A DNA stretch of 49,778 bases from Chloroflexia bacterium. GTDB lineage: Bacteria > Chloroflexota > Chloroflexia > QHBQ01 > JADMIH01. The notes beneath the pieces were generated by a model. It had not been told where the DNA came from. It did no database searches and worked only from the letters and a program-made list of their open reading frames with translations. Position numbers and translations under genes: made by a program. The stretch lies in the NCBI GenBank assembly GCA_038324555.1, contig JBBQIC010000001.1:1-49778 (forward strand), in the 5' to 3' direction. Shown piece after piece: positions 1 through 49,778 of the stretch. Within the stretch, counting starts at the first letter, position 1. Each line of letters opens with the position of its first letter.

Positions 1-1506
1 GGCTCCCAGGTCCGTAACCCCGCGCTCTTCACTGATTACACCTTCTGCGTCGGCGCCCCAGGCTCCTGCGGCGCAACCCCAACAAACACCCGTACCAGCA
101 CGCGCGTACCGCCCACCAATACTCGCACCAATACATCCACAGCTACACCCGCGCCAGCGACGGCGACAGGTACGTTTACTAACACACCTACAGCTACACG
201 CGCTCCAGCGACAGGTACGTTTACTAACACGCCTACACCCGCGCCAGCGACGGCGACGGCGACGGCGACAGGTACGTTTACTAGCACACCTACACCCGCA
301 CCGCCCACCAACACCCCCACGCGGACCAACACACCGGCGTGTGGCCCTGTGACCTACGTCAGCACGGATGCGGCCAGGGCTATCCCAGATTACAACACGA
401 TCAGGTCTCTACTCTCTATCCCGGATGGGCCGATCATCTCACAGATAGAAGTGGTAAACGCCAACTTTGGTCACACCTTTCCCGCTGACCTTGACGTGTT
501 CTTGGTCAGCCCTTCGGGTACGAGAGTGGAACTATTCACCGATGTGTGCTCAAGCCTGGACTGGACTTCTGCCAACACGGGCTTTACTCTATCCAGCAGT
601 GGGAGTCGCGTCATCGGTTCCGTATGCCCTCCAGGCGCCCTTACCTACCGGCCTGAAGGCTCGCTAAACGATCTAATAGGCCAGGCCTCAGCAGGGACCT
701 GGGTATTGGAAGTTACCGACGACAGGATTGGGGACGTGGGTACTCTCAATAGATGGGGACTTCGGATCACGGGTGATTCGACTTGCGGAGCCATAACTCC
801 TACGCCTACAGGCACGTACACGCCCGTATCCACAGCAACCAGCACGTCAGCGCTTCCCACGTTCACCCCAACTAATACCGCTACACGCACGCGCACGCCG
901 ATAACGGCCCCTACTTTTACCCCTACAAACACGCCCCCGCTTGTGAACACGCCAACTAATACGCGCACAGTTGCCAGGAGTTCTACCCCTACTGTGACGC
1001 CCACCGACACTCCTACCATCAGGCCCACAGGCACAGCAACAAGCACACCCACTAACACGCCGTGCCCGGGTAGCACCACGATACAAGGGGCTATAACCAC
1101 CAGCGATGTGCGGCAACGGGGCAGAATCGTGCGGAGCCATATCCCAAGCGTATGCGGCACAATCAAAGCTTGCCCCGCCCTCGATAGCAGCAGCAGCCTG
1201 AGGTACTTTGACTCCTACTCGTTTGCCAACACCACAGGCATCGCTCAATGCGTTACCATCAGCCTGACTACGGCGTGTTCAGGAACTAACGACATATTCA
1301 GCACGGCCTACCTGGGAACTTATCATTACACAGACCTGTGTATTAACTACAGAGGAGACATCGGATACAGCCCAGGCGAAGTGGGCGGTACTAGCAGTTA
1401 CTCTATTTCCGTACCCGCAGGGGCAACCTTCGTGGTGGTAGTGCATGAGATAACGCCCGGCGCAGGGTGCTCGGCTTATACACTCAACATAGAGACTTGC
1501 CACTAG
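1..1506 (+). CDS. Secreted protein with proprotein-convertase P-domain, Thr/Pro-rich linkers and a Cys-containing C-terminal domain (5' partial)
   Basis: Frame 1 is open from nt 1 to TAG 1504-1506. The track 'M' at 349 is an internal GTG. FGHTFPADLDVFLVSPSGTRVELF...GTWVLEVTDDRIGDVGTLNRWGLRI fits the P_proprotein pattern. TPTNTPT-type linkers lie on both sides. Confidence 0.75.
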   Translation, partial: GSQVRNPALFTDYTFCVGAPGSCGATPTNTRTSTRVPPTNTRTNTSTATPAPATATGTFTNTPTATRAPATGTFTNTPTPAPATATATATGTFTSTPTPAPPTNTPTRTNTPACGPVTYVSTDAARAIPDYNTIRSLLSIPDGPIISQIEVVNANFGHTFPADLDVFLVSPSGTRVELFTDVCSSLDWTSANTGFTLSSSGSRVIGSVCPPGALTYRPEGSLNDLIGQASAGTWVLEVTDDRIGDVGTLNRWGLRITGDSTCGAITPTPTGTYTPVSTATSTSALPTFTPTNTATRTRTPITAPTFTPTNTPPLVNTPTNTRTVARSSTPTVTPTDTPTIRPTGTATSTPTNTPCPGSTTIQGAITTSDVRQRGRIVRSHIPSVCGTIKACPALDSSSSLRYFDSYSFANTTGIAQCVTISLTTACSGTNDIFSTAYLGTYHYTDLCINYRGDIGYSPGEVGGTSSYSISVPAGATFVVVVHEITPGAGCSAYTLNIETCH

Positions 1507-1542
1507 GTGGCCGGGATATGAGGCAGCGAACCAATTGCGGAC

Positions 1543-1591
1543 ATCAGCCATCAGCTATCAGTTATCAGCCGTCAGAAGCTGGTAGCTGGTA
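1543..1591. repeat. Heptamer tandem hairpin (atcagcc x5 / gctggta x2)
   Basis: atcagcc atcagct atcagtt atcagcc gtcagaa gctggta gctggta. The arms pair with G-U wobbles. Confidence 0.6.
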
Positions 1592-1630
1592 ACTCACCTT
1601 ACGCAGACTCTTGAAGGAAAAGGACTACGC

Positions 1631-1660
1631 CAACCCGTAGGGGCAGGCCCCTACGGGTTG
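1631..1660. repeat. GC palindrome caacccgtaggggc-ag-gcccctacgggttg
   Basis: 14-bp perfect arms read directly from the sequence. Confidence 0.85.
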
Positions 1661-1696
1661 CTCCCCAAGTCTGGACCCTTATGCGGTATGCAGACA

Positions 1697-1717
1697 GGGC
1701 GACCACAAGGGTCGCCC
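1697..1717. repeat. GC palindrome gggcgacc-acaag-ggtcgccc
   Basis: 8-bp perfect arms. Confidence 0.7.
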
Positions 1718-1838
1718 CTACGGATAGATTTTCCTCTACCTCTAACTCTGCACAGTAACGTATCCACACCTCAATTAGCCGATTTCACCCTTATGTGATA
1801 AAATACCCTCTGCCTAGACTGATAACAGAGGGTGCCTA

Positions 1839-2888
1839 ATGCCGAACGAAATCCTGATAAATCAACTCGATATGCTGCGCGACACATACGCCCAACAACA
1901 ACGCACTGTAGTGGCGTTGCAAACCGCTTTCAAGGCCGTCACAAACGCGCAGAGCAAGGCGCAAAAGGTGTTACAAGAACTCAGCGCGCAGAGCGTGGGG
2001 ACCAGTATCACCGGCGTCAACGACTCGCAAGAAGCCTTTGCCCGCACGCGATTGAAGGAAGAGGCTATTGATCCTCTGCTGCCGGAACTACGCCGCGAGC
2101 TAAAGGGTCTGACCTCCCTGACTGCCGCGCTCAGAGACGCGAGCACTGCGCTTCGTAGCGAGCCGGTGGACGTGGTGCGCCTCGATAGAGCCTCCACGAT
2201 GCTGCAAACCGCCAGGCAGCAAGACGTGCTTGATCTGCTCCCACAGCTTGGCGAAGAATTGGACCTGGCACAGCGTGTGCTGGGTGATGAGTTCGGCCAG
2301 AGACTGCGCGACGCACTTGCCGAACAGGGCGTCGAGATCGGCGGGCGCGCCCCAAGGTTCGAGATTGGGCGTTTCGAGCTTGAGGCTAACTTCGCCCGGC
2401 GATTCGTCGCGTTACGCTACGGCAAAGATATAGTGGTGCCCCACGCTCCTATCACAGTGGACGCTGTCATGAAGGCTTACCAGGCAGCAGCCAAAGCAGT
2501 GTGCGGGCGCAACCAGGACGGCAATGCCTGGATCGCCCAGTTCCACGAAGCCTACCAGGTGGCGAAGCGCAAACGTCCGGCGAACGGAACGCGGGTAAAC
2601 ATCGTAGAGTGCTACATCGAGATAGTGCTGCTACGCCAGGGACGCGCATTCTCAAGCGAGCCGAGCAAGCGCACCTTTACCGACTACACGCGGGCGCAAT
2701 TCGCCTATGATTTCTACGAGTTCGCCGACCGCCTACGTCTCGCATACAACGACCATATGGTCAAAGCCCACAGCGCCACCAAATCCCAGACCGATAGCCC
2801 GGCAAAGAGCTTCTGGATCGTCGAAGGCGACACACCCTACGACGGGCGCTATATCGCCGACGTGGAATTCGTGAAACGTGAAACGTGA
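1839..2888 (+). CDS. Hypothetical protein: helical/coiled-coil N-terminal half plus uncharacterised C-terminal domain. First gene of the ATPase/helicase cluster.
   Basis: 349-aa ORF with ATG preceded by GAGGG (cagagggtgcctaATG). I recognise no family motif. The last 5 codons and the TGA lie inside the gtgaaac repeat. Confidence 0.6.
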   Translation: MPNEILINQLDMLRDTYAQQQRTVVALQTAFKAVTNAQSKAQKVLQELSAQSVGTSITGVNDSQEAFARTRLKEEAIDPLLPELRRELKGLTSLTAALRDASTALRSEPVDVVRLDRASTMLQTARQQDVLDLLPQLGEELDLAQRVLGDEFGQRLRDALAEQGVEIGGRAPRFEIGRFELEANFARRFVALRYGKDIVVPHAPITVDAVMKAYQAAAKAVCGRNQDGNAWIAQFHEAYQVAKRKRPANGTRVNIVECYIEIVLLRQGRAFSSEPSKRTFTDYTRAQFAYDFYEFADRLRLAYNDHMVKAHSATKSQTDSPAKSFWIVEGDTPYDGRYIADVEFVKRET

Positions 2889-2939
2889 AACGTGAAACGT
2901 GAAACGTGAAACGTGAATTACGATAATCACGTTTCACGT
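2871..2939. repeat. gtgaaac-family hairpin element
   Basis: (gtgaaac) x~6, loop gaattacgataatc, then acgtttcacgt. Contains the stop of the 1839-2888 gene. Confidence 0.9.
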
Positions 2940-2959
2940 ATAGAAGGAGAAGAGGAGCT

Positions 2960-4258
2960 GTGCTGCCTGAACCACGCCTCGCCCGGCAGATCATCGAAAC
3001 ACTCGGCCAATCGGGCACACCTATGTCAAAGGGCGTCAGCTACTACAACGTGGGTAACGAGTCGCTGCTCAACGCCATTGACACGCACTACCTGGGGTCA
3101 TACCTGGCGGACGGCGGGGCGGCCTTCAAACTGGTGGTTGGAGACTACGGCAGTGGCAAGTCGCACTTCCTGTATTGCGTGCGCGACCGCGCATGGCAAC
3201 GCGATTTCGCCGTGAGCAAGGTGGACCTCAGCCCCAAGGAAAGCCCCTACGACGATCAGCGCCGGGTATACTCGGCGGTGGCGTCCTCGCTTGTGTGGCA
3301 CGAATTGGGTAGCGGGAGCGAAGATGAGCAGGGGCTGTCGCGCTTCCTCGAAGGCACGCTGAGGCGGTTGGTCGCGCCGCACGGCTTCGATTTCCAGGAC
3401 GAGGGCGCGCAAGACGTTCCCGAAGTGCGCGCTTTCCTGCATACTCTGGAAACCACGCCCGTTGACAGCCTGAGTTTCCATAGGGCCATACAGGGCTACT
3501 TCAACGCGCTACTTCGGGGGCAGGAGCGGCGCGTCGAAACGCTAGAACGTTGGTTGCACGGCGAAGAAGTGACGCCGGAAGATATGCGCGACCTGCGCTC
3601 TATTGGTGTGACCGAGAAGATCAACAAGAACAACGCCTTCAAGATGCTGCGCTCGCTGTGCCAGGCCGTGCGCGCAATGGGCTATACAGGATTGGCCTTG
3701 CTGTTCGATGAAGGCGACCGCATGATGAGCATCGGCGGCAAAGCCGAGAAGACGGCCACCGACAACCTGCGCGAAGTGATAGACCGATGCCGGGAGGACT
3801 TACCGGGCGCGCTCTTCATGTACGCGGTCCCGCCCGATTTCCTGCATACGGTAGTGCCCAAGTATCCGGCGCTACAGCAGCGCGTCCAGGCTGCCGACTA
3901 CTTCTCGCGCGTCAACCCTTTCAGCCCACAGATAGACCTCGACCATCTCGATCTGCCCGACGGCCAACTGCTGATTGAGATCGGCAACCGCCTCCTGCCC
4001 ATCTTCGAGACGGCCTACGATGTGAGGCTTGATCACGAGAAGCAGGCCGCGAACATCGCAACTTTGTCCGGAGCCGCGTGCAATTCGTATCTGGCGATCA
4101 GCCATCGCCGGTTGTTCGTGAAGGCTATCGTCACCGAATGGTATCGCCAGAAAGAGACCGGCGAAAGTGTCATTTCGCCAGAGCACGCCGACGCCCTTAT
4201 CAAAGGGCAAAGTGAAGCCCTGAACCGCCAGGCGGACGAAGAGCAGGGGGCATATTAG
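2960..4258 (+). CDS. P-loop ATPase, BrxD/DUF2791-like
   Basis: GTG start after GAAGGAGAAGAGGAG. Walker A GDYGSGKSHF (3140-3169) and Walker B ALLFDEGD. The N-terminal 'IIETLGQSGTP' segment before the P-loop is typical of the DUF2791 architecture. Family assignment is from motif memory, not from a search. Confidence 0.65.
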   Translation: MLPEPRLARQIIETLGQSGTPMSKGVSYYNVGNESLLNAIDTHYLGSYLADGGAAFKLVVGDYGSGKSHFLYCVRDRAWQRDFAVSKVDLSPKESPYDDQRRVYSAVASSLVWHELGSGSEDEQGLSRFLEGTLRRLVAPHGFDFQDEGAQDVPEVRAFLHTLETTPVDSLSFHRAIQGYFNALLRGQERRVETLERWLHGEEVTPEDMRDLRSIGVTEKINKNNAFKMLRSLCQAVRAMGYTGLALLFDEGDRMMSIGGKAEKTATDNLREVIDRCREDLPGALFMYAVPPDFLHTVVPKYPALQQRVQAADYFSRVNPFSPQIDLDHLDLPDGQLLIEIGNRLLPIFETAYDVRLDHEKQAANIATLSGAACNSYLAISHRRLFVKAIVTEWYRQKETGESVISPEHADALIKGQSEALNRQADEEQGAY

Positions 4259-4262
4259 GGGA

Positions 4263-4334
4263 GTTAGAACGTTGGAACGTTGGAACCTGCCAACGTTCTA
4301 ACGTTCTAACGTTCTAGCGTTCTAACGTTCTAAC
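4263..4334. repeat. gttggaac/gttctaac-family hairpin element (8-nt units)
   Basis: gttagaacgttggaacgttggaac-ctg-ccaacgttctaacgttctaacgttctagcgttctaacgttctaac. Fills the gap between the two ATPase genes. Confidence 0.9.
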
Positions 4335-4336
4335 AC

Positions 4337-5761
4337 ATGGAGCAGTCACCCAAAGTCAATCACTCGCAGTTTGGCCCCGGAACGCTTCTTAAGACGTTCA
4401 TGGGCGGTTTTGAGTGGGAAGTGCAGTTTGATTCGGGGCGGCGATTCCGCCTGCCCGCAAAAGAGTTCGACGGAGTACAAGGGGTGGCGGGACCAGGGGT
4501 TGGGGACTGGGGATCAGAAGTTAGGGACCGGTCCCCAATTTTGCAGCGCGCGGCGACGTTGGACGTTGACCAGTTTCGGGCGCAGCAAACGCTGGAGAGC
4601 CTTCGCGTTGGCATCGTGCCTGTGCAGGACGCCGAAACGCTCACTATCGGTCTGGAAGCCGAGCGGGTGACGCTGGACAGGGCGTTGGACCGTAGTAGAG
4701 AACGGGGCGGCGACGTGCTGGCGATCATCGGGGATTATGGCTTCGGCAAGAGCCACTTTATCGAACTGACGGCGCGGCGCGGGTTGCGCGAGAACTTCAT
4801 CGTGGCAGGCGCAAGCCTCGACCTGGTGGAAACGCCGCCCGGCAAGGCGCACAAGATTTACGAGGCGCTGGTGACGTCGCTGCGTTATCCCGACACCGAG
4901 CAGCGCGGACTGGCTCCCCTGCTGAATAAGGCGCTGGAAAACCCCTCGGTGATCGCCCGCTTCGTAGAGTTGTGCCCCCGCGAACCGAGGAGTTGCCCAC
5001 TCGCGTCGGCGTTGCTGGCGCTCCAGGATTGTCCCAGCCAATTAGCGTTCGACCAGATCGTGCAGTGGTTGAGCGGGCAGGCCAAACCGCAGGCTGAGAT
5101 GAAAAGCTGCCTTAAGAAGCCGCCTCCCCTCTATGTCACACGCGAAACAGCGCGGCAGTATACCTACCTGCTTACAGGCATTAGCACGCTGGCGACCATG
5201 CTGGGATATAGCGGGCTAGTCGTGCTGATTGACGAGTCCGAGCACTATTCGCTGCTGCGCACTTCACAGCGCGAGCGGGCCGACTCGTTCTTCAAGGCGA
5301 TGATAGTTAGCGCGTTGGGGCTGAACAACGCTCGCATAGACGCCCGCGAAATCCCCGACAACTCTCGCGCCGAGTACCCTGTGAGCTACGCCTCCGAAGC
5401 CCACATGCTATTCCTCTTTGCTCTCACGGAGAGCGCGGACCGGATGCCGGTGGGCACATGGCTCGCGCCCTCGCATATAGTCCGATTGGACGACCGTTTT
5501 ATCGAGAAGGACATCCGCGAGTTCTTCGAGACGCTGCTGCGCTACCATGCTCTGGCCTACAGCTACTCACCCACGCCCGAAGGCCATGGGGAGACCGTCC
5601 CCAGCGCAACGGAGATGCTCTCTCGCGCTCTTGGTCAGCACCGTGTGAACCTGCGCCAGCTGATCCGCACCGCAGTGACGGTGTGCGACCTGCTCTACCT
5701 CTACCCCGACTATCTGCCCGCCAAGCTGCTGGAAGAATTGAAGCGTGGGTTGAGGGTTTAA
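4337..5761 (+). CDS. P-loop ATPase, BrxD/DUF2791-like paralog with N-terminal Tudor/SH3-like domain
   Basis: Walker A GDYGFGKSHF (4731-4760), Walker B VVLIDESE, and 'ESLRVGIVPVQDAETLTIGLE' ahead of the P-loop. The N-terminus HSQFGPGTLLKTF..WEVQFDSGRRFRLPAKEF resembles the PcrA/UvrD C-terminal Tudor-like (DUF3553-type) motif. Confidence 0.65.
   Translation: MEQSPKVNHSQFGPGTLLKTFMGGFEWEVQFDSGRRFRLPAKEFDGVQGVAGPGVGDWGSEVRDRSPILQRAATLDVDQFRAQQTLESLRVGIVPVQDAETLTIGLEAERVTLDRALDRSRERGGDVLAIIGDYGFGKSHFIELTARRGLRENFIVAGASLDLVETPPGKAHKIYEALVTSLRYPDTEQRGLAPLLNKALENPSVIARFVELCPREPRSCPLASALLALQDCPSQLAFDQIVQWLSGQAKPQAEMKSCLKKPPPLYVTRETARQYTYLLTGISTLATMLGYSGLVVLIDESEHYSLLRTSQRERADSFFKAMIVSALGLNNARIDAREIPDNSRAEYPVSYASEAHMLFLFALTESADRMPVGTWLAPSHIVRLDDRFIEKDIREFFETLLRYHALAYSYSPTPEGHGETVPSATEMLSRALGQHRVNLRQLIRTAVTVCDLLYLYPDYLPAKLLEELKRGLRV
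4489..4538. repeat. cagggat/ggggatc-family element inserted in frame in the second ATPase
   Basis: gggaccaggggttggggactggggatcag...gggaccggtcccc. ttggggac (4500-4507) pairs with gtccccaa (4531-4538). Encodes GPGVGDWGSEVRDRSP. Confidence 0.65.
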
Positions 5762-5790
5762 CTGCCCGAGTTATATGCCCACACACCTAC

Positions 5791-5819
5791 TTGATGCTGC
5801 TATCGCATCCTGCTACAAT
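5791..5819 (+). promoter_or_regulatory. Sigma-70-like promoter for vapBC (TTGATG-17 nt-TACAAT)
   Basis: ttgatg (5791-5796), 17-nt spacer, tacaat (5814-5819). Lies 65 nt upstream of the antitoxin ATG. Confidence 0.45.
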
Positions 5820-5883
5820 GAACTTGAGGCATGGTGCGCAATCGTGCGCTTAAGTCTAAACTATAAATCAAAGAGAAATAACA

Positions 5884-6174
5884 ATGGAGATTACCCTAAC
5901 ACCGGACATTGAACAAGCTCTGCGGGAGCAAGCTGAACGGCGCGGGACTACGCCGGAGCAGCTTGCGATAGAGAGTTTGCGCCAGCAGTTCGTGCATCCA
6001 ACGCAGAGCGAGCGACCGGCAGAGGGCCAAAGAACGCTCGCAGATTTCCTCGGCGACTCCATCGGAGTTCTACACAGCCACGAGCACGTTCCAGGTGGTG
6101 CACGGATGTCTGAGGTTACAAGTGAGACCTTTACGAAAGGGCTAATCGAGAAGAGGGCGCGAGGTCAGCTGTGA
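5884..6174 (+). CDS. Type II antitoxin (VapB-like)
   Basis: 96-aa ORF overlapping the downstream PIN gene by 4 nt (GTGA). N-terminus MEITLTPDIEQALREQAERRGTTPEQLAIESLRQ is typical of small DNA-binding antitoxins. Confidence 0.7.
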   Translation: MEITLTPDIEQALREQAERRGTTPEQLAIESLRQQFVHPTQSERPAEGQRTLADFLGDSIGVLHSHEHVPGGARMSEVTSETFTKGLIEKRARGQL

Positions 6175-6581
6175 TTCTTATGGATACAGGCCCCATAATC
6201 GCCCTTTTAGATACGGACGATTCTAATCATACAGCTTGCATGGCTACCGCACAACGCTTGCCCCCTGAGCCACTGCTCACAACGTGGCCGTGCTTTACCG
6301 AAGCCATGTATTTGCTAGGGGCAGTAGGTGGCTACCGGTACCAGGCAAAACTTTGGCAGCTGTGGGAAGCAAAGCGACTCGTTTTATATGACTTCACGTC
6401 CACAGAGCTAGAGCGTATGCCTCTATTGATGGAAAAATACCGCGATACACCGATGGACCTTGCCGATGCATCGTTGATTGTATTGGCAGAGAGTCTTTCT
6501 CTCAAACAGATTTTCACGGTGGACAGAGATTTCTACGTCTACCGTTTGGCGGATGGAACGGCGCTGGAAGTTATCAAGTGA
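6171..6581 (+). CDS. vapC: PIN-domain toxin, VapC family
   Basis: ILMDTGPIIALLD (first acidic residue), DLADASLIVLAE, FTVDRDF. Spacing is PIN-like. Coupled to the upstream antitoxin. Confidence 0.8.
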   Translation: MILMDTGPIIALLDTDDSNHTACMATAQRLPPEPLLTTWPCFTEAMYLLGAVGGYRYQAKLWQLWEAKRLVLYDFTSTELERMPLLMEKYRDTPMDLADASLIVLAESLSLKQIFTVDRDFYVYRLADGTALEVIK

Positions 6582-6632
6582 TAAGGGTTATCGCAGTGCT
6601 GTAATCGTCAGACAGAGATAAAGGCAGAATCC

Positions 6633-7232
6633 ATGGCGCTACAACTTGAACCAAGAACCGGCATCAGGCGGCACATTGTCTCTCTCGATGAATACGACCG
6701 GATGATAGAGGCAGGGGTGTTTGAGCCGGAAGCGCGCGTTGAGCTTATTAGAGGTGAGATTGTAGATATGCCCCCTCCCGGACCTGAACACGAAACCTCA
6801 GTTACACGGTTACACCTACTCTTCTTTGAACAGTGCCGCAGGCGTGCCATTGTGTGGCCGCAGGGCAATTCCATTGGCTTACCCCAAAGCACATCACGCC
6901 CGCAACCCGATGTTACAATACTGAAATGGCGTGACGACCTCTACTCAGGCAAGCGTCCCATGCCGGAAGATGTAATCCTAATTGCTGAAGTTGCAGATAG
7001 CAGCCTCAAACTCGACCGTGGGAGTAAGTTAGGACTCTACGCTGAGGCAGGTGTTCAGGAATACTGGGTGATCAACCTCGTGGACGGCATTGTTGAAATA
7101 TATACAAACCCCAGCGCAGGCAAGTATCAGGTCGTCAGGGCAGCCCACGAGGGTGAGACGTTGCGACTGCCAGGCGGTCTGGATGGGGGCGTTGCTGTCA
7201 GCGACATATTGAGCCAGGAGTTGACACCCTGA
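6633..7232 (+). CDS. Uma2-family (DUF820) putative PD-(D/E)xK endonuclease
   Basis: ELIRGEIVDMPPPGPEHE, PDVTIL, LIAEVADSS...KLGLYAEAGVQEYWVINL is the characteristic Uma2 pattern. Confidence 0.8.
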   Translation: MALQLEPRTGIRRHIVSLDEYDRMIEAGVFEPEARVELIRGEIVDMPPPGPEHETSVTRLHLLFFEQCRRRAIVWPQGNSIGLPQSTSRPQPDVTILKWRDDLYSGKRPMPEDVILIAEVADSSLKLDRGSKLGLYAEAGVQEYWVINLVDGIVEIYTNPSAGKYQVVRAAHEGETLRLPGGLDGGVAVSDILSQELTP

Positions 7233-7242
7233 GACCCGTCTG

Positions 7243-9654
7243 ATGGATGAGGGCATGGAACCTGATCGCCTCGAAAATGGTCACGCGCTAAAATCAGCCC
7301 TGCCGCGCACATGGGGCGCGTTCTTTGGCCGCCACGGCAATTTCACTCCCGCCCAGCTTGCCGCTATTCCGCCGTTGCTGGCGGGCGAAAACGTGCTTCT
7401 GTGCGCTCCTACCGCCTCCGGCAAAACAGAGGCCGCGCTTGCTCCGCTAATTGAGCGCCACCTGTCGCTGTCAGGCAGGACCGAGTATACACCAGCCGAT
7501 GGACGATGGACGATGGACGATGGACGCACCCAATCTCCAGCGTCGTCAACCGTCCATCGTCCATCGTCCATCGTCCATCGTCCATCATCCCTAACGATCC
7601 TCTACCTTCTGCCCACGCGGGCGCTGATCAGCGACTTGTGCGCCCGCCTTGCCGCGCCACTGGAAAGGCTGCGCGTCTCTTTTGCGGTCAAAACGCACGA
7701 CTTCACCACCTTCGACCCCAAGCGGCCCGCCGATCTGCTGCTGACCACGCCGGAGTCGCTCGATGCGCTGCTTGCGAGTCAGGCGAAGATACTGGCGGGC
7801 GTGCGGGCGGTGGTGATAGACGAATTGCACGTTTTCGACGGCACGCCTCGTGGCGATCAACTTCGGGTTGTGCTGAACAGGCTGCGACAAGTGCGCGCCC
7901 ACGCAGCCCGCGTAGGGGACGCGACTGACGATAGCCTGCAACTCGCCGCGCTTTCAGCGACCCTCACGCAACCCGAAGCCGCCGCAACGCGCTTCCTGGC
8001 TTCGGCCAAAGTGGTGCGAGCGTCGGGCCATCGCACGATACAGGCCGAGCAGATTGCACTCGCTGTGCCGGACGACGGACGATGGACGATGGACGATAGT
8101 GAAGAATCGTCCATTGTCCATCGTCCATCGTCCATAACGACCGATGCTCTGCTCAACTACCTGAGCGATTTCCGCAAGCGCGGTTGGCGCAAGGCGCTGG
8201 CCTTCTGCAACACCCGCAGCGAAGTAGAGACCTATGCCGCAGCGGTGCGGGCAGCAGGATCGCCTTTCGGCGACGCCGTGTACGCGCACTACTCTAACCT
8301 GGCGTGGGAGAGACGGCGGGAAATCGAGCAGCAGTTCGCACAGGCGCAAGCAGCCATCTGCTTCGCCAGTAGCACGCTCGAACTGGGGATAGACATCGGC
8401 AACATTGACGTGGCTCTACTCATCGGCGCGCCGGGAAGTATCGAGGCATTCGTACAGAGGACCGGAAGGGCCGGTCGCCGTCAGCCGGTAGCGAGGGTGG
8501 CCTGCTTTTATCGCACACCCCTTGAACGTATCACCTTCGACGCGCTAATCAGGGCTGAAAGTCCAGGGTCCAAGGTTCAAGGTCCAAAGTCCAACATCAA
8601 TGGGATTGGACCTTCAATCCTGGACCCTGGACCCTGGACCGCCGGAGTTGAGCAGGCGACATCAGAGAGGGACGCAGCTACATCGTCGCACTTTCACCCA
8701 TCGGTCGCCATACAGCAGATATTCAGCTTGCTCAAGCAGAGTCCGACAGGCGCGGTACGGCTCAACCCTTTAGCCGGGTTGTTTGCCGGGATGCTCTCTG
8801 CCGACGACCTTCGGGCGATAATGGGCACGTTGCAGGCTTTGGGGTATTTACAGAGCGGGCGGGCCGGGGAATGGCGAGCGGGGGAGCAGCTCAACCAGCT
8901 TGCCGACCTCCAATCGGCTGAATACACCCCTCTCAGCCTGCACAGCAATATTCCAACGTCAGGCTCGAAACCGATCAAAATCCGGGACCGGTACAGCCAG
9001 CGCGTTGTGGCAAGTGTCGACCGGCAGTGGTTTGACCGCGACCAACTTACGTTGGAAGGGCGGCCTATGAGTATAGAGTGGTACGACGGCGAGTCGCTGT
9101 GGGTCTCTGCCCAGCGCGGTCACGACACCGAGGACGTGCCGGCACGCCTGCGCTATCTCTCGACGCGACAGATATTGAGCTACGACCTTGCACGGCGCTT
9201 CCCGCCTGTTCTTGGCCTGCCGCCCGCGACAGCGCCGTTGGTCCAGCAAGATAACGGCTTGGTATGGTTTCACTGGTTAGGGGACGTTTATGGGCGGGCG
9301 GCCCTAGACCTGGTAAAGTACACGATGCCCGCAATGGAAACACCGGAGCCTGGGCTGTGCTTACTGCTGCAAGACGTGGGTGACGCACGAGGCGGGAGCG
9401 GGCTTCGCGCCGCCATCCTGTCCTGGACGCACGAGCAGGTCGTACACTACCTCCACGACAAGTATCGCCGCTATGAACCGATGCTGGCGCTTGGAGCCTA
9501 TCACCACCTGCTGCCTGTGGAACTGCGCCGCCGGGCCGTAGTGGAGCAGTTTGACGTGCCGCGTTTCTTGCAAGCCGTAGAAAATCTCAATATTGGACAT
9601 GCTGGTGAAGCCCCCACCGAGGAGCTAGGGGATTTTATAAATGGAATAGGGTGA
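7243..9654 (+). CDS. Lhr-like DEAD/DEAH-box SF2 helicase with long C-terminal extension
   Basis: Motif I CAPTASGKTEAA (about 7405-7428), motif II DELH (7819-7830), ALSATL, and motif VI VQRTGRAGRR. Carries three in-frame hairpin-element insertions. The stop codon lies inside an agggtgagggaat element. Confidence 0.85.
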   Translation: MDEGMEPDRLENGHALKSALPRTWGAFFGRHGNFTPAQLAAIPPLLAGENVLLCAPTASGKTEAALAPLIERHLSLSGRTEYTPADGRWTMDDGRTQSPASSTVHRPSSIVHRPSSLTILYLLPTRALISDLCARLAAPLERLRVSFAVKTHDFTTFDPKRPADLLLTTPESLDALLASQAKILAGVRAVVIDELHVFDGTPRGDQLRVVLNRLRQVRAHAARVGDATDDSLQLAALSATLTQPEAAATRFLASAKVVRASGHRTIQAEQIALAVPDDGRWTMDDSEESSIVHRPSSITTDALLNYLSDFRKRGWRKALAFCNTRSEVETYAAAVRAAGSPFGDAVYAHYSNLAWERRREIEQQFAQAQAAICFASSTLELGIDIGNIDVALLIGAPGSIEAFVQRTGRAGRRQPVARVACFYRTPLERITFDALIRAESPGSKVQGPKSNINGIGPSILDPGPWTAGVEQATSERDAATSSHFHPSVAIQQIFSLLKQSPTGAVRLNPLAGLFAGMLSADDLRAIMGTLQALGYLQSGRAGEWRAGEQLNQLADLQSAEYTPLSLHSNIPTSGSKPIKIRDRYSQRVVASVDRQWFDRDQLTLEGRPMSIEWYDGESLWVSAQRGHDTEDVPARLRYLSTRQILSYDLARRFPPVLGLPPATAPLVQQDNGLVWFHWLGDVYGRAALDLVKYTMPAMETPEPGLCLLLQDVGDARGGSGLRAAILSWTHEQVVHYLHDKYRRYEPMLALGAYHHLLPVELRRRAVVEQFDVPRFLQAVENLNIGHAGEAPTEELGDFINGIG
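7498..7586. repeat. gatggac-family hairpin, in frame in the helicase
   Basis: (gatggac) x4, 24-nt loop, (cgtccat) x5. Encodes [10 protein letters not shown]...[15 protein letters not shown]. Confidence 0.9.
8071..8135. repeat. gatggac-family hairpin, in frame in the helicase
   Basis: gacgacggacgatggacgatggacgat-agtgaagaat-cgtccattgtccatcgtccatcgtccat. Confidence 0.9.
8561..8640. repeat. gtccaaa/ggtccag-family hairpin, in frame in the helicase
   Basis: gtccagggtccaaggttcaaggtccaaagtccaac...tggaccttcaatcctggaccctggaccctggacc. Confidence 0.85.
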
Positions 9655-9707
9655 GGGAATAGGGTGAGAAATAAAGACTACTCCCTCACCCTACTCCCTC
9701 ACCCTAT
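9644..9707. repeat. agggtgagggaat-family hairpin between convergent helicase and phoU (likely bidirectional terminator)
   Basis: ggaatagggtgagggaatagggtgag-aaataaagacta-ctccctcaccctactccctcaccctat. Contains the helicase TGA. Confidence 0.9.
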
Positions 9708-9718
9708 TTTATCTCTTC

Positions 9719-10384
9719 TCAATACTTGGAAGAATTGAACTCCTCCATTTTGCCGGTAATGAGGAAGGCTACGCGCTCGCAGATGTTGGTCACACGGTCT
9801 GCTATGCGCTCAAGATTATGGGCCACCCACAAGAGGTGCGTAGCTCGATTGATAGTGCCTGGATCGGCCATCATGAAGGTGAGCAGTTCTCGGTATATCT
9901 GCTCATAGAGCGCGTCTACCTGGTCGTCTTCATTGGCAATCTGGCGGGCTGCTTCTGCGTCGCGCTTCATGAAAGCGTCCATGCTTCGACGCAGCATGGA
10001 TCGGGTTAAATCGTCCATTTGCGGAATGTCAATGAGCGGCTTTAAGGGTGGCTCATCGCCCGTCATTGTGACGATTTTGGCAATGCCTTCGGCGTGATCG
10101 CCCATGCGCTCAAGGTCCGTGATGATATTGAGCACCGCCGCGATGATGCGCAAATCAGACGCAATCGGCTGCTGTGTGGCTATCAGCAGCAAGCACTCTT
10201 CTTCGATGCCGAAGCGTTGCTGGTTGATCTTGAAGTCGTCGTTGATGACCTCTTGCGCCAGCTTCTGGTCACGGCTCTTGAGGGCCTCAACCGAGCGTTG
10301 AATGGCCTTCTCGACCATACTCGCCATGACGAGCATTTCTTCCTGCACCCGTTGCAGTTCTTTGTTGAACAGTTCCCTGACCAT
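9719..10384 (-). CDS. phoU: Phosphate signalling complex protein PhoU
   Basis: Two PhoU repeats (DLERMGDHAEGIAK / NLERIADRVTNICE). AAGGAG lies upstream of the ATG. Located at the end of the pst operon. Confidence 0.9.
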   Translation of the reverse strand: MVRELFNKELQRVQEEMLVMASMVEKAIQRSVEALKSRDQKLAQEVINDDFKINQQRFGIEEECLLLIATQQPIASDLRIIAAVLNIITDLERMGDHAEGIAKIVTMTGDEPPLKPLIDIPQMDDLTRSMLRRSMDAFMKRDAEAARQIANEDDQVDALYEQIYRELLTFMMADPGTINRATHLLWVAHNLERIADRVTNICERVAFLITGKMEEFNSSKY

Positions 10385-10399
10385 CGCGTTCTCCTTAGT

Positions 10400-10468
10400 T
10401 AGGGTGAGGGAGTAGTCCTATTCCTATTCCCTCACCCTATTCCCTCACCCCACACCCCTCACCCTATC
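10400..10468. repeat. agggtgagggaat-family hairpin between pstB and phoU
   Basis: tagggtgagggagtag...attccctcaccctattccctcacccc...cctcaccctat. Supplies the last codons and the stop of pstB copy 2. Confidence 0.85.
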
Positions 10469-11280
10469 CGCCCCGTGATATACGCTTCCGTCCGAGGGTC
10501 TCTCGGCGACGTAAATATCTGGCGAGTGGCAGCTACCTCGATCAGTTCGCCCGCCCGCTCCTCGTTCATCATCAACACGCCCACCTGGTCCGAGACGCGG
10601 GCCGCTTGCTGCATATTATGGGTCACTATGACGATTGTGATACTCTCCTTCAACTCGTACATCAGATCCTCTATCTTCAAGGTGGATATGGGGTCGAGGG
10701 CCGAAGCAGGCTCGTCCATCAGCAGCACTTCGGGTTCGACCGCAAGGGCGCGGGCGATGCACAGACGCTGCTGCTGCCCGCCGGAGAGCGATGTGGAGGG
10801 CTGGTCAAGCTTATCTTTTACCTCGTCCCACAGGGCCGCTCGCCGCAACGCGGTCTCCACGTATTGTTGCAAATCTGCGGCATTGCGGATACCGACTATC
10901 GTAAGTCCGATTGCTACGTTGTCGAAGATGCTTTTTGTGACCAGCGGGTTCGGCCTCTGGAAGACCATACCGACCGCCCGCCGCACTTCCCCCACATCCG
11001 CACCCGAATAGATGTCGGTGTCACCGAGCATGACGCGACCCGTCACTCGTGCTCCGGGCGCGGTCTCGTGAATACGGTTCAAGCACCTGAGCACCGTGGA
11101 TTTGCCCGAACCCGACGGCCCTATCAACCCGGTTATCCTGTTGCACGGTACGTCCATGCTCACGCCATTCACGGCCAGGAACTTGCCGTACCAGGCGTTC
11201 AGTTCCTGTATGCTCAGGGCTATCTGCTGCCCCGAAGTGGCACGTTGAGTGCTGTCTATCGCGTGTTCCATTGTGCTCAT
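10459..11280 (-). CDS. pstB: Phosphate ABC transporter ATP-binding protein PstB (copy 2)
   Basis: [49 protein letters not shown] start at ATG 11280 (MSTMEH...) because the 80 upstream codons of the long ORF are only a translation of the gatggac repeat array. Confidence 0.9.
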
Positions 11281-11289
11281 ATTGCTCCT

Positions 11290-11443
11290 GACGATGGACG
11301 ATGGACGATGGACGATGGACGATGGACGATGGACGATGGACGATGGACGATGGACGATGGACGATGGACGATGGACGATGGACGATGGACGATGGACGAT
11401 GGACGATGATGAACGGTCGTCCATCGTCCATCGTCCATCGTCA
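11290..11443. repeat. Expanded gatggac array (~17 units) with a short complementary arm
   Basis: A heptamer tandem runs 11291-11408. The loop is atgaacggt. The reverse arm cgtccatcgtccatcgtccatcgtc is only ~3.5 units. Confidence 0.95.
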
Positions 11444-12316
11444 TCATCCAAACCGTCCCGTAATGAAGTCCTCGGTCTCCTTCTGGGCGGGCGTGAGGAA
11501 CATCTGCATGGTAGGGCCAACCTCTTTAATGCGGCCTGCCAGGAAAAAGGCGCAGTATTCGGAGACGCGGGCCGCTTGCTGAAGGTTGTGGGTAACTATC
11601 ACTGTAGTATAGTTCTTCTTCAACTCGACTATCAGGTCCTCTATTTTGCCTGTGGAGATGGGGTCGAGGGCAGAAGCAGGCTCGTCCATCAGCAACACTT
11701 CGGGGCGCAGAGCTATAGCGCGGGCGATGCACAGGCGCTGCTGCTGCCCGCCGGAGAGCGCGAACGCCGACTTCTTGAGCTTATCCTTCACGTCGTCCCA
11801 AAGCGCGGCTTCCCGCAGGCTCTTTTCCACGCGGTCGGATATTTCGCTCCTGGCATACTTGTGGACGTGAAGAGCATAGGCTACGTTGTCGTAAATAGAC
11901 TTGGGAAATGGGTTGGCCCTCTGGAAGACCATACCTACCCTAAGGCGTAACCTGACCACATCAACGTCGCTTCCAAGCAATTCCTGGGCGTCCAGCCTTA
12001 TGCTCCCCTCGGCGCGGGCGGATGGCACAATGTCGTTCATGCGGTTGATGCAGCGCAGAAAGGTGGTCTTGCCGGAACCCGAAGGCCCGATGAGCGCCGT
12101 AACTTGCTTCTCGCGTATGTCCAGGTTGATGCCGTAAAGCGCCTGCTTCGCGCCGTAGTAAAAATCGAGGTTGCTGGCTGTCACTTTCGGTTTGGCATCA
12201 GGGTTAGCCTCAAATACAGGCCGCAACCCGGTCAGCAGAGCCGGTTTTGGTTGGTCCATTAAGCTGCTTCCTGGCCCCCTTCCGTTGGGGGCTACTGTCT
12301 TTAGGTAGTTGCCCAT
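11444..12316 (-). CDS. pstB: Phosphate ABC transporter ATP-binding protein PstB (copy 1)
   Basis: [47 protein letters not shown]. The true start may be ATG 12259 (MDQPKP, AGGAAG 7 nt upstream), giving 271 aa. Confidence 0.85.
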
Positions 12317-12363
12317 AGTTTCTCGTCCCTTATCCTTTATCCCTTATCCTATTATCTTCAGGA

Positions 12364-12416
12364 CTTACGCAAAATAAACATCGTCTATCGTCCGTCGTCT
12401 ATCGTCTCTGCGTAAG
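12364..12416. repeat. cttacgca...tgcgtaag stem enclosing atcgtct heptamer tandem
   Basis: 8-bp inverted repeats at 12364-12371 and 12409-12416 flank atcgtct atcgtcc gtcgtct atcgtct. Confidence 0.6.
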
Positions 12417-12424
12417 CCCTTAGC

Positions 12425-13330
12425 CTATTGTATCTTAATCCCCCGCCCTCTGGTGGTCAAGCGCAGCAGCAAAGCGCCCAACGTCACCCCGGCAACCAGC
12501 ACGAAGGCTGCGCCGTAGGCTTGTTGGTGCCAGACCTCGAACGGCCCCCGCGCATATTTGAGAATCCGCAGGGTCAGTTCGTCGGTGGGTTTGAGTGGGT
12601 TCGTCTGCACGAATTCGTTACCGAGGGCCGTCAGGATGAGCGGCGCGGTCTCGCCAGCCACGCGAGCTACGGCCAGCACGCCACCTGTAATGACGCCTGC
12701 TCGTGCGGCGGGGAGCACCAGGCCCAGAATCACCCTCCAACTGGGGATGCCCAACGCCAGACCGGCCTCGCGGATGCTGCCTGGGACCAGGCGCATCACG
12801 TCCTCGGAAGTGCGGGCGATTATAGGAACCATGATTATCGCCAGGGCTATCCCCCCTGCTAGGGCCGAGAAGCTGCCCATCGGCTTGACTACGGTGAAGT
12901 AGACGAACACGCCCACGATGATTGAGGGTATGCCCGCGAAGGTGTTGACGGCCAGCCTGGCCACGTTTGCGAAGACGCCCTCGCTCCTGGCAAGTTCGGA
13001 CAGATACATGCCGATCATCAGGCCCATAGGCACGCCGAAGATGGAGGCAATCCCAACTATCAGGAGTGTGCCAAGCAGCGAACTGAGTATGCCTCCTCCT
13101 GCTTCTCCGACGGCGCTTGGCTCTTTAGTGAAGAAGTCCCAGTTGAGCGCGCCGATGCCTTTGGAGAGCAAGAATATCAGGAGGTAAAGCAGCAGGCCGA
13201 GCGATAACAGCGTGGATAGGGCGGTAAACCCGTATACCAGCACGCTTGTGATGCGTCGCCTGGTCTTGTTGCGCGTGTTCTTCCCTTTGGTCTTAAGATT
13301 ATTTGTTTGTAGTGTTTGTGGCGCGCTCAT
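12425..13330 (-). CDS. pstA: Phosphate ABC transporter permease PstA
   Basis: Polytopic permease with an EAA-like loop (REAGLALGIPSWRV). Sits between pstC and pstB. Confidence 0.9.
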   Translation of the reverse strand: MSAPQTLQTNNLKTKGKNTRNKTRRRITSVLVYGFTALSTLLSLGLLLYLLIFLLSKGIGALNWDFFTKEPSAVGEAGGGILSSLLGTLLIVGIASIFGVPMGLMIGMYLSELARSEGVFANVARLAVNTFAGIPSIIVGVFVYFTVVKPMGSFSALAGGIALAIIMVPIIARTSEDVMRLVPGSIREAGLALGIPSWRVILGLVLPAARAGVITGGVLAVARVAGETAPLILTALGNEFVQTNPLKPTDELTLRILKYARGPFEVWHQQAYGAAFVLVAGVTLGALLLRLTTRGRGIKIQ

Positions 13331-13334
13331 ACGT

Positions 13335-14396
13335 CTATCTCACCCCATGCGCCCGGTTCATGCGGCGCAACATAAAATAAGCTGCTATGTTGACGAGGGC
13401 CGTGAGCACGAATAGTATCAGGCCCGCCTCGATCAGGGCCGATAGGTACAGATCGGAAGACACTTCGTTGAACTCGTTGGCGATTATGCTGGCGAGAGTG
13501 TAGCCCTGGTCAAATATAGTCTTGATGAAGCGAAACCCCCCACCGATGGTCATGGCGACAGCCATCGTTTCGCCGAGGGCGCGACCCAGAGAAAGGATAA
13601 TAGCGCCGAAGATGCCACTGCGCGCGTAGGGTATCACCGCCTGATGCAGCACTTCCCAGCGGGTAGCGCCGAGGGCCAGCATAGCTTCTCGCTGACTGTC
13701 CGGCACGAGGAGCAGCGCCTCTCTTGATAACGACACTATCAACGGCAATAACATTATGGACAGAATGAGGGACGCCGCCATGATTCCTACGCCATAGGGC
13801 GGGCCATTGAAGAACGGTATGGCTCCCAAATGCTGTTGTATCCAGGGCTGGACGGTTTGCTGGAGCCAGGGGGCCATTACCAAAAGGCCCCACAAACCGT
13901 AGACCACGCTCGGTATGTAGGCCAATAATTCGATCAGGAAAGCGACCGGCTCGCGCAACCACCTGGGCGCGAACTCCACAAGGTAGAGGGCAGTAGCCAG
14001 CCCAACCGTACCGGCCAATATCATCGCTACGCCCGCCACGATAATTGTGCCCAGGATGAAGGGAGCCGCGCCGAACTTGAAGTTCACGGGGTCCCAGGCT
14101 TCCTGAGTGAAGAATGCCAGCCCTGAATGTTGTATAGAGGGCCAGGACTGCACAACCAGCACAATGGCGATGCCGACAAGCACCGCCAGGAAAAGCCAGA
14201 CCGAGATGCGCACTGCGCTGCCGAAAACGAGGTCGCCGAAGTTACGAGAGCGCGCAGGCGATACAACAGCAGAAGCGCCCGCCGTATCTATTTGCGTGGC
14301 ACGTTCCATGCCCATCATGGGCGCGCCCTCCTGGCGGGCCTGCAACGGCTCGGTTTCCGGTTCTTCCGCGTGTTTCTGGCTCACAATGTCTTTCAT
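13335..14396 (-). CDS. pstC: Phosphate ABC transporter permease PstC
   Basis: Polytopic permease (REAMLALGATRWEV). Immediately downstream of pstS, with a 4-nt gap to pstA. Confidence 0.9.
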   Translation of the reverse strand: MKDIVSQKHAEEPETEPLQARQEGAPMMGMERATQIDTAGASAVVSPARSRNFGDLVFGSAVRISVWLFLAVLVGIAIVLVVQSWPSIQHSGLAFFTQEAWDPVNFKFGAAPFILGTIIVAGVAMILAGTVGLATALYLVEFAPRWLREPVAFLIELLAYIPSVVYGLWGLLVMAPWLQQTVQPWIQQHLGAIPFFNGPPYGVGIMAASLILSIMLLPLIVSLSREALLLVPDSQREAMLALGATRWEVLHQAVIPYARSGIFGAIILSLGRALGETMAVAMTIGGGFRFIKTIFDQGYTLASIIANEFNEVSSDLYLSALIEAGLILFVLTALVNIAAYFMLRRMNRAHGVR

Positions 14397-14415
14397 TCGC
14401 CCTTGTCCTGGTTGA

Positions 14416-14512
14416 CGTAGGGGCAGACCCCCGTGCCTGCCCTGGTGGGTTTACCACCAATATTCGGCGATATACATATGGGAGAGGGCAGGCACGGGGG
14501 CCTGCCCCTACG
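14416..14512. repeat. 28-bp-arm GC inverted repeat upstream of pstC
   Basis: cgtaggggcagacccccgtgcctgccct (14416-14443) pairs with agggcaggcacgggggcctgcccctacg (14485-14512) with few mismatches. Confidence 0.8.
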
Positions 14513-14526
14513 CCAAGTCAATTATC

Positions 14527-15771
14527 CTACGGGAAACATGGCGACGCGCCGCACATCATGCGCTTGATCTGGGCCTCATCTCGCCCCACAAGCGATTGCG
14601 GTAGGGGCGCGTAGAAGAGCGCGTCGGAGTACTGCTGCCCGTCGTGGGTAGTCCACCAGAGAAAGTATGCCAGCGCCCTACCCTTAGCGGTGTCGGCTTG
14701 CGCGGCGTAGACTAGCGCCCACACTGTACCCGCGATAGGGTAGGCGTTTGCGCTGGGCGCATCGGTAATCGAGTAGCGCAGGTCGGCGGGTATGGAACTT
14801 TTGATGATACTGTCGCCGGCCTCGGCGACATTGGCGGCTGTTGCGTCAACGAAATTGCCCGCCTTATTCTTCGCCAGGGCGTATGGCAGTTTATTATTCT
14901 TGGCATACGAAAGCTCTATGTAACCGATAGCGCCACTGGTGAGCTTGATCTGGTTGGTAACTCCTTCGTTACCCTGGGAGCCTATCCCGCCAGGCCACTG
15001 TATAGAAGTACCGCGACCCGGCCCGCTCTTCCAATCGGGACTGACCTTGCTGAGGTAGTCGGTGAAGATGTCGGTCGTTCCTGAGCCTTCCGAGCGATGC
15101 ACTACGGCGATAGGTTGGTTCGGCAGGGTCACGCCTGGGTTGAGCGCGGTTATGGCTGGATCGTTCCAATTGTTTATCTTCAAGAGGAAGATATTTGCGA
15201 TGGTCGGGCCGTCTAACTTGAGTTGGGTGGTGACGTCCTTGAGGTTGTAAGCGAGCACCACGCCGCCCATTGCCAGCGGTATATGCATGGCTTTGTCCGG
15301 CCCGCCCGCCTGGGTGAATTGCTCATCTGTGAGCGGAGCGTCGCTGGCTCCGAAGTCCACCGTCTTATCGAGGAAGTTCTTGCGCCCACCACCTGAGCCG
15401 ATTGACTGGTAGTTGACCTTCACGCCCGCATAAAGTTTGTTGTACTCCTGGCTCCACTTCGACATGAGCGGATTCACGAAGGTTGAGCCTGCCCCTGTCA
15501 GGTTGGCGCTGCCGCCTGGGTAGTTGACGTTGCTGTCGCTTACTGCGCCCTCAGTTGGTGAGGAGACGCCACCGGTCATGGCCTGGGTTGGAGTACTATT
15601 GTCGGTTGTCATCGGGGTAGCGGCGGTTTCAGTGGCAGCGCCGTTAGCTGGTGTGACCGCTGTAGTTGGAGCCTCTGCTGACGGCGTAGTCGTTGGTTGG
15701 CTACCGCTGTCACACGCGCCTAATATGAGCGCCATGAGCAGACATAGCGCAAGCGCTGAACGTAGTTTCAT
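14527..15771 (-). CDS. pstS: Phosphate-binding lipoprotein PstS (copy 2)
   Basis: ATG 15771 with GGAGG upstream. Lipoprotein signal MKLRSALALCLLMALILGAC and a Thr/Pro linker. PBP core GAGSTFVNPLMSKW...YQSIGSGGG...VHRSEGSGTT. Confidence 0.9.
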   Translation of the reverse strand: MKLRSALALCLLMALILGACDSGSQPTTTPSAEAPTTAVTPANGAATETAATPMTTDNSTPTQAMTGGVSSPTEGAVSDSNVNYPGGSANLTGAGSTFVNPLMSKWSQEYNKLYAGVKVNYQSIGSGGGRKNFLDKTVDFGASDAPLTDEQFTQAGGPDKAMHIPLAMGGVVLAYNLKDVTTQLKLDGPTIANIFLLKINNWNDPAITALNPGVTLPNQPIAVVHRSEGSGTTDIFTDYLSKVSPDWKSGPGRGTSIQWPGGIGSQGNEGVTNQIKLTSGAIGYIELSYAKNNKLPYALAKNKAGNFVDATAANVAEAGDSIIKSSIPADLRYSITDAPSANAYPIAGTVWALVYAAQADTAKGRALAYFLWWTTHDGQQYSDALFYAPLPQSLVGRDEAQIKRMMCGASPCFP

Positions 15772-15802
15772 TCTGATCCTCCATCTGTATTCCTGGAAAT
15801 CG

Positions 15803-15839
15803 CCAGGGCGGAGTCCCGCTTTCGCGGGTCCGCCCCTGG
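15803..15839 (-). terminator. GC-rich imperfect stem-loop between the two pstS genes
   Basis: ccagggcggagtcccgc-tttc-gcgggtccgcccctgg. On the minus strand it is followed by a T-containing tract. May act as an attenuator or processing site. Confidence 0.35.
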
Positions 15840-15881
15840 GAGTTTGGTATATTGAGTGCTGGGAAAGACTAATCGTAAGCT

Positions 15882-17642
15882 TTACGGGAAGCACTTGGAC
15901 GAACCGCACATCAACCTCTTAATCTGCTCTTCGGCTCGATACACGATAGAACCGGGCGCGCTAGGCAGGGGCGCGTAGAAGAGCGAATCCGAGTACTGCT
16001 GTCCCTCGTGAGTAGCCCACCAAAGGAAGTAGGCCAGCACCTTGCCCTTGACGGTATCGGTCTGGTCCACATATACCAGCGCCCACACTGTGCCGGAGAT
16101 GGGATAGGCGTTGGTTCCTGGCGCATTGGTTATCGAGTAGCGCAGGTCGGCGGGTATGGAGGTATTTATCAGGCTATTTGCGGCCTCGGCGACATTGGCT
16201 GCTGTAGCGTCAGGGAAGTTGCCCGCCGTGTTCTTCACCAGCCCATATTGCAGGTTGTTGGTTTTCGCGTATGAAAGTTCGATGTATCCGATAGCTCCAT
16301 TTGTCTGCTTGACCAGTTGGGTCACACCTTCGTTGCCTTGAGCGCCTATGCCACCGGGCCACTGTACAGATGTACCGCGCCCGACCGTGGTCTTCCACTC
16401 ATCGCTGACCTTGCTGAGGTAGTCGGTGAAGATGTCGGTCGTTCCTGAGCCTTCCGAGCGATGCACTACAGCTATAGGCTGGTTGGGCAGGTTCACACCT
16501 GGGTTGAGTGCGCTTATGACCGGGTCATTCCAGGTGGTGATTTTCAGCAGGAAGATGTCGGCGATGACCTGCCCTGTGAGCTTGAGCTGGGTGTTCACGC
16601 CAGGAATATTATAGGCCGCCACCACGCCGCCCATAGCCAGAGGTATGTGCATCGCCTTGCTGGGGCCGCCCGCCTGGGCAAACTGGTCGTCGTTGAGCGG
16701 AGCGTCACTGGCTCCGAAGTCCACCGTCTTGTCGAGGAAGTTCTTGCGCCCGCCGCCTGAGCCGATTGACTGATAGTTGACCTTCACGCCCGAATAGAGC
16801 TTGTTGTACTCCTGGCTCCATTTCGACATGAGCGGATTCACGAATGTAGAGCCTGCCCCTGTCAGGTTGGCGTTGCCGCCTGGGTAGTTGACCTTCACAG
16901 GCGCGGGGGTAGAGGGGGTAGAGGGTGTCTGCGTAGGAGGCTGAACGGCATTATTCTTCGCGTCCCATCGGAACTTGCCAAGCTGGCTCAACAGCACGTC
17001 GTTGGGCGGCTGGTTCTCAGGGTGCATCTCGAAGACGGCGCGCTGGAAGTACTGGACCGTGTAGGTCTTGCCGTTTAGGGCGCTCTTCTCCTGGAACTCT
17101 TCGCTGATGGGATAGCCCTGCTGGGCCAGCCCGCCATGCTGCTCCCAATAGGCGCGGAACTTGCCGCCCACCGTATGCCCGGTCTCGCTGAACTTCAGCG
17201 CGTTATCGGTGCTCACTTTTTGGTTGGGCGCACCCGCCGAACCATAGCGATTCTTGTATTCGAAGGTGCCGAGCAGGGAAAGGAGTACGTCGTAAGGCTT
17301 CTGGTTCTCGGTGTGCATCTCGAAGACAGCGCGCTCGAAATATTGGGTCATGTAAGTTTTGCCGTCGGTGTCATTCTTCTCGTTTTTCGCGTCGGAGATA
17401 GGATAACCCTGCTGGGCCAGCCCTCCGTTCTGGTTCCAGTACTCAAGAAAGCGGTCGCAGACAGTCTTGCCGGTCTCTTTGAATGTCTGGCAATTAGCCT
17501 GGCTTTGTGCCTTCGCGGAAGCTACCAATGTGGACGCAGGTAACAGCCCTGCGACCAGCGCGAGAAGGGCAAACATGTTGAACAACCTGTGTAACTTGCC
17601 CTTAGAACTGTGTAAGCTTCCTAAACTTGGTGTGTTTATCAT
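15882..17642 (-). CDS. pstS: PstS-type phosphate-binding domain fused to two N-terminal 'GGL..GYPIS..GKTY..QYF.RAVFEMH' repeat modules
   Basis: ATG 17642 with AAGGAGG upstream and a signal peptide. Two ~75-aa repeats, then a Pro/Thr linker, then a PstS core about 85-90% identical to the neighbouring copy. Confidence 0.85.
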   Translation of the reverse strand: MINTPSLGSLHSSKGKLHRLFNMFALLALVAGLLPASTLVASAKAQSQANCQTFKETGKTVCDRFLEYWNQNGGLAQQGYPISDAKNEKNDTDGKTYMTQYFERAVFEMHTENQKPYDVLLSLLGTFEYKNRYGSAGAPNQKVSTDNALKFSETGHTVGGKFRAYWEQHGGLAQQGYPISEEFQEKSALNGKTYTVQYFQRAVFEMHPENQPPNDVLLSQLGKFRWDAKNNAVQPPTQTPSTPSTPAPVKVNYPGGNANLTGAGSTFVNPLMSKWSQEYNKLYSGVKVNYQSIGSGGGRKNFLDKTVDFGASDAPLNDDQFAQAGGPSKAMHIPLAMGGVVAAYNIPGVNTQLKLTGQVIADIFLLKITTWNDPVISALNPGVNLPNQPIAVVHRSEGSGTTDIFTDYLSKVSDEWKTTVGRGTSVQWPGGIGAQGNEGVTQLVKQTNGAIGYIELSYAKTNNLQYGLVKNTAGNFPDATAANVAEAANSLINTSIPADLRYSITNAPGTNAYPISGTVWALVYVDQTDTVKGKVLAYFLWWATHEGQQYSDSLFYAPLPSAPGSIVYRAEEQIKRLMCGSSKCFP

Positions 17643-17677
17643 TTTTCGTAAATCCTCCTTCAAATCTATGCCTCTTG

Positions 17678-18178
17678 CTAATGTGATGCGCGCTGCGTCC
17701 TTCTTAGTTGGATTGGTTCTTTGCGCGGCGCGCCATCCGGCTCCGGGTCTGATATGTGAACGAAGCCCCATGGCCGAGCGGTTACTGCTCCCCAGTCTGG
17801 ACTATTCAACAAGAAGTAAATCAGAGCTTCCGCTGTGGCACGGTTGGTGGCAATGGGTATCTCGTGGCTGTCACAGAGCTTGAGCAGTTCGCCAAAGTTG
17901 GGTTCGCGCGGCCCTGGGGAAAGTGGGTCTCGAAAGAAGATAACGGCCTGGATCTCGTTTTCTGCGGTAAGTTCACCGAGTTGCCGGTCCCCTCCCTGCT
18001 TGCCGGAGTCCAGCAAATGCACCCTCAGACCGGTCCATTTCTGCACTATCTTGCCCGTTCCTTCTGTGGCTACCAGGTGGAAGCGATTGAATTCGGCTCG
18101 GTGGTCCAGAACGAACCAGGCGAGCATCTCCTTATAGCGGTCGTGCGCGATCAGCGCCAGGTTAATACTGTGACTCAA
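17678..18178 (-). CDS. mgsA: Methylglyoxal synthase
   Basis: LALIAHDRYKEML...HLVATEGTGKIV...SGKQGGDRQLGELTAENEIQAVIFFRDPL...IPIATNRATA matches the MgsA signature. Confidence 0.85.
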   Translation of the reverse strand: MSHSINLALIAHDRYKEMLAWFVLDHRAEFNRFHLVATEGTGKIVQKWTGLRVHLLDSGKQGGDRQLGELTAENEIQAVIFFRDPLSPGPREPNFGELLKLCDSHEIPIATNRATAEALIYFLLNSPDWGAVTARPWGFVHISDPEPDGAPRKEPIQLRRTQRASH

Positions 18179-18223
18179 ACCGCAAACCTTCTGACCTGGA
18201 GCCTGCCAGGGTCCGTGTCGCTA

Positions 18224-18287
18224 ACTTTGGACTTTGGAGCTTGGACTTTAAACTTTCAGCCCTATCCTTCCTATCCTTCCTATCCTT
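18224..18287. repeat. Direct tandem repeats (actttgg units, then cctatcctt x3) upstream of mgsA
   Basis: actttggactttggagcttggacttt and cctatccttcctatccttcctatcctt. No complementary arm is present. Confidence 0.7.
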
Positions 18288-18368
18288 TTGTTTCATACTC
18301 TGATTATAGATGTCAGATTTTAGGAGATTATTAACGGATTCGAGGAAAGTTGTTAACAGGATGTTAAA

Positions 18369-20273
18369 TCAGCCGCTATTCGCAGTGCCTCTACCTTCGG
18401 AGGGCAGAGTGAAGAAGAAAGTCGTGCCCCGATTCAGTTGGCTTTCGACCCAGATATGCCCGCCGTGAGCCTGCACTATATGCTTGGCGATGGCAAGGCC
18501 CAGACCCGTCCCGCTCTCCCGATTGGATGCGCGCAGGGTCGAAGCTTCTCCCTCCACATCGCCACGAGCGCCAGTGCGTCCCTTGTCTACTTTGTAGAAT
18601 CGCTCGAATATGCGAGGCAGATCGTCGGGCGGGATGCCGATCCCCGTATCCTCTACCGCGATAACAATGCCTCCCTTTTGAGACGCCGCTTGAAGGGTTA
18701 TCTGACCACCCGGAGGGGTAAACTTGATGGCGTTATGGACGAGGTTGACCAGCGCCTGCTCGACCCGTTCGGCGTCAGCATAAGCGTATAGCGCGGGGTC
18801 GGTAGTCCGCGCGCTGAGGTTGAGATTGGCGCGCTCGGCCTGGGCCTTCAACCTCCGTACCGTGCTATTGAGCAGTTCTACGACCTGAACGGGCCTCTTG
18901 TTCAATTGGACCTTGCCCGACTCGATCCTTGATAACTCGAGCAGTTCCCGCACCAGTTGAGTGAGGCCGTCTAGCTCTACGTCTATCGTCCGCAAGAAAC
19001 CGCGCGCGACCTTCGGGTCGTCCTTCACGGCGGTTTCAAGGGTCTCGACGAGCAGCTTGATTGAAGCTAACGGGGTGCGCAGTTCATGCCCTATATTAGT
19101 TACGAAGTCGCGGCGCACGCGCTCTAACCGTCGCAGTTCGGTCACGTCCTGGAGCACCACGAGGCCCTTGGGCCGCCCCCCGTCAGCTCCTGGCACCAGA
19201 GTAACGACGGCAGCAATCGTATGCCCGGCTATCTCGGTTTCCAACTTCTGAGGTTCGCGCCGAGCCAGCGCCGCGCTCAACGCCCGGTGCAGATCGTGGT
19301 TGTGGCTCACTTCGATAAGCGAGCGTTCGGCGGCTTGCTCAGGAGCAGAACCTAGTAGCAACGCCGCAGCCGGATTGATGCCCTGGATGCGCCCCTGGGC
19401 ATCGGTGAGCACTACGCCGTCCTGCATATTGGCAAGGACCGCAGCCATCTGATTGCGCTCGGTGGTCAGTTGTAGGATAGTGGCGCTCAACTGGTCGGCC
19501 ATAGAGTTGAATTCCCGACTTAGTTCCCCTATTTCTCCACTGGTAACAAGAGTTGAACGCATAGACAGGTTGCCCCGCCCCAGGCTTTGGGCCGCGTGGC
19601 GCAACGTTGATAGCGGCCCAACTATAGAGCGGGCAAGGAGAGTGCTAAGTAGCACGGCAGGAATGCTGACAAGCAGCACCGCTATGATAAGGTCGCCCCA
19701 CAGGGCGTCGCGGGCGCTCTCGACCGAAGTCATAGGATAAGCGACGCGGGCCACGCCAATGACAGACGATGGACGGCGGACGATGGACGATGGTTGAGGC
19801 GTGCTACCGTCCATCGTCGGCTGTCCATCGTCCTGTAAATCAGTGACCGCCATCGCAACATATAACAAGCGCCGGTGTACCGTCGCACTGAGACGTATAT
19901 CGCTGCCCGGTTGGTCCTTTCTTGCCAGGGCTTCGCGCACTTCGGGACGGTCTTTATGGTTCTCCATGAGGCTGGGGTCTTGCTCCGAGTCACCTACCAC
20001 CGTGCCGTCCGGCCTGATAAATGTGACCCTGGTCCCGAAAACGCCTGATAGCTGGTGGGCGAGAGAATTGGTAGCCGTTATGGGGGCGTCACCGGCAAAA
20101 AGCGGTGCGGCGCTGTACGCAGAGGCACGTACCTCGTCGGCCAGGCGCGCCCGCAAGGCTTCTTCCTCACGGCGCTCGAACTCGCCCCCCAGCAACAGAG
20201 CCAGCACGCCCCCCGTGATCAGCGCCAGCAGCGCATAACTCAGGGCGATGCGGGTCCAGGTGGTTGAGAGCAT
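18369..20273 (-). CDS. phoR: Sensor histidine kinase, PhoR-like (TM-sensor-HAMP-PAS-HisKA-HATPase)
   Basis: H-box IGHELRTPLASI, N-box LVHNAIKFT, G-boxes EDTGIGI / GTGLGLAIAKHIV. Adjacent to an OmpR-type regulator and the pst genes. Has an in-frame gatggac-element insertion in the sensor domain. Confidence 0.8.
   Translation of the reverse strand: MLSTTWTRIALSYALLALITGGVLALLLGGEFERREEEALRARLADEVRASAYSAAPLFAGDAPITATNSLAHQLSGVFGTRVTFIRPDGTVVGDSEQDPSLMENHKDRPEVREALARKDQPGSDIRLSATVHRRLLYVAMAVTDLQDDGQPTMDGSTPQPSSIVRRPSSVIGVARVAYPMTSVESARDALWGDLIIAVLLVSIPAVLLSTLLARSIVGPLSTLRHAAQSLGRGNLSMRSTLVTSGEIGELSREFNSMADQLSATILQLTTERNQMAAVLANMQDGVVLTDAQGRIQGINPAAALLLGSAPEQAAERSLIEVSHNHDLHRALSAALARREPQKLETEIAGHTIAAVVTLVPGADGGRPKGLVVLQDVTELRRLERVRRDFVTNIGHELRTPLASIKLLVETLETAVKDDPKVARGFLRTIDVELDGLTQLVRELLELSRIESGKVQLNKRPVQVVELLNSTVRRLKAQAERANLNLSARTTDPALYAYADAERVEQALVNLVHNAIKFTPPGGQITLQAASQKGGIVIAVEDTGIGIPPDDLPRIFERFYKVDKGRTGARGDVEGEASTLRASNRESGTGLGLAIAKHIVQAHGGHIWVESQLNRGTTFFFTLPSEGRGTANSG
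19765..19833. repeat. gatggac-family hairpin, in frame in phoR
   Basis: gacgatggacggcggacgatggacgatgg-ttgaggcgtgctac-cgtccatcgtcggctgtccatcgtcc. Encodes DGQPTMDGSTPQPSSIVRRPSS. Confidence 0.85.
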
Positions 20274-20287
20274 GTGTGGTAGTTGAA

Positions 20288-21160
20288 TTAAGCCTTCTTT
20301 ACGCTCACGGGCTGATTGAACTTATAGCCTATTCCGAAAACGGTGTGTATCATCTCTGGGTTCGCGGGGTCCTCTTCGATCTTCAGGCGCAACCAACGCA
20401 CATGCACGTCTACGGTTCTAGTGCCGCCTACGAAATCGTATCCCCATACCCGGTCGAGCAAAACGTCGCGTGAGAAAACGTGCATCGGATGGGACGCCAG
20501 GAAAGCCAACAAATCAAACTCTTTCGGCTTTAGTTCAATAGGGGTGTCAAGGCGGGTAACGGTCCGACCCACCAGGTCAATGACCAGTTGCCCGGTAATC
20601 AGCTTATGGATCGTCTGCGCTTCTACGTCTATAAGCCCTTCCGTTTGGGCAGGTGAGGACGCCGCCTGAACTATTTCAGAGCGGCGTAGCATGGCGTGAA
20701 CGCGAGCGAGCAGTTCTCGTAGGCCGAACGGTTTGGTCATGTAGTCGTCCGCGCCAAGCTCAAGCCCCAACACCTTGTCAATCTCTTCTTCGCGGGCGGA
20801 GAGGATGAGGATAGGCACGGCCAACTGCTTCCGAATAACGCGGCACACTTCTAAGCCGCTCATGTCGGGCAGCATAACATCCAGAATGACCATGTCGGGT
20901 CTCTCGGAAAACGCTAAACGAATAGCATCTTCAGCGTTGCTAGCCGTCAGTACATTGTACCCCTCTCGCTCTAAATTATAGTCAAGCAGATTACGCAAAG
21001 TTTCCTCGTCATCCACAACCAGAATAGTCCGCGTCCTGGTTATGAGAGGAGATGCAAGATTGGCATTGCTAACTGTTTCGTCTGTGTTCAATCTCAATTC
21101 ATTTCTCTTTATAGAGCGATTCGCCCTCCGGCTACATGACGTGCCAGGCAATTCTACCAT
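20288..21160 (-). CDS. phoB: OmpR/PhoB-family response regulator
   Basis: Receiver ILVVDDEE...DMVILDVMLPDMSG...K, plus a winged-helix C-terminus (LTPKEFDLLAFL..., RTVDVHVRWLRLKIE). The start is uncertain: ATG 21160 or in-frame TTG 21091. The receiver begins at about aa 45. Confidence 0.8.
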   Translation of the reverse strand: MVELPGTSCSRRANRSIKRNELRLNTDETVSNANLASPLITRTRTILVVDDEETLRNLLDYNLEREGYNVLTASNAEDAIRLAFSERPDMVILDVMLPDMSGLEVCRVIRKQLAVPILILSAREEEIDKVLGLELGADDYMTKPFGLRELLARVHAMLRRSEIVQAASSPAQTEGLIDVEAQTIHKLITGQLVIDLVGRTVTRLDTPIELKPKEFDLLAFLASHPMHVFSRDVLLDRVWGYDFVGGTRTVDVHVRWLRLKIEEDPANPEMIHTVFGIGYKFNQPVSVKKA

Positions 21161-21195
21161 GTGAGGATTCTGGCTGCAATGCTGTCTGTGAGAGA

Positions 21196-21327
21196 GCAGG
21201 GTGGATGCAAAGTCGGTGGAGCGTGCCCCTTGACGATAGACGATAGACGATAGACGATTGAGCAGGCATCGTCTATCGTCTATCGTCTATCGTCTATCGT
21301 CGGATAAGCGACTTTGCACCAGCCCTA
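21196..21327. mobile_element. MITE-like element: ~18-bp TIRs around a gatagac hairpin core, flanked by an 11-bp direct duplication
   Basis: Direct repeat tctgtgagaga at 21185-21195 and 21328-21338. Left end gcagggtggatgcaaagtcg. The reverse complement of the right end is tagggctggtgcaaagtcg. The core is (gatagac) x3.5-ttgagcagg-(catcgtct) x4.5. Confidence 0.7.
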
Positions 21328-21346
21328 TCTGTGAGAGATCAATGTC

Positions 21347-21376
21347 TTGACACTGCGCGCTTGCGTGTCCTATAAT
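21347..21376 (+). promoter_or_regulatory. Near-consensus sigma-70 promoter for yceD-rpmF-fabHD (TTGACA-18 nt-TATAAT)
   Basis: ttgaca 21347-21352, tataat 21371-21376. Lies 64 nt upstream of the yceD ATG. Confidence 0.55.
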
Positions 21377-21439
21377 AGCTAAGTTGACTCGTAAAAGATG
21401 TCCGTAAAATTTGTTGTTAACTGCGGGTCGATATAAGGT

Positions 21440-22048
21440 ATGGAAAGCACTAATAAAGATTTGGTTTTCAATGTGTCACAACTCATGAAAGAGTCTGTGG
21501 GGGCGACCCGCAAATTAGAGTTGTATACGCCATCGCTCGTGCTCGGCGATGAGGACACAGACACAGATAGCGATGCCTTAGAGCTACAGGCGCGAAACCT
21601 GGAAGGTAATATCAAGGTCACTCGCCTCACAAGAGATTTGCTGGTGCAGGGGCAGGTCGAGGGAGAGGTTCTGGTGGAATGCAGCCGGTGCCTGGACCAA
21701 TTTTGGACGCCGATAGAGACGTCGTTGGAAGAAAAGTTCCAGCCTGCGGTAGACGTAGAAACGGGCCGTCCCGTGCATCGTGAGGCCGAGGAGGAAGACG
21801 ATACCGCGTTTGAGATCAGCGCGAACCACGAGATGGACCTCGCGGAGCCTGTGCGCCAGTCTATCCTTGTGGAACTGCCTCTCAAGCCATTATGTAAAGA
21901 CGATTGCAAAGGCTTGTGCTCACAGTGCGGCGCGAACCTCAACGAAGGGGCGTGCGACTGCGTGACCGAGACCGTAGACAACCGTTGGGAGGCGCTTCGG
22001 AAACTCCAACTCGAAGACCTGCCCAGCGGCGACAGCAACGTAAACTGA
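21440..22048 (+). CDS. yceD: YceD/DUF177 family protein (large-subunit ribosomal accumulation protein)
   Basis: CSRCLDQF...EPVRQSILVELPLKPLCKDDCKGLCSQCGANLNEGACDC. Conserved position upstream of rpmF. Confidence 0.85.
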   Translation: MESTNKDLVFNVSQLMKESVGATRKLELYTPSLVLGDEDTDTDSDALELQARNLEGNIKVTRLTRDLLVQGQVEGEVLVECSRCLDQFWTPIETSLEEKFQPAVDVETGRPVHREAEEEDDTAFEISANHEMDLAEPVRQSILVELPLKPLCKDDCKGLCSQCGANLNEGACDCVTETVDNRWEALRKLQLEDLPSGDSNVN

Positions 22049-22067
22049 AGAAGGAGCAACACCGACT

Positions 22068-22265
22068 ATGGGTGCGACACCCAAACAGCGCATATCGCGC
22101 AAGAGACGCGGAGACCGCCGCAGCCAGCAGCATATCAAGCCTCTACAGCTAGTAGAGTGCCCGCAGTGCCACAACCCACGCCAGCCCCACTACGTATGCC
22201 CCACATGTGGCACCTATCGCGGCCGCGAGGTCGTGCAGGTCAAAGCGGCCAGCGAACCGAGCTAA
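22068..22265 (+). CDS. rpmF: 50S ribosomal protein L32
   Basis: MGATPKQRISRKRRGDRRS...CPQCHNPRQPHYVCPTCGTYRGREV. Confidence 0.95.
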   Translation: MGATPKQRISRKRRGDRRSQQHIKPLQLVECPQCHNPRQPHYVCPTCGTYRGREVVQVKAASEPS

Positions 22266-22279
22266 CTTACTAAGTCGAA

Positions 22280-22345
22280 GGTTGGAAAGTTGGCAGGTTG
22301 AAATGTCCTAATGTTCCAACCTGCCAACTTTCCAACTTTCCAACC
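22280..22345. repeat. ggttggaa-family hairpin between rpmF and fabH
   Basis: ggttggaaagttggcaggttgaa, an 11-nt loop, then ttccaacctgccaactttccaactttccaacc. Confidence 0.85.
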
Positions 22346-23348
22346 CGGAGAAGCATTGGCGACTAAGTATGCAGCGATAACCGGCTGGGGAAGCGCGGTG
22401 CCCAAGAAGGTGCTCACCAACGCCGACCTGGAAAAGTTGGTTGATACATCAGACGAGTGGATTACCAGTCGCACGGGCATCAGCGAGCGCCACGTCGTAA
22501 GCCCAAACGAAAGCACATCCACCCTGGCGATTGCCGCAGCGCGTCAGGCCCTCGAACGCGCCCAGGTATCCCCCTGGCAAGTTGACCTCGTAATCTGCTG
22601 CACCGCGACGCCCGATTTTCTCTTCCCAGCCACCGCCTGCCTGGTTCAGCACGAGATTGGAGCCGAGAACGCGGGCGCGTTTGATTTGGAAGCCGCGTGC
22701 GCCGGGTTCATTTACGGCCTCAGCGTGGGCAGCCAGTTTATCAAGTCGGGCGCTTACAAGACCGTGCTCGTGGTAGCAGCCGAAGCCCTTTCGCGCTTCA
22801 TTGATTGGAAGGACCGGTCCACCTGCGTGCTATTTGGCGATGGGGCGGGCGCTGTGGTGCTCCAACCGTCCGACACGCCGAGCGGCCTGCTGTCGTTTGT
22901 GCTGGGATCACACGGCGTGGGAGCCGATCTTATCAAGCTGCCTGCTGGCGGCGCGGCCAAACCCGCTACCGATAACACGGTTGCGATGCGCGACCACTAC
23001 ATAAAGATGAATGGGCAGGAAGTGTATCGTTTCGCCGTGCGCATCCTGGGCGATTCGGCTATCGAAGCCCTCGATAAGGCCAACCTGGGATACAACGACA
23101 TTTCGCTGTTCATACCCCACCAGGCCAACACGCGCATCATCGACTCCGTCGCCAGGCGTCTGGAACTCGACACCGACAAGGTCTACATGAACATCGCCAA
23201 GTACGGCAACACGTCTGCTGCCTCTATACCCATCGCGCTTTGCGAAGCGATAGACGCCGGACGTGTCAAGGCTGGCGATAACCTGTTGTTCGTGGCATTC
23301 GGCGCGGGCCTCACGAGCGCGGCTGCCGTCGTCAAATGGGGATGCTGA
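22311..23348 (+). CDS. fabH: Beta-ketoacyl-ACP synthase III
   Basis: TSDEWITSRTGISERH, active-site Cys context EAACAGF, HQAN, and GNTSAASIP...FGAGLT. The first 15 codons of the ATG-22311 form are hairpin-element sequence. In-frame TTG 22356 (GGAG 6 nt upstream) is an alternative start. Confidence 0.9.
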   Translation: MFQPANFPTFQPGEALATKYAAITGWGSAVPKKVLTNADLEKLVDTSDEWITSRTGISERHVVSPNESTSTLAIAAARQALERAQVSPWQVDLVICCTATPDFLFPATACLVQHEIGAENAGAFDLEAACAGFIYGLSVGSQFIKSGAYKTVLVVAAEALSRFIDWKDRSTCVLFGDGAGAVVLQPSDTPSGLLSFVLGSHGVGADLIKLPAGGAAKPATDNTVAMRDHYIKMNGQEVYRFAVRILGDSAIEALDKANLGYNDISLFIPHQANTRIIDSVARRLELDTDKVYMNIAKYGNTSAASIPIALCEAIDAGRVKAGDNLLFVAFGAGLTSAAAVVKWGC

Positions 23349-23352
23349 TTTT

Positions 23353-23421
23353 GACGATGGACGATGGACGATAGACGTTAGTAAGCCATCGTCCATCGTC
23401 CATCGTCCATCGTCTATCGTC
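23353..23421. repeat. gatggac-family hairpin between fabH and fabD
   Basis: gacgatggacgatggacgatagacg-ttagtaagc-catcgtccatcgtccatcgtccatcgtctatcgtc. Confidence 0.9.
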
Positions 23422-23469
23422 GGGAGCGAAGCGACTACGAGCGCAAACCTGGGGACCGGCTCATCGGCG

Positions 23470-24372
23470 GTGGCCTGGGTATTTCCGGGCCAGGGTTCGC
23501 AAGCAGTTGGTATGGGCAAGGCGCTCTATGACGCCTACCCGCAGGTGCGCGGCCTCTACGACACCGCCGACCACATTCTGGGCTACTCGCTATCCGAACT
23601 CTGCTTCAACGGCCCCGCCGACGCGCTACAGCAAACCAACCACGCCCAACCCGCGCTCCTCGTAACGGAGCTTGCGCATCTTGAAGCGCTGAAAGCTCGC
23701 TACCCAGCAGATTTCGAGCAGCCGCTGTTCGTCGCGGGCCACAGCCTTGGCGAGTATTCAGCGTTGGTCGCTGCTGGCGCGCTGACCTTTCCTGATGCTC
23801 TCAGGTTGGTAGCCGAACGCGGCAGGCTCATGCAACAGGCGGGCGATGCGCTGGATCGTCCCACCGGCATGGCAGCGATATTGGGCCTCGAAGATAATGC
23901 GCTCAGGGAGGTGTGCGACCAGGCGGGCGTGGACGTGGCGAACCTGAACGCGCCCGGCCAGGTGGTCATAAGTGGACCCCTTGATGCGCTCGAAGTTGCG
24001 GGAAAGCTGGCGAAGGAACGCGGTGCGCGTCGGGTTATGCCTCTGCAAGTTAGCGCGTCCTTCCATTCCAGATGGATGCGGCCCATGTCCGAGGGGTTTG
24101 CCCGAACGATAGCCGAGACGCCATTCCAGGACCCTCATACGACGGTAGTGGCGAACGTAACCGCCCTCCCCGCGCCAACCGCTGCGGAAATTCGCAAGTT
24201 GCTGGTGGAGCAGACTTACTCACCCGTGCGCTGGGTCGAATCAGTGCAGTATATGGCCGCCGAAGGCGCAAGCACGTTCGTGGAGATCGGCCCCGGCAGG
24301 GTACTCTCCGGTCTGGTCAAGCGAATCATCCCTGACGCTCAAATACTCTCATCGGAAGATTTGCTAGTTTAG
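23470..24372 (+). CDS. fabD: Malonyl CoA-ACP transacylase
   Basis: GTG 23470 gives (M)AWVFPGQGSQAVGMG, GHSLGEYSAL, and a typical ~300-aa length. The longer ORF from 23263 overlaps fabH and translates the gatggac hairpin. Confidence 0.85.
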   Translation: MAWVFPGQGSQAVGMGKALYDAYPQVRGLYDTADHILGYSLSELCFNGPADALQQTNHAQPALLVTELAHLEALKARYPADFEQPLFVAGHSLGEYSALVAAGALTFPDALRLVAERGRLMQQAGDALDRPTGMAAILGLEDNALREVCDQAGVDVANLNAPGQVVISGPLDALEVAGKLAKERGARRVMPLQVSASFHSRWMRPMSEGFARTIAETPFQDPHTTVVANVTALPAPTAAEIRKLLVEQTYSPVRWVESVQYMAAEGASTFVEIGPGRVLSGLVKRIIPDAQILSSEDLLV

Positions 24373-24391
24373 TGCTTCTAACAAAACTCTG

Positions 24392-24877
24392 ATGAAGGAC
24401 ATGTTGTTGGCAACAGTAAAAAAACGCTCCTTTGTTGTGCCTTTATCGCTTATTATCGCTTTAGGGATATTGGGACTTTGCGGATGGTTCGTTGTAATTC
24501 AACCCATCGGTAAGACTCTATGCTTGATCCGGCCCGACAGCCTACGCAACCCACCCATACTTCCAAACGCCAAAAATATCCAGTTTGGAAAATCCAGTTT
24601 TACGCCTCAACAGGGCGACGTCGGAAAGCTCGTCCAGTTTGAGACTAGCGACAGCCCTGCCAGTATCTACGACTTCTATCAACAGTCATTAGCCAAAGAC
24701 GGATGGTCAGAAGATAGCGCCCAATATGTAACGACTGGCCCAGGTAGAATAGACGCAAAGTTCGATTGGGCGTGCGGTTTAGAGAGCGAGAATTATTTCT
24801 CCACACTCTGGTTTCATTCAGAAGTCGTTGCTTCAGGCAAGACGGTGGTAACGCTCAACTTCGAGTACGAGCCTTGA
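24392..24877 (+). CDS. Hypothetical membrane-anchored protein
   Basis: 161-aa ORF with one N-terminal TM helix (SFVVPLSLIIALGILGLCGWFVVI). No recognisable motif. Confidence 0.5.
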   Translation: MKDMLLATVKKRSFVVPLSLIIALGILGLCGWFVVIQPIGKTLCLIRPDSLRNPPILPNAKNIQFGKSSFTPQQGDVGKLVQFETSDSPASIYDFYQQSLAKDGWSEDSAQYVTTGPGRIDAKFDWACGLESENYFSTLWFHSEVVASGKTVVTLNFEYEP

Positions 24878-24922
24878 TTGCTTTCGTGTTGTATAGGAAG
24901 TGAATTAATAACGGGATTTACA

Positions 24923-26002
24923 ATGAAAGAGCTTATACAAAAACTTCCAAAGAGCGAATTGCACGTCCATGTTAGGGGCGCGATACCTGTCGAGGTGTTT
25001 GCCGACCTGTTGAATAAATACCCCATCGCCGACGTGTTGAGCAGAGTGTCTCCTGACTACCAGGCAAAACTCGCCGGATATGATAACATTCGCCCGTTCT
25101 TATCCCCATCGCCGCAGCCATGGACCGTCGAAGCCGCCTCTCGAATATTCCAATTCAAGACCTTTGAGCAGTTCCTCGACACCTTCAACTTCACAGGCTT
25201 CTTCTTGCGCGAGGTAGCCGACATGAGAAGGCTGGTCATAGGTGTTGTGGAAAGCCTCAGGTCACAGAACGTGGTCTACGCCGAGATCACGATTTCCATC
25301 AAGGAATACATCAGGCAAAATATCACGTTGGAAGATATTGCAAGCTGCCTGGAAGAAGCCGCCCATGTGCCGGGAATACGGGTACAGTGGATAGTGGACC
25401 TGGTACGCGACTTTGGCAGCGAAGCGGGATTGGCGCTGCTCAAAGACATTATCGCCCTACGGTCGAAGAATATTGTGGGCTTGACGATTGGCGGGGCCGA
25501 ACACCTTTTCCCGCCCGAACAGTTCGTAGAAGTGTATAATACGGCCAGGGATAACGGGCTGCGTCTAACAGTACATGCGGGTGAAGCCCTTGGCCCACAA
25601 AGCGTTTGGGACGCCATACGGCTGCTTGGCGCGGAGAGGATTGGGCACGGTGTGCGAGCGATAGAGGACCCTGCACTGGTGGAATACCTGGTCGAAAAGG
25701 GCAGCCCGCTCGAAGTCTGCCCCACGAGCAATCTTCGCACGGGCATTTATCCGTCCTACGAAGCCCACCCTGTCAAAACACTGTTCGAGGCAGGCGTGCC
25801 AATCACCATCAATTCGGATGATCCCACCTTTTTCGGCACGACATTGGCGGATGAGTTCGCGCACGTCTATAATATGGGTGTGGCTAAAGAAGGCATCCAT
25901 CGTATGCTGCGAAACGGCTTCACCTACGCATTCCTGCCCAGGGGCGACATCGAAGCCTACCTTAGCCAACTTGAACAGGAATGGCGCAGCTTTTCGTCAT
26001 AG
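24923..26002 (+). CDS. add: Adenosine/adenine deaminase family metallohydrolase
   Basis: ATG 24923 (MKELIQKLPKSELHVHVRGAI). HAGE, IGHG and INSDDP motifs. Confidence 0.85.
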   Translation: MKELIQKLPKSELHVHVRGAIPVEVFADLLNKYPIADVLSRVSPDYQAKLAGYDNIRPFLSPSPQPWTVEAASRIFQFKTFEQFLDTFNFTGFFLREVADMRRLVIGVVESLRSQNVVYAEITISIKEYIRQNITLEDIASCLEEAAHVPGIRVQWIVDLVRDFGSEAGLALLKDIIALRSKNIVGLTIGGAEHLFPPEQFVEVYNTARDNGLRLTVHAGEALGPQSVWDAIRLLGAERIGHGVRAIEDPALVEYLVEKGSPLEVCPTSNLRTGIYPSYEAHPVKTLFEAGVPITINSDDPTFFGTTLADEFAHVYNMGVAKEGIHRMLRNGFTYAFLPRGDIEAYLSQLEQEWRSFSS

Positions 26003-26006
26003 GAAA

Positions 26007-26059
26007 AGTATCTCTTTCAACAATTGGCTACTTCGGAGTCAATTGTTGAAAGAGATACT
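26007..26059 (+). terminator. Perfect 20-bp stem hairpin between add and the methyltransferase
   Basis: agtatctctttcaacaattg, a 13-nt loop, then caattgttgaaagagatact. Confidence 0.45.
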
Positions 26060-26068
26060 CAAGTAACC

Positions 26069-26716
26069 ATGTTGCAGGAATACTACAACCGACGTGCGCC
26101 TGAGTACGAGGAGAAGTACTACCGCGACGAGCCTGTACGCCAGGCCGAACAGGCAGCGATGGCCTCAGCCATCAGGGAGGCTTTTGTTGGTCGCCAGGTG
26201 CTTGAAGTTGCGTGCGGTACGGGCTTCTGGACTGAGGTGGTGACTGAGGTTGCCAGGTCTGTAGTTGCTACCGACGCATCCAGCGAAATGCTTGCTATCG
26301 CTCGCATGAAGGGTATCACCCCCGACCGGGTAAAATTCCGTGAGGGCGACGCCTACGCGCTGGAGGGTGTGCCTGGCGAATTCGACGCGGGATTGGCTAA
26401 TTTCTGGTTCTCGCACGTCCAGAAGGTCGAGATAGGGCGATTTCTGGACGGCTTTCATAAGAAGATAGGCGCGGGCGCTGTGGTCTTTATGGCCGACGAT
26501 ATATATTTACCCGGAGTGGGCGGCGAGTTCGTAGAGCCAGCCGGAAGCGAAGATACGTACAAGCGGCGCAAGCTCGCGGACGGCTCGGAGTACGTTATAG
26601 TGAAGAATTACTATGCCAGGGAGACGCTAGATAGCATGTTTGCGCCGTATGCCGGCAATTTACAGATCCATATAGGCGCGTGCTTTTGGTGGGTAAGATA
26701 TTCGGTTGAAGGTTAG
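26069..26716 (+). CDS. Class I SAM-dependent methyltransferase
   Basis: Motif I VLEVACGTGFWTE and acidic loop VATDAS. ATG 26069 is preferred over TTG 26024, which lies inside a 20-bp-stem hairpin. Confidence 0.8.
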   Translation: MLQEYYNRRAPEYEEKYYRDEPVRQAEQAAMASAIREAFVGRQVLEVACGTGFWTEVVTEVARSVVATDASSEMLAIARMKGITPDRVKFREGDAYALEGVPGEFDAGLANFWFSHVQKVEIGRFLDGFHKKIGAGAVVFMADDIYLPGVGGEFVEPAGSEDTYKRRKLADGSEYVIVKNYYARETLDSMFAPYAGNLQIHIGACFWWVRYSVEG

Positions 26717-26781
26717 AAAGTTGGAAGGTTGGAAGGTTGGAAGGTTGGAACAGTCAACCTTCCAACCTTCCAACCTTCAAC
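26705..26781. repeat. ggttggaa-family hairpin (8-nt units)
   Basis: gttgaaggttagaaagttggaaggttggaaggttggaaggttggaa-cagtc-aaccttccaaccttccaaccttcaac. Contains the methyltransferase TAG. Confidence 0.9.
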
Positions 26782-26797
26782 ATGGAGGGGCTGAGAC

Positions 26798-27364
26798 ATG
26801 GCGGTAAACTATTCGTTATTTACGCCGACACACTTACGGTACGAATATTGCCCGATGTGTACAAGCCTGCTTGTGGAAGCGCCGGGGCGCGATGGGCGTC
26901 CCCGTCCCCACTGCCGGGTTTGCCAGTGGACCTATTATCCCACAAACCTCCTTGGAGTGAACGTGGTGATAAACACGCCCGAAGGAGTGGTTTTCCTGAC
27001 ACAACATGAGGGGATCGGCGAGAGTGTGGTCGTCTTGCCGGGAGGAAGTATCGAGTTCGGCGAAGCGCCGGAAGAGGCAGCCGTTCGGCTGGTGAAAGAA
27101 GAGACAGGTCTGGTGGTCCACGTTATGGGAGACCTGGGCAAGCATTTCGACCGCGACTTTCCGCTCGGCCCACTGCTTACGTTCATGTTCGAGGCGCGTG
27201 TAATCGGAGGCAAACTGAAGATGGGCCACGACACCCGCATAGGAATCTTCCCCGAAGGACAGTTCCCGGAGATCTCGCCTGCACGCAAAGGCAGCCAACG
27301 CACGCTCGCCGCCTGGATTGAGGCGAAGAAGTGGGCAAGGGGATTGAGCGAGGAAGTAGGGTGA
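26798..27364 (+). CDS. NUDIX hydrolase with N-terminal zinc ribbon
   Basis: CPMC...CRVC ribbon. Nudix box LPGGSIEFGEAPEEAAVRLVKEETGL. Confidence 0.85.
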   Translation: MAVNYSLFTPTHLRYEYCPMCTSLLVEAPGRDGRPRPHCRVCQWTYYPTNLLGVNVVINTPEGVVFLTQHEGIGESVVVLPGGSIEFGEAPEEAAVRLVKEETGLVVHVMGDLGKHFDRDFPLGPLLTFMFEARVIGGKLKMGHDTRIGIFPEGQFPEISPARKGSQRTLAAWIEAKKWARGLSEEVG

Positions 27365-27434
27365 GGGAATAGGGTGAGGGAATAGGGTGAGGGAATAGTT
27401 TTGTTACTACTCCCTCACCCTATTCCCTCACCCT
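27356..27434. repeat. agggtgagggaat-family hairpin
   Basis: (gtagggtgagggaat) x3, loop ttttgttacta, then ctccctcaccctattccctcaccct. Contains the NUDIX TGA and abuts the next gene's GGAGG. Confidence 0.9.
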
Positions 27435-27446
27435 GGAGGTAACGCA

Positions 27447-27770
27447 ATGGGCAAAGTAATCGCAGAAGTCACGTTTTCGCCGCTTGGCACACCGACGCCT
27501 AGCCTCAGCCAGTATGTAGCTGCGGCGCTGGCGGTGCTGGATGACCACCCCGAAGTGAGCTATCAACTCAATCCTATGGGCACGGTACTTGAAGGGGAGA
27601 GGCGAGATGTGATAAACGTAGTGGAAGCAATGAACGAAGCGGTGTTCGGGGCGGGCGCGCCCAGGGTGGGCACGACGCTCAAAATAGACGAACGCCGGGA
27701 CAAAGAAACGTCAATGGAACACAAGGTCGAAGCAATCAGGGAACGGCTGCAAGACCGGAAGCGGGGATAA
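27447..27770 (+). CDS. MTH1187/YkoF-family (UPF0045) thiamine-binding-like protein
   Basis: VIAEVTFSPLGTPTPSLSQYVAAAL...YQLNPMGTVLEGE...TTLKIDERRDK. GGAGG lies upstream. Its stop abuts the accC ATG. Confidence 0.75.
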   Translation: MGKVIAEVTFSPLGTPTPSLSQYVAAALAVLDDHPEVSYQLNPMGTVLEGERRDVINVVEAMNEAVFGAGAPRVGTTLKIDERRDKETSMEHKVEAIRERLQDRKRG

Positions 27771-29198
27771 ATGTTCAAGAAAGTGCTGATCGCCAACCGG
27801 GGGGAGATAGCCCTTCGCGTAATGCGCGCCTGCCACGAGCTAGGCATAAGAGCAGTGGTGGCTTATTCGGAGGCCGACCGGGATACTCTGCCCGTCAGGT
27901 TGGCCGACGAAGCCATTTGCATAGGTCCGGCGGCTCCCGCCCGTTCGTATCTGCATATCCCAGCCATCATCAGCGCCGCCGAGATGACGGGCTGCGACGC
28001 TCTCCACCCAGGCTACGGCTTCCTCTCAGAGAACCCTTATATATCCGAGATTTGCGACAAAGTCGACCTCGCCTTCATCGGTCCGAGCACGGAGGCGATA
28101 CAGGCGATGGCGAACAAGGTAGAGGCCCGCAAGCTAATGCGAGACGCGGGGCTGCCCATCATACCCGGCACCGAAGAAGCCCTCATCAACGCTGACCAGG
28201 CGCGCACGGTGGCAGAGGAGCTTGGCTATCCGTTGCTGTTGAAAGCGGCGGGCGGCGGGGGTGGACGCGGTATGCGCGTCGTCCAGACGGGAGAGGACCT
28301 CGCTGAGGCTTACACGGTTGCCAGAGGAGAGGCTTCGTTGGCCTTTGGCAATCCGGACGTTTACCTCGAGCGTTATTTATCGCACCCCAGGCATATCGAG
28401 GTTCAGATACTCGCCGACAAGCACGGCAACGTTATCCACCTGGGCACGCGCGATTGCTCCTTGCAGCGTCGCCACCAGAAGATATTGGAAGAAGCCCCCG
28501 CGCCTGGCGTGCCGGAGAGCGCGACCAGGAGTATCTGCGACGCCGCGGTCAAAGGAGCGGCGGCGATAGGCTATAGCACGGTAGGCACTTTCGAGTTCTT
28601 GATGGACGAGTCGGGCCAGTTCTACTTCATAGAGATGAACACCCGCATCCAGGTCGAGCACGGCATAACCGAGATGGTGACGGGCATAGACCTCGTGAAG
28701 TGGCAGATACGGGTGGCGGCGGGCGAAACCCTGACGCTAAAGCAGAAAGACGTAACCATCACGGGACACGCCATCGAGTGCCGTATCAACGCCGAGGACG
28801 TGGCGCGTGGCTTCATGCCCCAGGGCGGGACCATCGAACTATACCTGCCCCCTGGCGGGCCGGGTGTAAGGGTCGATTCCCACATGTATTCGGGCTACGT
28901 CACGCCTTCTAACTACGACTCGCTTCTCGGCAAGCTCATGGCGTGGGGCGGGGACCGCGCCGAGGCTATCAGCAGGATGAAACGCGCCCTGGCCGAGTGC
29001 ATAATCATCGGCCCCTCCACTACGATCCCGTTCCACAGACGAATATTGGAAGACCCACGATTCATAGCAGGCGAAGTAAACACCGCCCTGGTAGAAGAGT
29101 GGCTATCCGAGCAGAGCATAAACGATGGTGATAATTTACCCATTGAGGCGGCTGAATCGGCACAAAAAGTGCATAGGAACGGGAAAGTGACTCAGTAG
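27771..29198 (+). CDS. accC: Acetyl-CoA carboxylase biotin carboxylase subunit
   Basis: MFKKVLIANRGEIALRVMRAC, ATP-grasp GGGGRGMRVV, EMNTRIQVEHGITE. Confidence 0.95.
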   Translation: MFKKVLIANRGEIALRVMRACHELGIRAVVAYSEADRDTLPVRLADEAICIGPAAPARSYLHIPAIISAAEMTGCDALHPGYGFLSENPYISEICDKVDLAFIGPSTEAIQAMANKVEARKLMRDAGLPIIPGTEEALINADQARTVAEELGYPLLLKAAGGGGGRGMRVVQTGEDLAEAYTVARGEASLAFGNPDVYLERYLSHPRHIEVQILADKHGNVIHLGTRDCSLQRRHQKILEEAPAPGVPESATRSICDAAVKGAAAIGYSTVGTFEFLMDESGQFYFIEMNTRIQVEHGITEMVTGIDLVKWQIRVAAGETLTLKQKDVTITGHAIECRINAEDVARGFMPQGGTIELYLPPGGPGVRVDSHMYSGYVTPSNYDSLLGKLMAWGGDRAEAISRMKRALAECIIIGPSTTIPFHRRILEDPRFIAGEVNTALVEEWLSEQSINDGDNLPIEAAESAQKVHRNGKVTQ

Positions 29199-29199
29199 A

Positions 29200-29541
29200 A
29201 TGCAAGAAAACAAACTGGGCACAGTACGCATAGCGCCGAGCGTGCTGGCGATGATCGTCAGCCTGACGGCGCGCAAAATAAGCGGCGTGACGGACATGAG
29301 CGCGGTGTCGCGCCCGCCCGGCAGGGCGCTCCAACGCACCAATATGGGCAACGCGCCCGGAGTTAGCTTGCAAGTGCGTAACGGCTCGGTCTCTACAGAC
29401 GTTTACATCATAGCGGCCCCCGAAAGTAACCTGCGTAAGCTAGGCCAAACAGTCCAACGACGCATCCGAGAGGCCCTGGACCAAATGGTAGGCATACCGA
29501 CTGACCAGGTGAACGTGTATATTGAGGATGTGAGCGAGTGA
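29200..29541 (+). CDS. Asp23/Gls24-family envelope stress protein
   Basis: GTVRIAPSVLAMIVSLTARKISGV. Conserved accC-asp23-nusB order, as in Bacillus yqhY. Confidence 0.85.
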   Translation: MQENKLGTVRIAPSVLAMIVSLTARKISGVTDMSAVSRPPGRALQRTNMGNAPGVSLQVRNGSVSTDVYIIAAPESNLRKLGQTVQRRIREALDQMVGIPTDQVNVYIEDVSE

Positions 29542-29590
29542 AACGTGAAACGTGAAACGTGATGTCGTAATTCACGTTTCACGTTTCACT
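29536..29590. repeat. gtgaaac-family hairpin
   Basis: gagtgaaacgtgaaacgtgaaacgtga-tgtcgtaat-tcacgtttcacgtttcactc. Contains the asp23 TGA. Confidence 0.9.
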
Positions 29591-29600
29591 CATCAGACCC

Positions 29601-30062
29601 ATGGCTACAACAGCACGGCGGCAAGCCCGCACAATTGCGTTACAGACGCTTTATGAAATTGATACGTCCGGGCACTTGCCGGAGGATGTTTTGCAGCGTA
29701 ATATGGAGGAGCCTATTTCGGAGAATACGAATGGCGCTCTTCCGGTGGACGTTCGCGTGCGTGAGTATAGTAGCTCGCTTGTTTTAGGTGTATTGCAGAA
29801 TCGGGATGAACTTGATAGGCTGATCGAAGAATGCACTCCTAGCTGGCCGCTTGATCAGATGTCTAGTATTGACAGAAATATACTGCGACTTGCAATTTTC
29901 GAGGTTCTACTTGATAATAGAGTGCCCCTCAAAGCGGCTATCAACGAAGCGGTGGAGCTGGGTAAACGGTTCGGTAGTGATAACTCCAGCCGTTTCATCA
30001 ACGGGGTGCTCGGCACCGTAGCCGCGAACGAACAGGCGCGAGGGCGCAAACTGCGAAAGTAG
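29601..30062 (+). CDS. nusB: Transcription antitermination factor NusB
   Basis: ARTIALQTLYEIDTS...IDRNILRLAIFEVL...AINEAVELGKRFGSDNSSRFINGVL. Confidence 0.9.
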   Translation: MATTARRQARTIALQTLYEIDTSGHLPEDVLQRNMEEPISENTNGALPVDVRVREYSSSLVLGVLQNRDELDRLIEECTPSWPLDQMSSIDRNILRLAIFEVLLDNRVPLKAAINEAVELGKRFGSDNSSRFINGVLGTVAANEQARGRKLRK

Positions 30063-30107
30063 ACGCTCTGCCGTCTCCGCAATTGCCAGGAGCCTGAGAG
30101 GTGGAAA

Positions 30108-30365
30108 TTGGCGAACATGGCTGCGTTACGCAACGATATATACACGAGAATTCGTCCCTTGCTCGCAGAAAGCCTGGGGGCCGAAGAGGAAGAGATAAAC
30201 TGGGAGACTAACGTCTACGATGACCTCAATGCTGATACAATGGAGTTTCACGATGAAGTGATCTCGCTTCTCGAAGAGACTTTTGAAGTCACCATTAACA
30301 ACGAGGACGTACCGGAACTGACCACCGTGCGCGAACTGGTGGATTATATAGCGGAGAATACGTGA
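30108..30365 (+). CDS. Acyl-carrier-protein-like protein with Ser-to-Thr at the phosphopantetheine site
   Basis: ACP-fold pattern, but the motif is DLNADTMEF instead of DLGADSL. The start is TTG 30108 or ATG 30117. Confidence 0.6.
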   Translation: MANMAALRNDIYTRIRPLLAESLGAEEEEINWETNVYDDLNADTMEFHDEVISLLEETFEVTINNEDVPELTTVRELVDYIAENT

Positions 30366-30368
30366 AAT

Positions 30369-30420
30369 CCAGGGATCGGGGATCAGACCTGACAATGAGA
30401 AACCGATCCCTGATCCCTGA
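30369..30420. repeat. cagggat-family hairpin between the two ACP-like genes
   Basis: ccagggatcggggatcag...ccgatccctgatccctga. Confidence 0.8.
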
Positions 30421-30453
30421 CGGAAGCAACTATTACAGGAGGTTAGCAAAGTT

Positions 30454-30879
30454 ATGGCAGACGCTGTCGAGCACCTTAGAGAGGTAGCAGTCCAGCAGTA
30501 CGGTGCGAACGCTGCGGAAGTAGATAGTATGGACGCTCGCGCCCTTACCAACATGATCATGGGTAAGATCGCCCAGGACAAGTACAAGGTAGAGGCAGCC
30601 GATATAAACGGCAAGGACACGCGCGGCCTGACTCAGGTCTTGCTCACCAACATGGTGGTGGATTTGCTGAAGGTTGACCCAGGCAAGGTTACACCTGAAA
30701 CTTCGTTCTCCGACCTGGGAGCCGACTCGCTCGATATGGTCGAATTGCTGATGAGCATTGAGGACACCTTTGAGCCGTTCGGTGAGATGAAGATTCCCGA
30801 AGAAGAAGCTAACATCGCTACCGTAGGCGAAGCTATTGACCGCATCGATTCCTACGTAGAGAATTACGTCTCCGTATAG
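30454..30879 (+). CDS. Acyl carrier protein domain with ~60-aa N-terminal extension
   Basis: C-terminal [22 protein letters not shown] is a canonical ACP motif. The N-terminal 60 aa are unassigned. Confidence 0.7.
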
Positions 30880-30884
30880 GACCA

Positions 30885-30962
30885 CCCGGTGGGTGAATAG
30901 GATGAACCCGTAGGGGCACACGGCCGTGTGCCCCTACGGGTTCACCCTATTCACCCACCGGG
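30885..30962. repeat. 78-bp near-perfect palindrome with gtaggggcacacggccgtgtgcccctac core
   Basis: cccggtgggtgaatagg(a)tgaacccgtaggggcacacgg pairs with ccgtgtgcccctacgggttcaccctattcacccaccggg. Lies between convergent genes. The right arm encodes the anti-sigma C-terminus and stop. Confidence 0.9.
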
Positions 30963-32572
30963 CGATTTGCCACCGGAGTAGGCGTGGCATAGGTATCTAC
31001 GAAGCCCGACCAGGTAAAGTCATCATATAGTACGCGGATATAGCGGTCACTGGTCCACAGGGTATTGCCGTGTGCGAAAGGCTGCCACGCCCCTGTTATG
31101 GCGGCCTCCTGGTCTGTTGCCCAACCCAGGCGCTGGCGCAACCCCGGATCAGCGTGCCATACCTTGCCGAAGCCACGCACCGGCTCATAATAGCCTTGGG
31201 GCGGAGTAGAAGGTACAGGAGTAGGATCGCTTTCCCGCCAGGTATCGGTATACGATACCCATGTGCCGCCGTCCGACGCGCCGTTCAGGAAGACCAGGAT
31301 GACGTGCGTGTCTTCTCGCCAGAACATGTAGCCACCCTGGAAGTGCTGCTGTGTCGCCGCCAGTATTGCCGACTCGCTTTCCTCCGGGCAACCTAACCCG
31401 TTCCGCACCACAGGATTGCCGTTCCACAACTTTCCAAAACCGCTCACAGGTGTAGATGAGCACGCAGGAATAGGAGTAGAAGCGCCAGGCGTAGCCGTTG
31501 TGCCAGGCCCAGGCGTCTGCGTACCTTTGTGGCCGGGTGTGGTGGTTGGGTCCTGTCCCGCCTCGTTGGTAGGCGTAGCGGTCGGCGTGGCAGAAGGCTC
31601 AACGGTCCTCGCAGGCGTAGAGGTGCTTGTGCTCGTAGCGCCCGGTATTGACGTACTCGTAACATCAATTATCGCCCTGGTCGGCAACGTAGAAACCGGC
31701 TCAGGCGTATTCGCCGCGTGAATGACCTGCGCGATAGCGGTTGGCTCGGCGGTGTGCGTCGGCTTGACGGTGCTCGTGCTTGTGGGGGTGCTTGTGGGCG
31801 TGGCAGTTAGCGCAGGCAGCGAAAAGGTAAGTGTGATTGGTTCGGGAGCCAGGATGCCACTGACGATGTTAAGGTGTATGTTCGGAGCATCAATATCAAT
31901 TTCGTAGTTAGCCCCTGCAACCCACTTGCCACCTGGTGGGGAAATTGCCAATATTCTAGTAGACAGCGAATACGACTTTACAATGTTGGTGATGGCAGCA
32001 GAAGCGCCCGCTTCTACACGTCGAACGGACGTGTTCTGGCGAGCTTCGTCAGCCTTTACGTCCTTGCTGAACTGAACGCGCACAGGCTCAACATAAGTTG
32101 GCGAGGCATCAAGACGAGCCGCAGCCTGGGTTGATGAGATGTTGCGGGTTATCAATATAGCTGCCACGAACAGAACTAACGCTGCCACTGTCAAGCCCAT
32201 CACAGGTATAGCCCCTCCCCAACCTTTACCAAACTTAGTAGCAAGCGGGTTCGCGGGACGCGACGCAGGTGACTTTGGACTTTGGACTTTGGACCTTGGA
32301 GCTGCAAGAACTGCACGACCCGGCGTCGCTGTGCTCGGACGCGCTTCGATAGCCCGCCAAACGTCGCGCCGCAAACCAGAAGGTGGAATGGGCTCGGCCA
32401 GAGCGCGCATTCCGCTTCCTATAGCCCTGTACTCAGCCAGAGCATGGCTGCAAGCTTCGCACCCCACCAGATGGCTCTCTACCCTGGAGTATTCCTCCGG
32501 CGTAGCTTCACCATCATAGTAAGCTGAGATTAGCGGCCTGATGTCGTTGCAGTTCATTACAAAGTTCCCCAC
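30947..32572 (-). CDS. Anti-sigma factor (zf-HC2) with one TM helix and a large extracytoplasmic domain
   Basis: N-terminal CNDIRPLISAYYDGE...HLVGCEACSHAL, a TM segment, Thr/Pro linkers, and C-terminal G.G..W......LG repeats. Downstream of the ECF sigma gene. Confidence 0.8.
   Translation of the reverse strand: MGNFVMNCNDIRPLISAYYDGEATPEEYSRVESHLVGCEACSHALAEYRAIGSGMRALAEPIPPSGLRRDVWRAIEARPSTATPGRAVLAAPRSKVQSPKSPASRPANPLATKFGKGWGGAIPVMGLTVAALVLFVAAILITRNISSTQAAARLDASPTYVEPVRVQFSKDVKADEARQNTSVRRVEAGASAAITNIVKSYSLSTRILAISPPGGKWVAGANYEIDIDAPNIHLNIVSGILAPEPITLTFSLPALTATPTSTPTSTSTVKPTHTAEPTAIAQVIHAANTPEPVSTLPTRAIIDVTSTSIPGATSTSTSTPARTVEPSATPTATPTNEAGQDPTTTPGHKGTQTPGPGTTATPGASTPIPACSSTPVSGFGKLWNGNPVVRNGLGCPEESESAILAATQQHFQGGYMFWREDTHVILVFLNGASDGGTWVSYTDTWRESDPTPVPSTPPQGYYEPVRGFGKVWHADPGLRQRLGWATDQEAAITGAWQPFAHGNTLWTSDRYIRVLYDDFTWSGFVDTYATPTPVANRPVGE
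32271..32300. repeat. actttgg heptamer tandem, in frame in the anti-sigma gene
   Basis: (actttgg) x4. Encodes KVQSPKSP on the minus strand. Confidence 0.8.
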
Positions 32573-32576
32573 GCTT

Positions 32577-32646
32577 GAATTATGAAGTAAGAATTATGAA
32601 TTATGAGGCTTTTCCTTATTCATAATTCTTACTTCATAATTCTTAC
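32577..32646. repeat. AT-rich hairpin element at the sigma/anti-sigma junction
   Basis: gaattatgaagtaagaattatgaattatgagg-cttttcc-ttattcataattcttacttcataattcttac. Confidence 0.9.
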
Positions 32647-33232
32647 TTTCCGGTGCGTGCCCATACTGCGAGAGATACGCCTGGCGAAACTCTTCGCGGG
32701 CGCGAAACAACAGCGATTTCACAGCGGAGCGAGTCAGCTTCATTACCTCACCAATTTCATCGCAGGACATACCCTGGTACTCTTTCAGCACGAGGGCCGT
32801 CCTGTGCTTTGGCGACAATCTGTTGAGCACCATCTGGACCTCACTGCTTGTCTCGGCCTGATTGTATTCCCCGACCGGATCGTCGCTGGCCGTAGGCTCG
32901 AGCGCCGGGTTTGTATCGAACGTTTCCCACGGAAGCCATCTTATCAGCTTACGCCGCCTGAGTACATCCATGCAGGAGTTCCAGGCGATGCGGTGCAGCC
33001 ACGCGGACAGGTTCATCTCGGTAGGAGAGGTACGTGGCAGGGCCGAATACGCCTTGACGAAGGTATCCTGCGTCAGGTCATAAGCATCTTCGCTGTTACC
33101 CATTAGCTGGTAGATAAAGGCGTATATGCGGCGTTCGTAGCGATTGTAAATCGCCTCGAAGGCAGCAGAGTCGCCCTCACGCGCACGGCTAACCCAGCTT
33201 TTCTCATCATGAGCCACGGCAAAACTACCCAA
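32594..33232 (-). CDS. ECF-type RNA polymerase sigma factor
   Basis: Region 2 IYAFIYQLMGNSEDAYDLTQDTFVKAY. Region 4 LVLKEYQGMSCDEIGEVMKLTRSAVKSLLFRAR. The last ~19 aa and the stop come from a hairpin element. Confidence 0.85.
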   Translation of the reverse strand: MGSFAVAHDEKSWVSRAREGDSAAFEAIYNRYERRIYAFIYQLMGNSEDAYDLTQDTFVKAYSALPRTSPTEMNLSAWLHRIAWNSCMDVLRRRKLIRWLPWETFDTNPALEPTASDDPVGEYNQAETSSEVQMVLNRLSPKHRTALVLKEYQGMSCDEIGEVMKLTRSAVKSLLFRAREEFRQAYLSQYGHAPESKNYEVRIMNKEKPHNS

Positions 33233-33389
33233 TGCGGCCCACCTCCTATAAGTAGAACGGAGGCAAGGCCAGGAGGTTGCAAAAATAGCAGAGTGGATGT
33301 TGGTGGTATCTGGGGTAATTGTACCACACGAGTAGGGTGAGGGAATAGGGTGAGGGTCTATTCAAAGACGAAAATGCAAGCGAAAGACC

Positions 33390-33499
33390 AACCAACTAGA
33401 CCTTGTCATTCTGAGCGAAGCGAAGAATCTGGTCGTCGGGCACTGTGCTGAGGTTTAGAGATTCTTCGCTTCGCTCAGAATGACAAGGTCTAGTTGGTT
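33390..33499. repeat. 41-bp perfect inverted repeat (…gtcattctgagcgaagcgaagaatct)
   Basis: aaccaactagaccttgtcattctgagcgaagcgaagaatct (33390-33430) pairs with its exact reverse complement (33459-33499). The loop is 28 nt. Confidence 0.9.
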
Positions 33500-33535
33500 C
33501 CTCAACCCCAACACCAGCGACTTTGAATTGACCCT

Positions 33536-33598
33536 GGAGTAGGGTGAGGGAGTAGGGATAAAGACTACTCCCTCACCCTATTCCCTCACCCTACTCCC
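33536..33598. repeat. agggtgagggaat-family hairpin
   Basis: ggagtagggtgagggagtaggg-ataaagacta-ctccctcaccctattccctcaccctactccc. The loop and arm are shared with the 9644 copy. A half-copy lies at 33332-33356. Confidence 0.9.
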
Positions 33599-36105
33599 TA
33601 CCGCTTACAGGCTTGTTTAGCGAGATACTCCGCTCCCAGGAGGCCGAGGAGCACTTCGTTCTCTGTGCCTTTGTATTCGGGGTGGTATTCGAGGCGGTTG
33701 CGTTCAAAGTACTGGACGGTGTAGGTCTTGCCGTCCGCGTCGTTTCTCTCTTGCGTCTCTTCGGATAGCGGGTAACCAAAAACGCCAAGCCCGCCCTGCT
33801 TCTGCCACCAATCTTTGAAGAGACTCATCGTATGTCCAGTTTGGGGGAAGTATAGGCTGGAGATCGCGCCTTGCGGATTCGTACCGGCAGCGAAATTGCG
33901 CCCGCTCGTGAGCCAAACGCCTAGCAGACCTAGCTGCACGTCGTTGGGCGGCGCGTTTTCGGGATGGTATTCCATACGAGCGCGCTCGAAGTATTGCTGC
34001 TTGTAAGTCTTGCCGTCGCTTGATGGACCTGTGAACTCTTCGCTGATGGGTAGACCGAGCAAGCGAAGGCCGCCATGGCTCTCCCAGTAGGCGCGGAACG
34101 GGCCTCGCAAGTTATGTCCTGTCTCCTGGAAGTAGTGGTTATCGGCGTCGCTCAGAGGATTCGCACGCCCCAGGGCCAGACAAACTGCCGCAGAGGAGTT
34201 TTGAGTTCTGAGTTCTGAGTTTTGAGTTTGGCTAGTGGCATTGGCGAAGGCAAGCATAGAAGCGGCGTCTGTGGGCTTGTGGACCACGTAGGTCGGATCG
34301 CTGCCCACCTGTAAAGATACAACGCCGCCGTTAGCTGCGAACGAGCGCGTTTGGCCGTTACGGTCTATTATCTGCACCTGGCTAGAAAGGGTGGGCAGGC
34401 TGACCTGCACGCTATCCGTTGCCCAGAGCACGTCAACCACCTGGCCGTCGGTGCGGTCGAAGCGCGTTATAGAGACGTCAGGACCCTCGATAGATTGCAT
34501 ATCGTCAACATAGATTGTGCCGCTGCCCGCAGGCTCGTCGGGTGTGTTTTCCAGGCGGAAGGCCGCAAAGCTCACAGGATAGTCTACTTTGCCGTTGGCG
34601 GGACTGCCCCCGGCGCGTTCCCATGGGAAGTAGTAGTTGTTGATGCGCGCCCCATAATAACGCCAGCCGTCTTGTGAGCCTGTGACCGCACCAAGGCGCG
34701 CTTTGAACAATTCGCCGTCGCGGTCGCGCAGCCAGGCGCTGAGATAATTGCCAGAGGCGTCGCCCCGTATCCACAGGCCCAATTCGTTAGGCTTGCCCGG
34801 AAGGGGGATAGGTTGCGACGGTGTGAAGTCTACAGCCTGGTTAGGCGTGTCAAACCTGTACTTTAGCTGACCGGAGGCGTTACCGCCGTGATGCTGGTCA
34901 GGGCTGCCGGTGAAGTCGCCGCCGGGGTTTCCCGAAACGACGCTGTGGGTCCAGGTGGGCGGAGACTCAAAATCGGCGACGATGGTGGACGTGCCGAGAT
35001 GTACGCGGCCCTGCGGGGTAACGTCCGTTAGCAAGTGGGCGTTGGTGGCATATGCGGCGAATGATGGACGACGCGACGCGAGGTCGGCCTTGCCGTTGCC
35101 CCACGACGTGAGGCCCCACGATTGCCCACCTGCCGGTCCTTCGTCCTTGAAGCTGTACCAGAAAACGTGGTCAACCATGCCACTGGCGAGCATCTGCGCG
35201 TAAGCCTGGGCGAGATAATCGGCCTGCGTCTGGTCGTTTAGCTGCCAGTCGTTCGCGGGCCAACCCACCTCAGTCACCCATAGAGGTCGATCAAAGTTGT
35301 GGCGTTGCAAAAAGGCGTGATACTTAGAGAGTTCAACCTCAACTATTTTATGCACATCCGGGCGGCTCTCCTGACGCGCTTGCGAAGGGTCTACTGGCAC
35401 GGCGTAAGGGTGGATGGCGAGAATATCAAAGCTGTCGCCCGCGCCCGCCGAAACCATATCTTCCAGGAAGGGCACGGCGTTGCCGGTCAGCCCGCCCGTG
35501 AGCACTTTCGCGCTGGGATCGGTCTCTTTCACGGCTCTGTAGGCCGTCTTGAGCAGGTCGGCGTAGGCGTGGGCGTCGGGCGCTGGCTTCCAGAAGAGGT
35601 CGCTGTTGGGTTCGTTCCACACTTCCCAGAAGTGGACTTTGCCGCGATAGCGGTCAACCAACGTGCGCACGAACCAGTAGTATTTGCTGCTGTCGGGCGG
35701 GTAGAAACTGAGCGGGTCGGATTGTCCATCGTCGGCGGTGGACGGTGTGGCCCAGTTCACAGAGTAGGAGATTATGCCCACGATGTTGATGTTGCGCTGG
35801 CCGAGGGCGTCTACGATGCGGTCGGTGGCCGTCCAGTCGAACTGGTTCTCATGCGGCTCAATTAGGCTCCACACAAAATCTTCGCGGTCCCACGCGGCTC
35901 CCGTTTGGAGGAGAGCGTCGGCGGGACGGTCAAACGTGCCCCAATCAGGCCAGCGCATTGCCCCGGCGATACCAAACGGCGATTTGGGATCGGGTGGGGC
36001 GGCAAGCTGCGAGGCATGAGTTTGAAGTCCAGGGCTGTATGAAGCTAGGGGCGCAAACAGCAGTATGAACACAGACAGAAAGGCAATACGGCGTAACGAT
36101 GACAT
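33598..36105 (-). CDS. Secreted clan GH-A (TIM-barrel) glycoside hydrolase with C-terminal 'GGL..LG.PISEE..GKTY..QYFER..EYH' repeats
   Basis: Signal peptide. FWEVWNEPN (acid/base) and WVTEVGW (nucleophile) motifs. Three C-terminal repeat modules like those in the fused PstS. Confidence 0.75.
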   Translation of the reverse strand: MSSLRRIAFLSVFILLFAPLASYSPGLQTHASQLAAPPDPKSPFGIAGAMRWPDWGTFDRPADALLQTGAAWDREDFVWSLIEPHENQFDWTATDRIVDALGQRNINIVGIISYSVNWATPSTADDGQSDPLSFYPPDSSKYYWFVRTLVDRYRGKVHFWEVWNEPNSDLFWKPAPDAHAYADLLKTAYRAVKETDPSAKVLTGGLTGNAVPFLEDMVSAGAGDSFDILAIHPYAVPVDPSQARQESRPDVHKIVEVELSKYHAFLQRHNFDRPLWVTEVGWPANDWQLNDQTQADYLAQAYAQMLASGMVDHVFWYSFKDEGPAGGQSWGLTSWGNGKADLASRRPSFAAYATNAHLLTDVTPQGRVHLGTSTIVADFESPPTWTHSVVSGNPGGDFTGSPDQHHGGNASGQLKYRFDTPNQAVDFTPSQPIPLPGKPNELGLWIRGDASGNYLSAWLRDRDGELFKARLGAVTGSQDGWRYYGARINNYYFPWERAGGSPANGKVDYPVSFAAFRLENTPDEPAGSGTIYVDDMQSIEGPDVSITRFDRTDGQVVDVLWATDSVQVSLPTLSSQVQIIDRNGQTRSFAANGGVVSLQVGSDPTYVVHKPTDAASMLAFANATSQTQNSELRTQNSSAAVCLALGRANPLSDADNHYFQETGHNLRGPFRAYWESHGGLRLLGLPISEEFTGPSSDGKTYKQQYFERARMEYHPENAPPNDVQLGLLGVWLTSGRNFAAGTNPQGAISSLYFPQTGHTMSLFKDWWQKQGGLGVFGYPLSEETQERNDADGKTYTVQYFERNRLEYHPEYKGTENEVLLGLLGAEYLAKQACKR
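34196..34230. repeat. gagttct heptamer tandem, in frame in the glycoside hydrolase
   Basis: gagtttt gagttct gagttct gagtttt gagtttg. Encodes QTQNSELRTQNS on the minus strand. Confidence 0.8.
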
Positions 36106-36296
36106 GAAGATTTATCCTTCTCAAAAGCAGAGTCTCTAAAACACAAGCAAAATGGCGACGCTATAAAACGCCTCTTTGATTATACACACTCTGAAGCCTC
36201 TAGAGAAATAGGAAAAGCAAAGTACTTTTCGGCTAACACTCTGGGATAGGGTGGTTCCGTAGGGGCACACGGCCGTGTGCCCTGTGATGTAGGGGA

Positions 36297-36537
36297 GTAG
36301 GGGCGCACGGCCGTCATTGACCCCAACTAATACACTGGTTCGACTCCGCCCGGCGCTCTCCGCGAGCGAATTAGTTGAGGCATGGTCATAATTCGTAGGC
36401 ATGATTGCGGTTGTAGGGGCGCACGGCCGTGCGCCCCTACGGTTGGGCCGCAGATGTATGCTGGTACGTAGCGCGTGTCTGACCATTTATGACCATGCCT
36501 CAATTAGTTGGAGTCAATGACGTCCGTGCACCCCTAC
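36297..36537. mobile_element. MITE-like composite element with 35-bp terminal inverted repeats (32/35 match)
   Basis: Left end gtaggggcgcacggccgtcattgaccccaactaat (36297-36331). The reverse complement of the right end (36503-36537) is gtaggggtgcacggacgtcattgactccaactaat. Inside are a 17-bp inverted repeat ttgaggcatggtcataa (36375-36391 / 36487-36503) and a gtaggggcgcacggccgtgcgcccctac palindrome (about 36413-36440). Confidence 0.65.
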
Positions 36538-38096
36538 GGAACCGCTCTGTCCAGGCGACTATGACGCATGAGCGCGAGTACGTAGATGATTGCCCCGTAA
36601 TAAGCAAGCGCCCACAAAGGGTTTACTGCGTCGAAGCTCAAAGACGACATGGGCAGCGCCGCCCACCAGCCGACCCACCAGATCATCCACGCTGCACTCA
36701 TCCACGTTAAGAGTCCTATCGCGGCTGCGACTGGAGGAACGAATATTCCGACTACTCCGGTGAATATGCCTACAACCATAAGCGGCAGGAGTGACAGTTC
36801 GGTGGTCAGGGTGGCAAGTGGCGATACAAGGGAGAGCCGTCCGGTCAACAGGATAACAAGCGGAAAAGTTGCCACTTGCGCTCCAAAACTCGTTGCGAAG
36901 GGCAGCGCCAGATAGCCAGGAACGCGAATTCGCTTCATCGCACGGTAGATATGAGGCGACAGGAGGGTAATGCCCAACAGCGCGCCAAAGCTTAGTTGAA
37001 AGCCTCCATCAGCCAGCACGTAGGGATTAATCAAGCCCATCACGCACGCTGAGACCGCGATAGCCGACGTAGGGTCATAACGCCTGCCAACGAGCGGTGC
37101 GAGCAGCAGAATCGCGCCCATAATCGCAGCGCGCACCACGGAAGGCGTCGCACCCGTAAAGACGGTGTACGCGGCCAGCAGGACAAGCACCACTGCGGTC
37201 AACCACATAGGTAATCGCCCCGACGCTGCGCTCAGGGTAGGCTCTGCTCCGGTGCGCGTCGAATAGAGCAACCAGATAAATCCTATAAGCAATGCGATGT
37301 TTTGCCCCGATATAGCCAGTATATGCACCGTGCCGCTCGCCTGAAAATCGTCCTGTACCTTCTTGGGCATGGCTGACCTGTCGCCTATGACCACGCCAAC
37401 GGCCAGAGATGCTTCTGGCTCTGGAAGGCTGCGCTGCAACGCGCCGCGCACAGCCTGCCGCGAATTTGCCACTAGTTGCGCGGCTATGGAGGGGTTGCCC
37501 GAACCGAGGCTCCTGGCTTTCGGATAGCGCATGTAAGAATAGACCCCCTGCCGGGCTAAATATGCGGGGTAATCGAACGTTCCCAGGCGGGGAGGGGCAG
37601 TAAGCGCGCCCGAAAGCGATAGCTTTTCGCCAACGTCGAACGCCGGAAAGCGTGGCAAGATAACCAGCAGGTCGCCCCCAGTCGGGTGGACCTCTGTCTC
37701 ACGAGGCAGCCTTACGCTTTCGGCGGTAACACGCACGCGCTGAAATTGGTCAGCGAGCACGGGTTCGCCTGAGATCGTGCCGACCACGAGCAGTGGTGGA
37801 GACGTTTCCGCGCCGTTGTAAAAGGAGATGTCGGCAGGTGTCACAGGCGGGTGCATCAGCAGCCCTCGCGCGCAACCGGCTAGCGCGAATACGATGAACA
37901 AGCAACTCCATCGCACGCGCTTATCGTCCCCGGCCAGGCGAAGTGGCAACAATAGAAATAGCGCCAGACCAAAGAGAGTTAGCGACGGCACGCTATCCAA
38001 GCCCGAAGGATAACGGTTCGCAAGCAACAACCCAAGCTGAATGCCCACAAGCCAAGCCACAATGCACCCAATAGTGTTCACGCGCAATGACCTCAC
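36534..38096 (-). CDS. comEC: ComEC/Rec2-family membrane protein (no beta-lactamase domain)
   Basis: GTG start. DUF4131-like N-terminus followed by the polytopic competence domain (SGTVHILAISGQNIALL). Confidence 0.75.
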   Translation of the reverse strand: MRSLRVNTIGCIVAWLVGIQLGLLLANRYPSGLDSVPSLTLFGLALFLLLPLRLAGDDKRVRWSCLFIVFALAGCARGLLMHPPVTPADISFYNGAETSPPLLVVGTISGEPVLADQFQRVRVTAESVRLPRETEVHPTGGDLLVILPRFPAFDVGEKLSLSGALTAPPRLGTFDYPAYLARQGVYSYMRYPKARSLGSGNPSIAAQLVANSRQAVRGALQRSLPEPEASLAVGVVIGDRSAMPKKVQDDFQASGTVHILAISGQNIALLIGFIWLLYSTRTGAEPTLSAASGRLPMWLTAVVLVLLAAYTVFTGATPSVVRAAIMGAILLLAPLVGRRYDPTSAIAVSACVMGLINPYVLADGGFQLSFGALLGITLLSPHIYRAMKRIRVPGYLALPFATSFGAQVATFPLVILLTGRLSLVSPLATLTTELSLLPLMVVGIFTGVVGIFVPPVAAAIGLLTWMSAAWMIWWVGWWAALPMSSLSFDAVNPLWALAYYGAIIYVLALMRHSRLDRAVP

Positions 38097-38128
38097 TTAC
38101 TGACACTTACATGAGTTGCTAATATTCA

Positions 38129-38193
38129 GACGATGGACGATGGACGATGGACGATGGACGATTGAACGAGCATCGTCTATCGTCCATCGTCTC
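38129..38193. repeat. gatggac-family hairpin upstream of comEC
   Basis: (gacgatg) x~5, loop tgaacgagc, then atcgtctatcgtccatcgtctc. Confidence 0.9.
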
Positions 38194-38265
38194 TGGTATT
38201 GGCGGCTTATGATAAGTATCGGTAGAAGTGAGAAGCCAAAGGTAAGAGATTCACCGCTCGACCAA

Positions 38266-40026
38266 TCACTTCTCGGCTCTGACCTCAAACAACGAAAACG
38301 ACGTGCCTGGACAGCCTACCTGCGTCAACTTGTATCCATTCTTCAGATGATGATACGTTTCACCTATCCTGGTGTTACCCCATTGCTCCTCAAACCCGGA
38401 CAGAGGCAAAGCGAGATAGCCCCGCACGTCTGACTCTCCGCCCTCTAGAGCCTGGTCAACCGAACCGGGCGTTTCAAGGAAAAGCTCGCGCGGGTTCAAT
38501 CTGGTATACTGACGTAGCGTAAAGGTTATCCCAAAGCTGAATAACGGCTTTTGGGGCGAACTACTACCAACGGTTTCTTGTACACAGCGCGCCGCCCGCA
38601 AGTAGTCCTCCTTCTCAGTATACAAGCCTCGAAAATCAGCCCAGGCGGTGACTGCGGAGATTAGCAGGCCAACTCCCGCAGCGCATAGCACCAGGAGTAT
38701 GGCAATCGTGTGCAGCCGGTAGACAATTTTGGATTTTGGATTTTGGATTTTGGAGTTGGTAAGTTTAGTCCAAAATCCAAAATCCAAAATCCAAAACCCC
38801 CCTAAGCCAGCTACGATTGCCATCGGCGGCAGGTAGCTCAATACAAAGCGGTCGGCCTGATATATGTTGCCGCTGTAGAACCCCGTGAAGAGCAACCACC
38901 AACCTACAAGCAAGCCTGCGGCTGCGAGCGCCTTCCACCGCACAAGCGCCAACAAGCCCAACATCAGCATAGGTAGCAGCCCCAACCCAAGCGCGCCGAG
39001 CGACAGGAGGGGGCGCAGCAGGAAGAAATACCCCATCGGCCACTTATAGCTCAAATGACCATCAGGGCTATCAAACGACGACTGCCAGGCGTGCGCAGGG
39101 TTCCAGGTACTTATCACCGGGCTTGGAAGCGACCCCATAGGGTGCGCCAGGTTGTGCAGAAGCTGCAAACCCACAAGAAAGACTAGAGGAGCAGCTAGGG
39201 GCCAGAAGCGTCGCACCAATAGGGACCAGGGGTCAGGGATCAGGGATCGGTTAGTAGCCTTCGCCTCCCGATCCCTGACCCCTGACCCCTGATCCCTACT
39301 TCCTATGATAAATAGGAAGATAGGGAGCAACAGCAGAGGGTAAATATAACGGGTTATGGAGGCGATGCCGAGGCACAAACCCCCGGCGAGGCCCGTCCAT
39401 AGGGTGCGGGAATAGGGTGAGGGAGTGGTTACTATTCCCTCGTCCCTCACCCTATTCCCTGCGCTAAGATAGCGCACTGCCAATAGAGCGCCCAAAACAG
39501 CCCAGAAAAGGCCCGCCATATCCGCCATAACGACCAGAGAAGCCCGCACCGCTAGAGGAGATACCGCCATTATTAGACCGGCGAGGACTGAGCCATATAG
39601 CACGTTGCGCGGTAGGGTGAGGGATGAGGGAGTAGTTCCTATTCCCTCATCCCTCACCCTACTCCCTATACATTGCCAAGTAGCTATCATCAGCATGGAC
39701 GTAAGCATAGGAGTAAGCGTGCCTGCCACGAAGTTGATAGCCTGCCCTGCGATAGTGTTGAGTCCGGTGATGGGGCTGACTAATGCCATCTGTATGTGAT
39801 AGCCTAGCGGCCATACTGATATTGGCGGCGTTCCCCAGACCGTAAGCCACTGCCAGAGCTTGCCGGGGTCTGTCCAGACCTTGACTAAATCCTGCGTTGC
39901 CGTAAGATAGAAAAAGGCGTCCTGGCCGTAAAGACCGTCAAACGGAAAGAGCAGGAGCAACAGGCCGCGAAATAGCAGCGAGACCAGCCCTACCAGAAGA
40001 ATAGCCATCCAATCCTTGCTAAACAC
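38266..40026 (-). CDS. GT-C fold membrane glycosyltransferase (GT39/ArnT/PMT_2-like)
   Basis: More than 10 predicted TM helices. N-terminal loop FPFDGLYGQDAFFYL. Carries four in-frame hairpin-element insertions. Confidence 0.6.
   Translation of the reverse strand: MFSKDWMAILLVGLVSLLFRGLLLLLFPFDGLYGQDAFFYLTATQDLVKVWTDPGKLWQWLTVWGTPPISVWPLGYHIQMALVSPITGLNTIAGQAINFVAGTLTPMLTSMLMIATWQCIGSRVRDEGIGTTPSSLTLPRNVLYGSVLAGLIMAVSPLAVRASLVVMADMAGLFWAVLGALLAVRYLSAGNRVRDEGIVTTPSPYSRTLWTGLAGGLCLGIASITRYIYPLLLLPIFLFIIGSRDQGSGVRDREAKATNRSLIPDPWSLLVRRFWPLAAPLVFLVGLQLLHNLAHPMGSLPSPVISTWNPAHAWQSSFDSPDGHLSYKWPMGYFFLLRPLLSLGALGLGLLPMLMLGLLALVRWKALAAAGLLVGWWLLFTGFYSGNIYQADRFVLSYLPPMAIVAGLGGFWILDFGFWTKLTNSKIQNPKSKIVYRLHTIAILLVLCAAGVGLLISAVTAWADFRGLYTEKEDYLRAARCVQETVGSSSPQKPLFSFGITFTLRQYTRLNPRELFLETPGSVDQALEGGESDVRGYLALPLSGFEEQWGNTRIGETYHHLKNGYKLTQVGCPGTSFSLFEVRAEK
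38727..38797. repeat. ttggatt-family hairpin, in frame in the GT-C transferase
   Basis: ttttggattttggattttggattttgga, a 15-nt loop, then ccaaaatccaaaatccaaaatccaaaac. Encodes FWILDFGFW...KIQNPKSKI. Confidence 0.9.
39220..39298. repeat. cagggat-family hairpin, in frame in the GT-C transferase
   Basis: tagggaccaggggtcagggatcagggatcgg, a 17-nt loop, then ccgatccctgacccctgacccctgatcccta. Confidence 0.9.
39399..39460. repeat. agggtgagggaat-family hairpin, in frame in the GT-C transferase
   Basis: atagggtgcgggaatagggtgagggag-tggttacta-ttccctcgtccctcaccctattccct. Confidence 0.85.
39611..39668. repeat. agggtgagggaat-family hairpin, in frame in the GT-C transferase
   Basis: ggtagggtgagggatgagggagtag-ttcct-attccctcatccctcaccctactcccta. 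Confidence 0.9.
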
Positions 40027-40047
40027 GAGTTGAGTTTACATTCTTAA

Positions 40048-41190
40048 ATGCAAATAGGCAACGACTCGGCAAAGCCGGAAGAGCGAGATAAGGGCGCGAT
40101 TAATCACGCTCCCACCGGCTGGCGCGTCCGGCCTTACAGGGAGGAGGATATGCACGGCCTGCTCGCACTTTACAGCGATGTCTTCGGACGCGAGCGGACG
40201 GAAGAGGAATTTCGATGGAAGCTGCTGGGACCAGGCACAGCTATAGATACTGTGTGGGTAGCTGAGAGCGCAGACGGAGAGATAATCGGCCAGCACGCGG
40301 GCATACCCATGCGTCTCAAGCTAGGGGATAGTATTGTTACAGCGATGCACGCAGTTGAAGCCATGTCCCACCGCGATTTCCGGCGGGAAGGGATGCTCAC
40401 CAGGCTGGGTGGGGGGCTTTACGGGCGGTGGCAAGAGCAGGGCGTTCCACTCATCATAGGCTTGCCACACGAGGGTTGGGGGTCGCGCGCCTATGCCCTC
40501 GGCTATCGCCAGGCGTTTCCCATGAGGTGGCTGTCCCGACCCTTGCGGCCTCTCTCTATCGTGCTGTCCAAAGTCCAAAGTCGAATGTCCAAAGTCCAAA
40601 GTTCAGGGTCCAAGGTTCAGGGTCCAAGGTTCAGGGTCCAAAGTCCAAAGTCCGAAGCTGAGGGTTGGACTTTGGACTTGCAGGACATACAGGTGCTCCG
40701 CCACGAGTTCGCCGGACCCGACTTCGACGAATTGTGGAGCGACATAGGAGGCGCTTACAGCAACGCAGTAGTCAGAGACGCCCGATGGGTGCAATGGCGC
40801 TACCTGGACGCGCCCACTGCGCCTTACTCGCTCTTGCTCGCCAGCCGGAAAGGCAGGCCTACGGGTTACATAGCCTATCGCACCGTAACGTCTGGTGCAA
40901 GAAGGATCGGGCGCATCGCGGACATCTTCGCCCGGCCAAATGACACTCAAACAACCCGTGCCCTGGTGAGAGAGGCTATATCCGACCTTCGACGCAGTGG
41001 CGCAGACTCTGTGGTTGTCCTGGTTGCGGTTGGCTCACTTCTATACTCAACTATGAGGGCGCAAGGCTTCTTGTTCAATCGCGGCGAGTATAAAGTGGCC
41101 TTCATACGGCTCTCGGAGGCTATTGACGCCCAGACTATAAATGATCCCGGCAAGTGGCTCCTCACAGGGGGAGACTTTGATGTCGTTTAG
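40048..41190 (+). CDS. GNAT-family N-acetyltransferase (two-domain)
   Basis: VRPYREEDMHGLLALYSDVF, VAESADGEIIGQHAGIPM, FRREGMLTRLG (acetyl-CoA loop). Has a 115-nt in-frame repeat array. Confidence 0.75.
   Translation: MQIGNDSAKPEERDKGAINHAPTGWRVRPYREEDMHGLLALYSDVFGRERTEEEFRWKLLGPGTAIDTVWVAESADGEIIGQHAGIPMRLKLGDSIVTAMHAVEAMSHRDFRREGMLTRLGGGLYGRWQEQGVPLIIGLPHEGWGSRAYALGYRQAFPMRWLSRPLRPLSIVLSKVQSRMSKVQSSGSKVQGPRFRVQSPKSEAEGWTLDLQDIQVLRHEFAGPDFDELWSDIGGAYSNAVVRDARWVQWRYLDAPTAPYSLLLASRKGRPTGYIAYRTVTSGARRIGRIADIFARPNDTQTTRALVREAISDLRRSGADSVVVLVAVGSLLYSTMRAQGFLFNRGEYKVAFIRLSEAIDAQTINDPGKWLLTGGDFDVV
40566..40680. repeat. gtccaaa/ggtccaaggttcag array with short reverse arm, in frame in the GNAT
   Basis: About 13 heptamer units run 40566-40657. 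The reverse arm is ttggactttggacttg. Encodes SKVQSRMSKVQSSGSKVQGPRFRVQSPKSEAEGWTLDL. Confidence 0.9.
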
Positions 41191-42118
41191 TCGTGCCCTC
41201 TTGCGGACTCTGGCCCGCTGCATCATCTACCCTCTGGTTGAGATGATGACGATGTTGTTGCTTCTCGCGCGTGCCAAAATTGGCGGAAGCCAGCGTCTGG
41301 CCCGCCCTTTCAGATCAGCAGGTGGACAATGCGTGCTCATTATAGCAGCACACCCCGACGACGAAACAATTGGGTGTTTCGGCGTCATCCTCTTACACAG
41401 GCAAGCCGGGGATACCGTCAAGGTCCTTGTGGCGACCGACGGAAGTGGTTCGCGCGCTGGCGGACTATCTCCCAGCGAAATGGCTGCCGGGCGGCGCGAT
41501 GAAGTCACGGAATTGCAGAAACTGCTTGGTGATATCGAAATAGAGCAACTCGGCCTGGTAGAGAACCGGTGGGACCAGGGCGCACTTGAGGCAGAACTCA
41601 GAGTAACCCTAGATAAACTAAAGCCTCATATCATATATGCCCCGTCGTGCGTTGACTTCCACCCTGAGCATATAAAGGTAGGCAAGGCTCTTGCTGAAGC
41701 CTTAGTCCATCTGGGGAGTGAGCAACTACCCATAATAAGAGCATATGAGATGCAGGCGCCATTGGGCATAGAGTTGGTCAACTTCTACTCTCCCCTGGGC
41801 CAATATTACCCTGAAAAACGGCGCGCTATAGCCGCATACAAATCGCAAAAGGGCGCGCTCGACCTGTGGGAGCGACAGGCAAAGTACATGGGCGCATTAT
41901 TCGGGGCGGCGGGCGGCGCAGAAGCCTTCTGGGAAATGACCACGCCTGGTTATACCAGCATCATGCGCCACGCGGATTGGGATTGGCAAACAACGCCCTT
42001 CAAGGGCCTCTCCGGTCGCCCCTTCGGTGATTTCCGGGCGCATGTGACAGGAAGAAGGGTTCGCCTTTCACTTCTTCGTATTGCCAAGCCTACGGACTCT
42101 TCTCAACCGCAAGACTGA
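41180..42118 (+). CDS. PIG-L/LmbE-family N-deacetylase
   Basis: ATG 41180 overlaps the GNAT stop by 11 nt. Contains LIIAAHPDDETIG and a later HPEH motif. Confidence 0.85.
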   Translation: MSFSRALLRTLARCIIYPLVEMMTMLLLLARAKIGGSQRLARPFRSAGGQCVLIIAAHPDDETIGCFGVILLHRQAGDTVKVLVATDGSGSRAGGLSPSEMAAGRRDEVTELQKLLGDIEIEQLGLVENRWDQGALEAELRVTLDKLKPHIIYAPSCVDFHPEHIKVGKALAEALVHLGSEQLPIIRAYEMQAPLGIELVNFYSPLGQYYPEKRRAIAAYKSQKGALDLWERQAKYMGALFGAAGGAEAFWEMTTPGYTSIMRHADWDWQTTPFKGLSGRPFGDFRAHVTGRRVRLSLLRIAKPTDSSQPQD

Positions 42119-42174
42119 ACTTTTGCGCCAGGCAAAAAGAATGCGAAGAGTAACCAGAGCGCGTATACTGTATA

Positions 42175-42951
42175 ATGTGTTCGCGCATGATTAACAGCCC
42201 TATGAAGTCTAAGGTCCAGGGTCGAGGGTTAGAACGTTGGACTTTCGACTTTAGACTTCGGACACGCTTCAGGCACGCCATCAAGTGGGGCTACTCGCTG
42301 CGATGGAGGGCGCTGCCGCCGGATTACAACAGGACTTACTGGCTCAAATCCAATGGCTTCGAGATAACAGTTCTGCCGTCGGTCTTCCACCCGAAGTGGC
42401 ACTTTACGAGCGAATTCTTCGCGGAAACGTGCGTATCGCTCATCCCAAGGCACGGTGATTGCAGCGTGTTGGAGATCGGCACGGGCACCGGATTGATAGC
42501 CCTTTCGGCAGCACGGCGCGCAAAGAGGGTCGTGGCAGTTGACATCAACCCAGCAGCCGTGAAGTGCGCCAGGATAAACGCGACCAACAATGGCATGGCA
42601 AGTAAGATTGAAGTATACGAGGGAGATATGTTCGGTCCTGTAACGGATCGCAAATTCGACCTCATCCTGTGCAACCCGCCCTACTTCCGGGGCACACCAC
42701 GCTCCGAGGCAGACCTGGCGTACCTGGCCGGGCCAAACCTGGAGTGGATAAGCCGCATGGCAAGCGAAGCGCACAACTATCTTTCCGATGGCGGTTCTCT
42801 CGCCTGCGTGTTCGGCGATGCAGCCAATGTTCCCGCCCTCGTCGCGCTCATAGAGAAGAAGGGCTGGACGGGCCGCATCATCGCAAAGCGGGCTACCCCG
42901 TTGGAGGAGTTGACAGTTTGGCAATTCAAGGAGGGTGAGGGAATAGGGTGA
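42175..42951 (+). CDS. Class I SAM methyltransferase with NPPY motif (HemK/Mtq2-like small-domain type)
   Basis: VLEIGTGTGLIAL, VVAVDIN, DLILCNPPY. The start is uncertain (in-frame ATGs at 42175, 42187 and 42202). The N-terminal ~30 aa overlap a hairpin element. Confidence 0.8.
   Translation: MCSRMINSPMKSKVQGRGLERWTFDFRLRTRFRHAIKWGYSLRWRALPPDYNRTYWLKSNGFEITVLPSVFHPKWHFTSEFFAETCVSLIPRHGDCSVLEIGTGTGLIALSAARRAKRVVAVDINPAAVKCARINATNNGMASKIEVYEGDMFGPVTDRKFDLILCNPPYFRGTPRSEADLAYLAGPNLEWISRMASEAHNYLSDGGSLACVFGDAANVPALVALIEKKGWTGRIIAKRATPLEELTVWQFKEGEGIG
42204..42259. repeat. Degenerate gtccaaa-family hairpin at the methyltransferase 5' end
   Basis: gaagtctaaggtccagggtcgag...ttggactttcgactttagacttc. 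The arms are imperfect. Confidence 0.6.
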
Positions 42952-43062
42952 GGGAGTAGGGGCACACGGCCGTGCGCCCCTACGGGTGTCCCGTGACGTT
43001 GGGTAGGGGCGCACGGCCGTGTGCCCCTACTCCCTCACCCTATTCCCTCACCCTACTCCCTA
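42931..43062. repeat. Composite palindrome-of-palindromes (agggtgagggaat arms, each carrying a gtaggggc.cacggccgtg.gcccctac palindrome)
   Basis: gagggtgagggaatagggtgagggagtaggggcacacggccgtgcgcccctac, about 20 nt, then gtaggggcgcacggccgtgtgcccctactccctcaccctattccctcaccctactcccta. Confidence 0.9.
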
Positions 43063-43072
43063 TAAGAAAAGC

Positions 43073-44536
43073 ATGATACTACTATATAACCCAAGAGCTA
43101 CCGAGATCAAATACCGTCTACCGCTGTCGGTGTTGTCATTGGCCGCTGTCTTCGACGGTAAGTACCCATGGCAGATTGTTGACGGCAACGTGGACCCCAA
43201 CGCAAATCAAACTCTGCTCGATGTACTGGAGCGAGACCGCAGCATAAAATATCTGCTGGTGACGGTCATGCCCGGTCCACAGTTGATGCACGCCGTACCC
43301 GATACGCGCGCTGTGAAAGCGCGTTTCCCGCACGTTACGGTCATCTGGGGCGGCTATTTCCCGTCGTCTCACCCCAATGTCGTGCTGAACGACCCCGCGA
43401 TAGACTACGTTGTGCGCTCGCAGGGGGAAAACACGATCCTGGGACTGCTGGACGTGCTCGAAAATGGCGGCTCGCTGGCGGGGATAGACGGCATCTCCTA
43501 TAAAGAGGACGGCGCGATAAAGTTCAACAAAGCGCGCAAGCTGGCCGACCCCAACGTATTCCCGGTGTTGCCTTACGAGAAGATAGACGTCAGGAAATAC
43601 TTAAAGAACACGATCCTGGGCAGCAAGACCACCTCATACCATTCGAGCATCGGCTGTCCGTTCACATGCTCATTCTGCTCGGTCACGAAGAATTACGCGG
43701 GGCGATGGCTGGCAGAGACGCCTGAGCGCACCATCGAGAGCGTGCGCCTGCTGCACGATAGATATGGCGTGAACGGCATCGAGTTCCACGACAGCAACTT
43801 CTTCACCGCTGAGAAGCGCGTCGCGGCCTTTGCCGAGGGTGTGAACGGCCTGGGCATCGGTTGGTGGGGCGAGGGCACGATTGATACCATCATGCGCTAC
43901 GACGACAGCACCTGGGACCTCATGCGCGACTCCGGCTGCAAGATGATCTTCATGGGCGCGGAGAACGCCTCGGCTACCACGCTCAAGCACATGAACAAAG
44001 GCCCTCTTACGCCCGAAACGACGCTGGCGATGACCGAGAAGTCGGCGCGCTACGGCATCATCCCGGAGTTCTCGTTCGTACTGGGCAACCCCCCCGATCC
44101 CGAAGCCGACATAGACGAAAATATCGAGTTCATCTACAAAATCAAGAGCATCAACCCGGCCTCGGAGATAATCCTGTATCTTTACACGCCAACGCCCGGC
44201 GGCCACATGTACGAGGAGGCAGAGCGCGCGGGTTTTAAGTACCCTGACACGCTCGACGGCTGGATCAGCCCCGAATGGGCCAGTTTCTCCCGCCGCCGCA
44301 ACCCGCACACGCCCTGGGTAAAGCAATCGCACCTAGACAAGCTGAACAACTTCGAGACGGTCCTCAACGCCCGCTACCCGACCGTTTCCGACCTGAAGAT
44401 TCGCCCCTGGCACCGCAAGGCGCTCAAATCGCTGGGAAGCTGGCGCTACAGGCTGCGCGTATACGACAACCCCGTGGAGTTGAGGGCGATGTTCAAGTAC
44501 ATTTCGTACACGCAGCCTGAGCAGGCGGGGTTATAA
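43073..44536 (+). CDS. B12-binding-domain radical SAM enzyme (class B)
   Basis: Rossmann-like N-domain, then the CxxxCxxC cluster SSIGCPFTCSFCSV. ATG 43073 (MILLYNPRA) follows the composite palindrome. Confidence 0.85.
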   Translation: MILLYNPRATEIKYRLPLSVLSLAAVFDGKYPWQIVDGNVDPNANQTLLDVLERDRSIKYLLVTVMPGPQLMHAVPDTRAVKARFPHVTVIWGGYFPSSHPNVVLNDPAIDYVVRSQGENTILGLLDVLENGGSLAGIDGISYKEDGAIKFNKARKLADPNVFPVLPYEKIDVRKYLKNTILGSKTTSYHSSIGCPFTCSFCSVTKNYAGRWLAETPERTIESVRLLHDRYGVNGIEFHDSNFFTAEKRVAAFAEGVNGLGIGWWGEGTIDTIMRYDDSTWDLMRDSGCKMIFMGAENASATTLKHMNKGPLTPETTLAMTEKSARYGIIPEFSFVLGNPPDPEADIDENIEFIYKIKSINPASEIILYLYTPTPGGHMYEEAERAGFKYPDTLDGWISPEWASFSRRRNPHTPWVKQSHLDKLNNFETVLNARYPTVSDLKIRPWHRKALKSLGSWRYRLRVYDNPVELRAMFKYISYTQPEQAGL

Positions 44537-44580
44537 AATCACAAACAAAAATCACTCCGTGATTTTTGTTTGTGATTTTA
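44534..44580 (+). terminator. Perfect 22-bp AT-rich stem hairpin after the radical SAM gene
   Basis: taaaatcacaaacaaaaatcac-tcc-gtgatttttgtttgtgatttta. The TAA stop is the first 3 nt of the stem. Confidence 0.5.
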
Positions 44581-44586
44581 GGTGAA

Positions 44587-44650
44587 ATGAACCTAGCCCT
44601 CGTCATCCCAGGCTTCCAGGCCAACGAACGCGACTGGTGCATCCCCGCCT
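44587..44650 (+). pseudogene. Duplicated 5' fragment (first ~21 codons) of the GT4 glycosyltransferase gene
   Basis: 60 of 64 nt are identical to 45445-45508 (MNLALVIPGFQANERDWCIPA vs MKLALVIPGFQANERDWCIPA). Confidence 0.8.
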
Positions 44651-44657
44651 ATGAATC

Positions 44658-44666
44658 TGCTATAAT
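44658..44666 (+). promoter_or_regulatory. Extended -10 element (TGcTATAAT) for the second TA cassette
   Basis: tgctataat lies immediately after the duplicated GT4 fragment, 57 nt upstream of the antitoxin ATG. Confidence 0.4.
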
Positions 44667-44722
44667 GTGCCTACGTCAGTGTATACAAACGTGTAAGCAC
44701 GCAAAGAGGAGCTACAGCACAC

Positions 44723-44977
44723 ATGAGAACGGTAGGCGTCAGGGAACTCAAACAACGCACAAGCGAGATACTGCGCGAGGTCCAGGCGGGCCAAGTCGTT
44801 GATGTGACCAATCGGGGAACGACAGTAGCACGCCTGGTACCTGTTCGGCAATCGGTGTTGAGTGACGAAGAGATAGAGGTAATACTGGACGATCTTGATA
44901 GCCTGGCCGCCGAGATAAGCGCCAAGTGGCCTCAAGGTTTGAGCGTCGAAGACGTCATGGACGACATTAGGCGATAG
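44723..44977 (+). CDS. Type II antitoxin, Phd/YefM family
   Basis: MRTVGVRELKQRTSEILREVQAGQVVDVTNRGTTVARLVPV is the canonical Phd/YefM N-terminus. Precedes a PIN gene by 7 nt. Confidence 0.85.
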   Translation: MRTVGVRELKQRTSEILREVQAGQVVDVTNRGTTVARLVPVRQSVLSDEEIEVILDDLDSLAAEISAKWPQGLSVEDVMDDIRR

Positions 44978-44984
44978 CCTTAGT

Positions 44985-45440
44985 ATGGTGCAACAAGTAC
45001 AGATCGCTACGACAGGCACGGGGCAGCACGTAGTTCTCGACGCAAGCGTTTGGGTTAGCCGTACCATCACCAAAGATAGCAACCACCTCCCTGCTCGCGC
45101 ATGGATAACCAGGCACTTCCAAACACGCGGCACTATTGTAGCGCCAACACTATTCGAGATAGAGATAGCCGCAGCCATTTCCAGGGTAACAAAAGACCAA
45201 CAACTCGCACACAAGGAGGTCGCTCAATTGCACCGCCTGAACGCTCGGGGCATCCTACGCTTAATAACCGCAGACACGAAAGTCATACAAGGCGCGACGA
45301 CTATTGCTATCGGTTACGGGTTGAGGGCCGGAGATGCGATTTATGCGGCACTGGCCCAACAGCTAGGAATCGCCCTCGTCACGTTCGACACAGAATTGCT
45401 GAACCTGCCTGCAACAGTCATCACGACAATCCGACCTTGA
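44985..45440 (+). CDS. vapC: PIN-domain toxin, VapC family
   Basis: VVLDASVWV (first Asp), EIEIAAAI, GDAIYAALAQQLGIALVTFD. Confidence 0.8.
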   Translation: MVQQVQIATTGTGQHVVLDASVWVSRTITKDSNHLPARAWITRHFQTRGTIVAPTLFEIEIAAAISRVTKDQQLAHKEVAQLHRLNARGILRLITADTKVIQGATTIAIGYGLRAGDAIYAALAQQLGIALVTFDTELLNLPATVITTIRP

Positions 45441-45444
45441 CGTT

Positions 45445-46617
45445 ATGAAGCTGGCCCTCGTCATCCCAGGCTTTCAGGCCAACGAACGCGACTGGTGCAT
45501 ACCCGCCTTCACCAACCTCGCCCGCGAACTTGCCAAGAGCGTTGAGTTGCACATATTCGCCCTCCGGTATCCTGGCGAGAAGCGCGATTATAAGATAGGG
45601 CAAGTGTACGTCCATGCTATCGGTGCGGGCGCGTTTGCGGGGCGGCGTGTCGTCGGCGCAAGCCTGTTGAAGTTGTGGGGGGATGCACTTTTAGCGATTG
45701 AGGGAGAACACGCCAGAGCCAACTTTGAGGCGATAATGGGCGTGTGGGCTACGGAGTCTGGGTGGCTTGCGACCGTCGCGGCAAAGCGGCTTGGATTGCC
45801 GTCCCTGGTCCACCTTGCGGGAGGAGAGCTTACCTGGTTGCCCGACATAAAGTACGGCAGCAGGGGACGCGGCCTTGCGCGGTCGCTCGTTCGCCATTGC
45901 CTTAGAAATGCCGACATACTGACTGTGCCTTCAGGCCCCATGAAGCGAGCAATCCTGAAAAATCCAGGTGTGCAACTGAGCAAGATCAGATCGTGGGCGC
46001 TGGGTGTGGATACCATAATGTTCAGGCCATGCGAGCGACTGCGTGTGCAAGCGCGGACGGACCCATTCACGTTCGTCACGGTCGGCTCACTCATCCCCAT
46101 AAAAGGGCATCGCTGGTTGATTGAGGGCGTGAAGGGGTTAGCCCAGACCGTAACGGACAAACCCTTTCGCCTGAACATTATTGGCGACGGCCCTCTCCGA
46201 CATGAATTGCAAGCTTTGGTAAGTAGTTTGCAGCTACAGGGATATGTCAACTTCGGGGGCGAGATCAGGCACGATGATCTGCCCCATCATATGCTTATGG
46301 GGGATTGTTTCTTGCTAGGGTCAAGGCACGAAGCGCAGTGCATGGCCGCGCTCGAAGCGATGGCTTGCGGCCTGCCCTGGATCGCCCCACAGGTAGGCGC
46401 ATTGGCCGATTGCGCTATGAATGGACAGCCTTCGGGTATTCCAATAAAGGAGAGACACACCCAGGCGCTCGTTGAAGCTATGGCGACCATGCTTCATGCG
46501 ACACCAGAGCAGAGAAAGACCTGGGGTGTCGAAGCTAGAGGCCAGGCGCTCGATAATTACGAGGTGACGAAGCAGACAGCACAGCTATTGGCCTTTTTGA
46601 AGGAGTTGACGGCATAA
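45445..46617 (+). CDS. GT4-family (GT-B) glycosyltransferase
   Basis: E-x7-E motif region GSRHEAQCMAALEAMACGLPWIAPQVG. N-terminal MKLALVIPGF is typical of GT4. Confidence 0.85.
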   Translation: MKLALVIPGFQANERDWCIPAFTNLARELAKSVELHIFALRYPGEKRDYKIGQVYVHAIGAGAFAGRRVVGASLLKLWGDALLAIEGEHARANFEAIMGVWATESGWLATVAAKRLGLPSLVHLAGGELTWLPDIKYGSRGRGLARSLVRHCLRNADILTVPSGPMKRAILKNPGVQLSKIRSWALGVDTIMFRPCERLRVQARTDPFTFVTVGSLIPIKGHRWLIEGVKGLAQTVTDKPFRLNIIGDGPLRHELQALVSSLQLQGYVNFGGEIRHDDLPHHMLMGDCFLLGSRHEAQCMAALEAMACGLPWIAPQVGALADCAMNGQPSGIPIKERHTQALVEAMATMLHATPEQRKTWGVEARGQALDNYEVTKQTAQLLAFLKELTA

Positions 46618-46683
46618 AGGATAGGCTGCTAGAATGTTATGGGTTAAGTACACGTAACCCAGGCGCGTATATGTCCGTAGGGG

Positions 46684-46838
46684 CCATTGACTCCGCCCGG
46701 CGGCTAAAGCCACAGGCTACGAATACAAAGCCTCCTTTCGGAGGCTCCTTATGCAGAGAAAAGGTTCACCCCTGCCAGCCCGCGTAGGCGGGCTTTGTAT
46801 TCGTAGCCCGTGGCTTTAGCCGCCGGGCGGAGTCAATG
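46684..46838. mobile_element. MITE-like element with ~48-bp terminal inverted repeats
   Basis: ccattgactccgcccggcggctaaagccacaggctacgaatacaaagcc pairs with ggctttgtattcgtagcccgtggctttagccgccgggcggagtcaatg with 1-2 mismatches. Small inner hairpins are gcctcc-tttc-ggaggc and agcccgc-gtag-gcgggct. Confidence 0.7.
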
Positions 46839-46865
46839 ACCCCGTGCCTGACCATAAGATACACT

Positions 46866-48455
46866 ATGACCAAAGTCTTACTCGGCCAATCTTACTACCT
46901 GCGCTTCGACCCCAAATTGTGGGAGGCCATGCAGCCCTACCCGCCGCTTGGGACGCTTTACGCCGCCTCATATATACGTGAACGCGGGTACGATGTTCGC
47001 CTGTTCGACTCTATGCTGGCGGCGTCCGAAGACGAATGGGTTAGCGCGCTCGACTTGCACAAACCGGACTTCGCGGTCATCTACGAAGACGGTTTCAATT
47101 ACCTCTCCAAGATGTGCCTCACCAGAATGCGTGAAGCAGCGTTCAAGATGGCCGAAGCCGCCAAAGAGCGCGATTGCACGGTGCTTGTGTCGGGCTCCGA
47201 CGCCACCGACCACAAGGAGAGGTACTTCGCGCACGGCGTTGACGCAATTATCGTGGGAGAAGGGGAAGTGACGCTCGCACAGACGCTGGACACGCTCACA
47301 GGTAAGGAGGGCAGGCACGGGGGCAACGAGGGCAGGCACGGGGATCTGCCCCCACTGGACCGCAAGAGCATACCCGGCCTGGCCTGGCCCGACGCGCCCA
47401 ATCCTACGCCGCGCGGCTTTATGAAGGGGCTTGACACACTGCCCTTCCCAGCGTGGGACCTGGTAGACATTGAACGCTATAAGAAAATATGGCTGGAGCG
47501 CCACGGTTACTACTCAATGAATATGGTCACCACGCGCGGCTGCCCGTACCACTGCAACTGGTGCGCCAAGCCCATCTACGGCCAGCGTTACAACGTGCGC
47601 TCACCCGAAAACGCGGCTGCCGAGATGCGGTGGTTGAAAGAACACTACGCGCCCGACCACATCTGGTTCGCCGATGACATACTCGGCCTCAAACCCGGCT
47701 GGCTGGAACGCCTCGCAGCAGAAGTAGAACGGCTCGACGCGGTGACACCCTTCAAGTGCCTGCTTAGAGTTGACCTCATCAACCCCGGCGTGCCTGAAGC
47801 CCTCAAACGGGCGGGCTGCGACATAGTGTGGGTGGGCGCGGAATCCGGCTCCCAGAAGATACTGGACGCGATGGACAAAGGCACTCGCGTCGAACAGATA
47901 TACGATGCCGCTCGTAAGCTGCACGCGGCGGGCGTCAAGATAGCTTTCTTCCTGCAATTCGGCTATCCGGGCGAGGAGCACGCCGACATAGAGGCCACGC
48001 TCCGCATGGTGCGCGAGTGCGAACCGGACGACATAGGAATGTCCGTGTCCTACCCACTGCCCGGCACGAAGTTTTACGAGAGCGTCAAAGTGCAACTGGG
48101 CGAGAAGCAGAACTGGCTCGACAGCGCCGACCTCGAGATGATGTACCAGGGCGAATATTCAACAGCGTTCTACCGCAAACTGCATGTAGTTCTACACAAA
48201 GAGTACCGCGCCCGCAAGATCTGGCGAGAGTTACGCATCGGATTGCGGAATAGGAGGCTGCAAAAATCCGCAATCCGCAATCCGCAATCCGCAATCTGGA
48301 GGACCGCCGCTTCCATGCTCTACAACATGACAACACTGCCTATAGAGCGCCGGAAGTTGAACAAGTTGGCCCGCGAATCTAAGCACGGCATCGGCCCGCT
48401 CCCGCGCATTATGACGCCGGAAGCCGCCGCTACACCAACGTCACAGGTGGAGTGA
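46866..48455 (+). CDS. B12-binding-domain radical SAM enzyme (class B)
   Basis: ATG 46866 (MTKVLLGQSYYLRFDPK), TTRGCPYHCNWCAKP, VGAESGSQKILD. Two in-frame element insertions. Confidence 0.85.
   Translation: MTKVLLGQSYYLRFDPKLWEAMQPYPPLGTLYAASYIRERGYDVRLFDSMLAASEDEWVSALDLHKPDFAVIYEDGFNYLSKMCLTRMREAAFKMAEAAKERDCTVLVSGSDATDHKERYFAHGVDAIIVGEGEVTLAQTLDTLTGKEGRHGGNEGRHGDLPPLDRKSIPGLAWPDAPNPTPRGFMKGLDTLPFPAWDLVDIERYKKIWLERHGYYSMNMVTTRGCPYHCNWCAKPIYGQRYNVRSPENAAAEMRWLKEHYAPDHIWFADDILGLKPGWLERLAAEVERLDAVTPFKCLLRVDLINPGVPEALKRAGCDIVWVGAESGSQKILDAMDKGTRVEQIYDAARKLHAAGVKIAFFLQFGYPGEEHADIEATLRMVRECEPDDIGMSVSYPLPGTKFYESVKVQLGEKQNWLDSADLEMMYQGEYSTAFYRKLHVVLHKEYRARKIWRELRIGLRNRRLQKSAIRNPQSAIWRTAASMLYNMTTLPIERRKLNKLARESKHGIGPLPRIMTPEAAATPTSQVE
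47307..47353. repeat. Direct duplication gagggcaggcacgggg x2, in frame in radical SAM 2
   Basis: Units at 47307-47323 and 47328-47343 share agggcaggcacggggg with the 14485 inverted-repeat arm. Encodes EGRHGGNEGRHG. Confidence 0.8.
48239..48296. repeat. gcaatcc-family hairpin, in frame in radical SAM 2
   Basis: cggattgcggaat...(atccgca) x4.5. Encodes IGLRNRRLQKSAIRNPQSAI. Confidence 0.85.
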
Positions 48456-48457
48456 TG

Positions 48458-48507
48458 GACGTGAAACGTGAAACGTGATTATCGTGTTCACGTTTCACGT
48501 TTCACGC
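48458..48507. repeat. gtgaaac-family hairpin between radical SAM 2 and 3
   Basis: gacgtgaaacgtgaaacgtga-ttatcgtgt-tcacgtttcacgtttcacgc. The loop is homologous to the reverse complement of the 2917-2928 loop. Confidence 0.9.
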
Positions 48508-48519
48508 ATCAGAATTACT

Positions 48520-49778
48520 ATGGACATCCTACTGACGCACGGCTACTTTATAGCCGAAGACCCACACGAACAGAAGATAATGAAGCCGTACCCCACACTT
48601 GGGATACTGTATATCTCCTCGCACCTTAAAGCTAAAGGCTTCAGCGTAGAACTGTACGACACCACTTTCTCCACGAAAGCCGCTTTCCGGGCGTATTTAG
48701 AAGCGAAGCGTCCGCCCATCGTGGGCATCTACACTAATCTGATGACCAAGCTCAACGTTATCCCCATGATCGGGTGGTGCAAATCAGTCGGGGCCAAGGT
48801 CGTGCTGGGCGGACCCGAACCTCCGCACTACGCGGACGAGTTCCTAGACGCAGGGGCCGACGTGGTGGTCATCAGCGAGGGCGAAGAGACGCTGGAAGAG
48901 CTGATCCCTGCCCTACGGGTAGGGGCACACGGCCGTGTGCCCCTACAAGGCGTCAGAGGCATAGTGTTCCGCGACGAAGACGGTAAAACGGTGCGCACGC
49001 CTCCGCGCCCGCTCATAAAGAACCTGGACGCACAGCCCTTCCCCGACCGCGAGGCGATTGATATGGACCGCTACGTAGATACCTGGCGTACAAATCATGG
49101 ACGTGGCTCGGTGTCCCTCATAACGGCGCGCGGCTGTCCTTACACCTGTAAATGGTGCAGCCACTCGGTCTTCGGCAATACCCACAGACGGCGCTCTCCT
49201 GAGAATGTGCTCGCCGAGCTAGAGGAGATTATCGAACGCTACAGCCCCGACCAGCTATGGTACGCCGACGACGTGCTAACTATCCATCGAAGTTGGACCC
49301 TCAACTTCGCCGCGCTGCTAAAAGAGCGGGGCGTCAAGATACCGTTCGAGTGCATTTCGAGGGCCGACCGCCTGGACCCGCAAGTAATAGACGCTCTTGC
49401 GGAGATAGGCTGCGACAAGCTGTGGATAGGCGCGGAGAGCGGCAGCCAGAGGATACTTGACGCGATGAGCAGGCGCACGCAGGCAGAGGACGTGCAAGCC
49501 AAGACGCATATGCTCAGGCGCGCGGGCATCCAAACGGGCATGTTCATCATGCTCGGCTACGAAGGCGAGGAGATACCGGACATCGAGGCCACGGTTGACC
49601 ATCTCAAAAAGGCCGACCCCGACATCTTCCTAACCACAGTCGCCTACCCCATCAAAGGCACCCCCTACTACAACGAAGTCGAGAGCCGCATCATAGAGCA
49701 GACATCCTGGCAGGGGCGCACCGACCGCGACCTCACCGTAGCCGGACGCCACTCCAAACGCTTCTACTCCTTCGCCAC
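48520..49778 (+). CDS. B12-binding-domain radical SAM enzyme (class B), 3' partial
   Basis: Not in the ORF track because it runs off the window. I translated frame 1 from ATG 48520 to the end without finding a stop. Contains MDILLTHGYFIAEDPHEQK..., ITARGCPYTCKWCSH and IGAESGSQRILD. The last complete codon ends at 49776. Confidence 0.8.
   Translation, partial: MDILLTHGYFIAEDPHEQKIMKPYPTLGILYISSHLKAKGFSVELYDTTFSTKAAFRAYLEAKRPPIVGIYTNLMTKLNVIPMIGWCKSVGAKVVLGGPEPPHYADEFLDAGADVVVISEGEETLEELIPALRVGAHGRVPLQGVRGIVFRDEDGKTVRTPPRPLIKNLDAQPFPDREAIDMDRYVDTWRTNHGRGSVSLITARGCPYTCKWCSHSVFGNTHRRRSPENVLAELEEIIERYSPDQLWYADDVLTIHRSWTLNFAALLKERGVKIPFECISRADRLDPQVIDALAEIGCDKLWIGAESGSQRILDAMSRRTQAEDVQAKTHMLRRAGIQTGMFIMLGYEGEEIPDIEATVDHLKKADPDIFLTTVAYPIKGTPYYNEVESRIIEQTSWQGRTDRDLTVAGRHSKRFYSFA
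48919..48946. repeat. Perfect 28-nt palindrome gtaggggcacacgg|ccgtgtgcccctac, in frame in radical SAM 3
   Basis: Read directly from the sequence. Encodes VGAHGRVPL within the B12-binding domain region. Confidence 0.9.

What the first reader, a model, noticed from the sequence alone, without database searches (positions are those of the whole stretch)
38266..49778. Glycoconjugate-type cluster: GT-C transferase, GNAT, PIG-L deacetylase, NPPY methyltransferase, GT4 and three paralogous cobalamin radical SAM enzymes
Seen in the sequence:
- a divergent GT39/ArnT-like gene on the minus strand
- then, on the plus strand, GNAT (40048) overlapping PIG-L/LmbE (41180) by 11 nt
- a SAM methyltransferase (42175)
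- B12-rSAM 1 (43073)
- the inserted TA cassette
- GT4 (45445)
- B12-rSAM 2 (46866)
- B12-rSAM 3 (48520, running off the window)

Established knowledge: the GT4 + PIG-L-type deacetylase + GNAT triad performs GlcNAc transfer, then N-deacetylation, then re-acylation. This logic is used in mycothiol synthesis (MshA/MshB/MshD) and partly in bacillithiol (BshA/BshB) and GPI-anchor (PIG-A/PIG-L) synthesis. No Cys ligase (MshC/BshC) is visible here. Class B radical SAM enzymes typically methylate or cross-link unactivated carbons, including in lipids.

Inference: the cluster may make a modified GlcN-containing glycolipid or small glycoconjugate with radical-SAM tailoring. I do not recognise this as a described pathway.
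Basis: partly seen in the sequence, partly recalled or inferred. Interest (0 to 1): 0.65.

Follow-up and report, generated by a model that had tools for sequence, protein, structure and literature searches.

The report
Conserved radical-SAM amino-sugar glycoconjugate gene cluster
This is a real, uncharacterised gene cluster, conserved across Chloroflexota and also found in Gemmatimonadota, that most likely builds a membrane-linked amino-sugar glycoconjugate tailored by three cobalamin-type radical SAM enzymes and exported to the cell surface; its product is unknown.

Summary
The 49,778-base window is the whole contig, so the cluster cannot be extended from it.

- **Conservation:** the gene set is a conserved unit. 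A Chloroflexia relative has the identical order. A Gemmatimonadota genome carries every component in one colinear operon.
- **Two modules:** one is GNAT + PIG-L deacetylase + PMT-like GT-C, with GT2 or GT4 and a Wzx-type flippase in relatives. The other is two paralogous class B radical SAM enzymes, plus a HemK-like NPPY methyltransferase paired with a third class B enzyme.
- **Distribution:** the second module occurs in at least 576 species genomes.
- **Fusions in relatives:** PIG-L::methyltransferase and flippase::methyltransferase. These place the chemistry on a membrane-bound, flipped saccharide.
- **Known pathways:** no enzyme reaches a curated cut-off for mycothiol, bacillithiol, hopanoid or any other defined pathway. 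No paper found describes the cluster.
- **Closest logic:** Arn/Lgm lipid-linked amino-sugar transfer, HpnI/K/J, NodB/S/A and gentamicin tailoring.
- **Toxin-antitoxin cassette:** it is a true insertion, marked by a 64-nt duplication of the GT4 start.

The product and the radical SAM chemistry are still inferred.

The parts
38266..40026 (-). Polytopic membrane glycosyltransferase of the GT-C (PMT/ArnT-like) type, 586 aa, with four in-frame repeat insertions
   Evidence: ORF. No direct Pfam, NCBIfam or PDB hit. It aligns over its full length with 8 homologues (27-49% identity) and shares the invariant N-terminal FDGLYGQD motif. Six of the 9 family members hit Pfam PMT (3.4e-14) and five hit PMT_2. 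At least 8 hydrophobic segments.
40048..41190 (+). Tandem-GNAT acyltransferase (Acetyltransf_9, Eis/NMT-like architecture), 380 aa
   Evidence: Pfam Acetyltransf_9 1.9e-14, weak Acetyltransf_17. AlphaFold2 model with pLDDT 89 shows two GNAT domains. Foldseek best matches are N-myristoyltransferases (E 1e-16, TM 0.58) and the Eis-like entries 2hv2 and 2ozg. The family is small, 44 proteins, and a PIG-L gene followed in all nine homologue loci whose context was read.
41180..42118 (+). PIG-L/LmbE-family zinc deacetylase with one N-terminal hydrophobic anchor, 312 aa; overlaps the GNAT gene by 11 nt
   Evidence: Pfam PIG-L 9.4e-21. AHPDDE and HPEH motifs are readable in the translation. Product P0121 is 312 aa. 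Best PDB match is TT1542, 1uan. One hydrophobic segment. Fused to the MTS methyltransferase in relatives P0130 and P0131.
42175..42951 (+). HemK/MTS-type SAM methyltransferase with NPPY motif (predicted N-methyltransferase)
   Evidence: Pfam MTS 9.8e-20. NCBIfam TIGR00537 98.2 bits against a cut-off of 87. NPPY is in the translation. Relatives carry fusions to PIG-L, to a Polysacc_synt flippase (P0293) and to class I methyltransferases.
42929..43057 (.). REP-like palindromic element (55-nt arms, 98% complementary) between the methyltransferase and rSAM1
   Evidence: I2, D2, D3; further copies at 36252-36450 and 48912-48956.
43073..44536 (+). Class B (B12-binding domain) radical SAM enzyme 1, 487 aa
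   Evidence: Pfam Radical_SAM 1.7e-11 and B12-binding 4.9e-07. CPFTCSFC motif. Best NCBIfam hits BchE 121.8 and HpnJ 107.6 bits, far below cut-offs. 83% identical orthologue in L002. Lies directly downstream of the MTS gene in most relatives that carry both.
44587..44650 (+). Duplicated copy of the first 64 nt of the GT4 gene (footprint of the toxin-antitoxin insertion)
   Evidence: D6, 94% identical to 45445-45508. Sequence read, with a ribosome-binding-like AGGTGA just upstream.
44723..45440 (+). Inserted type II toxin-antitoxin cassette: Phd/YefM antitoxin (44723-44977) and PIN/VapC toxin (44985-45440)
   Evidence: Pfam PhdYeFM_antitox 4.5e-08 and PIN 3.4e-15. Absent at this position in all relatives; L002 has a HIT gene there and others have rSAM1 next to GT4. 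Flanked by the 64-nt duplication.
45445..46617 (+). GT4 retaining glycosyltransferase, 390 aa
   Evidence: Pfam Glycos_transf_1 6.2e-27 and Glyco_trans_4_4. No NCBIfam cut-off reached: EpsE 105 of 400, BshA 68.6 of 273.7, MshA 52.3 of 462.5. Orthologues lie between rSAM1 and rSAM2 in Chloroflexia loci.
46680..46843 (.). Inverted repeat with 67-nt arms (88% complementary) in the GT4-rSAM2 spacer
   Evidence: I1. A promoter-like site lies at 46606-46635.
46866..48455 (+). Class B radical SAM enzyme 2, paralogue of rSAM3
   Evidence: Pfam Radical_SAM 5.5e-21 and B12-binding 3.1e-10. 33% identical to rSAM3. An orthologue lies within 3.6 kb upstream of rSAM3 in 46 of 64 loci.
48520..49778 (+). Class B radical SAM enzyme 3, cut by the contig end (about 60 residues missing)
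   Evidence: Pfam Radical_SAM 6.5e-20 and B12-binding 2.6e-16. 8000 candidate homologues scored, all with E <= 1e-20; the best 120 listed are 66-96% identical. At least 576 GTDB species genomes. AlphaFold2 model of the 89%-identical P0002 (pLDDT 89) matches MgmA, AprD4, TsrM, CysS, OxsB and TokK with TM 0.64-0.70.

Best explanation
The locus encodes a conserved pathway that builds and tailors an amino-sugar-containing saccharide on a membrane (lipid) carrier at the cytoplasmic face. A PMT/ArnT-like GT-C then hands it to an extracytoplasmic acceptor.

Proposed order; every chemical step is inferred:
1. GT4 adds a HexNAc, probably GlcNAc, from a nucleotide sugar to the membrane-bound acceptor.
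2. The membrane-anchored PIG-L enzyme removes the N-acetyl group.
3. The NPPY (HemK-like) methyltransferase N-methylates the freed amine.
4. The tandem-GNAT enzyme N-acylates an amine. Alternatively, as in the Arn pathway, it makes the N-acyl donor before transfer.
5. The three class B radical SAM enzymes (rSAM1, partnered with the methyltransferase, and the rSAM2/rSAM3 paralogue pair) modify unactivated carbons of the sugar or its N-substituent. This could be C-methylation, deoxygenation or ring contraction.
6. A Wzx-type flippase, encoded in relatives' clusters but not on this contig, flips the product.
7. The divergently transcribed GT-C transfers it outside.

Shown: gene content, conserved synteny across two phyla, domain fusions and fold classes. 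Inferred: the identity of the sugar, the carrier, the acceptor, every reaction and the order of steps.
For: **Synteny**
- Identical order in L002.
- L085 has GT-C | GNAT, PIG-L::MTS, GT4, rSAM2.
- L090, from Gemmatimonadota, has a colinear operon: fam3, rSAM2 (54%), rSAM3 (59%), two methyltransferases, MTS (39%), rSAM1 (44%), GNAT (34%), PIG-L (40%), PMT-like GT-C, GT2 and GT4 (32%), next to Poly_export/GNVR genes.
- L088 embeds GT4-GNAT-PIG-L-GT4 among four B12 radical SAM genes, MTS and further methyltransferases.
- L065, from Ardenticatenaceae, has MTS, GNAT and PIG-L within 10 kb of rSAM3.

**Fusions in relatives**
- PIG-L::MTS: P0130 and P0131.
- Polysacc_synt flippase::MTS: P0293.
- Class I methyltransferase::MTS.
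- GT4::fam3.

**Membrane and export context**
- PIG-L has an N-terminal hydrophobic anchor and the GT-C has at least 8 hydrophobic segments.
- Wzx-type flippases, GT-Cs and GT4s accompany the radical SAM module in about a third of well-flanked loci.
- GNAT-PIG-L also occurs with GT2 + flippase + GT-C and no radical SAM genes.

**Enzyme classes**
- Class B radical SAM architecture confirmed.
- AprD4, which acts on the GlcN-glycoside paromamine, is among the two closest solved structures.
- Alternative deacetylase-type enzymes (Amidohydro_1) occur in 9 other loci.
Against: - No biochemical or genetic data exist.
- GNAT + PIG-L occur in only 1 of 34 well-flanked rSAM3 loci, and three GNAT-PIG-L architectures have no radical SAM gene within 10 kb. 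The two modules can therefore work apart.
- This contig has no flippase, no priming phosphoglycosyltransferase and no polyprenyl-phosphate GT2.
- The GT2s in relatives are generic rather than ArnC/GtrB-like.
- GT4 enzymes are not known to make polyprenyl-monophosphate sugars, the usual GT-C donors (own knowledge).
- rSAM2 and rSAM3 are unusually conserved, 61-82% identical across classes and phyla. That is more typical of core metabolism than of glycan tailoring.
- The window's GT-C carries four in-frame repeat insertions and might be impaired.
Confidence: 0.55

Rival explanations
1. Two independent systems lie side by side. A GNAT/PIG-L/GT-C amino-sugar transfer module decorates the envelope. 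An unrelated radical SAM + methyltransferase module makes something else. The neighbourhood reflects a general envelope island, not a shared pathway.
For: GNAT + PIG-L are absent from 33 of 34 well-flanked rSAM3 loci. GNAT-PIG-L-GT2-flippase and GNAT-PIG-L-PMT clusters exist without radical SAM genes. Many rSAM3 loci have no glycosyltransferase within 8-10 kb.
Against: The two modules are adjacent in four different gene orders from at least two phyla. PIG-L of one module is fused to MTS of the other, and MTS is also fused to a flippase. GT4 sits between rSAM1 and rSAM2 throughout the Chloroflexia loci. GT4::fam3 fusions lie directly upstream of rSAM2.
Confidence: 0.15
2. The radical SAM enzymes modify the hydrocarbon part of a membrane lipid (mid-chain methylation, cyclisation or tail-to-tail coupling, as with Gmm, GrsA/B, HpnP/R or the ladderane-associated enzymes). 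The GT4/PIG-L/GNAT genes build its amino-sugar head group.
For: NCBIfam hits to the lipid-associated class B families are among the best, for example TIGR04072 at 105.8 bits and HpnJ at 108.7 bits for rSAM2. A review of lipid-modifying radical SAM enzymes shows this is common class B chemistry. High sequence conservation and wide vertical distribution fit a core membrane function.
Against: All scores are 3- to 6-fold below cut-offs and match only the generic radical SAM core. No lipid-synthesis gene is part of the conserved neighbourhood; fabH and fabD at 22-24 kb are housekeeping genes 14 kb away. Fusions link the partner methyltransferase to a saccharide flippase and a sugar deacetylase.
Confidence: 0.12
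3. A soluble aminoglycoside- or aminocyclitol-like secondary metabolite, with gentamicin-type logic: GT4 GlcNAc transfer, LmbE-type deacetylation, B12 radical SAM C-methylation or deoxygenation, N-methylation and Eis-like acetylation for self-resistance.
For: The set GT4 + PIG-L + class B radical SAM + N-methyltransferase + Eis-like GNAT mirrors GenM/GenD/GenK/GenD1/GenN (own knowledge). AprD4 is a top structural and sequence match. The GNAT has an Eis-family Pfam domain and Eis-like structural neighbours.
Against: No cyclitol synthase, aminotransferase or dehydrogenase is found in this or related clusters. GT-C, flippase and polysaccharide-export genes are present instead. Distribution in at least 576 species at 61-82% identity is unlike a secondary metabolite. 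PIG-L is membrane-anchored.
Confidence: 0.06
4. A mycothiol- or bacillithiol-like low-molecular-weight thiol or another small cytoplasmic GlcN conjugate.
For: The GT4 + PIG-L-family + GNAT triad has the same family composition as MshA/MshB/MshD. There are weak NCBIfam hits to BshB1, BshA and MshA.
Against: Scores are far below equivalog cut-offs: BshB1 47.3 of 182.5, BshA 68.6 of 273.7, MshA 52.3 of 462.5, MshB 18.7 of 224. No Cys ligase is on the contig. GT-C/flippase linkage and the membrane anchor argue against it. The GNAT's closest folds are NMT and Eis-like; no MshD entry is among the top 50.
Confidence: 0.03
5. Post-translational modification of a protein or ribosomally made peptide: a HemK-like glutamine N-methyltransferase plus class B radical SAM C-methylases, as in MCR maturation or proteusin-type peptides.
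For: The MTS protein passes the HemK2/MTQ2 NCBIfam cut-off. MgmA, the MCR glutamine C-methylase, is the top structural match of rSAM3. ApyD and RiPP methylase models are among the hits.
Against: No conserved small precursor ORF appeared among clustered ORFs of at least 70 aa in 84 loci; shorter ORFs were not scanned. MTS is fused to a sugar deacetylase and a saccharide flippase. Glycosyltransferases lie inside the operon.
Confidence: 0.05

Closest known systems
Lipid-linked amino-sugar transfer systems: ArnC/ArnD/ArnE-F/ArnT (L-Ara4N on lipid A), Bordetella LgmA/LgmC/LgmB (GlcN) and Francisella FlmF2/NaxD/FlmK (GalN)
   Same: An N-acylated amino sugar is placed on a membrane carrier, de-N-acylated at the membrane, flipped, and transferred outside by an ArnT/PMT-type GT-C. 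Here a PMT-like GT-C, a membrane-anchored deacetylase and (in relatives) a flippase travel together.
   Different: - The deacetylase is PIG-L/LmbE type, not ArnD/NaxD type.
- The transferase in the window is GT4, not an ArnC-like GT2, and the GT2s of relatives are generic.
- There is no lipid A, since most hosts are Chloroflexota.
- A GNAT, an NPPY methyltransferase and three or four class B radical SAM enzymes are added, with no counterpart in these systems.
Hopanoid side-chain pathway HpnI/HpnK/HpnJ (BHT to BHT-GlcNAc to BHT-GlcN to BHT cyclitol ether)
   Same: A glycosyltransferase adds GlcNAc to a lipid, a deacetylase frees the amine, and a B12-domain radical SAM enzyme then remodels the sugar by ring contraction (PMC13459092). 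HpnJ is among the best NCBIfam hits of all three radical SAM proteins.
   Different: - HpnJ scores are 107-115 bits against a cut-off of 577.6, so these are not HpnJ.
- No hopanoid genes are on the contig.
- HpnI is GT2 and HpnK is YdjC-like, not GT4 and PIG-L (own knowledge).
- Three radical SAM enzymes instead of one, plus GT-C and flippase.
Nod-factor tailoring NodB/NodS/NodA
   Same: The sequence 'de-N-acetylate a GlcNAc, N-methylate the free amine, then N-acylate it' is exactly what PIG-L, the NPPY methyltransferase (fused to PIG-L in relatives) and the tandem GNAT could do. The GNAT's nearest folds include fatty-acyl-transferring N-myristoyltransferases.
   Different: All three enzymes belong to other families: NodB is CE4, NodS is a different class I methyltransferase (only a 0.002 hit), and NodA is not a GNAT. 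There is no chitin-oligomer synthase. Radical SAM enzymes and GT-C are absent from Nod pathways.
Aminoglycoside tailoring (GT4 BtrM/NeoD/GenM1; LmbE-type BtrD/NeoL/GenD; class B radical SAM GenK, GenD1, AprD4; N-methyltransferase GenN; Eis acetyltransferase)
   Same: The same enzyme families act on a GlcN glycoside, and class B radical SAM chemistry on amino sugars is established. AprD4 (with its substrate paromamine) is one of the two closest solved structures.
   Different: No cyclitol core genes are present. The context is membrane and export (GT-C, flippase). Distribution is wide and vertical rather than sporadic. Identity to AprD4 is about 20%.
Mycothiol MshA/B/C/D, bacillithiol BshA/B/C and GPI PIG-A/PIG-L
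   Same: GT4 GlcNAc transfer followed by PIG-L-family deacetylation, and (in mycothiol) a tandem-GNAT last step.
   Different: All equivalog cut-offs are missed by a wide margin. There is no Cys ligase. Additional radical SAM, methyltransferase and GT-C genes are present.

Membership tests
Class B (cobalamin-binding-domain) radical SAM enzymes | N-terminal Rossmann-type B12-binding domain followed by a radical SAM core with a CxxxCxxC cluster motif | tested here: met
   Pfam B12-binding and Radical_SAM in all three proteins. CPFTCSFC, CPYHCNWC and CPYTCKWC motifs. The model of the rSAM3 orthologue superposes on MgmA, AprD4, TsrM, CysS, OxsB and TokK with TM 0.64-0.70.
Class B (cobalamin-binding-domain) radical SAM enzymes | Actual cobalamin binding and methyl-transfer activity | not testable with these tools
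   AprD4, a close structural neighbour, is a diol dehydratase rather than a methylase. Sequence alone cannot decide.
HpnJ (hopanoid cyclitol-ether radical SAM) | Score at or above the TIGR03471 equivalog cut-off (577.6 bits) | tested here: not met
   107.6, 108.7 and 114.6 bits.
BchE, PhpK, ladderane-lipid radical SAM, HpnR, MCR Gln methylase, AprD4 and other defined class B subfamilies | Score at or above the curated NCBIfam cut-off | tested here: not met
   Best scores are PhpK 138.4 of 600, BchE 134.4 of 481, TIGR04072 105.8 of 360 and AprD4 76 of 500.
PIG-L/LmbE zinc deacetylases | Pfam PF02585 above the gathering score, and metal-binding AHPDD and HxxH motifs | tested here: met
   75.1 bits against 28.2. 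AHPDDE and HPEH in the translation.
Mycothiol pathway (MshA, MshB, MshC, MshD) | Equivalog-level MshA and MshB, plus a Cys ligase MshC | tested here: not met
   MshA 52.3 of 462.5 and MshB 18.7 of 224.35. No ligase is among the ORFs scanned, which were those of at least 150 aa upstream plus all cluster genes.
Bacillithiol pathway (BshA, BshB, BshC) | Equivalog-level BshA and BshB | tested here: not met
   BshA 68.6 of 273.7 and BshB1 47.3 of 182.5.
GT-C glycosyltransferases (PMT/ArnT-like, GT39/GT83) | Polytopic membrane protein with a conserved acidic motif in the first extracytoplasmic loop and a match to PMT or PMT_2 profiles | tested here: inconclusive
   The window protein has no profile hit. 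Six of the 9 family members (the window protein plus 8 aligned full-length homologues) hit PMT, best 3.4e-14, and five hit PMT_2. Invariant FDGLYGQD motif. At least 8 hydrophobic segments. No structure was predicted for it.
GT4 glycosyltransferases | GT-B fold with Glyco_transf_4 N-domain and Glycos_transf_1 C-domain | tested here: met
   94.7 and 45.4 bits, above gathering scores.
HemK2/MTQ2 protein glutamine methyltransferases | TIGR00537 cut-off and NPPY motif, and a release-factor substrate | tested here: inconclusive
   Score 98.2 against 87, with NPPY present. The operon context and the fusions to PIG-L and a saccharide flippase argue for a non-protein substrate. The substrate was not testable.
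Eis-type / tandem-GNAT acyltransferases | Acetyltransf_9 domain followed by a second GNAT-fold domain | tested here: met
   Pfam. Two GNAT domains in the model. Eis-like 2hv2 and 2ozg and N-myristoyltransferases are the top folds. The third, SCP2-like domain of Eis was not examined.
Arn/Lgm-type lipid-linked amino-sugar modification | Polyprenyl-phosphate GT2 + membrane deacylase + flippase + ArnT-like GT-C in one system | tested here: inconclusive
   Deacetylase and GT-C are present in the window. Flippase and GT2 are present only in relatives. Those GT2s are not ArnC/GtrB-like by NCBIfam.
Type II toxin-antitoxin (Phd/YefM-VapC) | Small antitoxin gene immediately upstream of a PIN-domain toxin gene | tested here: met
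   PhdYeFM_antitox 33.2 bits and PIN 57.1 bits, with a 7-nt spacer.

The most novel reading that the evidence does not exclude
The rSAM2/rSAM3 pair, with rSAM1 and a fourth paralogue in many genomes, is a widespread enzyme system that performs radical chemistry directly on a carrier-linked amino sugar. It occurs in at least 576 species, mostly Chloroflexota, with members also in Gemmatimonadota and in genome bins labelled Polyangiaceae and Elusimicrobia. The chemistry could be C-methylation, deoxygenation, or an HpnJ/Cds-like ring contraction to a cyclitol. The product, after N-methylation and N-acylation, would be flipped and installed by a PMT-like GT-C. That would be a new class of bacterial envelope glycoconjugate and the first radical SAM tailoring of a lipid-linked glycan precursor.
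Probability: 0.3. Interest if true: 0.8.

Novelty: new variant of a known kind. Interest (0 to 1): 0.62.

Why it matters
- **Envelope biology:** Chloroflexota are abundant in soils, sediments and wastewater, yet their envelope chemistry is poorly known. A gene set conserved in hundreds of species, with enzymes 61-82% identical across classes, implies an important and undescribed cell-surface or membrane component.
- **Enzymology:** three or four unassigned class B subfamilies tied to glycosyltransferases would extend cobalamin-radical chemistry from antibiotics and hopanoids to primary envelope glycans.
- **Annotation:** the methyltransferase would be auto-named a release-factor-type protein methylase, and the radical SAM proteins are auto-named BchE or YgiQ. 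Both names are probably wrong here.
- **Testability:** the colinear Gemmatimonadota operon offers a compact target for heterologous expression.

Tried and rejected
- **Extending the contig:** the exact-product look-up for rSAM2 with the 46836 start found nothing. GT4 was found only on a 2.9-kb identical contig. P0121 and P0241 show the window is the whole 49,778-base contig.
- **Direct identification of the GT-C:** Pfam, NCBIfam, PDB sequence search and a family profile against PDB all gave nothing meaningful. Only scanning its homologues worked.
- **Assigning the radical SAM proteins to a defined subfamily:** none passes a cut-off. Fold search gives class-level matches only.
- **Cobalamin riboswitch or any other Rfam element:** none in the window.
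- **ArnC/GtrB-like nature of the relatives' GT2:** not supported; they are generic EpsD/TuaG/WcaA-like.
- **fam3, the about 330-aa protein upstream of rSAM2 in relatives and absent from the window:** only weak NTP_transf_2 and MNT hints. It is not the unknown N-terminal part of the MTS fusions P0290, P0315 and P0407.
- **Conserved small precursor ORFs (peptide hypothesis):** none among ORFs of at least 70 aa; shorter ORFs were not scanned.
- **Literature:** seven full-text searches returned no description of this cluster.
- **GNAT against PDB by sequence:** no hit.

Full report
**1. What is in the sequence**

| Gene | Coordinates | Key evidence |
|---|---|---|
| Membrane protein (GT-C-like), 586 aa | 38266-40026 (-) | ORF |
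| GNAT | 40048-41190 (+) | Acetyltransf_9, 1.9e-14 |
| PIG-L/LmbE | 41180-42118 (+) | 9.4e-21; AHPDDE and HPEH motifs |
| MTS/HemK-type methyltransferase | 42175-42951 (+) | NPPY motif |
| Class B radical SAM 1 (rSAM1) | 43073-44536 (+) | B12-binding + Radical_SAM |
| Phd/YefM antitoxin + PIN toxin | 44723-45440 (+) | both Pfam families |
| GT4 | 45445-46617 (+) | Glycos_transf_1, 6.2e-27 |
| Class B radical SAM 2 (rSAM2) | 46866-48455 (+) | B12-binding + Radical_SAM |
| Class B radical SAM 3 (rSAM3) | 48520-end (+) | B12-binding + Radical_SAM |

- The PIG-L product is catalogued as a 312-aa protein, which fixes its start at 41180 and the 11-nt overlap with the GNAT gene.
- All three radical SAM proteins carry CxxxCxxC.
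- rSAM2 and rSAM3 are true paralogues, 33% identical over 437 aligned positions. rSAM1 is only 21-27% identical to them.
- The window is the entire contig. rSAM3 lacks about 60 residues, since its homologues are about 480 aa.
- The rest of the contig is ordinary chromosome: pst/phoU/phoRB, fabH/fabD, biotin carboxylase, nusB, an ECF sigma/anti-sigma pair, a glycoside hydrolase and comEC.
- The named relatives of rSAM3 are Chloroflexia, Anaerolineae and other Chloroflexota.

**2. The GT-C gene**

The 586-aa protein has no Pfam, NCBIfam or PDB hit of its own. It does align end to end with eight homologues from related clusters, at 27-49% identity, and shares an invariant N-terminal FDGLYGQD motif. 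Six of the nine family members match Pfam PMT (best 3.4e-14) and five match PMT_2. A hydropathy scan finds at least 8 membrane segments.

The window copy differs from all relatives by four in-frame insertions. Each coincides with a palindromic or heptamer repeat in the DNA. I accept 'PMT/ArnT-like GT-C' on the strength of the family, with the window copy itself untestable.

**3. The toxin-antitoxin cassette is an insertion**

The first 64 nt of GT4 (45445-45508) are repeated at 44587-44650 at 94% identity. That copy lies just after the rSAM1 stop codon and behind an AGGTGA ribosome-binding-like site. The Phd/PIN genes lie between the two copies.

No relative has the cassette. L002 has a HIT-family gene in that slot, and other Chloroflexia loci have rSAM1 directly followed by GT4. 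An identical 2.9-kb contig from another read set carries the same insertion.

**4. Is the cluster conserved?**

rSAM3 has many homologues: 8000 candidates were scored, all with E <= 1e-20, and the best 120 listed are 66-96% identical. The best 80 are 61-82% identical. They are mostly Chloroflexia, Anaerolineae, Caldilineales, Ardenticatenaceae and Promineifilaceae, with some bins labelled Polyangiaceae and Elusimicrobia.

I mapped the window proteins onto 84 loci with tblastn and clustered all ORFs.

- An rSAM2 orthologue lies within 3.6 kb upstream of rSAM3 in 46 of 64 loci that have enough sequence.
- Counts among the 34 loci with at least 8 kb on both sides:

| Neighbour of rSAM3 | Loci (of 34) |
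|---|---|
| rSAM2 | 26 |
| 'fam1' class I methyltransferase | 23 |
| rSAM1 | 17 |
| 'fam3' protein (about 330 aa, unannotated) | 16 |
| MTS methyltransferase | 12 |
| Wzx-type flippase (Polysacc_synt) | 11 |
| Any GT-C | 10 |
| GT4 | 10 |
| Fourth class B paralogue (about 30% identical to rSAM1) | 10 |
| Amidohydro_1 enzyme | 7 |
| GNAT + PIG-L | 1 |

Typical orders:
- **Anaerolineae:** fam3, rSAM2, [rSAM4], rSAM3, fam1, MTS, rSAM1. Flippase, GT-C and GT4 often follow.
- **Chloroflexia:** two divergent GT-C-like genes, then rSAM1, GT4, rSAM2, [rSAM4], rSAM3.

**5. GNAT and PIG-L**

The GNAT family is small, 44 proteins. In every context I could read, a PIG-L gene follows it. Seven architectures were seen:

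| # | Loci | Arrangement | B12 radical SAM genes within 10 kb |
|---|---|---|---|
| 1 | Window, L002, L085 | As in the window; in L085 PIG-L and MTS are one 544-aa protein | yes |
| 2 | L065 (Ardenticatenaceae) | MTS, GNAT and PIG-L within 10 kb of rSAM3 | yes |
| 3 | L088 | GT4-GNAT-PIG-L-GT4 among four class B radical SAM genes, MTS, further methyltransferases, SPASM enzymes and sulfotransferases | yes |
| 4 | L090 (Gemmatimonadota) | fam3, rSAM2, rSAM3, two methyltransferases, MTS, rSAM1, GNAT, PIG-L, PMT-like GT-C, GT2, GT4, beside Poly_export/GNVR | yes |
| 5 | L086, L087, L091 | GNAT-PIG-L-GT2-flippase, with TMEM260/PMT_2 and DUF2298 membrane proteins nearby | none |
| 6 | L089 | GNAT-PIG-L-752 aa-PMT_2 | none |
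| 7 | JGI contig (219,584 bases) | Amidohydrolase-GNAT-PIG-L beside PMT, amidohydrolase, GT2 and GT4 | none |

L090 contains an orthologue of every biosynthetic gene of the window, in one direction, in another phylum.

The picture is modular:
- **Module A:** GNAT + PIG-L + PMT-like GT-C, with GT2/GT4 and a flippase.
- **Module B:** the radical SAM and methyltransferase genes.

Each module can occur alone, and they have been joined in at least four different arrangements.

**6. Fusions link the modules and point to the membrane**

- PIG-L::MTS fusions exist: P0130 and P0131.
- An exhaustive search with the MTS protein found 53 relatives at E <= 1e-30, and many are long.
- Pfam scans of ten of these showed the following:
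  - A full Polysacc_synt/MurJ-like flippase fused to MTS (P0293).
  - Several class I methyltransferase::MTS double and triple fusions.
  - Membrane-protein::MTS fusions with unassigned N-terminal parts.
- P0290 begins with the GT-C family motif FPFDGLTGQD and continues through flippase-like sequence into MTS. It may be an assembly or gene-calling chimera, but either way those genes are neighbours.
- fam3 is fused to GT4 in three loci.
- PIG-L has an N-terminal hydrophobic anchor.

A methyltransferase tethered either to a sugar deacetylase or to a saccharide flippase most simply acts on a deacetylated, carrier-linked sugar just before it is flipped.

**7. Folds**

- **GNAT:** the model (pLDDT 89) is a tandem GNAT. 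The repeat-derived insert (residues about 185-210) forms a disordered linker. The nearest solved folds are N-myristoyltransferases (E 1e-16, TM 0.58) and the Eis-like proteins 2hv2 and 2ozg. It is therefore an acyl-CoA-dependent N-acyltransferase of the two-domain kind. The acyl donor cannot be read from this.
- **rSAM3:** the model of the 89%-identical orthologue (pLDDT 89) matches MgmA, AprD4 bound to paromamine, TsrM, CysS, OxsB and TokK with TM 0.64-0.70. This confirms class B architecture and nothing more specific.

Class B chemistry on a GlcN glycoside does have precedent. AprD4's substrate paromamine is itself made by a GT4 plus an LmbE-type deacetylase (own knowledge of aminoglycoside pathways).

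**8. Comparison with known systems**

No curated model is satisfied.

| Model | Score (bits) | Cut-off (bits) |
|---|---|---|
| MshA | 52 | 462 |
| MshB | 19 | 224 |
| BshA | 69 | 274 |
| BshB1 | 47 | 182 |
| HpnJ | 108-115 | 578 |
| BchE | up to 134 | 481 |
| PhpK | 138 | 600 |
| TIGR04072 (lipid-associated) | up to 106 | 360 |

The only cut-off passed is TIGR00537 (HemK2/MTQ2 protein methyltransferase, 98 against 87). The context makes that name doubtful. Seven literature searches found nothing on this cluster.

A 2026 review of lipid-modifying radical SAM enzymes (PMC13459092) documents the closest mechanistic precedent. HpnI adds GlcNAc to bacteriohopanetetrol, HpnK deacetylates it, and the radical SAM enzyme HpnJ contracts the ring to a cyclitol ether. 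Calditol synthase does the analogous step in archaea.

Other analogies, from established knowledge, are Arn/Lgm/Flm lipid-linked amino-sugar transfer, NodB/NodS/NodA, and gentamicin tailoring. The mycothiol analogy captures the family composition, but not the membrane and export context.

**9. Best explanation**

I judge it most likely (about 0.55) that the locus makes a carrier-linked amino-sugar saccharide in these steps:
1. GT4 adds the sugar.
2. PIG-L deacetylates it.
3. MTS N-methylates it.
4. The tandem GNAT acylates it.
5. The three class B radical SAM enzymes tailor it.
6. It is flipped and transferred by the GT-C.

Gene content, synteny, fusions and folds are shown. The sugar, carrier, acceptor, reaction types and step order are inferred.

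The main rival (0.15) is that modules A and B are functionally independent neighbours. A lipid-tail-modifying role for the radical SAM enzymes (0.12) fits their unusually high conservation. Aminoglycoside-like, peptide/protein-modifying and thiol-cofactor readings are each unlikely.

**10. Verdict**

The cluster is composed of known enzyme families in a combination not described before, so I rate it a new variant of a known kind. Interest is moderate to high because of the breadth and conservation of the radical SAM module and the compact operon available for testing.

Noticed in passing
window 44587-44650 and 45445-45508: A 64-nt direct repeat (94% identical) duplicates the 5' end of GT4 on either side of the Phd/PIN cassette. 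This is a clear footprint of how the toxin-antitoxin module inserted between rSAM1 and GT4.
   Followed up: yes
window 36252-36450, 42929-43057, 48912-48956, 39220-39298, 39415-39460, 39622-39667: There are REP-like GC-rich palindromes (core GTAGGGGCACACGGCCGTGCGCCCCTAC) and related palindromes in spacers. Several also lie in frame inside coding regions: four in the GT-C gene and one in rSAM3. The ORFs stay open.
   Followed up: partly
window 38129-38162, 38726-38796, 40566-40665, 48265-48296: Perfect or near-perfect heptanucleotide tandem repeats (GACGATG, ATTTTGG/TCCAAAA, GTCCAAA, AATCCGC) occur here. Several lie inside ORFs, for example in the GNAT inter-domain linker (low pLDDT in the model) and in the rSAM2 C-terminus.
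   Followed up: partly
window 42175-42951: The methyltransferase passes NCBIfam TIGR00537 (HemK2/MTQ2 protein methyltransferase). Its operon context and its fusions to PIG-L and a flippase suggest that name would be a misannotation here.
   Followed up: partly
L038 6443-7432 and 29 other loci; fused to GT4 in L004 4866-7004, L018 258-2399 and L036 5231-7483: An unannotated protein family of about 330 aa ('fam3') lies immediately upstream of rSAM2 in 30 loci. It has only weak nucleotidyltransferase-fold hints. It is absent from the window.
   Followed up: partly
P0293 (664 aa), P0305 (814 aa), P0407 (655 aa), P0290 (522 aa): These are unusual fusion proteins of the MTS methyltransferase: with a Wzx/MurJ-like flippase, with two further methyltransferase domains, and with unassigned polytopic membrane domains. 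P0290 looks like a GT-C-start/flippase-end/MTS chimera.
   Followed up: partly
L088 1457-20741: A larger variant of the cluster carries two sulfotransferases, a di-haem oxidoreductase (DHOR), two SPASM radical SAM genes and a GT9 heptosyltransferase-like neighbour. This suggests a sulfated product in a diderm host.
   Followed up: no
window 2960-9654: Two adjacent BrxC/BrxD-like ATPase genes, a Uma2-family endonuclease gene and a DEAD/Cas3-like helicase gene lie here. This may be a defence island at the other end of the contig.
   Followed up: no
window 30947-32572 and 33598-36105: An anti-sigma factor and an 835-aa glycoside-hydrolase-like protein both carry LGFP-type repeats. The PMT_2 GT-C of Chloroflexia relatives (L007 220-2892) has similar C-terminal repeats.
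   Followed up: no
window 14527-17771: Two tandem PstS-like phosphate-binding protein genes (460 and 629 aa) sit upstream of the pst permease and ATPase genes. There are also two ABC ATPase genes (10459-12316).
   Followed up: no
L002 6584-7096: The closest full-length relative carries a HIT-family gene in exactly the slot where the window has the toxin-antitoxin cassette. It has no NCBIfam match.
   Followed up: no
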